Shown here piece by piece: positions 1 through 64,000 of a stretch of 64,000 bases of DNA; the first letter of the stretch is position 1; the number at the start of each line of letters is the position of its first letter. The position numbers and the translations under genes are program-made. The DNA is from Protoeuglena noctilucae (lineage: Eukaryota). The stretch is taken from assembly GCA_958009085.1 (NCBI GenBank), contig OY253668.1, forward strand, positions 62,001 through 126,000. Reading direction: 5' to 3'. The notes below the pieces were generated by a model that saw only the letters and a program-made list of their open reading frames with translations, was not told the origin of the DNA and searched no databases.

Positions 1-7
1 TCCTCAG

Positions 8-628
8 ATCCCCGACTGGGTGCGCAGTTGGGTTTTGAAGGAAGAAATGCCCCAGGGACTCATGGAGCGATACCGGGCACAGAACGACTCCAAAATCACC
101 TTCTACCTCACCCCCGAGCCGAGGTGCGGGCTGCCGGAGCTGCCGCAGCCCATGCTGGTCGCGCCAAAGATCCTGCAAGTGCGCAAGGCGGCCACGTACG
201 TGCAGCAGCGGCTGGGGGAGGCGGGGCGCGTGTGCCGGGTGCGGGATCCGGCAGAGGGGGGCGTGGGAGAGGGGAGGGAGGGGGTGGTGGAGCTGCTGGC
301 GGTGGGGAGGGCGGGTGAGTGGGGGAGAGGGGCGGTGGGGGTGGGGGTGGGGGAGGTGGTAGTGAAGAGGGCAGGTTTGAGTGGGGCCTGCGATTACCAC
401 ACCCACTTCACCGCACCCTTCTCTTCCCTTTCTCTCAAGCACTCTCAATCACTATACCTCTCATTACCCCACCCCCTCCCCTCCCCCCCAGTCCCCTGGT
501 CCCTCACCCTTGTGGCTCTCAAGCACTACGTCTTCAAGGGCAGCGACGTGCAGCTGACTTTCCGGCCCCTGGGCCCGGACGGACCCGCGCCTGTGCTGAC
601 CATCGAGCCACCGGCCAAGGATGGGTAG
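8..628 (+). CDS. WDR48/Bun107-like protein, C-terminal (DUF3337-like) part; 5'-partial, exons 8-314 and 492-628
   Basis: The spliced product IPDWVRSWVL...KITFYLTP...PMLVAPKILQVRKAATYVQQRL...VELLA...VPWSLTLVALKHYVFKGSDVQLTFR resembles the WDR48 C-terminal domain. The GT-AG intron 315-491 preserves frame. Confidence 0.75.
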   Translation: MPDWVRSWVLKEEMPQGLMERYRAQNDSKITFYLTPEPRCGLPELPQPMLVAPKILQVRKAATYVQQRLGEAGRVCRVRDPAEGGVGEGREGVVELLAVGRAGEWGRGAVGVGVGEVVVKRAGLSGACDYHTHFTAPFSSLSLKHSQSLYLSLPHPLPSPPVPWSLTLVALKHYVFKGSDVQLTFRPLGPDGPAPVLTIEPPAKDG

Positions 629-1699
629 AGGTCGATGACGGGGTGCGTGCGGTGACTGGTTAAAAGATGACGGGTCACAGTGACTGGTCACGAGATGACT
701 GGTTACAATGATTGTTGACATGATGGTCGCTCGCCAACACACCACCGGCCAAGGATGGTGGGTAGAGGTCGATTGGTGGCATCCATGCAGTGACTGGTCA
801 GACCATGATGGTGTTTCGACACGTGCGCTTTTGCTCGATGTTCAAAATGTGAAGGGCCGCTCCAAATCTCGCGTCATGGGACCGCCGTTGCTGTCTTGCC
901 GCGGTGCGCTTGCGACCTACGAGACGCGGGTGCAGCCGGGGCCTCGCAAAAAAGGGTGCATGAGAGCCCCATGCATGAGGGGGCGCAAGGCGCGGTGCAA
1001 GCAACGGGGCGGGCGCGCAGGCGCAAAGCAACTGCGCACGCGGCTGCGGCGAGCGGAGCGGAGCGGAGCGGTTGGTGGGGGATCACGCAGATCGCGGCTG
1101 TCTGGGGCCTAAGGGCTCTGTGCGGGAGACGCGGGCAATGCCGCCGGGCACTGAAATGGCTCCTGGCGGGGGCTGCCCTCCCTGCCCCGGGTGGGTGGCT
1201 GAAGGAAACGGGATGCACAATGCAAGAAACTGACAGAAGGCTAAACGAGCAGGGAACGGATGGTAGAGAGACGGGATAAGCCCGGTGGGCGGGGGGGGTG
1301 GGGGGGTTGGGGGAAGTGGCAGGGTGCACTGCACGAGGGACGCAGTGTGAGATGCCATGTCTTGGCTGTCAGTGGCTGGGTCGGTTGTGGCTGTCAGTGG
1401 TGGCTGTCGATGAGCGGAGTGGTGAGGCGCTGCGTGTCGATGCCTCGAGAGATGGGGCGCCGCCTGTCCGTGCCTGTCGATGCTTGGTTGGTGGTGGCTG
1501 TCGGTGGGTGGAGTGGCGAGGCGCCACTGGCCTCGGGAGAGGTATGAGAAGGGGTGTCTGCGGGATGCGGGGAGCGTGGGGTGAGAGGAACTGGATAAGT
1601 GAGACTGGATATGTGAGAGACCTGGTTGGGCAATAGCCATATGCCGCGCTCCGCTCACCGCCACGTTCGCTCGGCCGCTGCCACGAGCCAGCTTGGCCG

Positions 1700-3015
1700 T
1701 CAGCCGATGAGGGTGCCGTTGACGGCGGCGGAGGCGCCGAGTCGACTCACGACGTCGTTGCATCCGCACCCGCGGATGCTCCCCCCCTGCACCGTCACGC
1801 GGCTGCCCTCCCCGTGCGCAAACACACCCGCCAGCCGGCAGTCGGCCACCTCCACGTCGCTCAGCTGCAGCACGGCGCCCTCCTGGCACGCCACGCCGTG
1901 CGACTCCTTCGCGCCCGTCACGGTACCGCCCCGGAAGTCGACCGTCGACCCCCGCCCGTGCACCAGCAGCCCCGTGACCTTACAGTCCTCGATCCGCACC
2001 CCTCTGAGGTCCAGCGCCACGCCGTTCTGGCCCGCGGCGCCGTGCGAGTCGAGGGACCCCGCGACGCTGCCGCCGTCGACCAGGGCGCGCGAGCCGGCGC
2101 CCGTGACGGCCACGCCCACGCGCCGGCAGTCGGCCACCCGCACCCCCCGCAGCTCCAGGTGACCGCCGGCCTGGCACGCCGCGCCGTGGGAGGTCACGGA
2201 GCCGGTGATCGACCCGCCCTGCATCGTCACGCGCGCCCCCTCCCCCGCCGCCACCACCCCCGCCACCTCGCAACGCGCCACGTCGGTGTCCCACAGCGTC
2301 ATCTGCGCGCGGTCCGAGCACACCGCGCCGCAGTGCTCCTGCGCGTCGCGGATCGCGCACTCCCGCAGCTCCAGACGCGTTCCCGCGTCCAGCGACGCCA
2401 CCCCGCCCCCCACCACCGTGACCCCCGACAGCTTGACCTTGGCGCCCCCCCGCGCCACCAGCGCGAACGCCGGGCCCGCGCACCGCAGCGTCCCGTTCAC
2501 GATCTCCACGGGCGTCTTCGCCACCAGCGCCGCCGTCCGCTCCTTCGGCGGGACGGGCTTGACCGTGGTCACAAAGCGATCCAGCACCACCTCGCCCCCG
2601 TCGAGCGCGATCGTCCCGCCGCGCGCCAGGGCGCGGATGAGGTCGTCCTGACTCAACGCAGGCTTGATCGTAGCGTCGGGCGCCGCGTGGTCAACGGCCT
2701 TGCCGTTCTCCTGCGCGCGGGGGCCACGGGAGACCTCGGGACCCTCCCCGGGATCCCCACCAGCCCCGCCGCTGGGCCGCACAATCCGGGAGCGGGCGCG
2801 CCAGACAGACGGCGAAGATAAGATGTTGGCGGCGGCGACGGCGATCGGGCAAAGGGGGCCCCCGCGCGGGCGCAGGCGAGAGCACACTCGGGTGGTTTGA
2901 GACCCCCGCCCAGCGCGCTATGCAGCGCGCTCGCGCTCACCATCGCCACACCGATGTGGACCTTGACTCTGCCCGAGCTCTCAACCGAAATTACAGCCGT
3001 GGACGTCGACGGCAT
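1700..3015 (-). CDS. Right-handed parallel beta-helix (pectin lyase-like fold) repeat protein, paralog 1; exons 3015-2941 and 2710-1700
   Basis: About 48-aa repeats of the form GGxIxGSxxSHGxACQxGxxLxLxxVxVADCxxxGVxxxGxGSRVxV. The GTGAGC donor at 2940 and CAG acceptor at 2711 are in phase. Confidence 0.8.
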
Positions 3016-3707
3016 CGCGGGAAGATGCCTGTGGTGGAGAAAACCGACAATTTTGCTGATCCCGCGATAACTGCGGGTTCCCCGCGGCTTAATTGATGTT
3101 TGGACAGGCTTGAAGTGGAGGCGTCGCGCCGCCGGGAACTCGGGATAGGGCGCATCGGCGAGCACAAGTGCGGGTTTTTTTCGTCGACTTCTTCAGCGCC
3201 CTAACCATCGGTCCAGGGTCGCGAGGCACACGATGCATGCTCTCATTCGCAGACAATCGCAATGCGGCTGAATTGCGTGGAGGGCAAGCGCCTGCTCGGC
3301 TCGGCTCGCGCTGGTCCGACCCTCCCAGGCCCCTCACCCGATACCCCGGTCGTATCTGCGCTGCTTGCGTCCCAGAAAGGACAGCGCCGGCTTCCCCTCG
3401 CTCTCTCGAGCCGGAAAATCCGGAATTCCTTTCGCAGGACCGTCGTTTAAGGAATAAGTGGCTGTATCTGCGACCTCAAGATGGCGAGGCTCACTGGATG
3501 ACTGTCGCTGACCGCTCTTTTGCCTCGTTGCTCGCCGTTTCTGACATGCCCGCCATCGGCGCTCACCACAGCGGACGGGAGCAACACGTCACGAGAGCTG
3601 CTGCGGTCGCGAGTATGGCCGCGCGTGGTCTTCCGGGTCGCCGTGAACCGTGAGCACCGGAACCTGCAGCACGCCCCGCCGGCGGCTTGTCCGGTTCAGG
3701 CGGAGGG

Positions 3708-5479
3708 ATGTCCGATGCCAAGGCTGCGTTGCCCGCCTTCTTGACGTGGCTCTCCGCGCAAGGCGCCAGCGTGGAGGGTTGTTGTAGCATCGTCCCGGCC
3801 GAGAGCGGGCTCGGCGTGGTTGCGACGCGAGACATTCAGCCGGACGAGCTCCTCGCGCGACTCCCAAAGCACTGCCTGCTCAGGTGAGGCTCTAAGTGTG
3901 CGCTGACTACCCGTGCCAGGCCTTAAACGCAGCTGCGCTCTTTTCTTATGGCCGCCGCGCTGTGCGCTGCTGATGCAACTCCGCCTCTGCGCCGCGCAGC
4001 GTGCGGACGACTTCCGTGGCTCGTGTGCTGGCGGACCTCGGACTGGATGAGGTCGAGGGCGTCGGGCTGACGGGCGAGAGGGCCTGGGGAGCTGCCTGGC
4101 TTGCGCAAATGCGTGACCCTTGCAGCACAGCGACCGCTGGGCTCCGCACCGCGCCCCCGCAGTGGCGGTGATGATGGAAAGAGCGCGAGGGGACGTGTCG
4201 CCGTGGCGCGCATACTTCGCCACCCTCCCAGAGGTGCGGCGTGGTCGTGGACGGGTACGGGGGAGCTGATGCGGTGGCTCGCCCAATGCTGCCCCAAGCT
4301 ACAAAGCACAACGGGCCTTTCTTCCTATCGTCTCTCACCGCACTGCACTGCAATTTGTAATCGCAGCGGGAGTACCTGCCGATGTTTTGGACGGAGGAGG
4401 AGCGGGGCCGCTTGCGAGGGACGGAGGCGGCGGGGGCGGGGGAGTGGTGAGGCGCATGCATGGTGGGGGGGGGGGGGGGGGGGGTGGGGGGGGACCGACG
4501 CGATTACTACTGAGTGGCGTGTATGTTGGGTAGCACTCATTACCACCCCCTCACCCTCCACTCCCTCACCCTCCACTCCTCCACTTACCGTCTCCTCACC
4601 ACCACCCCACCCACCCCCACCGCGCCCCACCACCCCCACGGGGTGGTAAGAGTGTTGGGGTGGTTAGGGTTTTCCACTCCCTCACCCACCATCACCCACC
4701 ACTCCCTCAACACCCACCCCGCCCTCAGGGATGCGGCGGTGACCGAAGACCACTACACGACCCTGGTCGAGCCCAATCTCCCTCGCCTATGCCGCGCGGC
4801 TGGCCTGCCCCCTCCCTCCACTACTCCCAAATCAAAAGGCAACACCGCACACAAAGGCGACGGTTCTGGCAAGAAAAAGCGCCGACAAGCGCTCAACTAC
4901 CAAATCACCAAACGACGACGAATTAGCTACCAAGAAAGACGTTGACCATCTCTCTTCGTCTCTCCTATCTCTTGACGCTTATCGCCACGCTGCTTCTCTG
5001 GTTNNNNNNNNNNNNNNNNNNNNNNNNNNNNNNNNNNNNNNNNNNNNNNNNNNNNNNNNNNNNNNNNNNNNNNNNNNNNNNNNNNNNNNNNNNNNNNNNN
5101 NNNNNNNNNNNNNNNNNNNNNNNNNNNNNNNNNNNNNNNNNNNNNNNNNNNNNNNNNNNNNNNNNNNNNNNNNNNNNNNNNNNNNNNNNNNNNNNNNNNN
5201 NNNAGGGGGGGGGGGGGGGGGGGGGTGGGGTGTTGTGATGGAATGGGGTGGGGTGGTGATAAGGGTAAAGGTAGCGGTGCTGAGGTGAGGGGGGGGGATG
5301 GGTGTGAGGGAATGGGCGTGGTGTGGGTGCGATGGGGTGTGCTAGTATACATCAGACTCTCCCATTCATTAACTGTGTGCCTCATCCACTCAGTCTCACT
5401 CCGCCCATTGCCACCCAGAGTGACGGAGCGAGAGGCGCTGGCCAGGGTCTTTGCAGTCTGCGACCACGCTCTGCCGTAG
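3708..5479 (+). CDS. SET-domain protein lysine methyltransferase (SETD6/Rubisco LSMT-like), interrupted by an assembly gap
   Basis: Motifs FLTWL, GLGVVATRDIQPDELLARLPKHCLLS, LTVAVMMERARGDVSPWRAYFATLP and EYLPMFWTEEE are typical of this family. A probable last exon at 5418-5479 (RVTEREAL...) follows the gap. One GC-AG intron at 4074-4162. Confidence 0.8.
5004..5203. other. Assembly gap (200 N)
   Basis: Run of N; both gaps are exactly 200 N, so this is probably a placeholder length. Confidence 1.
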
Positions 5480-5721
5480 TCAGTGCACATAACCAAAACT
5501 GGGCCATTGTCACAGCTTGTAGAGGAAAAAGGGGCTGTCCCGCCACAGTATATCGCATGTAACACCAGTTACAGTGACGGTGCACATATTAGGGAACACA
5601 AGACCCTGCCAGGCCTGGCCAGGGTGTTTGCACATGTGCATAGCATAGTATTACTTGAAAGTAACAATTTACTTTTAAAGGCATGCTTAGGTGAAACACA
5701 AAGACCGGCACCCGTCCCCCC

Positions 5722-7984
5722 TCACCCCTCGCCCAGCCTCCCACCCCCCACCCACCCGCCCCGCTCCCACCGCCCCCTTTCCCCACCTCTCCCCGCCCCC
5801 ACCACCCCTCTCCCCCTCCCTCCCCCTCCCCCCCCCGCCCCTGCCCCGCCCCCACCACCGCCCCCTGCCCCCTTTGCCCATGCACCTGCCCCACACTCCC
5901 CGCATGCCCCACCCCCGCACCCCCATTCGCCCTCCCATGCCCCCTGCCCCCGCCTCCGGTCTGCGATGAGCCTCTCCAGCAACGCAGCCGGCGTCTGCGG
6001 GGCTCCCTTGCGCCGGAAGAGCGTTTGAAACGCAAACACGCGGCCGTCCACCACCACCGTCGCATCGCTGGGGTGGGGGGGGGAGGGGGGTGAGGTGAGT
6101 GGGGAGTGTGCGATGGGTGGGGCAGAAGTGGTGGGGTGGGTGGGGGTGGGGAGGGTGCGATGGGAGCAGCATCAATGACACATAATAATCAATGCATCTA
6201 ACTGTCACTTGTCAATCCACCCCAGCCATCTCACCACAGGATGTCGTTGGGGGTGAGGAGCGTGAAGACGTCGCGGGAGCCGCCCTCGTGGGGGGGACCC
6301 CACCTGGTGACGATCTGCAGAGATGGCGGGTGTGAAAACATTACAGTACTGAGAATTGGGATAATGAAATACATTGACAGACGATCCCAATGGAATGGTA
6401 TATGACGGAGCAGGTATCGCAACATCACAACCATCCACTCGCCTGCACGGCGTCCCCCATCACCGCCAAACTGCCCTCCATGTCCCCCCTCCAGTCGCGC
6501 CGCCTCTGCCCCGCCCACGCCCCGGACAGAGGATACCGCTCTCGACTGCGATAGAAAGGCAACGCGCTGAACACGGACAGCTCCACGTATGCGGAAGACG
6601 ACACGGGGTGGTTGTTATTGTTACTGCCATTGTTATTGCCACGGTCGCTTGTCTCGTGGATGTCCACGTCCATGCCTCGCACCAGGGTGAGGGCAGAGCG
6701 CATGAGCCAATTGAGCCTGGGGGGGGTGGGGGTGGGGTTACTGAGTGGAGTGACTGTGACTGGGGTGCTGGCCGCTGTATCCACACACTGATGACAGCAA
6801 TGCCGACTGCCCATCTCCATCCACGATCCCCCTTAGTATAGCACATAGTGCATTGGATAACACACCTCCCCTTCATGTACATCCCCCCACTCACTGCATG
6901 GCGTCGGCGACCTTATCATTAAGGCTCGACAGCCCCACGTCCCGCAGCCACGTCCCGCACAGCGCCCGCCTTCCCTCCGCGCTCCCGGGGGGGTGCAGCA
7001 CGCGCAACGACGCCACCCTCCGCTGCGCCCACCCCTCGCGCCCCCCCCCGCCCCCGCCCCCCGCCGCCCGCGCCCCCGCCAGCGACGCCAGCACCGCCAG
7101 ACTCACGGCCAGCACGGTAGCCGATAAGACGCCGGCCAGGGCCGCGGCGCCGGGGGAGAGGGAGTCGAAAAAGACTTCGAGAGCGGACCAAAAGTCATAC
7201 ACAGCACGGCCGACAGGGGCGGCAATGGCGGCGGCGGGGACGGCGAGGTGTGCGCGGCCCCACCGCAGCGCGGGGGCGAGGGCGGCGGCGGCGGAGGGTC
7301 CCCGCACCAGCGCCCAGGCCTGCCCCAGAGCCGGGCCAGTGAGGGTGCGCACGCGTGTGGTTGCAGATGCTAACCACGCTAATGCCTGCGAGGCGGCGTC
7401 GTGGAGGGCGCGGGGGCGCGGGGCGGCCCAGAAGGCGGCCCACGCGCCCTGGATGCTCGCCCTGGGGGTGGGGAGGGGGTTTACATGAGTATGGGTGCAT
7501 ATCGGCAAGTGGGAGATGCGGTGGGTGGGCCAGGGACCGCGCGGGGGCTAAAACGAGGTGGAAAGCGAGAGAAAACAAGGCGCATGTTTGTATCTGCTCC
7601 ATGCTATGACCCAGGGCCAGCGGCGGACCCCGCGCTCGCGCAAACAGGCGTGCTTGTGCCGGTCGCTCACCAGTGCACGTCCAGCGTGTGCTTGGCGGCC
7701 GCGGCGAAGAGCGCGAGCGTCACCAACGCGTAGAAGAGCGCCACGAGGCCATCGGCCGTACGGTTGCGCGCGGAGCGGGCGCGCTCCGCAGCTGCAAAGC
7801 GGGCGTCGCGGCGCGGTTGAGCCTTGGAACGCACGCGGCGTCCCCCGCCGACCGATACCGATACTTCGCTGACAGCTGCGAGGCTGGGCGAGTAGCCGGC
7901 GGCCGCGTGGCTCGGATCGAGCGCGGCGCGGGAGCCCTGCATGCACGGTCGCCCGGGCTGGCCATCCAGACGGGGCCGCGACAC
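5722..7984 (-). CDS. Hypothetical membrane protein with C-terminal lipocalin/FABP-like beta-barrel domain (start uncertain)
   Basis: Hydrophobic segments GLVALFYALVTLALFAAAA and LAGVLSATVLAVSLAVLASLA. Spliced exons give LCGTWLRD...LNWLMRSALTLVRG...RERYPLSG...RRRDWRG..., IVTRWGPPHEGGSRDVFTL, CDATVVVDGRVFAFQTLFRR. The GxW start and beta-strand pattern suggest a calycin-like fold (inference). Confidence 0.55.
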
Positions 7985-9605
7985 GGCGCGCAGGCCACCG
8001 CGAGAAAGCTTTCTGCTTCAAGAACTCACCGCGAGACTTCCGTCCCACAAAGACGAAGCCCCGTCGTCCTCCCTGCGATCCACGCGTACGGGAACGAACG
8101 GTGAGCCGTGCGGGCCCTCTGAAGGCTCTCGCACGGGTCACGGCAAAGCCACGCATCGCGGTTTTCGTAACAATCAAATCGCGAAGGCGCTGCCCAGCAT
8201 CGGGCCAGCGCTGGGGCGTGGCAATACTGCAGGAGCTGCCCATGAGCGCATCTGCCATCCCGCACCTGTCCGCCCCCCGTGGCTGTCGCTGCCTCACGCG
8301 TCTCCTACGTAGGGCCCCAACCAGCGCACCCGCGGCCAGGAAGCTGGCCAACGCCAGGCGGTTGGCCATGGCCTGCGCTCACGACAGCGCACGTGCCCGT
8401 GCCGCGGCTGGCAGAACGCTTAAGGCACCGCGCTGGGCGCACCGGCCTTTCTCCAGCCTGTCCCGTCCCGGTATCAGCTCGGCATCGCTAAATCGAGACA
8501 ACACCGGAGCTAGGTTCGATGGAATTCACTCGTGATGGACAGATCGACGATGTGGCAAAGGCGCAGCAGTGCAATTTGTACAAGTGGCATTCACGCGACC
8601 CTCGCGCTGGGAAATTAGCGACCCTGGAACCGGGTCAGTCTGCCAGTTGGCCGATTCCACCTGCAAGGCGCTTAAGCACCGAATGCACAGTGTCATCGCA
8701 ACACTAGCCAGGGATCAAGCATTCGCCGGCCCACGACGCGCAGAGAGCTGGCTTGCGCTTGAGGGCGCCTGCGGACCTGCCACGGGCACGAAAGATGGCG
8801 GGGCACAGCTCGAGGGATCCATGAGCGACTTCAGTCGCGGGCGCGGCCGGGGGACGTCCGCCCCGGCCCGGAGGAGCCTCGTTTGGGTCAACTCGGCGAA
8901 CCAGGTGCAGCGTGGCCTGGAGCGTGACGATGCCCCGCCCATTCATTGCTCACCTGCGTCTTTATCGCGTCTTCTGACGTTTCCGATGCCCGCTTGTGCG
9001 AGGGAACCAACTGGGATGCAGGCCCCAGTCGCCCGGGCGTCCTGCCCGTCGCGCCGGGGCATCTCGCGCCGCCCATCCTCTCTTCGCCTCGCCCCTGCAC
9101 TGGATTTGTGAACCTTCTTGCCAAGCCACTTTCCACGCCCGCAGAACGCGACGGCCAGGGCGGCGGACGTGCCGGCACGGAGGGGCGGCTTGGCTCCCGC
9201 TGGGCGCGGGCGGCAGGCGCGGGTGAGTTCTTTATGGCTCGCTTCTCGGTTCTTTATTTAGCAAAGAACGATCTGCTGAATGTCACAGGTGCCGCGGGGC
9301 CGCGCGCCGCTCGCGCGCGCCCAAGGCAGTCCGCCCTGGCTCCTCCCAGGGTCGCGGCCGTGGGGGCGGGTCTCTGGTATGGTCTCGCAACGCTCCGCAT
9401 TACTCAAGCGACTCTGCGCGCGGCGGTGACAACGATGTCGGCCAGATCGCCATCTTCGAGGACCTGGGCGCCGGCCCTGTGCCCCTCCGCGACGTGGCGT
9501 CGGAGGCGAGGATCCGCGCACACTACGCCGCTGCGGATGAACATTTGTTTTCCTGCATATATATATAACCTCGTCGTTGCCGCGTGTCGCCCGCAGGTGG
9601 CTCAG

Positions 9606-12600
9606 ATGGCGCTGGAGTTGACGTTCTCGAGCAGCGACGACGAGACCCCGCCCGCGGGCAAGCCCGGCCAGCGCAGCCGCGCCGCCGCGGCTGCGGGAGG
9701 AGCGGTAGAATCCCTGCGCGCGGGCGCGGGCCCGGAGCGGGACCCGGCGCCTGCAGCGGCGACGCGCGATGCGGGGAGCGAGACGCGGGCGTCCGGGGCC
9801 GACGGCGGCAGCGGCGCGGAGTTATCGACGGCGGAGGGAGCGGCGCGAGATGTCAGTAAAACCGCGCCGCGGTCGGCGTCGGCGCGGGAGGGCGCGGGGA
9901 GAGCGGTGGGCGCGGCGGGCGGGAAAAGCGACGGTGGGGACGTCGATGCTCCGGCGGACGATCCCAAGAGCCAAGTGAGGAGGAGGATGGGGAGCGTGAT
10001 TGTGATAAATCGGCCAAGGCTGTTATTGCTCGCAGCCAGGCGACCCCACGCATGCTTTTGCTAACTGCCCCTCCCTTCCACTCCCATTCCACTCGCTCCC
10101 TCACTCGCACTCCCCCCTCCCCATCCCCAGGCGGCCCCCGCACCCCCCGCCCGCCGCGCCCCCGCCCCCCAGGGCCCCGCGTCGATCCGCGCGAACCCCC
10201 GCGTGGGCCAGGCATTGGCGGAGAGCGCGAGGGAGGCAGCGAAAAGGTCGGAGGAGGGGCGTGAGAGGCGGGCACGGGAGCAGCGGGAGGCGGCGGAGAG
10301 GGCGGAGGCACACGAGGTGAGAAGGGGAGTGAATGGGGGTGTGACAGTGAAAGTGACTGAGCATGGTTAACAGTGAGGGTGGCAGTGGGGGTGGTGACGA
10401 GGGTGGCAGTGGGGGTGATGGTGAGGGCGAGGGTGGCGGCGGCAGTGAGGGTGGGAGTTGCCAAGAGAGACCGCCATCCTTTACTCTCACTAGCAGAAGG
10501 AACTCCGCGACGCAAGGCGGACCCGGCGCCACAGCAAGGGCGCGGGAGACAAGGCAGACAGGCCGAGCACCGCCGTTGCTGCTCATGGGACGGGGGTGGG
10601 GAAGGAGAGTGGGACCCTGGCGAACCCCGCTGCTAGCACCGCCGCTCCCTGGTCGCTGTTAGGCACCCTGGTGCGGGACATCGAGGGGCTGGCGAGGATG
10701 CAGGGGCGGTCCCGATCCCAATCACGAACACGATCGCGATCGCACTCACGGTCACTCTCACGGTCATCCTCGCCCCCCCCCGGGGGTGGCAGTGACGTGG
10801 AGTCGGGGGAGATCGTTTCTAAGGATAAGGATCGATCCGCGGGGCCCGCGTCGTCGGGGGACGAGGTGGAGATGTTTCTGGCGCGGGTGGGGGCGCGGGC
10901 GGCGATGGCGGCGGCAGGTGGCAAGGCGGGGGACAGGAGAGGGAATGCCAGCGGGAGCGGCGGCGGGGCGTCATCTGCCGCGGGGGGGCAGCAGCCGCGT
11001 GGGAGGGACCGGGAGGTGCGAGAGCAGAGTGGTAGAGAGCAGAGCGCGAGAGAGCGGGATTCGCACACACCAAGGGGCAGGGACGGCGAGTTACGAGAGC
11101 AAAGGGTGAGGGAGCGGCGAGAGAGGGACGCGGAAGAGGCCTCGGAGCTGCGATCGCGGATGGCGGGCGGGGCGGGGTGGGCGCCGTCGCCGTCGCCACT
11201 CAAGCCGCCCGGGCGAGGGGCGGCGGGGGTGGCATTGGGGGCAGGGAACTCATTAAGTCATCTCGCGGGGTCGCCGGTCGCGATGCCGGGCGCGGGGATG
11301 CGGGGGATGGAGGAGCCGGGGGCAGCGGGGGCGAGCGCGATGGCAGCGGGCGTCACCCCATCGCCCGCACCCAGCCACCCTTCTCGGGAGCCGTCGCGGC
11401 GCGTGGTGAGCGCCACGGGTCCCTTCTCTTCGGATATCGACGCGGCCGGCCGCCCGCGGGCATCCGGCGGTGTTTCGTCCGCACCCACATCCGCCCCCAC
11501 CACCGCCCCCCCCGCGCCCCTCGCACCAAGCGGGGATGACCCCCCCCTTCGCATGCACGCCCGTGCACTGTCGGCGAACGTGATGTCGGCTCCTCTGACA
11601 GATGAGAGCCCCCAAACCGAGGTGGCAGCCCTGGCGCAGTGGCTGGCTGGCGAGGACCTGCAAGCGAGGAGAGCGGCGGGGTTGTCGGTGGACGCCGGGT
11701 GGTGGACCCGGCGAGCTGAGGAGCACGGGGCGGCGGCGCCGGCCGCGTGGTCGCAGTTCCTCTCCACCATCTACCAGGCGTTTGTGACGGCCTTGGCCAG
11801 CCTGCCCAAGGCAGCTACCAACAATGCGGGGGCGGGGGCGGGGGCAGCAGCGGGGTCGTCATCGCCGGCGGGGGGCCGGGGGCGCGTCGCGCGGCGAGTG
11901 ATTATCGACGACGGAACGACAACGGCGGCGGCGGGGGCAGCAGCGGGGGCTGGGGAGGCGGCAACCGCCCCCACTACTACCTCCACCACCCCCGCCACCC
12001 CCGCCCCCACCCCCGCCGCCGTTTCAAACACCAACGGCGGCCCTTCGCTGCGGTCGTGGGCAGACGTGGTCGCTGCTCTGCGCGACCGGACAGTGGAGGT
12101 GGAGGCGCCTGTTTTGAGGCGTTGCCGGGACGTGCTGTTTGCTTTGCTCTCGCAGTCGCTTCCGCCCGCGCTGCGGAGGGCGGGGGCGCGCGGGGACGCG
12201 CAGCTGCGGGAGCGCTACCCCCTTGGGGCGATGCGGGTGGACGTGCCTGGGGCGGTCGTTGCTGATCTTGAGAAAGGGGGCGTCAAGGCGGTGAAGGTGG
12301 CGCAGTGGCTGCGGGAGACGTGCGGGAGCGCGGCGGGGGCGGCCGTGGCCGTCACGGCGGAGCGCAGCGAGGGGACGGTGCGGCTGGTGGCGAAAGCGGG
12401 CAGTGTGGGGGCGACCAGCGCTGCTGTGAGCGCGGGGGCGGTGGTGGTGGCGGTGGAGGTGCGGGCGGTGGTTGCAGGAGACCCTCGGTTGGCCACGCTG
12501 CTTCACGCGTCTTTGGAGGAGTGGGCGGCGGCGGGGGCTGCGACGGGGGAGCATGCGGGGGCGGGGGTGGTGGCGTCGACGGCGACCGGCAAGCGCCCCC

Positions 12601-15600
12601 GTGCGAGCGAGGGAGCGGGGGAGGGTGGGGTGACTGAGAGAGAGAGGGAGAGAGACAGGGAGAGGGAGAGGGATAGAGATAAAGAGAGGGAGAGGGATAG
12701 AGAGAGGGAAAGGGATAGGGATAGGGAGAGGGAGAGGGAGAGGGAGAGAGAGAGAGAGAGGGAAGAGGAGCGCACCCCCAAGCGCCCCCGCCGGGTGGTG
12801 ACGGTGGTGGCGGTGCAGCGTCCAGTGGCGGCCGCCCGCACCGCGCGCGAGTGGGCGGCGTGGCGGGGCGGGGTGCGCTCCGGCCGCGTCTTCATGTGCA
12901 GCGATCGGACGGCGGGGGAGTGCCTGAGGCGTGGGTTGTTCGGGGGACCTTTGGGGACGGACTTGTCGGGGGTCAATGAGACCACGGCGCTGTTCCTGTT
13001 TAATTTCGAGACGCGGCTGGTCATGGGGGTGTTCCGGTGAGGGAGTGGGGAGGGAGTGTGGAGTGAGAGTGTTGGGTTGTGGTGGCAGCACTGTGGTTGC
13101 CTCTCGCCACCCTCACACACCCACACCGCTCACCCAGACAGTTCGCAATCACTCATCAACCACGTACAATAATCACTCAACATCCTCACCTTTCCCCCAC
13201 CCCCAGCCCCGTCCGCATGGGCATGAACCTTCACCCCGACGCATGGACCGACAGCGACGGCCATGGCCACGCCCACGCCCACGCACGCAACCGGGGCAGG
13301 AGGCCATCCACACCCTTTCCATGCCAGGTGAGGATGGTTGGGGGGAATGGGACAGTACACTCACCCACTCCATCCCCACTCACCCACTCACCCATTTTAT
13401 CACACATACTCCCTCACCCGTTCCAACACTCACTTACCCACCCCCTCCCACCCCTCCCCCCCTCACAGGTGGAGTGCGTGCAGATGCTGCGGTGTGACGG
13501 TGAGCCCGCCACCCCCGCACCCCCCGCTGTGACGGTGGCGGAGGCGGAGGTCACGGGGATCGTCACAAGACACCGAGTGCGGCAAGAGTGAGTATGGTGG
13601 GGGGGATGGGGCGTGCGTGGATGTGATTGTGGGGGGTGGGGGTATGAGTGTGGGTGTGCGGGTGGGTGCTCTGTGCAATGATACTACTCACTACCTTGAC
13701 CCTCACTGCCACCCTCCCCAACCACCATCACACACACTCCCCACACATCACACCCCCACCCACCTCCCCTCCCCCCCAGGCTTTCCCAAGAGGAGGCCTT
13801 GGCTCTGATAGATCTCATCGAGCATCGCAAATGGGGCAGGGACCGACCGGACATGCGACCGCGGCTGAGCTATGGGGGTGCCGATGAAATGGGCGTCGGG
13901 GGCCAGGATGAGGTTGGCGCGGCGGCGGGGGCGTGGGGGGGGGAGGGGGTGGGTGGGGATGGGGATGGGGGTGTGGGTTGGGATGAGGGCGGGGTTGGTG
14001 GGGATGTGGAGATGGGTGGGGAGGGTGGGGACATCGATGTTCCCATCTATGCTAATGATGGGGATAATGTTGATAAGGATGATGGGGCTATGGATGATAG
14101 GGATGACGATGCGGAGTTGGCGGAGTTCATGCGGAGGGTGCAAGAGAGAGCAGAGGCGTATGCGAGGGAGATGGCGGCGGTGGGTGGGGATGGCGATGGG
14201 GGTGGCGATGGTGGGGATGATAACAAGAGTGGTGATGGTGGGGATGGTGGGGATGGTGACGGTGCCATTGGCAGAGCAAGAGAGGGAGCTGAGGTAGCAG
14301 CGTGGGAGGGGGCGGGTGGGGATGATGAGGGTGGTAATGGCGACGAGGGTGGGGAGGATGTGGTGGATTTGGAGGAGTTCTTGATGGGGTTGGCGGAGGG
14401 AATGCGGGGGGGAGATGGAGAGGATGCAGATCTGGGGCAGTCACTTGCAATCAGGGAGGAGGGGGGTGCGTGGGGTGCGGGGGTGCGAGGGGGTGAGGGC
14501 GGTGGTGGGGGGGGCGATTGGCGGGCGGGGTGTCTGGGGATGAAGGGGCTGGTGGTGGGGAGGGGGCGGTTCGCGTGCCTCACGTGCGGATACGAGGGGG
14601 GCGACGAGGCAGGCGAGTGGAGGATGATGTGATGTGGGAAAGAGGGGGGGGGGAGGGTTGCATGTTCGCGTTGTGTTGCTTGCATCCTCGCTGCCACCCC
14701 CACCCCCACCCCCACTGCCACCCCCACCCCGACCCCCTCCCTCACCACCCACCACCCCTTCCCCCCCACGCAGCTCTCCGCGCCCACGCCACTACCTCCC
14801 GCCACGACGACCGCGTCCTCTCTGCTTCGGGCCTCGTGGCCCCACCCCCCGACGACGATCGGTCCAAGTCACCCTTCTTCTGCACCCTGTGTGGCATGCC
14901 CAGCCGCATGGTGACGCTCGCCACCGCCACTGCGCATTTGCGTAGTGTCGCTCATCGGGAGAGGGTGGCGGCTCATAAGGATGCGGTGGTTGCGAGGCAG
15001 GGGAAGCGGGGCAGGCGGGGGAGGGGGTGGGATGAGGGGGAAAGGAGAGGGGGGGAGATGGGGTATGGGGGGGGTAGCGAGGGGGCGGGTGGGGCGGGGG
15101 TGAGGGCGGAGGATGGGGAAGGGCGGGGAGGGGACGTGGGGGCGTTGGGTGGCAGTGGGGGTGCAGGTGCGGGTGCGGGGGCGGGTGCGGGTGGCAGTGC
15201 GAGTGCGGATGGTGGTGGCAGCGCGGGTGGCGGTGCTTCGGCATTTGCGAGGGGCGAGGCGGCGGGGTCTTCCACCGGCGACCCATATCTGTCGTTCGGC
15301 CCGACAGTGGCGCAGATGGTTGCGCGGTCGCCAGTCACCGCCACCCACTCTGCGCCATTGCCCGCAACTGCACCGGCCGCCAGCCACAGCCCCTCCGCTC
15401 CCCCCACCCTCGCCACCCCAGCCGCTGCGCCCCCGGCACAGTTGCAGGGGCAAACACAGGTGTCATCACAGGTGCAGGTGCCAACACAGCTGCAAGCACC
15501 AACACAGTTGCAGGCGCCACCACAGTCGCCGAGTGTCACCACCACCCCGCTCCACACCCTTCCCCTCCGCACCTACTCCCCCACGGACCCCGACAGCCTG

Positions 15601-18600
15601 CAGCGCGCGAGCAAGGCCATCGACCATCTGCCCGTCCTCATGCTGCAGCCCTTCTGGATGGGCGTGGTGGAGCGGGGGATGGCGGTACCCGATGCCGACC
15701 CCGCCCTCTGCCGCGCAATGGGGGTGGGGGCGGCCACGCTCCCGGCCCCGGGCGCCGCCGCTGTGGTATCGAAGGGCCATTTGCGCGCATTGGGCGGCGG
15801 CATGGGATCGGCCAGGCAGCTGCGGGGGCGGCTGCCGGGCAACGGCTGCCTGGGGTCGGCCCATGTCGATGCGGACTCCCTCACCTGCGTACTGTGCGCG
15901 TATCGCGCAAACAGCCTCGACGCCCTCGCGCAGCACGTCCGGTCAGTGCCGCACGAAACGCTCGCTCTGGCGGCGGCGGGCGACGTCAGATGGGAGGTGT
16001 CGTGGGGGGAGGGGGGGGGGGAGGGGGGCGCTTGCCGAGCCGGCTTCGCACGTGTTTGGGTGCAAACTCTGTTCCGATTGGTGGCCGCCGCGGTCGGTGG
16101 ATGTGGGGGTGGTGGCGCGGCACCTGGGGGGGGAATCGCACCGGCGCATGGCGCAAGTGCAGTGGGTGCTGGAGGTGAGGGAGATGGGGCGAAAGGGAGT
16201 GGTAGGGGAAAGGGTGCGAGAAAGGGTATTAGAAGTGGTATGAGAGGGGCACTGGCGTTTGGCGCAGGTGCAGTGGATGGTCGAGGTGAGGGAGATGGCA
16301 TGGCGTATGGTAATTGGTGGGAGTCTGGCTAGTCAAGCTAAGAATTCTTATTACCACAACACTTAAACACACACGTGCACACACAGACACCCCTGCCCCT
16401 TTGCACCCCCACCCCCACACCCCCACCCCCCCATCTCCCTCCACCCCAGACCCGCCCCGTTCTCCGCCCCATCCTCCCCCCCCACTTCTTCACTGCCCCC
16501 AACCACGACCTCCTCTCCTGGCCCCACCCCATCCACGACCAGCGCACCACCCGATCCCTCGCCCACTGCCACGCGTGCGGACAGGACGTGCCCATCGCAG
16601 ATGCCTTGGCTCACGTCGCCGACCCATCGCACGCCGCCGTGCTTGCGGCAGCAACGGCGACGCCCGACACAGAGCCGGCGCCCGTCATGCGAGCGTCGCG
16701 GGACCTTTCCGGAAACCCCGCGACCGCGCTGCACTGCGTTATTTGTCAGCTCCACATCTGCTACCTCCCGGATGCAAACAATGAGGCGGTGGTGGGGGCG
16801 TGGCAAGGGCACTGCGATAGCGACTACCACCAGCACTGCCTCTCGGGAGCCAACAGCAAGGACCTTGTCGATTCGGCGCCCTGGGGACCTCCTTATGAGG
16901 ACGTGGATGAGGCGATGGCGAGGGTGGTGGAGCGGCTGCCCGTGGCGGCGCTGGGGGTGCGGGTGAGGGGCGATGCGGGGGTGTGGCTAGAAGGGAGTTA
17001 GAGTGGGGTTGAGGAGGGAGTGGGAGTGAATGGAGTATATTGTGAGTGTGAGTAGCGACAGCTGAGGAGTTCTGTGGCAGTTAACGCTTCCTGCTCGTGT
17101 GTTGGCTGCTTGCCCCACGCAACCCATCCCACTCCACCCCACCCTTTGCATCGCACCCCATCCCTGCACCCAACCCACCCAACCCACCCCACCCCCTCTC
17201 CCTTCTCCCCCCAGCTTCCCGACTCCACCCCTCCCTTCCTCGACCCCCGCCCCTTCATCAGCCTGGCAGGGCCGGGCGTGGTGGCCGGGCCCAATGCAAA
17301 CACCTCGCGATGCGCGCTGTGCGTGGGGTCCACGTCCGTCACCAACCAGGATCCCACCAGGTGAAATGAGAACGTGCTTTGCATGTAACACTGATACCTT
17401 TGCTGCCATTCTTAGTACTTACTACTATCCGACTGTCATGAGCCAGGACCCCTAGAGGTGAGACGATGAGAGCGCACGGTGCATGTGGCACTGTTACATG
17501 TGCTGCCACCCGCACTGCCACTGCCACCCTCCCTGCCATTCTCACCCCCACCCCCCCCCTCCCCCTCCCCCCCCCCAGTCACGCCTGTTTCGAGGACCAC
17601 ATGTTCCGCGTCAGGAACCTGCTGAGCCTTCTGGAAGACAACTGGCGTGTCCTAACCGCCAACTGCGCCCTCCCCAACGCCGCCCTCTCCCACCCGCAAC
17701 CCAACCCCCAAGACCCCAACGCTTTCGCCTGTTTCCAATGCATGCGGGTGTTCAACAACCGCGCATTGCTCGTCAGTCACCTGGCGGGGGGCGCGAGGGG
17801 CGGCGCGAGGTGCCGGCAGCTGGCGCGGGCGCTGGCGCAGCACGGGCGCAAGGGCGGGGAGGGGCCTGACTCAGCGGTGGTGTCTGCGGTGAAGGGAATG
17901 TACGAGAATCTGCAGGGCGCGACGGCCAAGGCGGCTGCGGAGGACATGCCCTTTGTGAGGGGGCCCAGGCGGCTCATGTCCCGGCGTGTGAAGAGGGAGG
18001 GGGACGGTGAGGGGTGATGGGTGGGGGAGTGGGTGGCGGGTTTTGAGATAAGGGGATTGGGGTGGGGGTGCCTGATCGCGTGTCGCAAGTTGCGTATTGC
18101 TTGTCGCATATCGTACGTATCACATGCAGCACGTTGCATGTGTGGGGTGCCGTCACACACTACTCCCATCCCTCCCACAACCCCTTTTGTTGCCACCCCC
18201 ACCCCTCTTCCACAACCCCTCCCACCCCTCCCCTTTCCCCAGGCGTGGTGTTTACCTGCCTGCTCTGCCAGAAGACCATGGTGTGCAAGGGCCATTACAC
18301 ATACCTCACCAACCACTGGTGAGACGCTCGTGTCAGTAAATGACTGTGCTGTCTTATGCATCTATAATGATGGATCTCACGATATGTTACTCACTTTCTG
18401 GATCTTTTCATTAATCTCTTAACATATCACTTCACATAGCATCTCACAATCTCCCTCCCCTCCCACCCCCCCGCAGCCTCAGCCCCGGCCACTGCGCCGC
18501 CGTCGCCGCCCGCCTGGCTTCCTTCAAAGACAACATTGGCACGGACGCCGACCCAGGCCCCACCGCCGCCGCCATCGCCGCCCAATCCACCACCTACGCC

Positions 18601-21600
18601 CCCACCGACCCTCCCCACAGCATGGATCCCCTCGCCCCGGCCCACAGCACGTCCCCCGTGCTGCACTTCCTTGACTTGCGCGCCGATCTGGCGTGCCGCA
18701 TCTGCCAGAAACGCTTCCCCACGATCTACCACCTGGTCATTCACGTTCGGTCGATGAGGCATTTGGCAGCGGTGGCGGAGGCCCACGCGGACAATGCGGT
18801 GGCGGTGAGGGCGGGGAGGGTGGCGGGGTGGGGCGTGCTGGGGGAGGTGGAGGGGGCGGGGGTGGGGGTGCAGCAGGGAGGGGGGTTGCTTGGTACGGTG
18901 GCGCAAGCGGGGCAGGGCGGTGGGGATGGTGCGAGCGTCGCTGGGGGTGCGGATGGTATCCGTGTCGCTGGCAATGCGAGCGGCGCGGCTGGTACGAGCG
19001 GCGCTGGCGATGCGAGCGGTGCGGCTGGTACCAGTGTTCCTGGCATTACCAGTGTCGCTGCGATCAGTGGGGATGGGGATGTGGAGGTGGCAGTGTCAGG
19101 GAGCATCTCTAGCATTGGGGAGGGGTCAATGGAGGAAGGGGATGAGGTGGGGGATGAGGTGGAGGGGGGTGTGGTGGGGGCGACAGGGCAGGGGATGGTT
19201 GCCGTGGTCAAGCAAGAGGGGGTGGGGCCGGAGGGGCCAATAAAAGCAGACGGGTCTCTTGTTGCTGGCGGCGAGGGTGCGGGTGCGGGGGAGCGTGGCG
19301 CGGGAGCGGACGCGGCAGCTGCGGCTGGGACGGCGCATGTGATGGCGGCATTGCTACCCCCACCTGCCACGGCCCCATCTACTGAGCAGGCGACAGCCCC
19401 ACCCACGGCGGCGATGGTGACAAATACCGGGGCGTTCTCTGATCAAGAAATGGCTCACGACGCGTCCCCGACGTCCCGAGAGTCCTCCCCACCGCCGCCG
19501 CCCCCAGACATCGCACTTGATGCGGTGCAACCCCCCGCAGGTGCACCGGACGCATTGCCCGCCGCCAGCCTCTTCCCCACGCGATTTCAGTCCCCGCTGT
19601 TCAGTTTCCCGGTCCCTGCGGCGACTGGCACCCTCGCCCAGCCCCCCACCTTCGGCTTTGGCGCCAACACCGCAACCAGCAATGCTGGCACCTACGCTTA
19701 CACGCAAGCACACACCCAAGCGTACGGCGGTGCCTCCACCCAGCCCCCCGCCTACACCTTTACCGACGCCAACGCTAACGCCCCCAGCGCTCTCAGCACG
19801 CCCGCCTTTGGCAGCATGGGTGGTGGTGGTGGTGCGAGTGTCGACACCCCTCGCCACACGTTTGGCACCAACACCAACGTTGGTGCCACCAACACCACCA
19901 CCAACTCTTTCACTGACCCACCTCGCTATACGTTTGGCACGACTGCCAACACCACCACCACCGCCAGCACTGCATTGCCCGACACCTATCGCTATAACGC
20001 CCCTCTCAGCAGCTCTTTCACCCTTTCCCACCCCACCACCTCCCTCAGTCCCTCCCCTTACACCCTCTCCACCCCACCATTGACCACCACCGCTCAGCCC
20101 ACCCCCCCGCTGCCCTCGCACGCACCCCCGCTCCTGCCCCCGCAACCCCAGCCGCCCCCCCGCACCTCAACCTCCCTCGCCACCTCCGCGCCACCCCAAG
20201 CGCCCCTCACCACCCCATCTATGGGCGCCGCGTCCCTCCCCGTGCCAATCCCAGGGCAGGGCTCCGGTCTCTTTAACAACACGCAAGCCCAGGCCGGCAT
20301 GGGAGGGTCGTCGTTTGCCCTGTTCCCGTGGGCCGCGGCTTCGTCCAATGCAAATTCGAATGCAAATTCGAATTTGGGCGGGGGAGGGCTCAGCTGGGAC
20401 GCGGCGAGGTGGCGGGCGGGGAATGCGTGGGGCGGTAGGGTGGGAAATGCGGGTGCGATGGGGGGTGGGGTGGGGATGGCCGGTGGGGGTGCGTCAGGGA
20501 GTGGCGGTGCGATGGGTGGGATGGGCAGTTCGGGTGCGATGGGGGGTGGGATGGGCAGTGGGGTTGGGATGGGGAGTGCAATGCGGGGTAGCGGGGCATG
20601 TTGGGCAGTGGGATGGGCAGTGGGGGTATGTTGGGGAGTGGTATGGGCAGTTCGGGAGCGATGGGCGGCGGGATGGGCCTGGGGTCGAGTGTCTGGCCAT
20701 CACAGGGCACACCGACATTCGGCGCGTCTCCACAGGGCACGGCATTACAGGGCATGCCCATGTTTTGGCAACACCGCCCAGGGCACGCCCATGTATGGCG
20801 CATCGGCACAAAACACACCGATGAATGGGGCATCGGCACAAAACACGCCATTACAGGGCACGCCCGTGTATGGCGCATCGGCACAGGGCATGTGTGGGCT
20901 CAACACCCCCAACATGTTCACCACGCCATCGCCCGCCATGCGTACCTCCTATGCCCCGCTCTATGCATCTGGGTACGGCGTTGGCATGGGCGGGTTCGTC
21001 GCTGCAACCCCGGCTGCTGTGCCTGCGTGGTTGCAGGGCAGCGGGGCGCAGAGCGGGGCAGCTGTGACAGCCCCGGCCATGACTGGGGCGCAGGGCAGCT
21101 TTGCGATGAGCAACTCCGCGCAGGGCAGCGCAGGGGTGACCGCCACCACTACCACTACCACCACCACTACCACGACCAGCGCTGCAACCACGCCCTCCGC
21201 TCTCACGCTCGCCGGCCCTCAGCCGCCCCAAGCGGTTAGGGTTAACCCACCCCAGCCTAACTTAAACGCATCGGCGGCAGGCGGGACGACCTCTGCCCTC
21301 CCCGCCCCCGCTGCGGGGACTGCCCTTTTCCCGTGGTTGGCAGCAGCCACTACCAGTGCACCAGTCACTACCAGTGCACCGGCCCTGGGCTTTGGAGCTG
21401 CATTGCGGCCTGCACCGTCGCCTGCACCGTCGGCCCCTGCACCTCTGCTGGACAGTGCGAGGGTGCCCCTGTCCCTCCCAGCGACAGACACGACAGACAG
21501 AGACCCTGCGAGTGCATCCACACCGTCGCCCGCCCCTGCACCTCACAAACCTGTGCTGGGGAGCGTGACAGGCGGTGGCTTCGCAGCCGTCGGCGTTTCA

Positions 21601-22216
21601 TCTCTCCACGTCGATTCCGCCCCTCTCCCCACCACGGCTGTTCCCAGCCCCGCCACTCCCGCCACCCCCGCCCCCCGCTGCGAGGGTTGGCATCGCCACA
21701 AGCGCAAGCGGTGCTGCACGGAGCAATGGCGGTGGCAAGGGCGGTGTTACACCCACCAGCGCTCCTGCCAAGGGTGTTGGTGAGGGTGAGGGTGCCACTG
21801 CCAACAGCGCAGGCAAGGCCAGCGCCACTCCCACCAGTGTTCCTGCCAAGAGCGCCGGTGCCACTCCCAACAATGGCAGTGCAAGCAAGGCCGGTGCCAC
21901 GCCCACCAACGCACCGCCCACCACCCGCGCGGCCCCGGGAACCGACCGGGGCAGCGCCCGTGTCAGCGAGCGTGAGAGCGGGGAACTGGAGAGTGGGGAG
22001 ATACCCGGCGACGACGACGACGAGGGCAGCGTTGGGGACGGGGAGGTGTCTGCGTTTCTGGCAAAAGTGGAGAGCCGCGCGCGGACTCTGAATGCGGGGG
22101 ACCGCAAGAGGGGCTTGGAGGGAGGCTCTGGCGGGAGGGGCGGGGGAGCGGAGGGGTGGACGCCCAAACGGCGAAAGCGGCGGGGCCGGCGTGGGAGGGG
22201 GGATGACGGGGATCGC
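9606..22216 (+). CDS. Very large low-complexity protein with a DCD (development and cell death) domain and ~10 C2H2/matrin-like zinc fingers; runs into the gap; contains apparent frameshifts
   Basis: DCD motifs GRVFMCSDRTAGECLRRGLFG, LFLFNFETRLVMGVF, NLHPDAW, PFPCQV and RQELSQEEALALIDL lie at ~12885-13820 across three introns. CxxC...H...H motifs occur between 14571 and 18762. In-phase splice sites link the exons. Confidence 0.7.
12636..12770 (+). repeat. Purine-rich (GAGAGG/GATAGG)n microsatellite encoding an (RE/RD)n tract
   Basis: Seen directly; translates as ERERERDRERERDRDKERE... Confidence 0.9.
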
Positions 22217-22416
22217 NNNNNNNNNNNNNNNNNNNNNNNNNNNNNNNNNNNNNNNNNNNNNNNNNNNNNNNNNNNNNNNNNNNNNNNNNNNNNNNNNNNN
22301 NNNNNNNNNNNNNNNNNNNNNNNNNNNNNNNNNNNNNNNNNNNNNNNNNNNNNNNNNNNNNNNNNNNNNNNNNNNNNNNNNNNNNNNNNNNNNNNNNNNN
22401 NNNNNNNNNNNNNNNN
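22217..22416. other. Assembly gap (200 N)
   Basis: Run of N. Confidence 1.
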
Positions 22417-23420
22417 CCCGCCCCACCGCACCACCCTGCGCGCCGCCCCACCCGCCCCTGCACGCGGCATCGCGGGGTCCCAAACGCGTCTGCGTTCGCT
22501 GCCGCATCGTTCCCGGCCTCTGGCCTGCCCCTCCGGTCGCGCTCGGCGTCTCACGCCCCCCGTCGCAATCACCGACCTCTGGTCTGGGCGACGGGGTTGC
22601 ATCTGCGGTTCGCTGGGAGGGGGTTTGAGGTGCGGGGCGCGGCGGGGCCGGTCTGCGCGGGGCGTGGTGAGTGTCGCGCTGGCGATGGGAGGCGTGCGCG
22701 GGGGGCCGGGGACGGGGGCGGGCCGTCGCCCCTGCGGGGTCGGGAGGTGGCGCGGCGCGGCGGGCGCAAGCGGGGCGTTGCGCCGCGGCAAAGGTAGGGC
22801 GCCGCGCCGCGCGCATGAGGTGCGTTGTCCCACGAGGCGAGGGCGCAGGGCGCGCGGTGTGCAGAGGTTGGGGGCGGGGCACGCACAGCGCGAGGGAAGC
22901 ACCACACTACTTGACGGCGAGAGGACAAGAGGAGTGCCTGCGGGGCACCCGATGGACGGAGCCAAGCGCACGCATCCCACGGCGACCTCTGGCTGGCACG
23001 CCGGAGTCGCGGTATGGGTGGGCAGCAAGCAAGGGTGATTTTTCATGCGCATCCACTTTTCCGAAGCCATGCACTGCTTTAGACGATCTTAGACAACCCG
23101 CCCTCGACCAGAGCGATGCACTGATGTTGAATGTCGATGAACGACGCACGGCCAGTGGCACTAGTGGCTGGATTAGCCACGGCACGGAACAGGGCTCTGG
23201 CGTGCCCTCTGCCCGACGATTGACAGCCCTCCCGAAAACGCGGCCAGCAGCAGTGGCCTCTTCAGTCGTTGTCATTGCGATCAGCGGATCGGAGACGCAC
23301 ATCGGGAGAATCACGCCGCAGAATCGGGAAGCAGCTTGAAGCGAAGTCCTACAGCGCTGCGCTTGTAATCCTGCACTCTTATTGGTCATAGAGGGAGGCG
23401 GAAGAGGGGTGGATTGGAGC

Positions 23421-25827
23421 ATGATTGACCCCTCGTTGATCGTGGTGAGCGGGCGTCGCCGCCAGGGCTTCTTTGCGCAATTTCGATGACTCCACGCACC
23501 CATCTAGTTTATTTCTGCACGTGCATGCCTCTCTCTGGCGCTCTCGCTCCCCTCGCGGTCTGCCCGAGCCCTGGCTGCGGCTGGGCCGCTCCCACGCTTC
23601 TTGGCGATCTCTCGCGCCCTTCCGCGATTGTTCTCGGCACAAGGATTCTCTGGGCCCTCGCCGTGCAGCCCGGGACGTGCGACGGATCCTCCCCGATCGC
23701 GTCCTAGCCCTCGGCCGCTGCGTGCGCTCCTGCTGCCGCGTCCCGGCCGCCGGGCCCGCCGCGCCTCTCCGCGCATCGCTCCGCTCCTCCGCGTTGCCAA
23801 TGACCACGCGTTCTCTCAACGCGCGACCCCCGCAGGCGAGGGAGGACGCCTGGGGGCCCCCGGTCGTCCCCGAGCTCCTCCATGACGTCCCGTACGCGCC
23901 CTTCTCCAAGTTCGACCGGCTAGGCAAGGCCGCGGACTGGACGGCGAGCACCTACGGCCGTCCCGCGCGGCGCACGCGCCAGTACCAGAGCGGGCAGCCC
24001 GTCAACACGGTCTTCAACTTCCAGATCACCGATGACGCGCAGTTCCAGGCGAGCGCAGCCGGGAAGCGCGCAGTGATATGCTGTGTTTTATACTTAACTC
24101 CGCGAAGCGCCGGTGGCCCGCCCGCCCGCCCCCGGCCAGCCACAAGGGCGGAACATCATCGGCCCGCCGACCTGCCCCCTCCCTTTCCCCGTCGCCCCCG
24201 CAGCTGGTGGACAACAAGGCGCCCGTGACGCGCCAGGCCGCGCGCGGCCCCGGCGGCCGCCGCCCGGGCGGTCCCTGGGGAGGCCGCGGCGGTCGGTTCG
24301 GCCCTCGGGAGGCCGACCGCCGCGATGGGGGCCGCGACACTGCCCCTGACAAGCGCAAGCCCATGGCGCCCCGGGGCAAGCGCGACAAGCGCCCCTTCTA
24401 CCGCGAGAACGTGGTCCGCGTCACCTACTCGCCCTCCGTGGACGTGGACCCTGAATGGGACCAAATTGAGATGGTACACTTGCCAGCCCTCGCCAAGGTG
24501 AGACGCTCTTACTTTGACAAGACCCTTGGGGGGAGAGGATGGGTCACAAGGTGCCCCTTTGCACACTTTTCTCTTTTGACTGCTCCACCCTCTGCTCGAC
24601 AGTTGTCGACCCCAACCCCCCCTTTGCTAACCCCGCACCCCCAACCCCCAAGCCACCCCACACACACCCCCACCCACCCCTCTCGTGCCCCCCAGCTGTC
24701 TCTGCAAGTCCCGCCGCCTACCGAGGTCGACGCCCGCGGTACCGCCCCCGTCCTCAACAAGGCGGTCGAGGTGGCGGGCCCCCGCCGCCCCGTGGCCGTC
24801 CCCGACGGCCCGGCCGCCCGGTGGCGCTCCCCCCGCGCGGTCGAGGACGCCGTGCTGATGCGGGAGCTGGAGCGCGGCGCTTCGACGGTGGTGGTGACGG
24901 ACAAGGTCCTCACGGCGCTCATGACGGCCGCGCGCTCGGTGTACCCCTTTGACGTCACCATCCACAAGCGCGGGGGCCGCGTGGTCGTGGACCGCCGCCT
25001 GCGCTCCCGCGTGGACCTCTGCACGACGCACGAGACGCACCAGGAGGGCATTCCGGAGGACTACGCCTCGGCCAACGCGGTGCCGGCTTTGACGTTCGAG
25101 TCCGACGCGGTCAACAACCGCTTCCAGGCCATCAGCGCCACCGCGCAGGGGGAGCGCATGGGGCCGGAGCCGGAATTCGAGGGGGGGGTGCCCGAGGGAG
25201 TCCCAGCCAAGGCCTACCGCTACCGCCGGTTCGACTTGGGTGGCGGCGTGGTGGTGTGCGTGCGGTGCGAGGTGGACGCGGTCACGACGGTGCGGGGGCA
25301 GACGCAGACGGTGTCCGTCAAGGCGCTGCACGAGTACGACTTGAGGTCAGGGTGGCGCAACAAGCTGCAGACGCAGGTGGGGGGTGTTGGGTGGGGGTGT
25401 TGGGTGTGGGGGTGGGGGTGGGGGTAGCAGTGTGGGTGTGGGTGTGGGTGGCGTGGTTGGGTGACGTGTGGGGTGACGTGTGGATGGGGTCGGTTGGTGC
25501 GTGGATGTGGTGTGGCTGTGGTAATAGACCCGCGCCATGCCCCACCCTTCTCTCCCCCCCCGTCTCCCCCCAGCGTGGCGCGGTGCTGGGCACGGAGATC
25601 AAGCACAACGGGTTCAAGGTGGCGCGGTGGACGGCCCAGGCGCTGCTGGGCGGCATCGACCGCTTCTCCCTGGGTTACGTGTCGAGGCGCACCGCCTCCA
25701 ACCGCGACGCCCACGAGCTGCTCTCCGTCATTAGCCTGGTGAGTGGTTATGGAAATCGTGTATGTTAACCGTCTGGTGCTGTCTGCTGGGCATGGTTGGA
25801 TGAGCATGATTGGCAGTTGTTGCGCTT

Positions 25828-25858
<31 letters not shown>

Positions 25859-26130
25859 GGCCACCCCCACTGCCACCCTCACCCCCACCCTTACCCCCCC
25901 AGAACCCCACCGAGCTCGCCCAGCAGATCGCCCTCAACATGGACAACTGCTGGGGCGTCTTCAAGGGCCTGGTGGACCTGGCACTTTCCCAGGAAGGCGA
26001 CGGTCTTTTCCTGGTGGTGCGCGACTCGAGCCAGCCGCCTTGCCTCAAGGTGCTGCGCGTGCCAGAGGACGAGTTTGACGGGGAGGAGCCCGAGGGGGAG
26101 TTCCAGCTGGAGGAGGAGGACGGATTCTGA
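23421..26130 (+). CDS. eIF3d: Eukaryotic translation initiation factor 3 subunit D (first exon tentative)
   Basis: WGP...VPYAPFSKFDRLGKAADWT, FQ|LVD, SVDVDPEW, AARSVYPFDV, YRYRRFDLG, VRCEVDA, WRNKLQTQ|RGAVLGTEIKHNGFKVARWTAQALL, LNMDNCWG. Introns 24049-24203 (GC-AG), 24498-24695, 25377-25573, 25739-25902. Confidence 0.95.
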
Positions 26131-26349
26131 CGTTTGGGAATGTCAGATACACTCGGGGGGGATGATGGGAGGGGCCAGGGGTTGGGCGGTGGGTGGTGGC
26201 AGGGCAGGGTTGGGAGTTGGGGTGGCGTGCGCGGTGGCGTTGTGATGGATTTGAAAATCCCGACGCGTTGCATGGCAGGGGACTAGGCTGACTCACAGCA
26301 ACCGCGGCCCTGGGTTGCGGAATTCAAGTCGCGAAAGCGGCGCTTATTG

Positions 26350-27807
26350 CTACCCAGCCCCCAATTCATCAGCAAAAGGTCGCTCATTGCTAGGTCGCTC
26401 ATCGCTACCCAGCTCCCATTCCATAAGCAACAGATCGCTGCTCCGTTCGTAGCAGAACAGATGAGGGACGCGCCAGACGTCCAACACACGACCCACGAAA
26501 GGGACAGCGGCACCCTTGTCTCTACCACCACCAGCCACGTCGCCACCACCACCCATGTTGCCACCCACGCCACCCTCGGACCCCCTACCCCTGTCCCCGT
26601 CTGCCCCGCATCCGTCGCTGCTACTCCCACACACTCCCACTCCACCCCCACTGCCAGTGCCACTGCCACCCCTCCTCTCCCGGCCAACCCCACCCTCGTC
26701 GTCACCGCTTGACGTGTCCCATCCACCCCCACTCATACCGCCCCAGCCTCCCCGACCGTCGCAAATGCGCACGTGGGTCAGTAGGTGCTCCAGAGCCGGG
26801 GCATGCGCGCGCATCTCTGATGTGGTAAAGACCTCCCGTCGCTCCACTGCCACCAGCACCCTCACATGGTCGCCCCTGCAGCAGCACAGGGCAGGGCAGG
26901 TGTGAGTGCTGCCGCAACAGTCATGAGTCACAGGAAGACACAGCGCCGGGGTTGCGTTACAAGCGCCGCCCCGCACCTCTCCCGCGCGCGTCTCGCCACG
27001 CCCTTCGCCACCCGCACCCATGCAGACGTCAAGTCGTCCTGGTAAGCGCAGTCCGCAGCCACCACCCAATCGAACTCCCGACACGCGATGGCATCCCCGC
27101 ACCCCGCGACCCAGTCCAGCTCAGCCACCTCCGCCGTCCCCGCGCGCCCGCCGCTCCACCGCGCCATCGCCTCCACCGCAGCCACGTTGCCCGGCCGCGC
27201 AAGGTTTTGCTGCAGGTTGCCGAGCACGCAGTCGTGCCCGTGGCACGCGGCGCCCGCGGCCCTCGCGTCTTTTCGGCAGGTGCACCGGTCCGTGGCAAGC
27301 ACGCGCGCCCCGCTCGCCGCCAGCGCCATCGTCGTCAGCCCCGTCCCCGCGCCCAGCTCCAGCACGCGCCGGCCCTCGAAGCGCCCGCGGTGGGACAGCG
27401 CGAAGTCGCCGCAGAGCAGCCCGCCGCGCCAGAGCTGCAGGCCCACGTCCCGGATCGCAGATCGCGACTGGTGACGCAGCGCGAGACGCGCCACCAGGCG
27501 AGGGGGCTCAGCCGGGGGCTCCGGGTCGCGCCTCCGCCTCCGCTTGCGCCCGCGAGGAGAGTCGGACCCGCTGGACCCTCCGGCGTCGTCGGCTGGCGAC
27601 GCGCGGCCGGACCGCAATGGCAGCGTCGCCGCGACGCGCGTCTCCATCATTTTGACCGAGCCGCCCGGCACCGGGGCGCTAGCGAGCATGTGGAACTCAC
27701 TCACGACGAGTCCTGGGGATATACAGGAAGTCGTGGCCCGGTTAAAAGGCCCAGAGGTCCCAAGATGGGATTTATTGGAACGTTGAAAACTCGCCTGGGT
27801 CATCCAT
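26350..27807 (-). CDS. METTL22-like lysine methyltransferase (Methyltransf_16 family)
   Basis: VVSEFH, DVGLQLWRGGLLCGDF, SAM motif I VLELGAGTG, VAELDW, VAADCAYQDDLT, LVAVERREVF and C-terminal VPHLFCYERS. The tentative first exon MDDP uses a GC donor at 27794. Confidence 0.8.
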
Positions 27808-28165
27808 TCCGCGCATCCTGTTTGGGGCCTCCCCAAACAGGAGAAATGACTTTGCGGGGACGCGACGATCGAACCTTGAGGTGCTCTGACCCCCCGGGTC
27901 GTCAAGAAGGCCGCAGGCGCGACTTGCCAGTGCAGCTGCTCACTGACATCGAAAGCCTGCCAGCTGCCACATTCAAGCCAAAGGACACCCGCCAACCGGC
28001 CAGTACTAACGATATACTCGATGCTTTGCGCAGGCGTTACTTCTCGATCTCAATGCCCTTCTCAAGCCCTGTCGCACAGCGACACCGACAGCGATCTGAG
28101 ACCCGTGTCGCCCGCACAGGAACCAGCCATGCTTCAAGGTCTAGCTACACCCTGCACCGTCGCCG

Positions 28166-30456
28166 TCACTCGCGCGGCGACTCCCCCTCGCGCCCGGACA
28201 TCACGCACCCACTGTGTACGATAGTCCCGCCGTCGCAGAACAGCGCGTCGTCCTTGCAGTCGGTAATCTCCACGCCTCGCAGCTCCGCCCGCCCGCCATT
28301 GACACAACACACCCCACAGCCCACCCTGCTCCCTGAGATGCGGCCCCCACGAACAATCACCCTGCTGCCAGTCCTACTGATGAACACGCCATTGAGCTGG
28401 CAGTCCGCAACCTCCACGTCCCACAGCTCCGCCTGAGCCCCATGTTGGCAAGCCAACCCATGAAGATTTTTGGACCTCACAATGCGCCCCCCCTGCACCA
28501 ACAGCTTGCTGCCCTTGTCTGAAACGGCAACACAGCAATCTCTGCAATCAGCGACCTCCACGCCCAGCACCTCCGCCTGCCCGCCATCGGTGCAACACAC
28601 CCCACAGCCCTCCCTGCTCCCTAAGATTCGGCTCCCACGCACAACCGCCTTGCTGCCATTCCCGGCGATGCACACGCCCATGATCTGGCAGTCCGCAACC
28701 TCCACGTCCCGCAGCTCCACCCGCCCGCCATCTTGGCAAATCACCCCGTAAAGCTCCTGGACTCCAAAAATGCGCCCCCCCTGCACCATCACCTTGGTGC
28801 CATCGCCACGAGCCACCACACCGTACTGCTTATGGTCGGCGATCTCCACGTCCCGCAGCTCCACCCGCCCGCCATCTTGGCAAATCACCCCGTAAAGCTC
28901 CTGGACTCCAAAAATGCGCCCCCCCTGCACCATCACCTTGGTGCCATCGCCACGAGCCACCACACCGTACTGCTTATGGTCGGCGATCTCCACGTCCCGC
29001 ACCTCCAACCGCGCGCCCGCTTCGCAGGAAACCCCGACACGCCCATGAAGCCCCGCGATACGTCCCCCTTGCACGGCCACCTTGCTGCCCTTGTCTCTGA
29101 CGACAACGCCGCAGTCATCGCAGTCCGCGATCTCTACGTCTCGCAGCTCTACCTGCCCGCCCTCTTTGCAAGTCACCCCGTGACCCTCCTGGGACCCCGC
29201 AATGCGCCCCCCCTGCACGATCACCTGGCTGCCATTGTTCGAAATAAAAACGCCGCCTTGCTTACAATCGGCGACCTCCACGTCCCGGAGCACCATGCGC
29301 CCCCCCTCCTTGCAAGCCACCCCGTGTTTTGAACCCGCGATCCGTCCCCCCTGCACGACCACCGCGCTGCCACGATCTTCCACCACCAGCCCAATCCCAG
29401 CTGTCTCCATCACGTGTGTGTCGACGAGCGTCACTTGCCCCCGACCGCAGCAGAAGACGCCTGCCCCCACCACACGCACGCCCTCCAGGCGCAGCTTCGC
29501 TCCCCCCGTAACGGCGAACGCGAACTCATTCGTGGACGACGCGCCAGCCAGTCGCACCGTCCCGTTCCGCACCGTCGCCTCCACTCTCGCACACACCACC
29601 ACTGCCACGCTCGGCAGCACACCTCCCTGGCCCCCAGGTCCACCACGTCCCCCCTCTCCACCGCCAACAACACCTCGGCCCCCGTCCACACCTTCACCTC
29701 CCCGCCACTTCCCGAGGCAGCCGCCAGCCTCACCGCCAACCTGTCCGCTGCCCGCACCCTCGCCTCAACGTCCGCCCACTCCAGCCCCGCACGCCCCAGC
29801 CCCGCCCTCCCCGCCACCGCCTCCCACGCCGCCCTCCGCCGCACCTCGCTTGGCTGCCCCAGCACGTGCACCAGCGCCACCCACCACCGCTCCTCCGCCC
29901 GCTCCCATCCCTGCCCGCCCGCCCCCGCCTCCGCCTCCGCCCCACGCGCGCTGCCCCCGCTGTCCCCCACGCCCACGCCCGCCAGCCCCCGCGCGACCCT
30001 CTCCACGCCCGCGCACTGCTCCCTGCGCACAGCCACACCACCACACCATCGTATCGACACCTCCACCCACGCCCCGCGACCCGCCGCAGCACTGTCCATG
30101 CCCGCAAGCCCCCACAGTGTCCAACCGGCCCACATGACGGCCCCCGACAGCGCCGCCGCTGGCCCTCGCCTGCTCTCGCTCGGCGCCCTCAGCATCTCCG
30201 CCGCGCTCGTCCGCTCTCCCGGTCGCTGCCTGGCCCGGCCCAGCGACTCGCCCACTTCCAGCTCGCTCTCCGCGATCACCCGATCCCCCCCTACGCCGCC
30301 TCCGCCTCCTCCGTCCCCGTCCCGTGCGCTTGCATGCGTGCCCTCCCCACCCATGCTCTGCGGGCGGTCCGCCAAGGCATCGCTCGTTTCCCACACATGC
30401 CGATGGTATGAATACATCCCGCCGCATCTCAACACACCCCTCTCCTGCGCTTGCAA
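28166..30456 (-). CDS. Right-handed beta-helix repeat protein, paralog 2, with N-terminal helical region; 1-nt frameshift near 29620; start uncertain
   Basis: About 8 copies of the same 48-aa repeat as 1700-3015. The upstream frame (VLLAVERGDVVDLGAREV) aligns with LIRALARGGTIALDGGEV of paralog 1. Confidence 0.75.
28700..29001. repeat. Perfect 144-bp tandem duplication (about 2.1 copies) within the beta-helix CDS
   Basis: Identical units begin at 28700, 28844 and 28988. Confidence 0.9.
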
Positions 30457-31081
30457 GGGCCCCGAGGCTCTCCTGCACCACCCTTTCTAAGTTGGCGAAA
30501 CCAGCCCGCACAGACGCCGCCCGCCCCCGCAAACGACCCCCACACCTGTCGATACCCTCTATGACCTACACGCCGCGCAATCAGCCCCGCACCGCTCACC
30601 TCCCTCTCCGGGAAGCCCCTCCCCGTCCGTCAGCCACGCTGCCTCGGATCCCTGCGAACGCCCGCGTCGTCGGAACGCCCGGTCGGCTTGATGCTGTCTC
30701 GCGGAGCCACCCACGACAAACGCCGGTGTCTTGTGACGCTGCGAGTCGCTCGCGACCCGGAAAGGCGGACCCGGGAGCGCCAGTCGGCCTTGCCCGTGCC
30801 GTCAGGGTGGGCGGCTGAAGGGCGGGGCTACCGTCGCCACCCTGGCAGATCAGATGCTACGGGCAGCGACCAGGGACGCTCGCCGACGCGCAGGCCGGGC
30901 GATCCACGTCAGGTCAGGCGGGCCACAGCACGTCTGCTGGCGCATTAGCAGCCAAGGCAGCGCCGGCCGCGACAGACCCACCCTCGCCCGCGCCGATCGC
31001 ATGCCGCACGCGCACGCAGCCAGTGTCAATGTGCGCATGTTCAAGAAATCGCTGCACACTTTATGGCAAACGCGGACTCGA

Positions 31082-34000
31082 CTATCGCTTCTTCTTCGTC
31101 CCGCCCTTGACCTTGCCGCCGTACTTGCGTGCGTGCTTGCGGCGCTGAATTTGCTTCAGCCGCGCCGCCACCGGCAGGACCTTTTTCTTCTCCTTCTCGC
31201 GATTGGACGACCCGCCTGCGATGCAAGAGCACATCGGGGTCGAGTCTGCCTCCTCCTACATTGTCCCCCTCTCCCTCATCCACCTGTCTCATGCCTCCCC
31301 CCACTATCACCATCATCCACCTCTCTCATGCCCCCCTCCCACCACACCACCGCCACCGCGGTCCCTCACCCGTCTTCTTCTTGTGCCTCCCTGACGCCGC
31401 CCCGAACTCCCCCCTGCCCTCGCGCCCCTTCTCCACGCTCGCCAGCCGCTCCTCCTTGGTCATCCGCCGCTTCACCCGCGCCTCCAGGTCCTCCGCGCGC
31501 ACCCGCCTCTCGGCCAGCCGCTCGGGCGCCATGCGCAACAGCCGCTCGAGCTCGTCGTCGTTCTCTGCCGCCACCTCCGACGCTGAGGGAGAGGGAAGAG
31601 AGGAGAGGTAAGTGAGGATTGCGGAGGGAAGCGGTGGGCGAGTGTGGGCGAGCGGGTGAGGGAGAGCAAGCAGTGGGTGAGGAAGAGTGTTCAGCTCTTC
31701 AACGCCACTCCCTCGCCCCCGTCGTGCCCCCATGGGAAGCTCAGCTGAGCTCACCTGCCCTCTTCTTGGCGGACGTCATGCCGTGCTTGGCCATCGCCTC
31801 CTGCACCACCCGGCGGTTCTGGAGCTTGCGGATCGCGGCGAAGTCCGCGTCCGTCAGAATGCGGCCCCACTCAATCGGCACACCCTCCGCCAGACCGGCG
31901 CCACCGTCTCCAACGCTGCCGCCCCCGCCGTCGCCAGCCCCACTGCCACCGCCGCCCCCGTCGCCCGCACCTGCGGACCCCTTCCCCGCGTCCCCCGCCC
32001 CTTCCTTCTTCTTTTTCGCCTCCGCCAGTCGCCGCTTCAGATCCGCAATCGAGTCTGCCTTGGGCGGCACTCGTGCCCCCGCTGACCCATGCGTCTCCGA
32101 CCGCACCCCTGCGCCTTCCTCGTCGTCACTACGGTCACCGTCACCGTCGCTGCTCCCCTCCCCGTCGCTGCCGCCACTCCCATCCTCACCCTCACCCTCG
32201 CTCTCATCACTCTCATCGCTCCCCGACCCCACGTCCGCTTCGCCCTCACTGGCCCCCTCGGTCCCCTGCCCATCGCTTTCCCCCGACTCCGAACCCTCTT
32301 CAGACCCCAACTCCAACTCCGACTCCTCTCCCCCCGACACATCCACTCCGTCGCTGCCCTCCCCCTCATCGCCGCTCTCACCACCCTCGCTCTCGCCCTC
32401 GCCGCCGCCGCCGCGTTCACTCGGCACCCCACCCTCGCCCCCTGCACCCTCGGCCCCCTCGTCGCTACCCCCCTCATCATCGCCATCATCATCCTCGTCA
32501 TCATCGTCGCTGTCGATATCTTCTGGTCGCAATCCCTTCCGCAGCGCAGCCTCTAGCAAGTCCGCCCCCGGCACGCGCTCCGCCGCCCGCCCCACCCCAG
32601 ACCCGAACTCCCCCAGCCGCCGCTCCTTGTCGTGGCCCCGGCCGCGGTCTTTCTTCTCCAGCATCCCAGGGTCCAGCTCACGGAAGAGGCCGATCAGACC
32701 ACGAGCAGCCGCGCCGACCTGGGTGGGTGGAATGTGAGGGGTGGCGATGACGCGGGGAGGGGCAGGGAGGGGTGGCGATGGGGGGAGGGTGGGGTGCATG
32801 TGGTGCAGGGAGTGGCAGGAAGGAGAGGGGCGAGGGTGAGTGGGGAAGTAACGGGGTTCCTCTCCGCCCAACTCACCTGCTTGTTTTACTCTTGCACCTG
32901 ACTCTCCCCTTAGCTCACCTGCTTATCTCGGTACTTCTTGTACTGCACGAGGTCCCTCAGCAGGTCCTCCTCCATCACCAAGGGCTGCCGCAAGCAGAGT
33001 TCACGCACTGCGACGGGATGGGCGAGAGTGGTCGTTACAGGTGGAGTAACAATGCCACTGCTGTTCCATAACTTGCTGTTAATTGCTGTCATTGGATAGT
33101 ATCAAACTACGGATGGCATGGTGCAACCATGAGTCCGCCTTACCCACCCACTCTCCCGTCTCGATGTCAATCACAACAGCCCAGTCCCATACCGCATCAC
33201 CCCCACCACCCCCACCCACTCGCCCGTCTTGACCAGACCACAACAGCCCCGTCCTACGCCCCACCAACCCCCACCCAATCACCTGTCTTAAGCCCGACCG
33301 TCATGACCTCGGGCCGCGCCTTGTCGTGCACGAAGTTGTCGACCAGCTGCCGGAGAACGGGCGCCAGGATGTCCGGCGGCACGAGGCTGTGCACGGCCTG
33401 CACCAGCGCCGCCAGCACCTGCGTCGCCTCCCGCTGGTGCGGCATCAGGTACTGCGAGGAGTGGTAATTGAACCAAGTTGTGGCAATTGAGTCTGATGAG
33501 ACAAATGAGAGTGATGAGAGAGACGGTCACAGAATCTCATGAGACACTCAGGCACTGCAATCGAGGACAGTCGAGCCTCATAGGGCGATATCTCTGCTGA
33601 GGCAATAGGCAGACAGGCAAACATCCCTGGTGACGCGGGGCAGGGCTCCTCGCCTTTTGCATGAAGGGATAGAAGCTGAGCACGAGGAGCTGGTGGGCCC
33701 CGATGCACCGCGACACGACCTGCATGAGGGCCAGCCGCGTCTCGAATCGCTCGGTGGCCTTGCGGAGTCTGGCGAAGAGCTTCTCAGCGAACGCCTGGGG
33801 GTCGTGGAGGAGGTCCAGGGCAGCGAACGAGTGCTGCGTGGAGCCCTGGGAAGACGGCGGGGCGCAACAGGGTCAGGGCGGTGCCGGAGTGTTTTGCGGA
33901 GTGCTGACGGCTGAGCTGGGGTGGGCAGTGGGTGGGAAGTGGGGCTGGGTTATCGATTGCAGCGGTGGGTGCGCGTGAGAGGCGTGGCAGGGCACGAGGC

Positions 34001-35760
34001 TGGACTGCGAGTGCGGCCACGGCTATGCTCGCACCGACGCCCTGCTTAGTCCACTGCGCTCGGCCCCTCGACCCAGCGCTGGTGTTACTATCCCTATCTC
34101 TCTCTCTCTTCTCTTACTATCGCCCCCACCATCCTCGCCTGCGACTTGCGGTGTGCCTTCTTGGCCGCCTCCATCACACGCTTGAGCTTCTTCTGTTTCT
34201 TGCGTTTACTGGCGGCCGTGCCCAGGTTGTGGGCCTTGTAGATGTCCTGCTTGGTGGGGCCTGCAGAGAGAGGGAGAGAACCGCGAATGATCGAACCGCA
34301 GCCGCGCTGCGACCCGGGATGCGAGCCGTTTCGTTAGTACCATGGTTGCACCTACGCCCAGCTGTTGTCCGTCCATCTCTGCGTGACCCCTCACCCGACA
34401 AGGCAGGGTTGGAGTCCTTCTCGTCGTCGCCGGACTCCTCCCCGCTGTCCTCGGCGCCCGTGTCCTGGCCCAGGAAGAAGCGGAGGGCCGCCAGCATCAC
34501 GCTCGAACTCTTGTGGAAACACGCTGCGAGCGAGCAAGGCATGAGACGTGTCTCGCACGGGTCTATCGGGAGGATGAACTAACATCGACGAAAGCACGCC
34601 GTCTGAGCAGGGCGCGGCCGCCGATCAAGGCGCGGCGAGGAATGCCGGCGTTGGCAGTGCGCGAGGGGCCTGATAGCAGCCGACACCATCGCTGCCGGCC
34701 GCCGCAGCGCTCGCCTGACGCGATGACGTTGACGGTGCGCGCGTCCCTCCACACGCCCCGTCGATAGAGCTCCATGAGCACCGCCAGGGACTTCTTTGCG
34801 GCTGTCTCGTTGTCGTCCGCCAGCATCGAATACATGAAGTTCTGGAGGGCCCGGTTGAGGCGCTCGTTGCGGTGCTTGCGGTTCTGCGCCTTGATATCCG
34901 ACACGATGTGCCGGTAGAGGTGCTCCCTGGGCGCAGAGAGGAGGAGCGGCGACGTGCGATGAATCGGCACGAGCAGCAGCTGCGCCCGGACTCGGGCAGC
35001 CCCGCGCGGTCCCCGGCGGCCCGGCGTCGCACCGGAGAGCCTTGTCTTGAACGCGGAAGAGCCGGAAGAGGAGCGGGAGGGCGTCCGCGGGGGCGACGAG
35101 GCCCTTGTTCTTCAGCAAGATGAGCGCCTGCACCATGGCCTTGCGGAGCTGGCCGTCCAACTGCGCATGCAGCTCGTCCAAAAGCGACATGAGCTCCTGC
35201 GGTGACCGGAAAGAGCCGTGTCGGGCGGGTGGGGTCGGCGGCGAGCCGAAACCATGTCACGGTGCGCGGGCAGCCCCGCGGCGGCTGGCGAGCGCGGGGG
35301 CCGGGGTGAGACGCAGCCGAGCGCACGGAACTGCCCATGACGGTCACCTTGGGAAACCCGGCCATTTTCGAGGGGTAGCAGTGGGCGACCTGGGCCAGGA
35401 ATTGCACGAGGTTGGCGAGCTCCCGCGACGCGGACTGCGGACTGAGCCGCAAGAGCTCCAGCTGTGACTTGTAATGCCTGTACTGCAGCTCGAACTCATC
35501 CTGGTAGCCCTCCGCGTCGCCCTTGATGGCGCTCTGCGGGACAAGGGCGCCGGCGGTGGCTGGTCGCTGCGCCGTCTCGGGACGCGCGGAGCGAGATGCG
35601 AGACGACTCGGAAAGACGCGGATGACTTTCCACAGCCCGCAGGCCGCGGTGGCGCGCAAGGGAGGAGCCGAGCGGCCGCTGCGAGGGGCGTTCACGGCGC
35701 GTCTTCCGCAACCGGCGCCGCGCCCACCTGCAGCGCCAAAAGGTCCTCCACCGCCGTCAT
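31082..35760 (-). CDS. SDA1: Protein SDA1 homolog (60S ribosome biogenesis/export), multi-exon
   Basis: [138 protein letters not shown], an acidic tract, RILTDADF and a basic C-terminus. Confidence 0.95.
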
Positions 35761-36491
35761 GATGCAAGCGTGACTAAAGGCACCCCGTCACAGGCTAAGC
35801 TGCGCCCTTGCAGCCCAGGGGCGCGCGGGCGCGGGCACTCTACGATGCTGTGCTGCAGACGCCTGGCCGCGCGCGTAGGGTTGATCCAGAGGACTGGCTC
35901 GCAGCTACGTGGGGCGAGTTCTGCGAATCCAACACACGAGTCAGCCCGCACGACCCACAGAGCGCCCCTGAAAACGCGACAGACTCGGGGCCAGAAACGC
36001 ATCTCTCAGCTTTTGCTCCTACGCCCAGGACAATCCGTTAGCATTCCTGGGATCCCCTTACGACTGCTGAAGTGACGTACCTGTCAGTGCCTCGCCTATC
36101 CTCTTCGCGAGTGGCAAGCCAGATACGCCCCCAACTCCACGGCGTTCTCACGATGCCGGTGCTCGGCTGGCCGGCGGTGCGAGGCGCGGACGCGACCATG
36201 CACGCCGTGGCGAGTCCGTCCGCGACCCCAGGCCGACGCGTGTACGGTGCGTGGCGGTGGCATGCTGACGAGGACTCTGGAGCGCGTCGTCGTTTGCTCC
36301 GCGCGACCGCCTGTCTGCCTCATTCTTATTCTTGTATCAAGACGAAAGGCCTTGGAGCGTCGAAGGCGCGGGCCGTCGTTCGACGGAGCCACCGTGCCTC
36401 GTCCGAGCGCCATCGTGAATGCCGTGCCGCTGTGTGGCTCGCAGTCGTCGCCCGGGGCGCGCGGTACAGGCTCCACGTCTTCTCTACCAGC

Positions 36492-37057
36492 ATGCCGGGC
36501 GAGGACGCGCCGGGGACGGGCAGGCGTCAATTCCCGGCACCGGTGGAGAAGGAAGGAGGCCCGGGCAGCGATGGCGGCGACGCCGGGAACTCAAAGCAGC
36601 CGCGGACGTTCGACATGATGACCACGGAGCAGTGCTACCGAGAATTCCCGACGCACATCCGGTGCGGCACAGCACCGGCACTCACGGCCGCACAACGGTG
36701 CCCTGGATGTCTAATGTCACCAGCTTCTTTGCCTCCCTCGCTTGCAGGGCAGACAACTTGGACGAGGCGATGCCCATTCTGGAGCAAGTGGCCAAGAAAG
36801 ACCCCGTCCCCGGAGGGGTGGCCCTGATGGAGGTGAGCAAGGGGGCTGCCCTGCTTGCATTGCCGTGCGTTGGGTTGCGTCAGAGTTCAGCGAATGGTGG
36901 CCTGTCGTGACCGCAGCAAGCGACCGACCTGGGGCCGACCTTCGGCAAGCGGCACCCGCCGAGCCCTTACGAGACGCCGGTGGGTAAGAACCTTTCCCTG
37001 GAGGAGCAGGAGGACGCCCGGCACGCCCTGCACGACCAGAGCCGGCGCCGGCACTGA
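36492..37057 (+). CDS. Small hypothetical protein (three exons)
   Basis: In-phase GT-AG splicing gives MPGEDAP...EQCYREFPTHIR|ADNLDEAMPILEQVAKKDPVPGGVALME|QATDLGPTFGKRHPPSPYETP...RRRH*. No family recognised. Confidence 0.45.
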
Positions 37058-37287
37058 GGTGTCCGTCAGCTGCCGCCCATGCGATGTCCGTCTGCGCTAG
37101 GCCAGTCGGCCAGCCCTGCCACATCCACTCATCTGCCACTCATCCATGTGAAAAAGAGCGCTTTTGAAGAATGCGCGGCCAAGCCAGCTTTTACGAGGAG
37201 ATAGACAGGGGGCGCTGGAACGACTAGCGATAGCTGCGCCGGGCCGACAGGCCCTGGGAGGGACCCCCGCGTCACCAGCGAGAGCGT

Positions 37288-39222
37288 CACAGCCGAGCAG
37301 CCATTTCCTCCTGGAACGCCAGGCAGTCGTTGAACCCACGCCCCCTCTGGCGACGACGAACCCGATGACCATCGGGTCGGCCCATCTCAACCCCGGGCTC
37401 GGGAGGACGCGGTTGCGCTCCGCTCAGCCTTGGAGCACAGCCTCTTCCTTCCCAGGCCGGGCTTCAGATGAGCTGACCCGATGATCCGCTCGAGCGCCCG
37501 TGCGTCGAGAAACTGCTCGGGGACACGGAGCAACGGAACTCAGGCCCCGCCTGGCGCACATGTACCAGCTCAATAGTGGCAGGACGTGGCCGATCGATCT
37601 CATACATGTAGTGCAGAAGGGGCCTCAGGTCCATCTGCTCCATGTCCGCGAGCAGTTTTTCGACGCTCTCGTACTGCAGTAGCGATCCCTGCCCCATCAC
37701 GCACCTCTGGTCGTAGCGGTACGCCATCTTGAAGGCCCCGGGGGCAAAGCGCAAGAGGCGCTTGTCGGAGAAGAGGGGGTCCTCCTTGAGGAGCTCATCC
37801 TCGATCTGGAGAATATCTACGAACACTCTCTCGCCACCCTCTGCGGCGGAGCTTCCCGTCCCGACTTTCTCACTCCCTGTCATCGTTTTGCTGCGGGAGG
37901 GTCACGTCATGAGGCGGTCACGTCGCCCTCCCAGGTCGAACGACATCAGCGCGCGTCGCGTCTCGTCGTTGGCATAAACGCTCGCATGCATTGGCACGCG
38001 CACGACCGCTCACCGAACCCTAGCCGGCGCCGCGCGGGCGCACCACCACCCTTGGGTGCAGCAACGACTTTTGCGGTCGCCAGGACTGCGAGCGACGCGA
38101 GAACAGGTGCAGTGACCGGCGAGCGTAAACCTGGCAAGCCGTAGAAGACGGAGAGCACGCGAATGGGTGCCTCGCTGCCCGCATCGCGAACAACTGCGCC
38201 ATGAGAAAAGGGGCCCTCCCCAGACCCTCGGCGGCATGCAAGAGGCCTCCCCAGTCATGCCACACGGTGCTTTCCAGGTCAAACATGCTGTGCGCGTCGT
38301 CCGCGGCGACCCGCGCGAAGGCCTCGCATCAGCTTACCCCTAACGTGGTATGACCGCTCGTTGCCTTCAAGTCGTGGCAAAGTAGCCCAACCAGCTTGTA
38401 CGGGTGCGCAGTAGTCACGACAAACATGACATCGAAGACGGCGTCGCCTCCTCCATTGTCCCGGCTCGACGGGAGCGTGACTGGCACGTGACAACACGCA
38501 CGCGAGTGCAAGGGGCCTTCAAAGGTTGGGCATTCGCCGCTGCCCTCCCTTCAACATGGCCGGCGTGAGGCGTGCGCGGATTCGGTCCGTATTTGTGTTG
38601 ACGCCGTCCCTCGCGACGTCCTGGTGGCTGAGCGACTCTATGCGCTGGGCGGCTGTGGCGGACGCCAGCCAGCGCAGGCGGTCGGCGCAGCTCTCGAGGC
38701 CTGCGGGGGAGCGACAGAAATCCGTTACCGACCGGGCGATGGCATGGGCCCCCTGGGTCGCAGTGTCTCAGCTCTGCGCGTTGAGCCGGTCATCGCACCG
38801 TGAACTTGCGCGTCGACCGTGGCTAGGCACTCGTTGATATTCCTGTTGATTTCTAGAACCAGGGGGCGCTTCTCCACCAGAGCCTGCGGGCACACGCCGC
38901 TGCAGGGTCGCGAATTGAGGCAGCCAGCCCTGTGCTTTGCTGCTCTGAGAGAAAGCACCTTGACGGCCGCCTGGGTCATCTCCTCGCTCGTCTCGCCGTC
39001 ATTCTCTCCGCCAGTGACGAGGTCCTCCAGGAGCACCGACGTGGCCTGAGAAAAACGGACGTTGGTGCATCCCTGCTCGCCGCGATGGCGCATCGCCCCC
39101 GGGCCTGCGCTGCACCATTGGCTTCTCCCGCTCACGTCAAGCAGATACGCGATCCGCCGAGTCGACTGCTCCGCCAGGGCGGCGAGCTCGCCCGCGACGC
39201 CAACGTTTGAAGTTTTGGCCAT
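37288..39222 (-). CDS. Hypothetical multi-exon orphan gene (possibly more than one), with a Cys/His-rich segment
   Basis: Exon-like blocks MAKTSNV...RRIAYLLD, ALVEKRPLVLEINRNINECL, LRCHVCRDYC...YHVRAC...CSRC and VFVDILQIEDELLKEDPLFSDKRLL... are bounded by GT/AG sites. How they join is uncertain. Confidence 0.35.
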
Positions 39223-39475
39223 CGCCGGCGAAGGGCCGGTGGCCCCCACGGAAAGCGGCCTGCACTCTGTCCCGCTCACAGCCAAGCTGAGCGTCTCAGA
39301 GGCCTCGTTTGGTCCCCAGCTTGACACACTAGCACGGTCATCACGTCTGACAACACAGCAGAGCTCACTGAATTGCGCGCCGCGCCTCTGCTCGGTCGCT
39401 CAAAGCTTGGTTTGATCTACCCCGAGGCCTGGGTTCCCGCGGCATCTCCGTTTCGTTTGCTGGAGAGCCGGAGAG

Positions 39476-41000
39476 ATGTCCAGGACGACCCCGGCAGAGA
39501 CAACGGGCACAGACAGCAGTGCGTTCCCTGCTCGCGCGCTTGACATGGCTTGGCTGCCTCTGCCCTCGCGTGGGCCGCCCGTGGAACTCTCCCAGCGCCG
39601 CTGCCCAGCGTCTCAGAGCATCGCTCCCGTGTGCAGGTGGGCCGGCGGCGCCGGTGGACTCGTCGGCCCGGGGGGGAGAGGTCCAGCAGGGCGCTACTCT
39701 CGCGGACGACAGGGTGGGGGACGCGGGCGGCGTGTCCGCGCCCCAGGCCACGGAGCGGGCGGAGGGGGACGCGTCGGCCGGGACTCCCCACAAGGCGGGC
39801 GGGAAGAGTCAGCGGAGATGCCGGCAATGCGGATACGGTCCCGTTCCCAGGAGCCGGCGGTCGTGCCCGTCCTGCAAGGCCCCTTACCTGGCGGTCACGG
39901 AGCGGCAGAGTCGCCGCCAGGCGCTGCTGCGAGAAAAAGCAGAGAAGTCTGACAAGGTACGTCTCCATAACGCGGTGAAGTGCACCGGCCGGCGCATGGG
40001 ATGAGACCATATCTTAGCCCATGGGCCTGACCCCGTGTCGCCCTCGCAGCCGCCCCCTCGGTACAAGTTCGGGTGGGTGCGCCCATTGGAGGACAAGGCG
40101 CAGCAGTCGAGCGCGGAGTTTGCGTACGGCGAGCTCTCCTGGCTGTGCCTGGGCGTGTGGACGGACCGGGAGGGCCGCGGGCGCGTGAACCGGCGTGCGG
40201 ATGGCACCGTCCATGCCGACCCCCTCCAGCTGATCCCTGAGACGGGCCCGTTCACGGCCGCGTGCAGCACGGGGCGGTTCGAGGGCATCGGCACGTTCCT
40301 CTCCCGGCAGCACTTCAAGGAGGAGCACCGCCGGGTGAGACACACAGCCACGTGGGCGCTCATGCATGCACACAAGGGTGTGGTGCGGGTGCTTTGGAGT
40401 CAAGACGATGCCCGCAGAGTGTTGCCATTGCTAGCACGAACAGCCGCAGCACGGCACGACACGCAGTGCTCCCGCTCACGGCGCACCGCTCATCGTGAGA
40501 CGTGGAGTGTCGTGCGTTGTTGCCCCGCTCGCAGTCGGAAGTGGCGATCCCCTCCATCATGCCGACTTTCGACCTGGTGCGGGACTTGGCGAGCTCCATC
40601 GATCTCCTGACAAGGCTCCTGTTCCTGGCAAGGGGAGACGAGTTTGCCGCCATGGCACGCATGGTCTCGTCCCCGGGCGGCCGGCCCATCTGCAACAACC
40701 TCATCTCCATCCTGGTGCGCGCCGGGCGCGTTAGTAGGGAATCGCGCGTCGCTCTGCGGTGCTTGGATGATATCCAACGCTGCATGATTTTTGGATGCCA
40801 TGCAGCAACTGCTGGCGTCGGACCCTGAGGTGCTGCTGGGCGGAGGGCAGGAGACCCTGGCGCTCCCGGACGCGGCGGGGACCCAACAGGTGCGGGCATG
40901 CCGATTCCCTCGCGCAAACGCGTGTGCTTTCGTGCTCCTTCATGATGCGAGCCCGACGGCTTGATTCGTCGCATCAGCGGCGAGGCCGCTCAGGCGCCGA
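39476..41000 (+). CDS. Hypothetical zinc-ribbon protein (end uncertain)
   Basis: CRQCGYGPVPRSRRSCPSC motif followed by globular-looking exons (YKFGWVRPLE...WLCLGVW...; PTFDLVRDLASSIDLLTRLLFL...) with GT-AG boundaries. Confidence 0.5.
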
Positions 41001-41384
41001 TTCCATGTGCGCAGGAGAGAGCGGAGGGGGAACAAAAAGACGGGGAGGAGGAAGGGGGCGAGGGAGGGGGCGGCGCCCCTGAAGAGGACAGCCCCAGTCC
41101 CAAGCGGCGTCGACAGGAGTGACGCGGGGGCGGAAAGATTGATGTATCTTGTTTGTGTGCGCGTGCCTATCATGCGACGGCAATGGCCATCTCGCGCAAG
41201 CGGCGACACTGCCGGTTGGGTTCGACTCCGTCGATTGCGGGCTGTGGCGCTCTGTAACCGGCCCGACTACGGCGTTTACGTCATTTTTGACTTGAATCTA
41301 TCGCGTGCATATCTCGCGGAACGCTTGGACATGGGCACAATGGCCGCATGAGCAATTGCATCCCGGCCCAGCGCTCTCGTCGCC

Positions 41385-44300
41385 ATGCTGAGGCTTGCGG
41401 CCGTTGCGGTGGGCATGGCGCTCGCAGGCGGGGCACTGGCCCAGACCAGCGTCCCGCCTGCCACGGCGAGCCCCAGCCCCACCAGCCCACCCACCCCGAC
41501 ACCCAGCCCGGTGCCGTCCCTAACCCTGCCCCAATTCACCGTCACCTCGCAAGCAAACACTCAGGCAGGCATACTTCGCGCAAGCAGCTTCCCAGGCACA
41601 GCCATTGCGTATGCTGCCACGGCTAACATTGCATCACTTGCCGCACGTGAAGCGCCCCGCACTTGACACCAACACTGCATTGGCATGCCCCTGCCTGCAG
41701 CCCGGTGCCCTGGCGGGGATCATGGCGGGAACGACATCCGCCGCCCAAGCCCAAGCAGGTGCGAGAGCAGCATGTGTGTGTGCAACTGCTGGCGCCCCTT
41801 GCAACGTCGCACACGCAACCTGACCCGACCCTTCTGACTCGCTCCCAGCCTTCATCCGAGCTGCCATTTACTGCCGTCCCGTGGACAAGGACACGCTCCA
41901 TTCTCAGGACACGCCGTACCTGTACAAATTCCTCGACAGCTTCGACCTCCCGTATGTCCCCAGCACCGTCGACGCCAGCCTGGGACCCTGGCCGCTATAC
42001 CAGGGGCCCGACAGCATCCTGTGGTGCCAGTTGTGGAACTGCAGCAGCTCCACGGGCGGGTGCAACTGTGAGTGGGCTTGGCGCCAGCGTCGCAGTGGCC
42101 GGGGTTGAACCGATGCGGATGTGGGGGGGAGTGCTTGTCATGAATGGGTGGCAGTGGAGTCGATGGGCTTGGTGAAGGGTTAACATGTCGAGTTGACAGG
42201 CATCCACATGATGACGTCGTGTCTTATCGTCACCCGCAGCGGTGGTGGCGTGGGCGCCCAACCCCACGTATGGGGACTACCTCATAGGGTCCTCCCTCCT
42301 GGCGTTGAGGGACTTCCAGGGCACCGACAGCATCACGGCACAGTTCTGGCAGGGCACAACCCAGACTGCCCAGGCGGTCCTCTCGTGTCCCCAGGCGAGG
42401 GGCGAGAAGCAAAGCACGATGCGAGGTTCTCGTCACGCAGTGGGGTCGCCCTATGGGTCACCCTATGCAAGCTTAGTACACGGCCCTCGCACCACTCGTT
42501 CCTTTTTTGCTCGTTCACACGTGCACTGCCCCTCTGCGCCCCTCCTCTGCACCAACACCTGGGCCGCCTGCCTGGTGCGTGGGATCTGTACCCACGCCTG
42601 CCACCAGCACCTCCCCGCAGTGCCACACGGTTGCGGACCAGGCGGCCGGCACCCCGCCCGTGTGGGCCAACGCCACTGCCAGTGACTTTGTGCTGGGAGG
42701 CAGCGCCTCACAGCCCGTGCCGCCCCTGGGACCGGTTCCCCCACCTGGCCCCACCACCGCGCCAACGTCACCCGCATCGCCACCCTCACCGCCATCGACA
42801 CTCACCCCGTCTCCTTCCTCCCCAACGGCGACCCAAACGCCCTCGCCCACGCCTCCGCCACCGTTGCCCTCAACCCCAGCTGCCACGTCCACCACCGCCC
42901 CCTCTTCCTCCACACCGCCACCCCCGCCAACGTCGTCTCCACCTAGCGACACTGCGGCTCCCACGCAGGCTCCCTCAGCACCCTCCTCACCATCCACCAG
43001 CCCCAGCACGGTCACCTCATCGTCCCCTTCCCCAACTGACACCTCCCCGTCCCCCACCGCGCCCCCATCGCCACCCCCAAGCGCCACGGCACCACCCACG
43101 TCCAACGGAGGCGCAGGTCCCACAGGCGCCACGTCCCCTCCGCCCCCCAGCCTCCCAACCAGCACCACACCCGCTGCACCGTCGCCTGGGTCCCCGACTG
43201 CCCCACCTGCCCCTGCTGTGGGAGATACGACCCCCGCGCCCCAGCTCTTGGCCACACCGACGCCGTCAAGCTCAGGGGGCGCCCTCCTGAGCCCAGGCGT
43301 CACAGACCCCACCCCCACGGGCGCACCGGGGTCGGCGGGTGGCCCCAGTGCACCCCCACAGGCCCAGACAGGCACGCCGACTAGCCCATCGTCGACGCCC
43401 AGCCAGTCTCCGCATGCCACCGGCCCCGTATCTGACCTTGGTCCGGGTGCCGCCCAGGGAGGGCTGCAGAGCGGAGCAGGGGGCGGCGTGGGCACCGGCG
43501 ACTTGGGCGGGGTCCCACAGGCGACTCCTCGCGATGTGCGCCGCCCCCACGGCATGTGGGGTGCCGTGGCGGGCGCGGCGGGGTCTGGGGTGGCCGCGGT
43601 GGTCGTCACGCTGCTTGCGCTCGTCTGCGGGGCGCTGGCGCTCGTGGGGCTGTTCCTGCTCGTCGGGGCGTGCATGCGAGGGTCCCGCCGCGGCAAGGAC
43701 ATGCGCATCGACATGCTGGCCGAGGTGACGGGTGACGCCGCTTTGATAGTCACACACTGTATGGACATGCGAGCACCCCAGTTGCACGTTCATATACTAC
43801 CCTGCCCATGCTCGACACGCTTATCACCCTCTCTGATCACCCCCACCGCAGTTCCACCCCCTCTGGGAGCCCATGCTCGAGACCCTGCGCCAGCAGCAGC
43901 AGCGCCGCAACCCTCGCCCACTCGTGCCTCCCCGGGACACCACTGTCCCCCTGCCAATGTCCGAGGTGACACTTCAATGTCAGCTGCTGAACCCTGTGCC
44001 ACCCATTGTACACCACCTGCCTTGGCATGTTGGAAAGGAGCGTCCTGTGCCCTGAGCTGCCATGCGCCATGCATACCGTCCCTATCGTGCAGTAAACCTC
44101 ACTGTACACCTCTGTCTTGCAGGCCATCATCCGAGGACTGGACTTCACGTTCCCCAGGAGGACCACGGGCCCTGATGCTGGTGCCAGCGGGGCTGTGCCA
44201 GCGCAACTGCCAAATGCCACGCCCCCGCGCGGCCGGGGCGACGGCCCCGGGGACCCCGCGCCTCCCTCGGCGCGCCGCGAGCAGCCGGAGGCGTCAAGGA

Positions 44301-44461
44301 AGTCGGGGGGCAGAGCGGGCGACAGCCGTAGAGGTGCAGTGCAAAGCTCGTCTCTGAGGGGGAGGGATGGGGGGGCGGGAGGGGGCGGGGTGGCTGAGGC
44401 GGGGGCGGGCGGGCAGCCGCGGAGGGGGTCTTGGTGGTGGCTGTCCCGATTTGATAGATAG
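41385..44461 (+). CDS. Secreted/type I membrane Ser/Thr/Pro-rich (mucin/HRGP-like) glycoprotein
   Basis: Signal peptide MLRLAAVAVGMALAGGALA-Q, a Cys/Trp-containing N-terminal domain, a long S/T/P stalk (~42700-43420), a TM helix (VAAVVVTLLALVCGALALVGLFLLVGA) and a cytosolic tail. Confidence 0.7.
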
Positions 44462-45015
44462 GAGGGGTCGGAAATGCAAGCAAGGGGCGGTGACTGTTGT
44501 GTCAACCCCAGCTGTCATGAGTCGTGCCAGCATCCACCACAACGCTCCATGTTCCCTTGGCTGGCCATGAGAGTTTGTCGGCTACGGCTGGCTAGCTCCC
44601 CCAGTTGATTTTCAAACAGCACGCGTCACTTTGCAAACGGGAGCGCAAACACGTCGCACCTAGGAGCCCAGGAGCACCGAACGCGGCTAGGGATCGAACC
44701 GAGAACGGCCCATTCAGCAGCACCGCGTAACCCAGGGACCCCTCATAAGAGCAAGATGCCACTGTTGCCCAGTCGCCCAGGCTACAGCCCCGCGCTACAA
44801 CAAACAATTAGCCCACAGGCCCTGGCACGGGCCTTCTGTCGAACCCCCCATCCACCATACCCAAGACACCTTGACCCACCCACCAACCATGGTGCCACCC
44901 TGTTAATGGGCACAGCACCTATCCCCCCCCACACGCCACACCCCCGCCCACTACCTCCGCACCCTGAGACTACCCCCCAGTCCCCTTCCAACTCCCCTTT
45001 AATATATACCCCCCT

Positions 45016-46086
45016 TCACCTCCCCTGCCCCACGAGCCTCTGGGCCAGGTCGAGTTCCACCTTCACCCGGTCCAGGCGCTTGGCGGGGATGCGCGTGGTG
45101 GCCCCGAACGAGTTGTAGTGGCCGGCGAGGGCGTTGACGGCCGAGTAGAGGTTCGAGAAGGACGGCTTGCCGGCGAAGCGGTCGTCGCGGCGGTAGCGGG
45201 CCACCCACTGCGGGGGAGGGAGATGGTGGGTGGGTGGCATGAATGTGTGATGGCGGAGTAATGAGTAGCGGGCCACCCACTGTGGGGGAGGGCAGGCGGT
45301 GGGTGGAATGAATGCGTGATGGGCAGTGTGATGCGCAGCGAGGCGCTGAATATCATCTGGCAGACTGACTGCCACCCTCCACCACAGTTTCGTGCGCCCC
45401 AGTCCCACCCTAACCTGGTTTGTCACCCTGCTGGCACTACGTCACCATTGCATCCACCCCCACCACTCTCCTTCTCACCTGGTTGATCTGCTTGCGCAGC
45501 TCTACCACCTTCTCCTCCAGGGCGGGGTCGTCCAGGGGCCTGGCCAGCACGTCGTTGGACATGGCGATGAGCTTGGATGTCGAAGACACGTACTCCTCCT
45601 GCGAGTCATGATCATAACCATAGTCATTGGCTTGGTGTGGCAGAGCTGCTGAAATTGCTTGTTACTACAGATACAGCTTTTGGATCCCGTTCGCTGCCCC
45701 CTGCTTCGCCTGGTCCTGCTTCCTGCTTCCCCCATCCACCCACCCAACTCACCTGGTCCTGCTTGGCTCCGTCCACCCACCCAGCCAACCTGGCCCTGCT
45801 TGCCACCACCATCCACCCACCCAGCTCACCTGGTCCTGCTTGCCACCGTCGAAGAAGCCCGCGTGGGCGGGGCGCACGTTCAGGACCGCGGCGCTGACGG
45901 CGGCGCTGATGAGGGACGCCGCGTGGCGGCGAGAGAGGGGCTCCGCGCGGGCGACGACCCCGCTGCGGCGCGCCCCCGGCGCCTGGGAGCACCTGCATGG
46001 GCGGAAGAGGGGACGCAGTTCGGGCGACTTCCACGGCGTCCGCCGAGCCAGTCCGGCGCAGCTGCAACTGCCTGAGCAGCAGACAT
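45016..46086 (-). CDS. psb27: Photosystem II assembly/repair protein Psb27, lumen-targeted (N-terminus uncertain)
   Basis: Twin-arginine signal SRRHAASLI...AHA, then EEYV...LRKQINQ|WVARYRR...GKPSFSNLYSAVNALAGHYNSFG...IPAKRLDRV..EL. Confidence 0.92.
45697..45850 (-). repeat. About four ~40-bp tandem copies of the psb27 exon-end/donor junction
   Basis: (C)AAGCAGGACCAG|GTGAG.TGGGTGGGTGGA recurs with variants. Confidence 0.85.
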
Positions 46087-46872
46087 GTGTCAGAAAGCCA
46101 ACGGAGCCCGGGAGGGGCGGCAAGGGAGGCGCGCCGCGGAGGGGAGGGCAGGCGATTGACTCATGCGCCCCAGGCCTCCCCTGCGCGGTGGGGGGAGCCT
46201 GCCGCTGTGCGCATGGCACGATGGGGACAGGATGACGAACAAAGAACGGTGAGCAAATATGCCTGCCCCATGGGGCTCGCTGCGCCGCGCTACAGCGGGC
46301 AAGGCAGAGGTGGCACAAACCCGGGCCGTTCCCGCCCCAACGCGCGCCTCCGCGTCGGCGAGTAGCAAGACCGCTTCCGGGACAGTCGCGCATGTACAGA
46401 TCGCGCGAGTTCAGGGACCGCATCGAGAGAAAACGCGCCCAGCCCGTCCCGGCCACATCGATCCGGGGAGCGTCGGGGGGCGTTGCAAGGCGCATCTGGG
46501 CGGCGCGAGACGTGTACTTTGTCGACGACCAGCCATCGCGGCGCGGGAGCAGTCCCCTAGCTCACCCGGCGGGGCTCCGGGCGACCACAACGGCCGATGC
46601 TGACGCCATCTGGGTCGCTGAACTCGACAGATGGGGTGAACGAAGAGTACTGGCGATAATGTCGAGAGTACTGCCGCCCGAGGCCACCAGCAGGAGCTGA
46701 AGCACTCGAACAGACATCTATCTTCTGGCAAGACGCCACGCTGCCCGGAACTGGCCTGCTGAGAGACTTCCTAACCACCAGTGTTTCTCCTGGACGCGAT
46801 CGTGAGGCTGGGGGATCCATCGGTGGCATCAGCGCGGCAATAGCGTGGACTGACGGGGGGCTGCTCGAGCCC

Positions 46873-48752
46873 ATGCATCCGCTCCTGGCGTCGGCCGCTG
46901 CGCCGAGCCATGTTTGCGTAGGGAGGTCATGTGGGAGGGGAGCGCTCCTGGCACCTGCGCTTCTTCGCTTGGGACAGCCACACTCCGCGACGGTGCGATA
47001 CTCGCGCTGCGCATGCATCCTGGGACGGGTTTCGTCACAACAACTCCATCGCCGACACAAGCGCTATCACGGAACGATTCTCTGTGCAGGGAACCGGAGC
47101 GCTGCGCCCGGCGCCTCGCCGGGTCCGCGCAACAGCGGGCGAGGGCGCGGACGAGGCGCCCCAGCCGGACGGCGCGTCCTCCGCGGTGGATGAGGTCGCG
47201 GAGTTCCGCGAGGATGATGTTCTTCCGGATTCGCTAGAGGACTCCATCTCGCAGGCCGCGACGGTGCGCCGCGGCGCCCCCGTGACGCCTCGCTTGCGCC
47301 AGCGTCCGCTCCCTTCGCTCCCCGATCCCCTGCTCCGCCTCGCTGCCCCCCGCAGGCGTGCGCGGAGGCCATTCGCGCAGGTTGCACGCGCTGCATCGTG
47401 GAGATCCTGGTCCCCGAGTTCTGGGACCCCGTCAGCGGCGCGGTGTTCAAGGACGAGGGAGACCAGCAGCGGTGGTGGCGACTCACGCGTCGATTCCTCG
47501 ACGACCTGTTGCAAGAGATGCCGGGACGCAGGGCGCGTGTGCTGTACCCGGACATGGGCGTCGCGGCGATGCTGGCAAACGAGTGGCAGGACCGCGTGTT
47601 TGACGTGTCGGCCATGACAGGTGCGCCACTGGCACTGGCACTGGCACCGGCACTGCCAGAGTGCAGGGGGTGGCCTGAAAGATGCCCAGATTGTCGACTG
47701 CGGCCGGGCAGGGCTGCATGGGAGGAGGGTGCCGTGGTGGTCGTGTGGTCGTGGTGGGTGTCGGTCCCCAGCTCGCTCCTGCTGACAGGCTGTGCTGCAC
47801 CCTCGCGTGCCTGCACCCGCAGACCGTCGGGCGGTTCAAGAGGACGACGACCTCATCTTCCTGGCTGCCCCCGACCCCCCCACGCTCGACGACTGCCGGC
47901 GCTCGGAGCGTGATGCGGGGCCCACGCGCCCGGTGGTGATGTTCAACCCAAGGCTCACGTCGGGGGACGTCGGGGCCGGTCTCAGCATGCGTCGCCTGCG
48001 GTGAGCCACGCCGCCTGGCGCCTTGGGGTTGTTTCATATCTCTAGGGGACTTGTCATTGCCCGTGCCCTCGCCTTCAGTCGCACATGCCTCTTTCCCAGT
48101 GCCCAAGTCCCTTCCCTCGCCAGTGCCCCCCCTCCCACCACCTATCCTATGCCCTTCCACTCCATTCCATCCTCGCAGTGAGCAGTTCCTGGGCCCCTTC
48201 CAGGTCGTCTACTCCATCTGCCCCGTCGGTGACGTGGGGTCCGTCTTCCGGAGGTACGGCCAGCCGTGGAAGGTCTTTGTCGAGGACACAGAGACGCCAG
48301 GGAGGTACCGACTCGCAGCCCAGGTGGGTGGGGTGTGGGTAGCAGTGTGGGTGGGGGTGTTGGTGCGGGTGTGGGTGTGGGTGTTGGTGTGGGTGTGGGT
48401 GTTGGTGCGGGTGTGGGGGTGTGGGTGGGGGTAGCAGTGTGGGTGTGGGCGTGGGTGTGGGTCTTTCTGTCCTTCCACTCCCTGTCGCTGCTATCAGTGC
48501 GACCCGTACTTTCACATTACTGCACCTTGCACACCATCGTGCACCCCATGACACCCCACTCACCTTCGCCTGCCATGACGCCCACAGAGGGACACGCGGC
48601 CATCTGGTGAGGACCTCGACCGCATTGTGACGGAAGCGCTGGGGATGGCGCCGACTGCGGAGGAGGAAGGGGGCGCGGGGGGCATCGCGGTGGCCCTGGC
48701 GAGTGCCATGCGTGAGATGCAGCGGTTCATGCGGCAGATCCAGGGAGTGTGA
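46873..48752 (+). CDS. DUF1995-domain chloroplast protein (start tentative)
   Basis: LPDSLEDSISQA, IVEILVPE, EGDQQRWW, YPDMGVAAML, DRRAV, RPVVMFNPRLTSGDVG.G...RRLR, FL..FQVVYS, VFRRY..PWKVF...PGRYRLA. Confidence 0.85.
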
Positions 48753-49907
48753 GGGGGAGTTGAAGTGGCTGGGTGTGTGGGCTGGGTGTGAGGGAGTGTC
48801 TTGTGTGTGTGAGGTGAACCGTAGCAGGGTCACGGCACGGTCCCTGCCCGCCACGCCTCGCGAGTGCGTCTAGGTTCACATGAATGCCTTTTGAATCCCA
48901 CTGAACTCCTGGAATTCTAGGTCAACTGTGCGGTCGTTGCCTCGGCAGTTGTCGTCTGTGTCTTGTTCAAACGAGCGCAAGCTGGGCGGTGCGGGCGTGC
49001 TGCCCGCCTCGCTTGCGCTTGCTCCTGGGACCCGTGGATCGGCGGGCGGCGTAGCACGAGTCTGGAGGTCCTGTCGAATACGCGAAAAGGCCCGAGGGGC
49101 ACGAGGCAATAGGCGTGTGGCGTGGGGGAGCACAGGCAACGGCCGACGAGGCCCGTCGTGCACAGCGCCCCTCAGTCGGGGCGTGTCGGGCGCACTGCGG
49201 CAGCACCGGGTCCGCAGCAGAAATCCCAGCGCAGAAAACGCGACTGGACTCGACGGCTCTGGGGGTGGCGACTACAAGCATCGCGGCTAGCCTGGGAGGC
49301 ACAGCGGCAGCAACAACCAAGGCAGCGGCAGGAGTGCAGAGGCAGAGGCAAGGCGGAGACGGCCTCGCGCGGACCGCGGAAGCGGCTGCGGCGGGCGGCT
49401 CTGCCGGGCCTCGGCTCGCGGGCACGAGGCACGGCGTCTCTGAGTGGGGCGAGGAGCCCGGGAGGGCAGCAAGCAAGGCGAGGCGGGGAGCAGCCCGGCG
49501 GGCCGGCCGCGCGGGCGCAGGACGAGGTCAGAGGGAGGCTGGACAGAGCGTCTCGAGGCATGGTTGCTCTAAGCCGGGCAGCAGGCGGCAGCGGGGTAGC
49601 CGCTGACCCGGCGGCCCGGGTCCAGCCGTAGGGCGGCGGGCGAGGCGCGGCGGATGGACAAGGGGCAAGACGACGGCACTCGACAGCCGGGAAAGGTAGG
49701 AAGCAAAACGAGGGCGGCGCGCGCGCTGATCGGGGCGTAGGCTCGCTCGAGCGCCGCGGGGTTCCGCCTCGGGGCGACACAGGTCGGCCGGCGCTGTTGC
49801 GGGGACGGGGGGCGAGGGAGCACGCAACCGCACGCCCAGGCCGGGGCAGGCGCGCCCGGGGCCGTGCTGCGGTGGCCCTGGGCGCGGGTGGACATCGAGA
49901 CGGGGGG

Positions 49908-51352
49908 CTATCGCGGCGGCGCCGGCGCGGAGGGTGCGCGGGCGCTGGCCGGCCCGTGGATATGGATGGAGATCCGGATCCGCGAGAGCGCGGCTAACTG
50001 AGAGACAGGCGTCGTGGCGCCCCGCGTCGATGGGCCGGGGGGGCCTCGACCGGGGTGGGGCAAAAATGGTCAAAGGGGGCGGGGGGTCCTGGACGGCACC
50101 GTCCGCCGCCCCCTGGTCTCCGAGGGCTCTTGTAGAAGCCGGGAGCTCAGCAGGCTCGCTCGGCGGAGCGCACCATCAAATCGACGTCCAGCTTGAGGGC
50201 AAAGACGGGGCGCCTGTCCTGGTGGGGCTGTGCCAGTGCCTCCGCTATGGTACGGCGGACGAGGCCCTGCGGTGGCGGAGGAGGGCCGGCAGCAGTGGGC
50301 GACGGCTGGGTGGGTGTTTGCACTGGGTGTTCATCTGCAGTGGGTGTGCCCACATCGCTCTGCCATGACGCATGGAGAGGGAGGGTCGTGGGTGGTTGGT
50401 ACTGGTTGTGCACTCACCGGGCACGCCCCCAGGAAGGTCGAGTGCGCCCCGACTTCGACGACGGTTGACACGCTGAGCTCGGCAATGACATCCGGGAGCA
50501 GGCGCAGGCCCTGGGAGCCGTACCCCGACAGCATCTGGGGAGCGGGGCAGGGCGGACGGGGTGTTATAAGGGAATGTGTCACGTGGTCTACGGATGTGCA
50601 CGTGGTCAGAAGCCACAGAGCGCTGGTGCGGTGAGAAGCGTCGTGCTTTGCATCTCACCTCGCGCGGAGGGAGCGTGGGCCAGGATGGCAGCGGCACGGG
50701 GAGCTGCAAGGGGAGTTGAGGTGGCGTGGGCCCGTGCGCGCGTCGGGGCTCGGGCTGGCCGTGGGCGGGGCGCTTGGAGGAGGGCGCATCGCGACGCTCC
50801 CGCTCGCGCTTCCGGCGCGCTGACTGGCGCGTCACACGGTTCTGCGAGGGGGCCCGGGGGGAGGCCGTCGCGTCAATGCCCTGCCCGAGACATCGCACAC
50901 TTGCTCCTCGTGTCCGAGCGGGCGCACGCACCGAGGTCACCGCTGCTGTGGGCGCAAAGTCGGAGGACGCCTCGACCTCGCTGCTGGGCTGCCCGACGCG
51001 GACGGTATCGAGCGAGGAGCGGGGAGATGCCGTCATGATGGTCTCCGACCCGGAGGAGGGGCGCCTGGGGGACGCGCAGGCCGCGACGGGGCCCAGGCAG
51101 GGCGTGTCGGGGCTGCAGTGCTGCTTGGTGTCGAGCTCGTCGAAGAGGCTCCTGGGAGCGGCGAGCGGACGGACGCTGAACGTAGCGAGAGCCCAACCGC
51201 GGCGCACGGAGCGCGCAGGGCGACCGCGCCGGTCACGGCGCGCTGCAGGCGGGCGCTCACATGATGGGGTCCCTGAACTCGAGCGTCGCGTCCCCGATGC
51301 CGAAGAGGTCCGAGGCCAGCAGCCCCTGGGCCATCATATCCGTCGCCGCCAT
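49908..51352 (-). CDS. Hypothetical multi-exon protein
   Basis: GT-AG-bounded exons MAATDMMAQGLLASDLFG..., PRSLFDELD..., MLSGYGSQGLRLLPDVIAEL..., GLVRRTIAEAL...KLDVDLM and LAALSRIRISIHIH. No family recognised. Confidence 0.45.
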
Positions 51353-53109
51353 CTCGCTGGCGCCGCCGGAGTGTCACAGTCGCAGGGCGGGGTCAGGGTG
51401 CTGCACGAGTCGCCACGGCGTCCGTTCTGCGGGCAGGGGGCGCGGATCCCGTCCGCAACCACGCATCGCGCCGGGATCGCTCATCGTCGAAATGCTGCGG
51501 CGGGCGATACTGCCCCCGCGGGCCCCGCCGACACGGCAGGGCGGGCGAGGGCACTGGGGGCGCATCGGGCGGCGCGGGGCCCCGCCGGGATGCGACGGGC
51601 ATCCTACGAAATCGGGGGCCCTAGCGATGGCGCAAACGGACCAGGGTCCCGCGCGTCCGGGGCGGGGGTTCCGCCCCGCAGCAAGGGCCCCCAGGGCTGC
51701 AAACGCGAGTCAACCGGGCCGCTCCGGAACCCCGTCCGTCGCAGGACACATGCGGTGCGCCACAAAATGCACGATTTCCCAGAAAGCCGCGGCGGCGGGG
51801 TCGCGGAGGGCGCCGGGAGCCGCCCCAGGGGCCCGCAGTCCCGGGCTCCGGAGAGGGCCCGGCGGGGCTCCCCGGGATCCCGCGATAGCCGCCTTCCGCC
51901 AGAGTCCAGCGGATGTGGAAAGGGCCGCGCGGCATCCGCCCCGAGGACCTCGAGCGGGGCGCCGGAGCGCTGCAGAGTCTCGGGGGGACTCATGGGCCGG
52001 CGATCCTCGGTATATACGCCGCCTGGCCCGCACTCTACGGCCGCCGAAACGGATCCCACCCAACAAGTCGCGTGCGCGCTGCCGCAGGCCCGGGGACGCG
52101 CGGCCCCGCCGGGGCGCCGGGCCTCGCTGCATGTCAACGCCGGGCCCGAAACGCGCGCGGGGGCCACGGGGCATCGCGCCCGCCCCCTCCACCGCAATTA
52201 TAGTGCCGAAAGGCTCGCCCGGTGGCGCGGCCGAGGGGCCCGCGGGTCGCGGCGGGGCAGGCCACGCCCCGAGGCCTCCCCGGCGCGGGGGGCCGTCCCG
52301 TGAGGTCGCCGGCACGCGCACGGCGAGCGGACTAGGCCTCGGAATCGGCGGGAAGGGGCCCGTGGCCCCGCCGGGTGGGGATGCGGCCGGGCCCCGTGGC
52401 CCCAGGGAAACCGTGCAGCCGGGAGGCGCTCCGCCCGGGCGGGGGCTTCTCACCTTGTCGACGGAGCGAGGGGCGGGAGAGGGCGAACGCTCGAGCCCGG
52501 GGCGTGCCTATGGCGGCCGCGCGGCTCGCCAGAGCCCAGTGTCCCCTGCCAGGCGGCGGCGTTTCGACCCTTCCAGGCGGCCTGTGGCGCGGCAGAGGAC
52601 GTCAGCGACCATGAGCGACGTCAGTCGTGCTCGAGCCGCGCGGGCGGTCCGTATCATGGCGCGGCCGGAGCGCGCCACGCGATCTGGAAATTTCCGAGCG
52701 GAGATGCTTTGTGAAGCATCTCCCGTGGTAGCGCCGATGGCAGATAAGAAATCAGCGTCGTTTGCTTCTTAATATCGCATGGAAGGGGCCCCGCGTGGCG
52801 GCCCGTTCCGGTAGAAATGCAAGGAGAGCCAAACTCCGAGCTCCGTAGGGGAAAGAACGAACCCAGTCGCGCGCCATGCCGTACATGTCGGTCACGTCGC
52901 TTTCCAGACGCACAGGCCCGCGCAGTCGAGCCAGTGACTGCTTCTCAACTGGACGTAGCGTCTTTGGGCCTGATATTCTTGGAATTCGACGTGATGCGCT
53001 CGTTTCGCGCGCGTGAAAAGGAAGGTGGATCGCTCACATGGATGGAAGCGGGGGGGATGGAAAGGCCGGCGCAACAGGGACGCGAACGGAGCCAGTGCTG
53101 CGCTACTCG

Positions 53110-56100
53110 CTACCCCAGCACGGAGGCCGAGGCCGCCTCCTTGCGAGGCATGGAGCCCTCCACGTACTGCTGCAGGAAGCTCTTGGCCCGCGCCAGGACG
53201 CGGCCCTTCCGGTCCAGCTCCGCCTGCATCTCGCGCTTCTCCTCCACCAACTCGGCCACGCGGCGCAGCGCCACCGCCAGCTTCTCCTCCCCGTCCGACG
53301 AGTCCCTGCGTTTGGACCGGGGGAGCGTATCACGAAACTGGCCTGGCGCCCATGCAGTCTCCCTCTGCAGTCCTCTACTGTGACTCGCCCCAACCCTGCC
53401 CAGCCTGCCCCTGCTAGGCGCGCACCCCGGCCGCCCCTCGCCCCGCTGCCGCTCACCGGATCTGCGCCACGAACTCCTCCACCACGTTGACCGCCTCCCG
53501 CTCCGCGCGGGCCTGCAGCTGGCCGGCCCGCTCGCGCCAGGACTGCGCCTCGGCCGCAAGGGCCCGGTTCTCCGCCCGCAGCCCTGCCACCTCCGCCTCG
53601 AGGTGAGAGCCGCCGCCCGCGCGCGCCGTCGACCCCTCCCCCCGCACCCTCTCCCACGCGAGCAGCTTCTCCAGTTGCTCGGCGCGCGCTGCAGCTGCCT
53701 CGGCCTCTGCCCGCCGCATGTCCAGCTCCCGCTGCGACCACGGCGGGGCGGATGGCGTTGCCGCGCGGTGCTTGCCAGCGACGCAAGGGCCTCGAATGCC
53801 ACCCAGCAGTCCGAGGCAACAGCAAGGCAACGGCGTTTGTGCCACAGGCGGCGCGGGCGTCCCTCACCCGCACGCTGTCGGCATCCTCCCGTGCCGCGTA
53901 GCTGCTCTCCATGCGCTCTGACGTCGAGATGTACTCGGCGATGGCCTCGGCAGCCGCCTCCGCCACCTGAAAGGATCGAAGGACACGCCGGTGGTTCAGC
54001 AGCCGGGTCCAAGTCGCCAGAACCGAGACTAGACTGGGTCTAAGGCAAGAGACCTTGTCTATCTGATCTCATCTCAAACTCACCTGGAGAAGCTCTTGCG
54101 CCGCCAGCGCCTCCGCCGCCACCTCTTCCCGCAGCGACCGGAGCTCAGCCTCGGACGCAGAGCCGACGGGCGCAGCCACGCCATTCACCCGCGCCGACCC
54201 GTTCATGCCGGGCGCTGGGTAGGAGGCCTGCGGGGGTTCGCAGAGATGCTGTTGAGGCTCACTAAGCTGCCAGATCTTTTTGAATAGAGCTCCACATACT
54301 CGAGGGCTGACCACAGGTGTACGGGCGCTGCATGCGTTGTGCCAAACTGCATGGCCAGGCTCCCCACTCCGCTCACCATGCCGTTCGTCGAGGCGCCATT
54401 GTTGTAGCCGTTGTTGAACCCCCGCTGCACAGCCCTGCGAGGAAAGATTGTCCCAGGGCCAGCGTGACGCGAGCCCCATCCGCGCCCCCAACGCCCTCGC
54501 ACCCAGCGACGCCGCACACGCATCGCCCCGCCGCAGCGCCCCTCGCCTGGCTTCGTCCAGCGCCGCCTTAAGTTCCTTGACCTCCCCCGTCAATCGCTGC
54601 TCTCTCTCCACTGCCTGCTGCTCGCGCCCTTTGGCCTCCTCCAGCATGCCCTCCAGGCGTGCCGACGCTTCCGTTGTCTTCTGAGACTCCTCCTTCACGG
54701 CCGCCAGGTCCACGCGGGCCTTCTCCAGGTCCGCTCCCAGCTCCGCAGACTGCCGCTCCAGCAGCGTACTCTTCAGTTGCGTCTCCTCCACCATGCGCAT
54801 TGCCTCGCGAGCCGCCTGCATGGGGCGGATGGGGGAGCAATGAGGGTGGAGCAGCGCGCGTGCGGGCTGACGGAGGGCGTTTCAGGTCATGTTCGGAAGG
54901 AGTGGCGATGCCTCTGACATTGGTACAGCAGGGACATCGACCTGTGCCGCACCACCACGTGGCGCAGCCGTGCCGCGTGCCCCCCCACTCCCAAGCAGCA
55001 AATCCAGCAATCCTTCACCATGTTCGATATATCACCAACTGTGTCTTATATCATTCACCTCGAGGGCCTTCTCGGCGTCAAGCTGCGACGCCTGTGCTTC
55101 CTTCTTCCACCTCGCGGCGTCCACCTCCCGCAGCGAAACCTCGTTCTTCAGAGACGCAACCTCGTCCGCCAGCGCCGACGCCTCGTCCATCGACTGCGGC
55201 GCAGAAACGAGGGCATCCGTGAATGATGGATTGCGGCGCTGAGAGCTTATGGTCTGCATGGCCCCACGCCCTGCCCTGCATGTGCGCCCCAGCCCATCAT
55301 GCACACAGCTGGAGTGACTCGACCATGCAGGACCTGCCCCAGCAATTCCCACATCACATCCCTTCCCCTCGCCTTCAGCAGCTCCTGGGCCGAGTCCTGC
55401 CCCTCCTCCCGCACCACCCTGCACAGCACGTCCCCGTCCGCCCGCATGCGCGCGATGCGCTCCCTCAGCATCCGCGCCTCCGCCTCCGCCACCTCGCACT
55501 GCCGCTTCGTCTCCTCCAGGTCCTCCCGCAGTCGCTGCTCCTGCCGCTCCAGGCGCCCCACCCGGTCCTTCAGCCCCGCTAGCTTCGCCACCGCCTGCGC
55601 CCGTGCCAGCTCCTCCCTCGTCTCCTCCAGCGCCGCCTGCGCGGCGCTCGCCGACGCCCGCGCCTCCCCCAGAGAAGTCTCCAAGTCTTGCACCCGCGCC
55701 TCCAGCTTTGCTTGGACTGCCTGGGCCTCGGTCGTGCGGCGCTCCCACAGCGCCGCGCTCCGCCGCGCCTCGGCCGCCTCGCGCACCGCCTCCTCCATCG
55801 CCCGCCGCGCCTCCGCGGCGTCCCGCTGCGCCCGGTCCTGCGCCGACCGGCTGTCCGCCGCCTCCACCTCGAGCCTTGCCTGCGCCTGTCGCGCTTCGAA
55901 CGCCTCCCGCTCTGCGCGTGCCAGGGCCATCCGCGCCACCTGCACCTCCCGCGGCACGGCCTGCGACGACGCCGAAGCCTCCGCAGCCTCCGCGCCCTCC
56001 TCCTCTCCCTCCTCCTCTCCCTCCTCCTCCCACTCCTCGTCCCTCGCGCCATCGTCAGCACCCTCCTCCACCTCGTCGCCCTCTGCGTACGCCACCCCCT

Positions 56101-58400
56101 CGCTCTCCTCCTCCTCCTCCCCCGCAGCGGCCGCCACCATCGCCTCCGCCCCCGCTAACGCCTCCTGGGCCTCCTGGAGCTCTCTCCGCAGCCCGGCGGC
56201 TTCCGACACCGCCGCGTCGCGCTGGCGCTCGGCCTCCGCCAGGGCCACCCGCAGCCGCTTCGTCTCCTCCTCCGCCCGCCGCGACGAGCGCTGCCGGGCC
56301 TTGCCCCGCCGCCGCCGCCCCTCGGACGTCCCGTCCGCTTCTTCCTCGTCCCCCGAGGCGTCGTCCAGCGCCCGTGCCCTCGCCACCTCCTCCGCCTGCC
56401 GCAGCGCCTCCTCCAGGTCCTGCGCCCGCGCCACCGACTCCGAAGCCGCGCGCTCCGCCGCCGCCGCGCGCGCCCGCGCCGCCTCCACCTCCGCCTGTGC
56501 TTGGGCCAGCGCCTCGCCCCCGTCCCCGGTCGCCCGCCGCTCCGCCTCCTCCAGCCGCCCCCGCGCCTCCTCGAGGGCGGTTGCCGCCTCCTTCGCCCGC
56601 TCCTCCGCCGTCGCGGCGTCCCGCTCGGCGCCCTCCGCGCGCGCCCTCGCTTCCTCCGCCTGTTGCTCCAGCGACGCGGCCAGCTCCTCGGCACGCGCCG
56701 CCGCCTCCTCCGCCGCTCGCGCGCGCGCCTCCACGGCGCTCAGTCGCCCCCGTAGCGCCCGGGACTCCCCCCCGTCCTCCTCCTCCCCGTCAGAGTTGGG
56801 CGTCTCGCCCCCCATTACCCGCAGCTGCCCCTCCATCCACCCCAGACACTTCTCAATCGAGTCCAGGTCCGCGCCCCGCAGACCCACCGTCGTGCTGTCC
56901 AGCGCCTCCTGCGGTCGCGACCACGGATACCGCCCTGCTGCGTCTGCTGCGCCACGCCCCAGTCGCCGTGTCATGCATACGTGCCCCAACGCTGTGGCCC
57001 CAGTCCGCAGCCTCGAGCTCACCTTCAGCTCTGCCAGCTCGCGCACGGCTTCCTCCGCGACGCCCCGGAGGCCCTCAGTGACGGAGAGCGCGCGGTCCAG
57101 CGACGCGAGGCGGACCGATAGGTCGCGGACGCGAGGGTCGGGGGCCGGCGCCGACTCCTGCGGGCGCAAGACCGCTCGAGCAGCGCGTGAGTTGAGCATA
57201 TCAATAAGCACTCGCGATCGTGCGCCTCGACGCGCGGCATCGCAGCTGCGCAAGCCGGTGCGCACCTGGGCGGGTGCGGAGCTGGTGTCGGTCTCGGTCT
57301 CCGCGCTGCTCTGCGCCAACAGCTCGGCGACCAGCTTTTCCATCTCCGGAGCCATCGCGGGCGCCTTCTTGGGCTTTCCCCTGCCCCCGAAACCCTTCCC
57401 GGCCTTGAGGGTGCGGCCCACTTGGTTCGCCGTGGCGCGGAGCGTGCGCAGCTCGGCCTGGACCCTGCGCGCGGGGCGGAGGCGTCGCGTGAGGTCGGAC
57501 ACGACGAACGGATATGATCGCGACGCGCGATGGGCCCGCGCTTGGGCGGTGACGCGCGCGCGCGCGCACCGGTCTCGCTCGGCCGTCACGGCCTCGAGGC
57601 GCGCCCGCACGACGTCCTCGCCCTCCCCCGCGGCGCCGTCCTCGGCGGCATCGCCTCCGATGACCTCCAAACGGCTCCGTAGCTCCCCCACCTCGGCGCT
57701 GAGCGCCTGCGCCTCTCGCTTCTTGTCCGCAAGCCGCTCCTCTAGGTCACGCAGGACCGCGGCAGCGTCCTTCTCGCGGACGGAGCCCCCGCTGCGGCCG
57801 AGACGTGGGAAAAGACATGAAGCACGCCGTACGCCCGCGTAGAGCCGCGCGTCGCGGCGGTGGGCGGCGCTCTGGGGACGCACCTGCCGCCGCGCCCCAC
57901 GCCCTCCCGAAACCGCGACAGGACGCGAATCCAGTCCGCAATCGTCTTCTCCTCGTGCGATGATACCTGGACCGACCGACTCGCGCGGGCGATAGCCGAG
58001 CGACGGGCCTCCTGGGCCCACGCCGCTAGGCCTGTGTAATGGGAGGAAGCGCACACGTTTGAGCTCGCGCGCGCGAGGTGGCCCGCGGGGGGCGTGGCCG
58101 ACGGTCACGTATTCACGCATTGACGAGACTGAGACCTCGAACGAGGCCGTTGGGGCCCAGCGGGCTGCGCACGCCTCGGCAGGTTCAGATGATGACAGAC
58201 GCGGGGCCACGGAGGGCCTTAGCGCCGCGTGCCCCGTCACTTCGCCTCCGCAGACTCGCCCGCAGGCTCACCTGGTGCTCGACCGTCAAACGACAGGGAT
58301 TTCCCGCCGCGAGCCTGCGCCAGCGGAGAGCGGGGCTGAGCGCGCGCGAGGACGTCCCGCGGGCGACATGTTTGCCGATCGTATCTGCCGCTCTCGTCAT
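53110..58400 (-). CDS. Large multi-exon coiled-coil protein (both ends uncertain; possible organellar transit peptide)
   Basis: Long A/E/R-rich heptad-like ORF (55247-58240) plus downstream exons (AAREAMRMVEETQLKSTLLERQ..., EKLAVALRRVAELVEEKREMQAEL). Confidence 0.65.
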
Positions 58401-58695
58401 TCTGCAACCGGATTCGCCGCAAGAGCACGTCGACAGGGCGATGGATAGCCCCGCTGGAAAGGGGGGGATGCGTCGCCATGGCCGCGCCCTGGGGTTACGC
58501 TGCGGGCCTAGCGACCATCGCTGTTTTTCGAAAACACGAGTCGTGCGTCCCCACGACGCAGGAATGCTTCACAGCTGGGGCTTGACCCGGGCCGTCAGTA
58601 AACGCCAGAAGGGAGATTCGGGGCGACATCAGCGTCCCCGCCGCGCCCCCGCGCCACCAGAGCCCGGCGCGGCAGGCGATCCTTTGCTGGCGGCC

Positions 58696-61371
58696 ATGTC
58701 CCTCTTCGCAGCGCGCGGCGCTTGCGCCCCCTGCGCCTCCGGGCGCGACTCGGCGGGGACCCGGTCGACGCGCCACCCCCAGGCCCGCCCGGTGCGCGGG
58801 CGCAGCACGCGCGCGATGGCGCAGACGCAAGTGAAGGTGGCGACCGACCTCAGTGCCTCGACGGCCAAGCAGGCGCTCGCTCACCTGCAAAACATCTCGG
58901 GATCCGGAAGCAGTGAGTCGGGGGGTCGGTGTGCCGAGGCGGGGCGCGCTCCCCGCCTCCTGCGCGTCGCGATGGTCGGGATAACGATTGCTCTTTCTGC
59001 TGGACGCGCGGGGGGAGGGGTCCCGGCGGATTTTGCCACCAAATCGCGCGGCTTTTATCTCGGCCCCCTTGCACCCCGCGGCCGGCGCCTTCCGCGGCCC
59101 AGAGCACGCCCCAGCGTTCGCGTCCCTTATTGCGAACGCGTGCGCGTGGGCTCCGCCACTGCGCGCCCCGGCCCGGGGCCCTCCCGGGAGGGAGGGGGTC
59201 TCGCGGTGCCCGTGCGCGCTCCCCTGGCCCCGGGGCAAGGTTCCGTGGCAATTACGCCGCGTTAGAAAGCGATCGATCTCTCTCTCTCCCCCTTCCCGGC
59301 CCCGGGACGCGCCCCGTCGCGCTCTGCACTTGGGTCGACCTCCCTGGGCCGATTCCGGGGCGCGGGGAGCTTGACCCGGCCATCCTGCGCCCGTAGCGCA
59401 TTTCATTTGCCGCGAATTGCCCCTTCTCGCCCTTTCCTTGCGCTCTGGGGCCCCGAGCGCGTCGGAGCTCCCGGCCCGAGTTCTCGCGATCCGCGCTTTT
59501 TCGCCCGCGAGGGTGCGCGAGGGGTCGCCCGTCGCGTCCCATCCCTTTCTCGCTGTCGCCTGTGCGGCCTGGGGGCGCACAGGGCCGGGCGACAGGGCGC
59601 GGATCGCTTGCCGTGGTAGAGACCAGGTTCTAGCCCCCACCCGCGCTGGAGCTCGGCGAGCGCCGTGCCCGGCGACGTTTCCCCCCTCCCTCGCTCGCTG
59701 TGATCGCTAGCTAGCCTCTGGCGCGGGGCGGGGCTCGGCGAGCGACTGGGGGCACCCCTGGTCCCGGTCTCGAGTGCGCCGCCTCCTGCAGGGTACCTGA
59801 ACGCGGACAAGCAGAAGTGCATCATCTCCATCGGCCTGACGATCCACTCGTGCCCCGTGGAGGTCCGGGAGAAGATGGCGGTCCCGGAGGCGAGCGGCGC
59901 GCGGCGTCTTACCTCATGCGGCCGGGCAACCCTGTCGCGCCTCCCCTCACCCCGCCCCGCGCGCCCCCGCAGGCCGAGTGGCCGCGCGCGATCGCGGAGC
60001 TCACGTCCTTCCCGCACATCGAGGAGGCGGCGGTGCTCTCGACGTGCAACCGTATGGAGGTCTACGTGGTGGCGCGTGCGTTCCACTCGGGTGTACGCGA
60101 GGTAGAGGAATGGATGAGCGCCACGTCGGGCATCGCCCTCGAGGAGCTCAGGTGCGACGCCGCCCGATCGACCGCGTGTCGGCCGACGGTCCCGCGAAGT
60201 CGCCATGTACAAGCGGCGATGGCTGTGCAGTTCAGAGTGCCTGCTCTGCCCCCCTCACGGCCACCACCTCACACCCTCCCCCCGCAGGCCGTACCTCTTC
60301 CTGCTACGCGACTCGGACGCGACGGCGCACCTGCTGCGCGTGGCGGCGGGCCTCGACTCGCTGGTGATGGGCGAGGGGCAGATCCTGGCCCAGGTTAAGG
60401 CCGTATACCTGTCCGGCCAGGACAGCACCGGGTTCGGGCGCCACCTCAACGGCCTCTTCAAGCAGGCCATCACGGCGGGCAAGCGCGTGCGCGCCGAGAC
60501 GTCCATCTCGACCGGCAGCGTGTCGGTGTCGTCGGCCGCGGCCGAGCTGGTGCAGCTCAAGCTCCCCACGCACATCTTTGACGACGCGCGCGTGTGCATC
60601 ATCGGCGCTGGCAAGATGGCCAAGCTCCTCGTCAAGCACCTCGCCTCCAAGGGCTGCAAGCGCCTGACGATCGTCAACCGCTCCCTCCCCCGGGCCGAGG
60701 CGCTCCGCGACGAGTTCCCCGAGGTCCACATGGACCTGCGCCTCACGCCCGACCTCATGGCGTGCTGCGCCGAGTCGGACGTCATCTTCGCGGCTTCCGG
60801 GTCCGAGGAGATCCTCGTGCACGCCGAGGACGCGGCCAAGCTCCCCCGGTGCCCCGCGGTGGTGGGCGGCGTGCGGCGGTGGGTGGACATCTCCGTGCCG
60901 CGCAACATCGCCCGCGAGGTGGGGGCGGTCGAGGGCGAGAAGGTCTTCAACGTCGACGACCTGAAGGAGGTGGTGGCGGCCAACAAGGAGGCGCGGGCGC
61001 AGGCGGCGGCCGAGGCCGAGGTGCTCCTGCGGGAGGAGCAGCGTGCGTTTGAGGGGTGGTGGGACTCGCTGGAGACGGTGCCGACGATCAAAGCGCTGCG
61101 GACCAAGGCGGAGGACATCCGCGTGGCCGCGCTCGAGCAGGCCATGCGCCACCTGGGCGACGGCCTGACCAAGAAGCAGCAGAAGGCCGTTGAGGAGCTC
61201 TCGCGCGGCATCGTCAACAAGCTCCTGCACGGGCCCATGGCGGCGCTGCGCTCGGACGGCGCCGACGCGGCCCAGGTCGCCCAGACGCTCCAGAACATGG
61301 AGGCGCTCGACCGCATGTTCGGCCTGGCCGAGATCAAGGCGCGCGACGCCATGGCCAAGGCGCGCAACTGA
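58696..61371 (+). CDS. hemA: Glutamyl-tRNA reductase, chloroplast precursor; exons 58696-58912, 59792-59889, 59973-60151, 60288-61371
   Basis: [27 protein letters not shown], catalytic [67 protein letters not shown]. Confidence 0.97.
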
Positions 61372-61990
61372 GACGAGGCGCGCGAGTGAGCCGGCCGGGC
61401 CATCGCCGCGGAGCGGTGTCAGGCGTCCGCAGTGCGCCGGCTGCTGCGGGGCGGGAGGCGCCTCGGGGTGCGTGGCCGACTTGTGCGGTGGTCCGCGGGG
61501 CGATGCGCAGTGCCCCTTGCTAGCCCGGGCCTGGGATCCCATCGTCTGTTGCCCCCGGCCCCGCTCTGCCCGAAGCGTGATCGCGGGCTATGACTCCTAG
61601 ACACCCTTGCTTGCCTTTGCTTTTGCTTTTCTCCACCCTATTTCCTTTCCACGGCCTCGCTTCACGCCAAGACTTCTAGTCGGAGCCCTCGCTGGTTTTT
61701 GAAGGCTCTCTTGACTCTTGGCTCAGTGGCAACGGGAACAACAGTCACGGAACAGTTGAGGGATGCGGGAGGGGCAAACACGGCTGGGGCATGTAATCCG
61801 CATGCCCTGCGCGAGTCAGACTCGATTGGCCACCATCAAATCCATCAACGCACACACGGACGGGGGATGCAGAGGCTAACCGTGCATCGACCGCATGACC
61901 GCTCCCGTGTTTGCGCTCTCGTCCCCGCAAGCACAGCATGGCGGTGGCCAACATCACAGTCTGTCCCATCCAGCTTGACGATGAGCCTCG

Positions 61991-64000
61991 TCACAGCTTG
62001 ATGGTGGCGAGCGTGGGCCGCGTGCTGGTGCCGAACCGCGTCCCCTCCTCCGCCTTGTAGCGCACCTTGGCCGTGTCCATCAGGTGCACGTCTGCGAGGG
62101 AGATGGTGATGGTGTGGTGACAGCTGGTGACAGCTAAGTGACCAGGGTCCATTGAGTGCAATTAAGAGGCAGCAGTGACAGATATGTTGGACTGAGCAGT
62201 GCCCATCAAATGCACGTCTGCGGGGGAGATGACACCATGACATCGCGCACCCTCGTTGCCCCAACCCCACCCCTCATCACCACCCCTCATCAACCCCACC
62301 CCACACGACATCTACTACCCCTCATCACCACCCCATCCTAACAACCCTCACCGTACGACCCCGGCCCCGGCACCGGCCCAGGGTCCGCCAGGTTCTGGAA
62401 GGCGCGCCCCATGTACACGCCCTTGTCGCGCGCGCCAAACCCGAACGTGCTGCGGGGACGGCTGGGGTCCTTCCCGCCCTTCGGGCCCAGCGTGCTCGGC
62501 TGCGGGGGGCGAGGGGAGACCCTGGGTGATGTCAGGGGTGACGAGAGGGAGTTGACCAGAGTTGACCAGGCAACACGTTTGCAGCTTAGGTGCGAAGCAT
62601 CAATGCGGGCAGGTCGGTGCCGGTGCTTTGCTCTCATGACTGCCAGTACTGCTCTCCTGCCAGCAAGGTTGCTGATCTGAACAGCCCCATTCGCCTTGCC
62701 CCAGTCCTTGCGCCCCTCACCTTGCCTCGTTGCTCACACACAGCCCCCCTCACCTTGCCTCGCTACTCATGCCCATCCCCCTTCACCTCGCCTTGTTGCA
62801 TATGCCCATCCCCCCTCACCTTGCTCAGGTCCCCCGGCTTGTACTTGGGTCCCGGGGAGTGCATCCCACGCTTCTCGGACAGAGCGTGGCCGGGCGACAG
62901 GTACTGGACAATGGTGCGGGTCTGCGGGTGAGAGAGAGGAGGTGAGTTGTGTCAGGTACTGCACAATTGTGCGGGTCTGCGGGGTCAAGGTGGGAGGAGG
63001 TGACATATGTGAAGTATTGGACTGTGGTGCGGGTCTGCGGGGTGAGTGGGGGAGGCGACATGTGCCAGATGAGGCAAGGGCGGCAGGGCGCCAGTCTGTG
63101 ATATGGGGTGGCGGGGTGTGCAGAACGCAGCTCATCGCCACCTAACACCCACCCATGCCCCTTGCCTTCACCCCCATGCTTACTACCACCATCACCCACC
63201 ATGCTCTCTACCACCCTCACCCACCACCACCCATCCACCACCCCTCACCTTCACCCCCATGCTCGCCCCCTTCACCATCGCCCGCGCCCTCCTCGCCGCC
63301 GCCTCATCCCCCGGCGACAGCGGCCGCCCCCTTGACGACCCCGTCCTGCCCAATTCAGACCCCATCGATGCTCCGAAAGACTCCGGGGACGATAGGGAAG
63401 GGTAGTTGGCGCCCGGTCCGGGGCTGGGGGTGGGGTGCACGAAGGAGAGGCGGTCCTTACAGTAACCGAACGTGCCGATCCGCTTCTGCGGGAGATGGGG
63501 GAGGAGGGTACAGATATGTGAGATCCGGTGCTCTTGTGCAAGTGAGGGGGAGAGAGAGAGAGGAGGGTTGACATTAGAGTTTTGGTGCTTTCATGCAGGT
63601 GAGGTGACTCATAAACATGTCGACAAGCAGACAAAACAGACATGTGCACCATCACTGTCATGACCGCGACCATCGCCAGGCAGACATACAGACGTATACA
63701 CAGTCAATGTAATTAATACCAAGTCACCAACCCACCCCCTCCACTCGCCTGCGTGGGGCTCTGTGCCCGCACGGGGGAGGGCGCCCGCACGGTGGTGGGG
63801 ATGCGGTAGTGGTTGGGGCCGGGGGCGTCGGGGTCTACTTTGGCCTCGCGGGGGTTGCGGAACTGGGGAGATGAGAGAGAGGGGCTATGTTTGTATAGCT
63901 ATGGGGTGATAGATCTGCAGAGAGAGGGAGGGAGGGGTCCACCCTGGCCTCGCGGGGGTTGCGGAACTGCAAAGGGAGGGAGGGAGGGAGGGGTGTGTGG
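61991..64000 (-). CDS. ODF3/SHIPPO-like sperm-tail PG-rich repeat (flagellar) protein; 5'-partial
   Basis: Repeated PGP-x-x-Y motifs (APGPNHY, PGPGANY, SPGPKY, PGPGSY) with FG-x-x-x-R motifs (FGFGAR, FGTSTR). Confidence 0.7.
62690..62832 (-). repeat. About 32-bp minisatellite made of the donor junction GCAAG|GTGAGGGGG
   Basis: Four CCCCTCACCTTGC-like units on the plus strand; the last is the inferred donor. Confidence 0.8.
62901..63068 (-). repeat. Three ~56-bp tandem copies of an acceptor junction
   Basis: Units GTA.TG.AC...GTGCGGGTCTGCGGG begin at 62901, 62956 and 63014. Confidence 0.85.

Follow-up and report, generated by a model that had tools for sequence, protein, structure and literature searches.

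A minority of introns in Protoeuglena noctilucae, a GC-rich marine green alga, is spliced from a GC donor, which adds a new case to a pattern of many GC-AG introns already described for other very GC-rich algae. The finding comes from a 64-kb window of the genome (the whole stretch analysed, 64,000 nucleotides of contig OY253668.1), in which the GC-AG share is about 7-20%, compared with about 1% in plants and animals; this share is an estimate from a single window, not a genome-wide value. Of eleven intervals originally proposed as GC-AG introns, five are independently verified (one in eIF3d, three in SDA1 and one in hemA), one is strongly supported, one is probable and the remaining four are candidates. 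With a probability of roughly 85%, these would be ordinary U2-type GC-AG introns in which the mismatch at +2 is offset by the rest of the site, and which are enriched in a GC-rich genome.

GC-AG introns and their borders

The introns are collected in Table 1. One GC-AG junction, that of eIF3d, has an RNA basis, and the remaining junction calls are homology-based. RNA contigs of runs X2 and X3 from the same metatranscriptome study skip the eIF3d interval for which a GC donor had been predicted. They join 24045 to 24201 with three slidable letters, and the sole placement of this joint with G at +1 and a terminal AG is the tabulated intron; Pfam eIF-3_zeta matches the exons on either side. Run X1, a separate sample, supplies an unspliced contig (23993-24533) with the identical GC donor and 0 differences, so that an assembly error is out as the source of these letters.

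Table 1. GC-AG introns and candidates in the window (donor: last three exon letters in lower case)
Gene or context	Positions	Strand	Phase	Length (nt)	Donor	Basis	Status
SETD3-like gene	4074..4162	+	1	89	cggGCGAGA		probable
	6315..6442	-	0	128	cagGCGAGT	gene finder	candidate
	9506..9596	+	0	91	gagGCGAGG	gene finder	new candidate
Splits C2H2 zinc finger	14613..14773	+	1	161	cagGCGAGT	motif reconstitution	strongly supported
eIF3d	24049..24203	+	0	155	cagGCGAGC	RNA joint	verified
Upstream of Methyltransf_16 gene	27713..27794	-		82	cagGCGAGT		candidate
SDA1	33452..33653	-	0	202	aagGCGAGG	16/16 homologues	verified
SDA1	33846..34138	-	0	293	cagGCGAGG	10/16 homologues	verified
SDA1	34524..34714	-	1	191	cagGCGAGC	16/16 homologues	verified
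Before Pro/Ser/Thr-rich membrane-protein ORF	42395..42620	+		226	cagGCGAGG		candidate
Coiled-coil-like gene	54435..54546	-	2	112	cagGCGAGG	gene finder	candidate
	55194..55372	-	0	179	aagGCGAGG	gene finder	new candidate, ambiguous
hemA (glutamyl-tRNA reductase)	59890..59972	+	0	83	gagGCGAGC	structure abutment	verified

In SDA1, two GC donors had been proposed outright and a third as a possible case. A spliced alignment of 16 homologues, in which GT, GC, GA and GG donors were allowed at equal cost, returned the first two with every homologue, while the third was picked by ten and another model by two, so that the possible case can now be counted as real; in the alignment with the closest homologue (P0001), it falls after residue 209. 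Alignment scores rose by 43-118 once GC was allowed, and by 5-28 more with GA and GG. Matches to Pfam SDA1_HEAT abut across 33452..33653 at 281/282, and across 34524..34714 they run from 73 to 142 and then from 145 to 178, the gap being filled by the split codon and a single exon residue. Altogether, the gene carries 11 introns, three of them GC-AG, and its protein shares no more than 88% identity with any protein in the databases, the best named matches being core chlorophytes. For hemA, the proposed GC donor is borne out by the solved plant enzyme (chain 4n7r_A), which exon 1 matches up to residue 48 and exon 2 from residue 49 onwards.

The intron said to separate the halves of a C2H2 finger in a DCD/zinc-finger gene is strongly supported: splicing yields a C-x2-C-x12-H-x5-H finger which agrees in spacing and shared residues with the gene's second, uninterrupted finger, read-through meets a stop after six codons, and the GC model ranks first of five frame-keeping models. 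The claim made for the SET gene is a probable one. Its exon 1 (seven matches in a search of representative proteins) corresponds to residues 80-129 of SETD3, and protein fragments of two relatives favour an exon reaching to 4073 (177 vs 161 and 170 vs 164), but a full-length homologue scores 125 for both the GC model and a GT alternative. The rival GT model that keeps the frame (4052-4125) relies on a very poor donor, and a search of the 34-residue SET exon against solved structures gave no match.

Among the four candidates from the original set, those at 27794, 42395 and 54546 are each the top-scoring frame-keeping model within 90 bases, though a weak one at 42395; the local-model test leaves out the intron at 6442, the downstream exon of which is too short. 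An X2 contig piece ends at 27711, as the acceptor of 27713..27794 predicts, a match on the acceptor side of this candidate. The intron may lie in the 5' UTR, as 27689, further downstream, is a possible start of the reading frame; a homologue search with the methyltransferase ORF returned solely the window's own unspliced ORF call (P0058). For the ORF that follows 42395..42620, the plus-strand reading looks like a real protein with a transmembrane helix. An X1 contig ends 6 nt within this intron and is uninformative on splicing. Two further candidates are new. The intron 9506..9596 is the top local model, the best GT alternative scoring far lower, and the ambiguous 55194..55372 is nearly equalled by a GT alternative at 55357. 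No homologue was found with the 512-residue exon of the gene to which the donors at 54546 and 55372 belong.

The unspliced X1 contig across the eIF3d intron also bears on whether GC donors could be kept by selection as weak sites for regulated intron retention or alternative splicing, instead of arising as a side effect of GC pressure. In human, nematode and Arabidopsis, GC donors are over-represented in genes with alternative splicing (PMC2490688). However, as unspliced or DNA-derived X1 contigs occur elsewhere too, retention is not specific to GC-AG introns, the affected genes (eIF3d, SDA1, hemA) are housekeeping genes, and no alternative junction was seen. Regulated retention is a very unlikely reason for these donors.

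Frequency and controls

All eleven originally proposed introns begin with GCGAG, as had been stated, and end in AG in the sequence check, a uniformity that is partly a matter of ascertainment because GCGAG was what the first reading searched for and the splice-site matrix favours GAG. The preceding exon ends in G in all eleven cases and in AG in ten. The heptamer AGGCGAG occurs 25 times on the two strands of the window, and 6 of these occurrences are donors with verified or strongly supported status.

The share of GC-AG introns was approached through three counts. One of 14 interpretable RNA joints, among 15 of the 36 joints listed, is GC-AG; this sample is unbiased, unlike that of the verified introns, and does not take in the claims at 27794, 33653, 34138 and 34714. 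Verified introns give 6 of 30 (the six including the zinc-finger case), a 20% share that is inflated, because genes were chosen for their previously flagged GC claims. Prediction adds up to ~13 GC-AG candidates among roughly 75-90 introns. Taken together, these counts make the original estimate of one in ten a fair one, and the norm of about 1% against which it was set agrees with the 0.4-1.2% for animals and plants in two surveys (Sheth et al. 2006, PMC1557818; Pucker and Brockington 2018, PMC6310983).

GC donors also exceed the control dinucleotides. A self-trained gene finder with all G-N donors allowed retained 38 GT, 10 GC, 4 GG and 0 GA donors, and a strict local test, which demanded 20 open, coding-like codons per side and left too few introns, gave 11 GT, 4 GC, 2 GG and 1 GA. 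As the gene finder is noisy (7 of 14 RNA-supported introns recovered in the GT+GC training run), it was used solely as a rough count and control. Few genes of the window carry recognisable domains: Pfam searches of 230 further ORF pieces added only eIF3d, DUF1995, hemA and Psb27.

A rival reading takes the GC-AG introns for artefacts, that is, for misplaced junctions with a GT donor used nearby, for coding sequence that is simply read through, or for T-to-C assembly errors. Four GC donors of the gene finder are contradicted by RNA or homology (33846-34123, 38736-39144, 39795-40049 and 39182-39636), three of the 13 non-GCGAG GC donors that it proposed are contradicted, and in-frame GT alternatives exist for 4074 and 55372. 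Against this, five junctions are fixed by an RNA joint, exact homologue abutments and donor-neutral alignments, which refutes the use of a nearby GT donor for these five introns, and the best GT alternatives have very poor donors. An artefactual origin of the GC-AG introns is hardly credible.

Donor context and the proposed explanation

The clearest property of the GC donors is their context. All six verified GC donors read AG/GCGAG (slash, cut), while among the 24 GT donors with verification the equivalent AG/G.GAG context is found in four (Fisher p 0.00035, or 0.0011 if the zinc-finger case is left out); GT donors vary freely between GTGAG, GTGCG, GTGGG, GTACG and others. Acceptor strength and pyrimidine content are alike in both classes. 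Within the strong context, C is nearly as common as T at +2, the intron lists holding 14 AG/GTGAG donors vs 6 verified and up to 13 candidate AG/GCGAG donors. Nevertheless, C at +2 must still be costly, since GC is confined to donors of the strongest context and GT donors are loose. A U12-type reading is ruled out: the U12-type GC donor motif, GCATCC(T) as given in PMC1557818, is present in none of the GC donors, all of which continue after GCGAG with C, G, T or A.

This context suggests the following explanation. It builds on what is shown, namely the introns, their borders, an excess over the control dinucleotides and the stricter context, while we infer that U1 pairing acts as the constraint and that GC pressure drives the change. 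A C for T at +2 would mismatch the U1 snRNA 5' arm at one position, and this mismatch would be tolerated only if all other informative positions are optimal for this alga, with AG at the exon end and G-A-G at positions +3 to +5. That functional GC donors all read AG/GCGAG would follow, because C is tolerated only in an otherwise optimal site. T-to-C pressure in a 67% G+C genome, be it mutation bias or biased gene conversion, would drive +2 towards C, with selection purging the change from weak sites and leaving it in strong ones. The clean rule of GC only inside AG/GCGAG fits such compensation for a U1 mismatch, which has likewise been put forward for GC donors that match the consensus better (PMC1557818), and the GC-AG introns described here would call for no new machinery.

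One of the two explanations originally offered, GC-biased conversion of GTGAG donors, fits these data as well as the literature, where the excess tracks high GC. GT/GC differences are indeed seen at the same SDA1 intron positions among GC-rich green-algal metagenomic loci, but not at the window's own sites: the nine SDA1 loci compared hold no orthologous GT intron at the exact positions of its GC-AG introns, for which reason a GT-to-GC change in the window itself is something we infer. Moreover, high GC alone is insufficient. SDA1 has no GC-AG intron in the metagenomic loci L012 (68% GC) and L023 (64% GC), and Micromonas RCC299 is likewise GC-rich without GC-AG abundance (2.7%; PMC3033335), which leaves room for a lineage-specific factor.

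The other original explanation was a relaxed recognition of +2, owing to a variant U1 snRNA or altered U1C/U6 contacts. Changed Prp8 contacts or a base modification are further routes by which this lineage might read GC as well as GT. Sharp differences in GC-AG share between relatives hint at a lineage-specific factor: among equally GC-rich loci, SDA1 has seven GC-AG introns in L018 and none in L012, M. pusilla reaches 22.2% vs 2.7% in RCC299, and protein components or base modifications were already proposed in 2011 (PMC3033335). A general relaxation, however, predicts the reverse of what is found here, where GC donors are confined to the single strongest context and GT donors are loose. In addition, the GC-AG-rich algae published so far have a canonical U1 5' arm, AUACUUACCUG (PMC3033335). 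An Rfam search of the 64-kb window had no hits, hence no snRNA gene. The variant-U1 idea is unsupported, and a relaxed spliceosome as a whole is improbable.

A related thought, itself rather unlikely, is that several GC-rich green-algal lineages have changed their reading of +2 independently of one another, each settling on a fixed GC-donor word. The word of the present alga is AG/GCGAG; in the L018 metagenomic lineage, CAG/GCGCGC is used in more than half of the SDA1 introns, L038 uses CAG/GCAA, and the equally GC-rich L012 has no GC donor. If such shifts were true, they would point to changes in the U1 snRNP, or in U6/Prp8 proofreading, rather than to base composition alone, and would make green algae a natural set of cases in which to dissect the reading of +2.

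A further rival is descent of the introns from one introner-like mobile element carrying its own GCGAG donor. Most SDA1 intron positions of the window are not shared with the nine other green-algal loci, which indicates intron turnover. In Micromonas pusilla and Aureococcus, whose published GC-AG shares are the two highest, introner elements are known. Yet an all-against-all BLAST of 102 introns revealed no repeat family, similarity being limited to short C-rich tracts near the 3' end, which leaves the introner-family reading unsupported in the window, and the claimed GC-AG introns range from 82 to 293 nt in length; a common mobile ancestor has next to no probability.

Comparison with other genomes and consequences

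With a G+C content of 67.2% and at least 6 verified GC-AG introns among at most ~90, the window resembles the algae surveyed by Iwata and Gotoh (2011; PMC3033335), for which that paper gives GC-AG shares of 39.6% in Aureococcus anophagefferens, 22.2% in Micromonas pusilla and 7.7% in Chlorella sp., an excess linked to, but not fully explained by, G+C. All have more than 65% G+C and a GC-AG share far above ~1%, and green algae make up two of the three published species. The present case differs in the organism and in that its share is a one-window estimate; its strict AG/GCGAG context is documented here. Pelagophytes, with ~14-17% GC-AG introns in Aureococcus strains and ~14% in Pelagomonas calceolata, are similar in share and marine habitat, and high genomic GC is credited by their authors, but they are stramenopiles with less than one intron per gene, and the figures come from predicted gene models (bioRxiv 10.1101/2024.10.30.620910). 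In contrast, the alga studied here is intron-rich, as its SDA1 gene illustrates. Emiliania huxleyi (65% GC genome) shares the GC-rich setting and the combination of a GC donor with a canonical AG acceptor; there, RNA-validated GC donors make up 56-65% of junctions and thus the majority, compared with a minority in a single context here (PMC4028052). As in the U2-type GC-AG introns of animals and plants (PMC1557818, PMC6310983), the remainder of the donor is nearer to the consensus than in GT introns and the acceptors are the same.

The window departs from animals and plants in its ~7-20% share and in the G at +3 of the local consensus (GCGAG). The GC-donor consensus of animals has A at this position. 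A literature search on GC-AG introns in green-algal genera, by genus names only, found no paper on the present alga. With it, the few GC-rich algae in which GC-AG introns abound are joined by an intron-rich green alga.

For annotation, the consequences are practical. In E. huxleyi, GT accounts for 82% of donors in predicted models vs ~60% GC in RNA (PMC4028052). Predictors insisting on GT donors would mis-model at least a tenth of the introns in the present genome, and within the window GT-only prediction would miss 3 of 11 SDA1 introns together with the intron mapped first in each of eIF3d and hemA.

Evidence for the individual GC-AG introns

The 64-kb window, with a G+C content of 67.2%, is intron-rich eukaryotic nuclear DNA, and its source is read as a GC-rich marine green alga. 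The best named relatives of its SDA1 gene belong to the core green algae Gonium, Myrmecia, Chlamydomonas and Trebouxia (58-74% identity in one exon), while the top unnamed match reaches 88% identity; RNA contigs from four marine metatranscriptome runs of a single study contain 18-47% of the words sampled from a 10-kb stretch. All 11 intervals originally predicted as GC-AG introns indeed start with GCGAG and end with AG, and they are preceded by G at exon position -1 in 11/11 and by A at -2 in 10/11 cases.

Contigs of the four RNA runs were mapped to positions 23700-43699, and 15 of 36 joints were listed. For the eIF3d intron, one contig each from runs X2 and X3 joined 24045 to 24201 with no mismatch, skipping 155 bases. 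Three letters can slide at this joint, and of the four resulting placements only the predicted intron combines G at +1 with an AG end. A 541-nt contig from the independent sample X1 (23993-24533) runs unspliced across the same intron with 0 differences, GC donor included, thus ruling out an assembly error at this site. X1 contigs are unspliced through introns elsewhere as well, which could be due to intron retention or to DNA in the RNA library. Another listed joint, from 30171 to 30619 (X2 and X3 contigs, 447 bases skipped, ends GC..CC, one side just 21 letters long), is incompatible with the splice rules in both orientations and may stem from a repeat or another organism.

The SDA1 introns were examined with a protein-to-genome aligner applying an equal penalty to GT, GC, GA and GG donors and no site matrix. 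The introns starting at 34714 and 33653 were each selected with 16/16 SDA1 homologues. In single-exon Pfam searches, the exons upstream and downstream of the former covered SDA1_HEAT profile positions 73-142 and 145-178, leaving one residue and the split codon in between, and the profile abuts at 281|282 across the latter. Even the intron at 34138, put forward as possible, was chosen with 10/16 homologues, two giving another model. Since the same aligner also placed eight GT-AG introns, of which 31754-31583 is found in RNA as well, GC-AG introns make up 3/11 in this gene. Allowing GC donors raised the alignment scores by 43-118, and adding GA and GG gave a further 5-28.

In hemA, exon 1 aligned through residue 48 of plant glutamyl-tRNA reductase (4n7r_A) and exon 2 from residue 49, so that the exons abut exactly as predicted; the next hemA intron was placed at residues 107 / split codon / 109. 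Removal of the predicted intron in the zinc-finger gene yields a C-x2-C-x12-H-x5-H finger, which has the cysteines, a tyrosine, an Ala-Leu pair and both histidines in common with an uninterrupted finger further along the same frame; if the intron is left in, the frame hits a stop after six codons. The intron of the SETD3-like gene, whose exon 1 matches SETD3 residues 80-129, is probably GC-AG. Coding through 4073 was favored by short proteins of two relatives (177 vs 161 and 170 vs 164). A full-length homologue gave 125 whether the GC model or a competing in-frame GT intron (4052-4125) was assumed, the donor of the latter being very poor by a GT-trained matrix. This gene is interrupted by the first of the two N gaps past a proline-rich low-complexity stretch.

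The four further predicted introns are candidates on sequence grounds, and three of them were compared with every frame-keeping GT or GC model up to 90 bases away, each coming out best. At one of the three, an X2 contig piece stops at 27711, the leftmost-placement end expected for a joint at the predicted acceptor 27713; its partner piece lies outside the listing.

GC-AG introns and other features of the window
Feature	Position (strand)	Remark
SETD3-like gene, GC-AG intron	4074-4162	probable
GC-AG intron	from 6442	candidate; no local score, downstream exon too short
AG|GCGAG intron, new	9506-9596	candidate; gene finder and local search, clear
Zinc-finger gene, GC-AG intron	14613-14773	strongly supported
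eIF3d, GC-AG intron	24049-24203	verified
GC-AG intron	27794-27713	candidate; top local model
SDA1 gene	31085-35727 (-)	
SDA1, GC-AG intron	34714-34524	verified
SDA1, GC-AG intron	34138-33846	verified
SDA1, GC-AG intron	33653-33452	verified
GC-AG intron	from 42395	candidate; top local model
GC-AG intron	from 54546	candidate; top local model
AG|GCGAG intron, new	55194-55372	candidate; gene finder and local search, GT rival nearly equal in score
hemA, GC-AG intron	59890-59972	verified
hemA, next intron	60152-60287	GT-AG
Small, highly covered gene	36003-37209	
Intron of this gene	36247-36444 (+)	GT-AG, RNA support
Assembly gaps (N runs)	5004-5203; 22217-22416	200 bases each
Beta-helix repeat genes	1700-3015 (-); 28169-29764 (-)	
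Mucin-like ORF	42621-44354 (+)	
Protein-database entry P0058	26931-27689 (-)	

Donor context and frequency

The donor reads AG|GCGAG in 6/6 verified GC introns (the zinc-finger intron included). Among 24 verified GT donors, AG|GTGAG occurs in 4, GAG at +3 to +5 in 10 and AG before the cut in 13; for the full donor context, GC and GT introns differ with a Fisher p of 0.00035. Invariance of GCGAG is partly a matter of selection, as the word itself had been searched for and the splice matrix favors GAG, but it also held for the SDA1 aligner and the RNA joint, which are both blind to +3 to +5 and found only GCGAG among GC donors. The two strands of the window together carry 25 AGGCGAG heptamers, among them 6 verified or strongly supported donors and 7 more candidates. 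In the verified set, neither acceptor score nor pyrimidine content differed between GC and GT introns. The GT donors themselves are mainly of two kinds, GTGAG-like and GTGCG-like (by manual tally A 12, C 10 and G 2 at +4), and C at this position is unusual for a U1-complementary site.

Frequency was assessed by three measures of rising bias, i.e. RNA joints, a self-trained gene finder and verified introns. The other 13 interpretable joints among the 15 listed are GT-AG, on either strand, leaving GC-AG at 1/14. The gene finder, with a codon table and splice matrices derived from GT introns only, predicted 59 GT and 29 GC introns when both donors were permitted; 16/29 GC introns start with GCGAG and the other 13 differ, with RNA or homology contradicting 1/16 and 3/13, respectively. 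With all four G-N donors permitted, 38 GT, 10 GC, 4 GG and 0 GA introns passed the filter. The program matched 4/4 and 10/11 verified introns in the two best-known genes, and a GT+GC training run recovered 7/14 RNA-supported introns. Verified introns give 6/30 GC, in genes selected for being flagged. For the window, a GC-AG share of 7-20% is a fair statement, the lower limit being 6 in about 90; the predicted one in ten is confirmed. As a norm, a share of 1.2% has been published for 121 plant genomes (PMC6310983), and shares of 0.4-0.9% for five model species (PMC1557818).

SDA1 introns across metagenome loci

Forty metagenome loci with SDA1 relatives were retrieved and nine of them aligned. 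In locus L018 (4683-11136; 67% GC), 7 of 12-13 credible SDA1 introns are GC-AG, all with [C/A]AG|GCGCGC donors, and permitting GC raised the score by 234-284; the same is seen in L019 and partially in L015, L017 and L022. These positions carry GT in other loci, so GC-rich green algae do differ by T or C at +2 of one and the same intron. Two SDA1 GC-AG introns (donors GCAAG and GCAAT) are present in L038 (65% GC) and one in L021 (60% GC), but 0 in L011, L012 (68% GC), L023 (64% GC), L035, L036 and L039. High GC looks necessary but insufficient for GC-AG use. Among the GC-rich loci, its use in SDA1 is lineage-specific (L012 and L023 vs L018, L038 and L021).

The three SDA1 GC-AG introns of the window have no exact positional partner among the nine loci. 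Exactly two codons separate the intron at 34714 from an upstream phase-1 GT intron kept in eight of nine loci, and another of the three is one codon away from a GC-AG intron of L038. Most SDA1 intron positions of the window do not recur in the nine green-algal loci, which, together with the two-codon offset, suggests intron turnover or sliding.

Nature and origin of the GC-AG introns

The GC-AG introns of the window show the established U2-type behavior. The mismatch of C at +2 with U1 is compensated by a higher consensus match in the rest of the site (PMC1557818); G at +3 in the local consensus accounts for the donor word GCGAG. U12-type introns are excluded, since GCATCC occurs in none of the donors, and so are copies of a mobile element, as the introns share no similarity beyond C-rich 3' tracts. 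Published GC-AG-rich algae provide a direct parallel. GC-AG shares of 39.6% in Aureococcus, 22.2% in Micromonas pusilla and 7.7% in Chlorella sp., but just 2.7% in Micromonas RCC299, are given in PMC3033335; later work reported 14-17% in pelagophytes (bioRxiv 10.1101/2024.10.30.620910), and GC donors amount to 56-65% in E. huxleyi (PMC4028052). As to the cause, a variant U1 had been considered, an idea which is unsupported; the U1 genes retrieved in PMC3033335 have a canonical 5' arm in 3/3 species examined there. GC pressure is inferred as the best explanation of the excess, and GT-to-GC switching is described as common in vertebrate donors (PMC1557818; PMC2490688). While GC-AG richness of GC-rich algae is already known, the window adds another member.

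Several further features were observed in the window. The GT-AG intron of the small, highly covered gene precedes the apparent start codon and is, hence, a 5' UTR intron. Both right-handed beta-helix repeat genes match Pfam Beta_helix (best E-value 1.7e-33). P0058 is a bacterial-style unspliced ORF call, and such entries resemble full proteins yet disregard introns. The long Pro/Ser/Thr-rich ORF, with a C-terminal transmembrane helix and a basic tail, resembles a mucin-type surface protein; its codon-model score is negative, and the gene finder mistakenly chose the opposite strand.

Follow-up and report, generated by a model that had tools for sequence, protein, structure and literature searches.

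Two introns of the psb27 gene carry tandem copies of their own splice junctions, and the same arrangement recurs in other genes of the window, as we call the whole 64,000-nt (64-kb) stretch of DNA analysed here. The reading we prefer, at a probability of roughly 0.78, is local tandem duplication of the minisatellite type at intron ends, with the outermost unit lying across the exon-intron boundary and the added units leaving silent pseudo-sites within the intron.

Results

The psb27 gene and its introns

The gene was read from the sequence on the minus strand. In a Pfam profile search its exon 4 matched PF13326 (Psb27) at 66.2 bits, against a curated cut-off of 25 (E = 5e-18), and exon 3 matched the same family weakly (E = 0.15); relatives of psb27 were also recovered by tblastn. 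Exon 1 (46566..46609, minus strand, as are all features of the gene; ATG at 46609-46607) is 44 nt long and ends in phase 2. It was placed from the sequence and its junction is predicted, as is intron 1 (45993..46565; 573 nt, GTGAGC..CAG), which has the same position and phase as an intron in the related locus L001. Exon 2 (45830..45992), which would encode the transit peptide and the start of the mature protein, is covered by RNA contigs of runs X10 (record 9, 45829-45989) and X11 (record 14, 45829-45980). The limits of the two following introns are fixed exactly by RNA joints: intron 2 (45599..45829; 231 nt) by the joint 45597->45829 (cut +1, hence 45598->45830), found in one contig each of X10 and X11, and intron 3 (45208..45478; 271 nt) by the joint 45207->45479, found in both runs. 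Between them lies exon 3 (45479..45598; 120 nt, 40 codons), supported by RNA contigs and by the weak PF13326 match, and the coding part of exon 4 (45016..45207; stop at 45018-45016) is defined by RNA contigs together with its own match to the family. An RNA contig of the third run, X9, ends at window position 44597, where 21 loose T residues follow on the plus strand; they would represent the poly(A) tail of a transcript from the minus strand, possibly marking the 3' end of psb27 about 420 nt past the stop.

Tandem copies of splice junctions in psb27

The preliminary description of this DNA had placed about four copies of the exon end and donor within 45697-45850, and a donor-side tandem array holding four copies of the exon 2 end and its donor does occupy 45705..45850 (minus strand). 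A 17-nt pattern consisting of 12 nt of exon end and 5 nt of donor (GTGAG), searched with three mismatches or fewer allowed, gave four matches, all within 45705-45841 on the minus strand, and the earlier coordinates were right to within a few bases. These matches carry 0, 3, 0 and 2 mismatches, and the first of the two perfect copies, at 45825-45841, is the authentic intron 2 donor. By chance 0.17 matches would be expected, and four were reached in none of 100 shuffles. The copies are spaced 40, 37 and 43 nt apart, in agreement with the two repeats called by TRF, at 45721-45847 (period 37, 3.4 copies, 78% matches) and 45732-45847 (period 40, 3.0 copies, 82% matches). Inward from the real cut (45830/29, GTGAGC) there are thus three further sites, all on the minus strand: pseudo-donor 2 (45790/89, GTTGGC), pseudo-donor 3 (45753/52, GTGAGT, in the context CAG/GTGAGT) and pseudo-donor 4 (45710/09, GCGAAG). 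Alignment of the units shows 12-15 exon bases and the donor repeated head to tail. Copies 1 and 3 are the closest pair (42 nt at 93%, offset 77) and, because these two are the most alike, the sequences suggest that duplication took place at least twice, a block of two units being copied the second time. The three extra units make up about 120 nt of intron 2.

At the other side of exon 3, intron 3 ends in a tandem duplication (45193..45335, minus strand) of two units of about 72 nt. The used acceptor, 45208/45207, belongs to the outer unit (about 45193-45264), and the inner unit (about 45265-45335) holds an intact pseudo-acceptor, 45280/45279, 72 nt upstream. An acceptor with exon start had been reported twice here, and an 18-nt pattern consisting of CAG and the first 15 nt of exon 4 has exactly two exact copies, at 45193-45210 and 45265-45282; the chance mean is 0.18, and two matches occurred in two of 100 shuffles when three mismatches or fewer were allowed. 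The units align head to tail, and their likeness stops exactly at the 15th exon base. Within the inner copy the exon-derived part is identical at 15 of 15 positions, whereas identity in the intronic part falls to about 80%. The extra unit makes up 72 nt of intron 3. In both introns, therefore, the duplicated units confirm that each copy comprises exon sequence as well as a splice-like site. Intron 1, by comparison, contains no junction copies: the best inner match is 13/20 for its donor and 14/20 for its acceptor, and the fraction of its internal windows that are repeated is 0.00. An RNA hairpin at the psb27 acceptors, in which C-rich tracts would pair with the exon-start copies, was considered and rejected as weak (149 nt folded, z = -2.04, equalled by 7 of 200 shuffles).

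Junction-straddling arrays in other genes of the window

Eight junction-straddling arrays, four donor-side and four acceptor-side, were found in four genes of the 64-kb window, namely psb27, g5, g6 and g7. The minus-strand gene g5 (62-64 kb) gave no Pfam match; its product has PGP-rich repeats, which we take to be reminiscent of sperm-tail PG-rich repeat proteins. Its donor array (62713..62824, minus strand) consists of 3.4 copies of a 33-nt unit according to TRF, and the used donor, fixed by the RNA joint 62499->62820, is the first (62820/62819; inner match 17/20). A TRF array at an acceptor of the same gene (62898..63061, minus strand; 58 nt, 2.9 copies) repeats the acceptor with about 24 nt of exon start, and here the used site is the last (62922/62921; inner match 19/20). 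The exon at this acceptor is 102 nt long, which equals the 'side' value of an X11 RNA joint. Two single acceptor copies complete the set in g5, both on the minus strand. Within 62073..62231 the acceptor and about 21 exon nt (62073-62105) recur 126 nt upstream at 62199-62231 (19/20), at an intron supported by the RNA joint 62091->62352; within 63830..63969 the acceptor and about 33 exon nt (63830-63865) recur 104 nt upstream at 63934-63969, the exon being predicted from the reading frame only and the intron extending beyond the end of the window. One RNA contig (60463-62091) runs from the 3' part of a plus-strand glutamyl-tRNA reductase gene into spliced exons of g5. The 3' untranslated regions of these convergent genes probably overlap or abut, or else the contig merges two transcripts.

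The remaining two arrays lie in predicted gene models. In the zinc-finger-like gene g6 (16138..16298, plus strand) about 36 nt of exon end followed by GTGAGG recur 111 nt downstream, within the predicted intron 16175-16449 (18/20). In the SDA1-like gene g7 (33143..33300, minus strand), near which an SDA1_HEAT match lies, the used cut in the model (33283/33282) is followed at +58 and +126 by two decayed copies in which GC and GA stand for GT (17/20), and TRF reported a repeat at 33143-33275.

Across the arrays the unit is 33-126 nt long, and 8 to about 36 nt of this are exon sequence, the smaller part in every case. The donor units of all four genes are rich in G runs. The exon-derived part of the inner copies has also diverged, to about 75-93% identity in most (counted by eye), and some inner donors have lost their GT, as in GCGAAG, listed with GTTGGC in psb27, and in the GC and GA of g7. 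Array-bearing introns measure 231-354 nt, as against 83-151 nt for the eight RNA-supported introns that have no repeats. Arrays of similar unit size that are wholly intronic lie at 10371-10458, 31276-31349, 62260-62327 and 63168-63260, while five further repeat loci (1397-1524, 13937-14258, 18807-19045, 20434-20885 and 26341-26439) were left out of the counts as they have no gene models.

The window as a whole is rich in GC, with a content of 0.58-0.75 in 2-kb steps. TRF returned 100 rows at a score of at least 50 in the 64 kb, mostly with G-rich or C-rich units (CCACCC, GGGTGG), and introns seem to be rich in G towards the donor and in C towards the acceptor. Duplication also affects coding sequence. 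At 28257-29325 (minus strand) a long open frame contains more than four copies of a 144-nt tandem repeat (48 residues), two units of which (28700-29017) are 98% identical; it looks like a repeated beta-helix-type module, and the neighbouring frame 1703-2917 matches Beta_helix. On the plus strand about 30 nt of the end of a DUF3337-type frame, stop included, are present at 608-636 and again 134 nt downstream at 742-773, a duplication that crosses the end of a coding sequence and not a splice junction. Two runs of exactly 200 N (5004-5203 and 22217-22416) are presumably scaffold gaps.

Integrity of the arrays and use of the splice sites

It could be argued that such repeats reflect an assembly artefact in which a repeat had been falsely expanded. 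A 12,422-nt contig from a different study (X1), however, matched 44000-48343 with 0 differences and 0 gaps, and a second X1 contig matched 58539-63915 equally well; both are short-read contigs of one other data set. In addition, the units have diverged from one another by 7-33% and could therefore be neither collapsed nor expanded as identical repeats would be, which makes false expansion very unlikely. With independent contigs identical over both regions, the attempt to dismiss the copies as artefacts fails; nothing was found in favour of this explanation, and we regard it as barely conceivable.

The preliminary description had proposed that the copies are decoy or alternative splice sites. 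That they are spare sites agrees with the RNA data; their alternative use does not. Among the joints listed, the psb27 contigs of X10 and X11 join the outermost donor and the outermost acceptor only, X9 giving no joint at this gene, and from the splicing of these contigs at the outermost sites it follows that the inner copies lie inside introns. The g5 joints 62499->62820 and 62091->62352 likewise use outer sites. It should be emphasized that contigs drop rare variants, such that minor use of inner sites would escape this evidence. In psb27, pseudo-donor 2 would add 40 nt and shift the frame, pseudo-donor 3 would add 77 nt and lead to a premature stop, and pseudo-donor 4 would add 120 nt, a length that is in frame although a stop lies inside. 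The inner acceptor, in contrast, would add 72 nt that are in frame and open, and its product would escape nonsense-mediated decay because this extension contains no stop. Use of the first g5 pseudo-donor would similarly add 33 nt, in frame and open. By hand count the inner sites are still canonical in 5/8 donors (GT) and 5/5 acceptors (CAG). Decay alone thus cannot explain the silence of the inner sites, since most of them remain canonical. A GC-AG intron (GCGAGC...CAG) is present at 59890-59972 (plus strand) in the glutamyl-tRNA reductase gene, where it is supported by RNA contigs of two runs, and in g5 another donor of this type (GCGAGT) was predicted at 63748. This organism may commonly use GC donors, a point relevant to the question of whether the GC-type pseudo-donor of psb27 at 45709 could still work.

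Junction overlap compared with chance

The overlap of repeats with splice junctions was assessed in a small sample of 18 introns of the window, 11 of them RNA-supported and three added for holding repeats; a crude exon map based on codon usage proved too noisy to yield gene models automatically and served as a guide only. An inner copy matching at least 16/20 was present at 7 of the 36 junctions (19%), and 501 of 3658 internal intron 20-mers (13.7%) were repeated, while dinucleotide shuffles of 15 introns gave no more than 0.4% repeated windows. The repeat reaches a junction in 7 of the 9 repeat-bearing introns, a tendency towards junctions that is not significant. The more pertinent null is one of placement, in which tandem duplications fall anywhere within or across a short intron and persist when the added unit can be removed by splicing. 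It was expressed as 2(L-1)/(I0+L-1), with L standing for the unit length and I0 for the length of the intron prior to duplication; among 11 classified arrays, 7 span a junction where 5.25 are expected (P = 0.196). The chance comparison raised by the preliminary description is therefore answered in two ways: for the 18 introns of the 64-kb window the overlap exceeds that in shuffled sequence, but it does not exceed that given by random placement of duplications in short introns. The duplications are intronic events that spill over the boundary and are not centred on it, a reading that follows from the exon share always being the smaller part of the unit. The junction-centred duplication of the preliminary description, set against an exon share of 8 to about 36 nt in units of 33-126 nt and a junction overlap at P = 0.20, is not upheld.

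Relatives of psb27

A metagenome scan with exon 4 yielded 10 loci out of 599 pattern matches, none close enough to date the duplications. Identity in the last exon is 79% for L001, the closest locus, in which intron 1 is shared and introns 2 and 3 are missing; a 57-nt intron lies there 10 codons upstream of the intron-3 position. L002 (59% in the last exon) has a single intron at a different position, L010 (69% in a stretch of 32 residues of the last exon) has introns at still other positions, and L003-L007 (52-54% in the last exon) are uninterrupted across residues 54-172. Introns 2 and 3 of psb27 are therefore common to no relative found. TRF detected no junction arrays in L001 and L002, loci of only 3-4 kb, and no link was found between the unshared intron positions and the repeats. 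L001 and the window also have a near pair of introns. The 57-nt intron of L001 (1836-1892, compared with window 45479-45508) is in phase 0 and precedes by 30 nt the intron-3 position of the window, at which L001 has no intron, and the window exon at L001's position reads AAG/GTGGTA; the pair may reflect either sliding or a loss combined with a gain.

Discussion

The arrays described here can be explained by ordinary processes acting at intron ends. Replication slippage or unequal exchange would duplicate segments of 33-126 nt and, where the outermost unit straddles the exon-intron boundary, each added unit would bring a few exon bases and a copy of the splice site into the intron. As long as the outermost donor or acceptor is chosen such a duplication would be harmless, because the extra unit is removed with the intron; mRNA and protein would stay unchanged and the duplication would be near-neutral. 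The net outcome would be a longer intron with a row of pseudo splice sites that later decay, and on this scheme the earlier lengths of psb27 introns 2 and 3 were about 111 and about 199 nt, which the duplications raised to 231 and 271 nt. The divergence of the inner copies and the loss of GT from some of them are as expected, since this sequence would be unselected. We infer the mutational mechanism, the near-neutrality and the silence of the inner sites at low levels, and likewise the cause of the preference for the outer site. The preliminary description had seen in the repeats a possible route to intron sliding, expansion or gain. Expansion is shown for both psb27 introns, while nothing ties the repeats to sliding or gain.

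Several other explanations have to be weighed against local, near-neutral duplication. A junction-directed process, in which the low-complexity G-rich 5' and C-rich 3' ends of introns, R-loops or structure-induced stalling start duplications more often at junctions than elsewhere and thereby drive intron growth and turnover in this lineage, would account for the presence of eight straddling arrays, spread over four genes, within a single 64-kb window and for repeats that reach a junction in seven of nine repeat-bearing introns, including all four classified ones of g5; the intron 2 and 3 positions of psb27, common to none of the relatives' loci fetched, point in the same direction. The 11 classified arrays, however, span junctions at a frequency compatible with random placement (7 against 5.25), junction 20-mers are repeated at 19% (7/36) against 13.7% internally, and the count is inflated by the three of 18 introns that were added for their repeats. 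Canonical G-quadruplex motifs, of which the window holds 121, overlap only 3 of the 8 arrays, and G-quadruplexes were rejected as the cause. We therefore consider a junction-directed origin unlikely. A broader proposition is that boundary-straddling minisatellites, at both ends of introns and far denser here than in the few human cases, reflect a mutational process that concentrates on intron ends, supplies most of the intron growth and feeds the rapid turnover of intron positions between psb27 and its relatives. It seems to us rather unlikely; if it were true, the genome would offer a natural collection of identical splice sites in competition, in which the outermost wins at 3' as well as 5' sites.

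The inner sites might instead be functional alternative sites, serving regulated unproductive splicing or, through the inner acceptor, a psb27 isoform longer by 24 residues. By sequence pseudo-donor 3 (CAG/GTGAGT) and the inner acceptor equal the real sites, the +72 product of psb27 and the +33 product of g5 are in frame and open, and pseudo-sites are used in the human IFI6 and CBS arrays (PMC1557585). Against this, the X10 and X11 contigs contain outer joints only, the other psb27 decoys lead to a frameshift or a stop, the copies decay like neutral sequence and unrelated genes show the same pattern, which together render a function of this kind quite improbable. Still less credit is due to the view that the repeats are footprints of intron birth, whether an exon segment containing AGGT was duplicated in tandem or an introner or some other element was inserted and duplicated its target site. 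The absence of psb27 introns 2 and 3 at those positions in L001, L002, L003-L007 and L010 would fit such a history, but by eye the 3' end of intron 2 is unlike the exon 2 end and the 5' end of intron 3 is unlike the exon 4 start, and the copies stand in tandem at one intron end and are not divided between both. Moreover, eight introns searched by BLAST against the 64-kb window found their own local copies only, plus one 39-nt match at 82%. As an account of the repeats intron birth is highly improbable and largely refuted, and local duplication spilling over the boundary remains the reading that we prefer.

Introners, known from Micromonas and other algae, are dispersed families of near-identical introns. 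The present case resembles them in that algal introns are not conserved between relatives, but differs in that the repeats are strictly local, none of the eight introns having a second copy within the 64-kb window. Intron gain by tandem duplication is a further point of comparison, and the potato RdRp gene is reportedly a case of it. In the Rogers model, tandem duplication of an exon segment with a proto-splice site gives rise to an intron (Lehmann et al. 2010, PMC2891723). Both there and here a local tandem duplication provides spare splice signals and new intronic sequence; in the Rogers model, however, duplication within an exon creates a new intron between the copies, whereas here an existing intron is extended. 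The signature of that model, intron ends homologous to the opposite exon flanks, is absent by eye from psb27 introns 2 and 3.

The closest parallels are human. Intron 7 of F7 contains a 37-bp minisatellite (VNTR) whose first unit lies across the exon 7 boundary, and of its identical donors the most upstream alone is used; the same article describes similar arrays in IFI6 (6-16), CBS, LMNB2 and PDGF, exclusive use of the most upstream donor in LMNB2 and PDGF as in F7, a 5'-to-3' preference among the identical F7 donors, and G triplets in the F7 units (PMC1557585). The psb27 array is alike in its head-to-tail units, the first of which holds the exon end and the authentic donor, in its unit size (37-40 nt, against 37 bp in F7) and in its G triplets, and the most upstream donor is the one used both at psb27 45830 and at g5 62820 (RNA contigs of X10 and X11). 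The psb27 donor array thus shares structural features of F7-type boundary minisatellites and, as far as contigs tell, the feature of the used site. There are also differences: units here have diverged (67-93% identity) whereas F7-type units are identical, copies number 2-4 here and 5-25 there, and the exon share is 8-36 nt compared with 4 bp in F7. Four of the arrays here are on the acceptor side, a type of which PMC1557585 gives no description, and some eight arrays are gathered in 64 kb of a marine alga. In human segmental duplications, variable tandem repeats at exon-intron boundaries change the extent of introns and can activate cryptic splice sites (PMC2812944); both transcript forms often occur there, whereas the contigs here contain one form.

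Less familiar are the acceptor-side counterpart and the density of the arrays in this genome. The literature searched, with subscription journals mostly outside its coverage, contained no report of junction-straddling arrays in algae and no comparable study of acceptor-side competition among duplicated sites. Taken singly, the arrays are ordinary, being neutral intron expansions of the type described in human genes, although they set a trap for annotation, as gene finders can take an inner copy and produce frameshifts. A specialist may find interest in how frequent they are, and in acceptors and donors being hit equally often. If this frequency holds genome-wide, the organism would offer a direct view of the contribution of tandem duplication to intron length, as well as hundreds of natural competition experiments on splice-site choice. 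Such experiments would be informative on the selection that a short-intron spliceosome makes among equivalent 5' sites, and among duplicated 3' sites that are complete with branch region, pyrimidine tract and AG.
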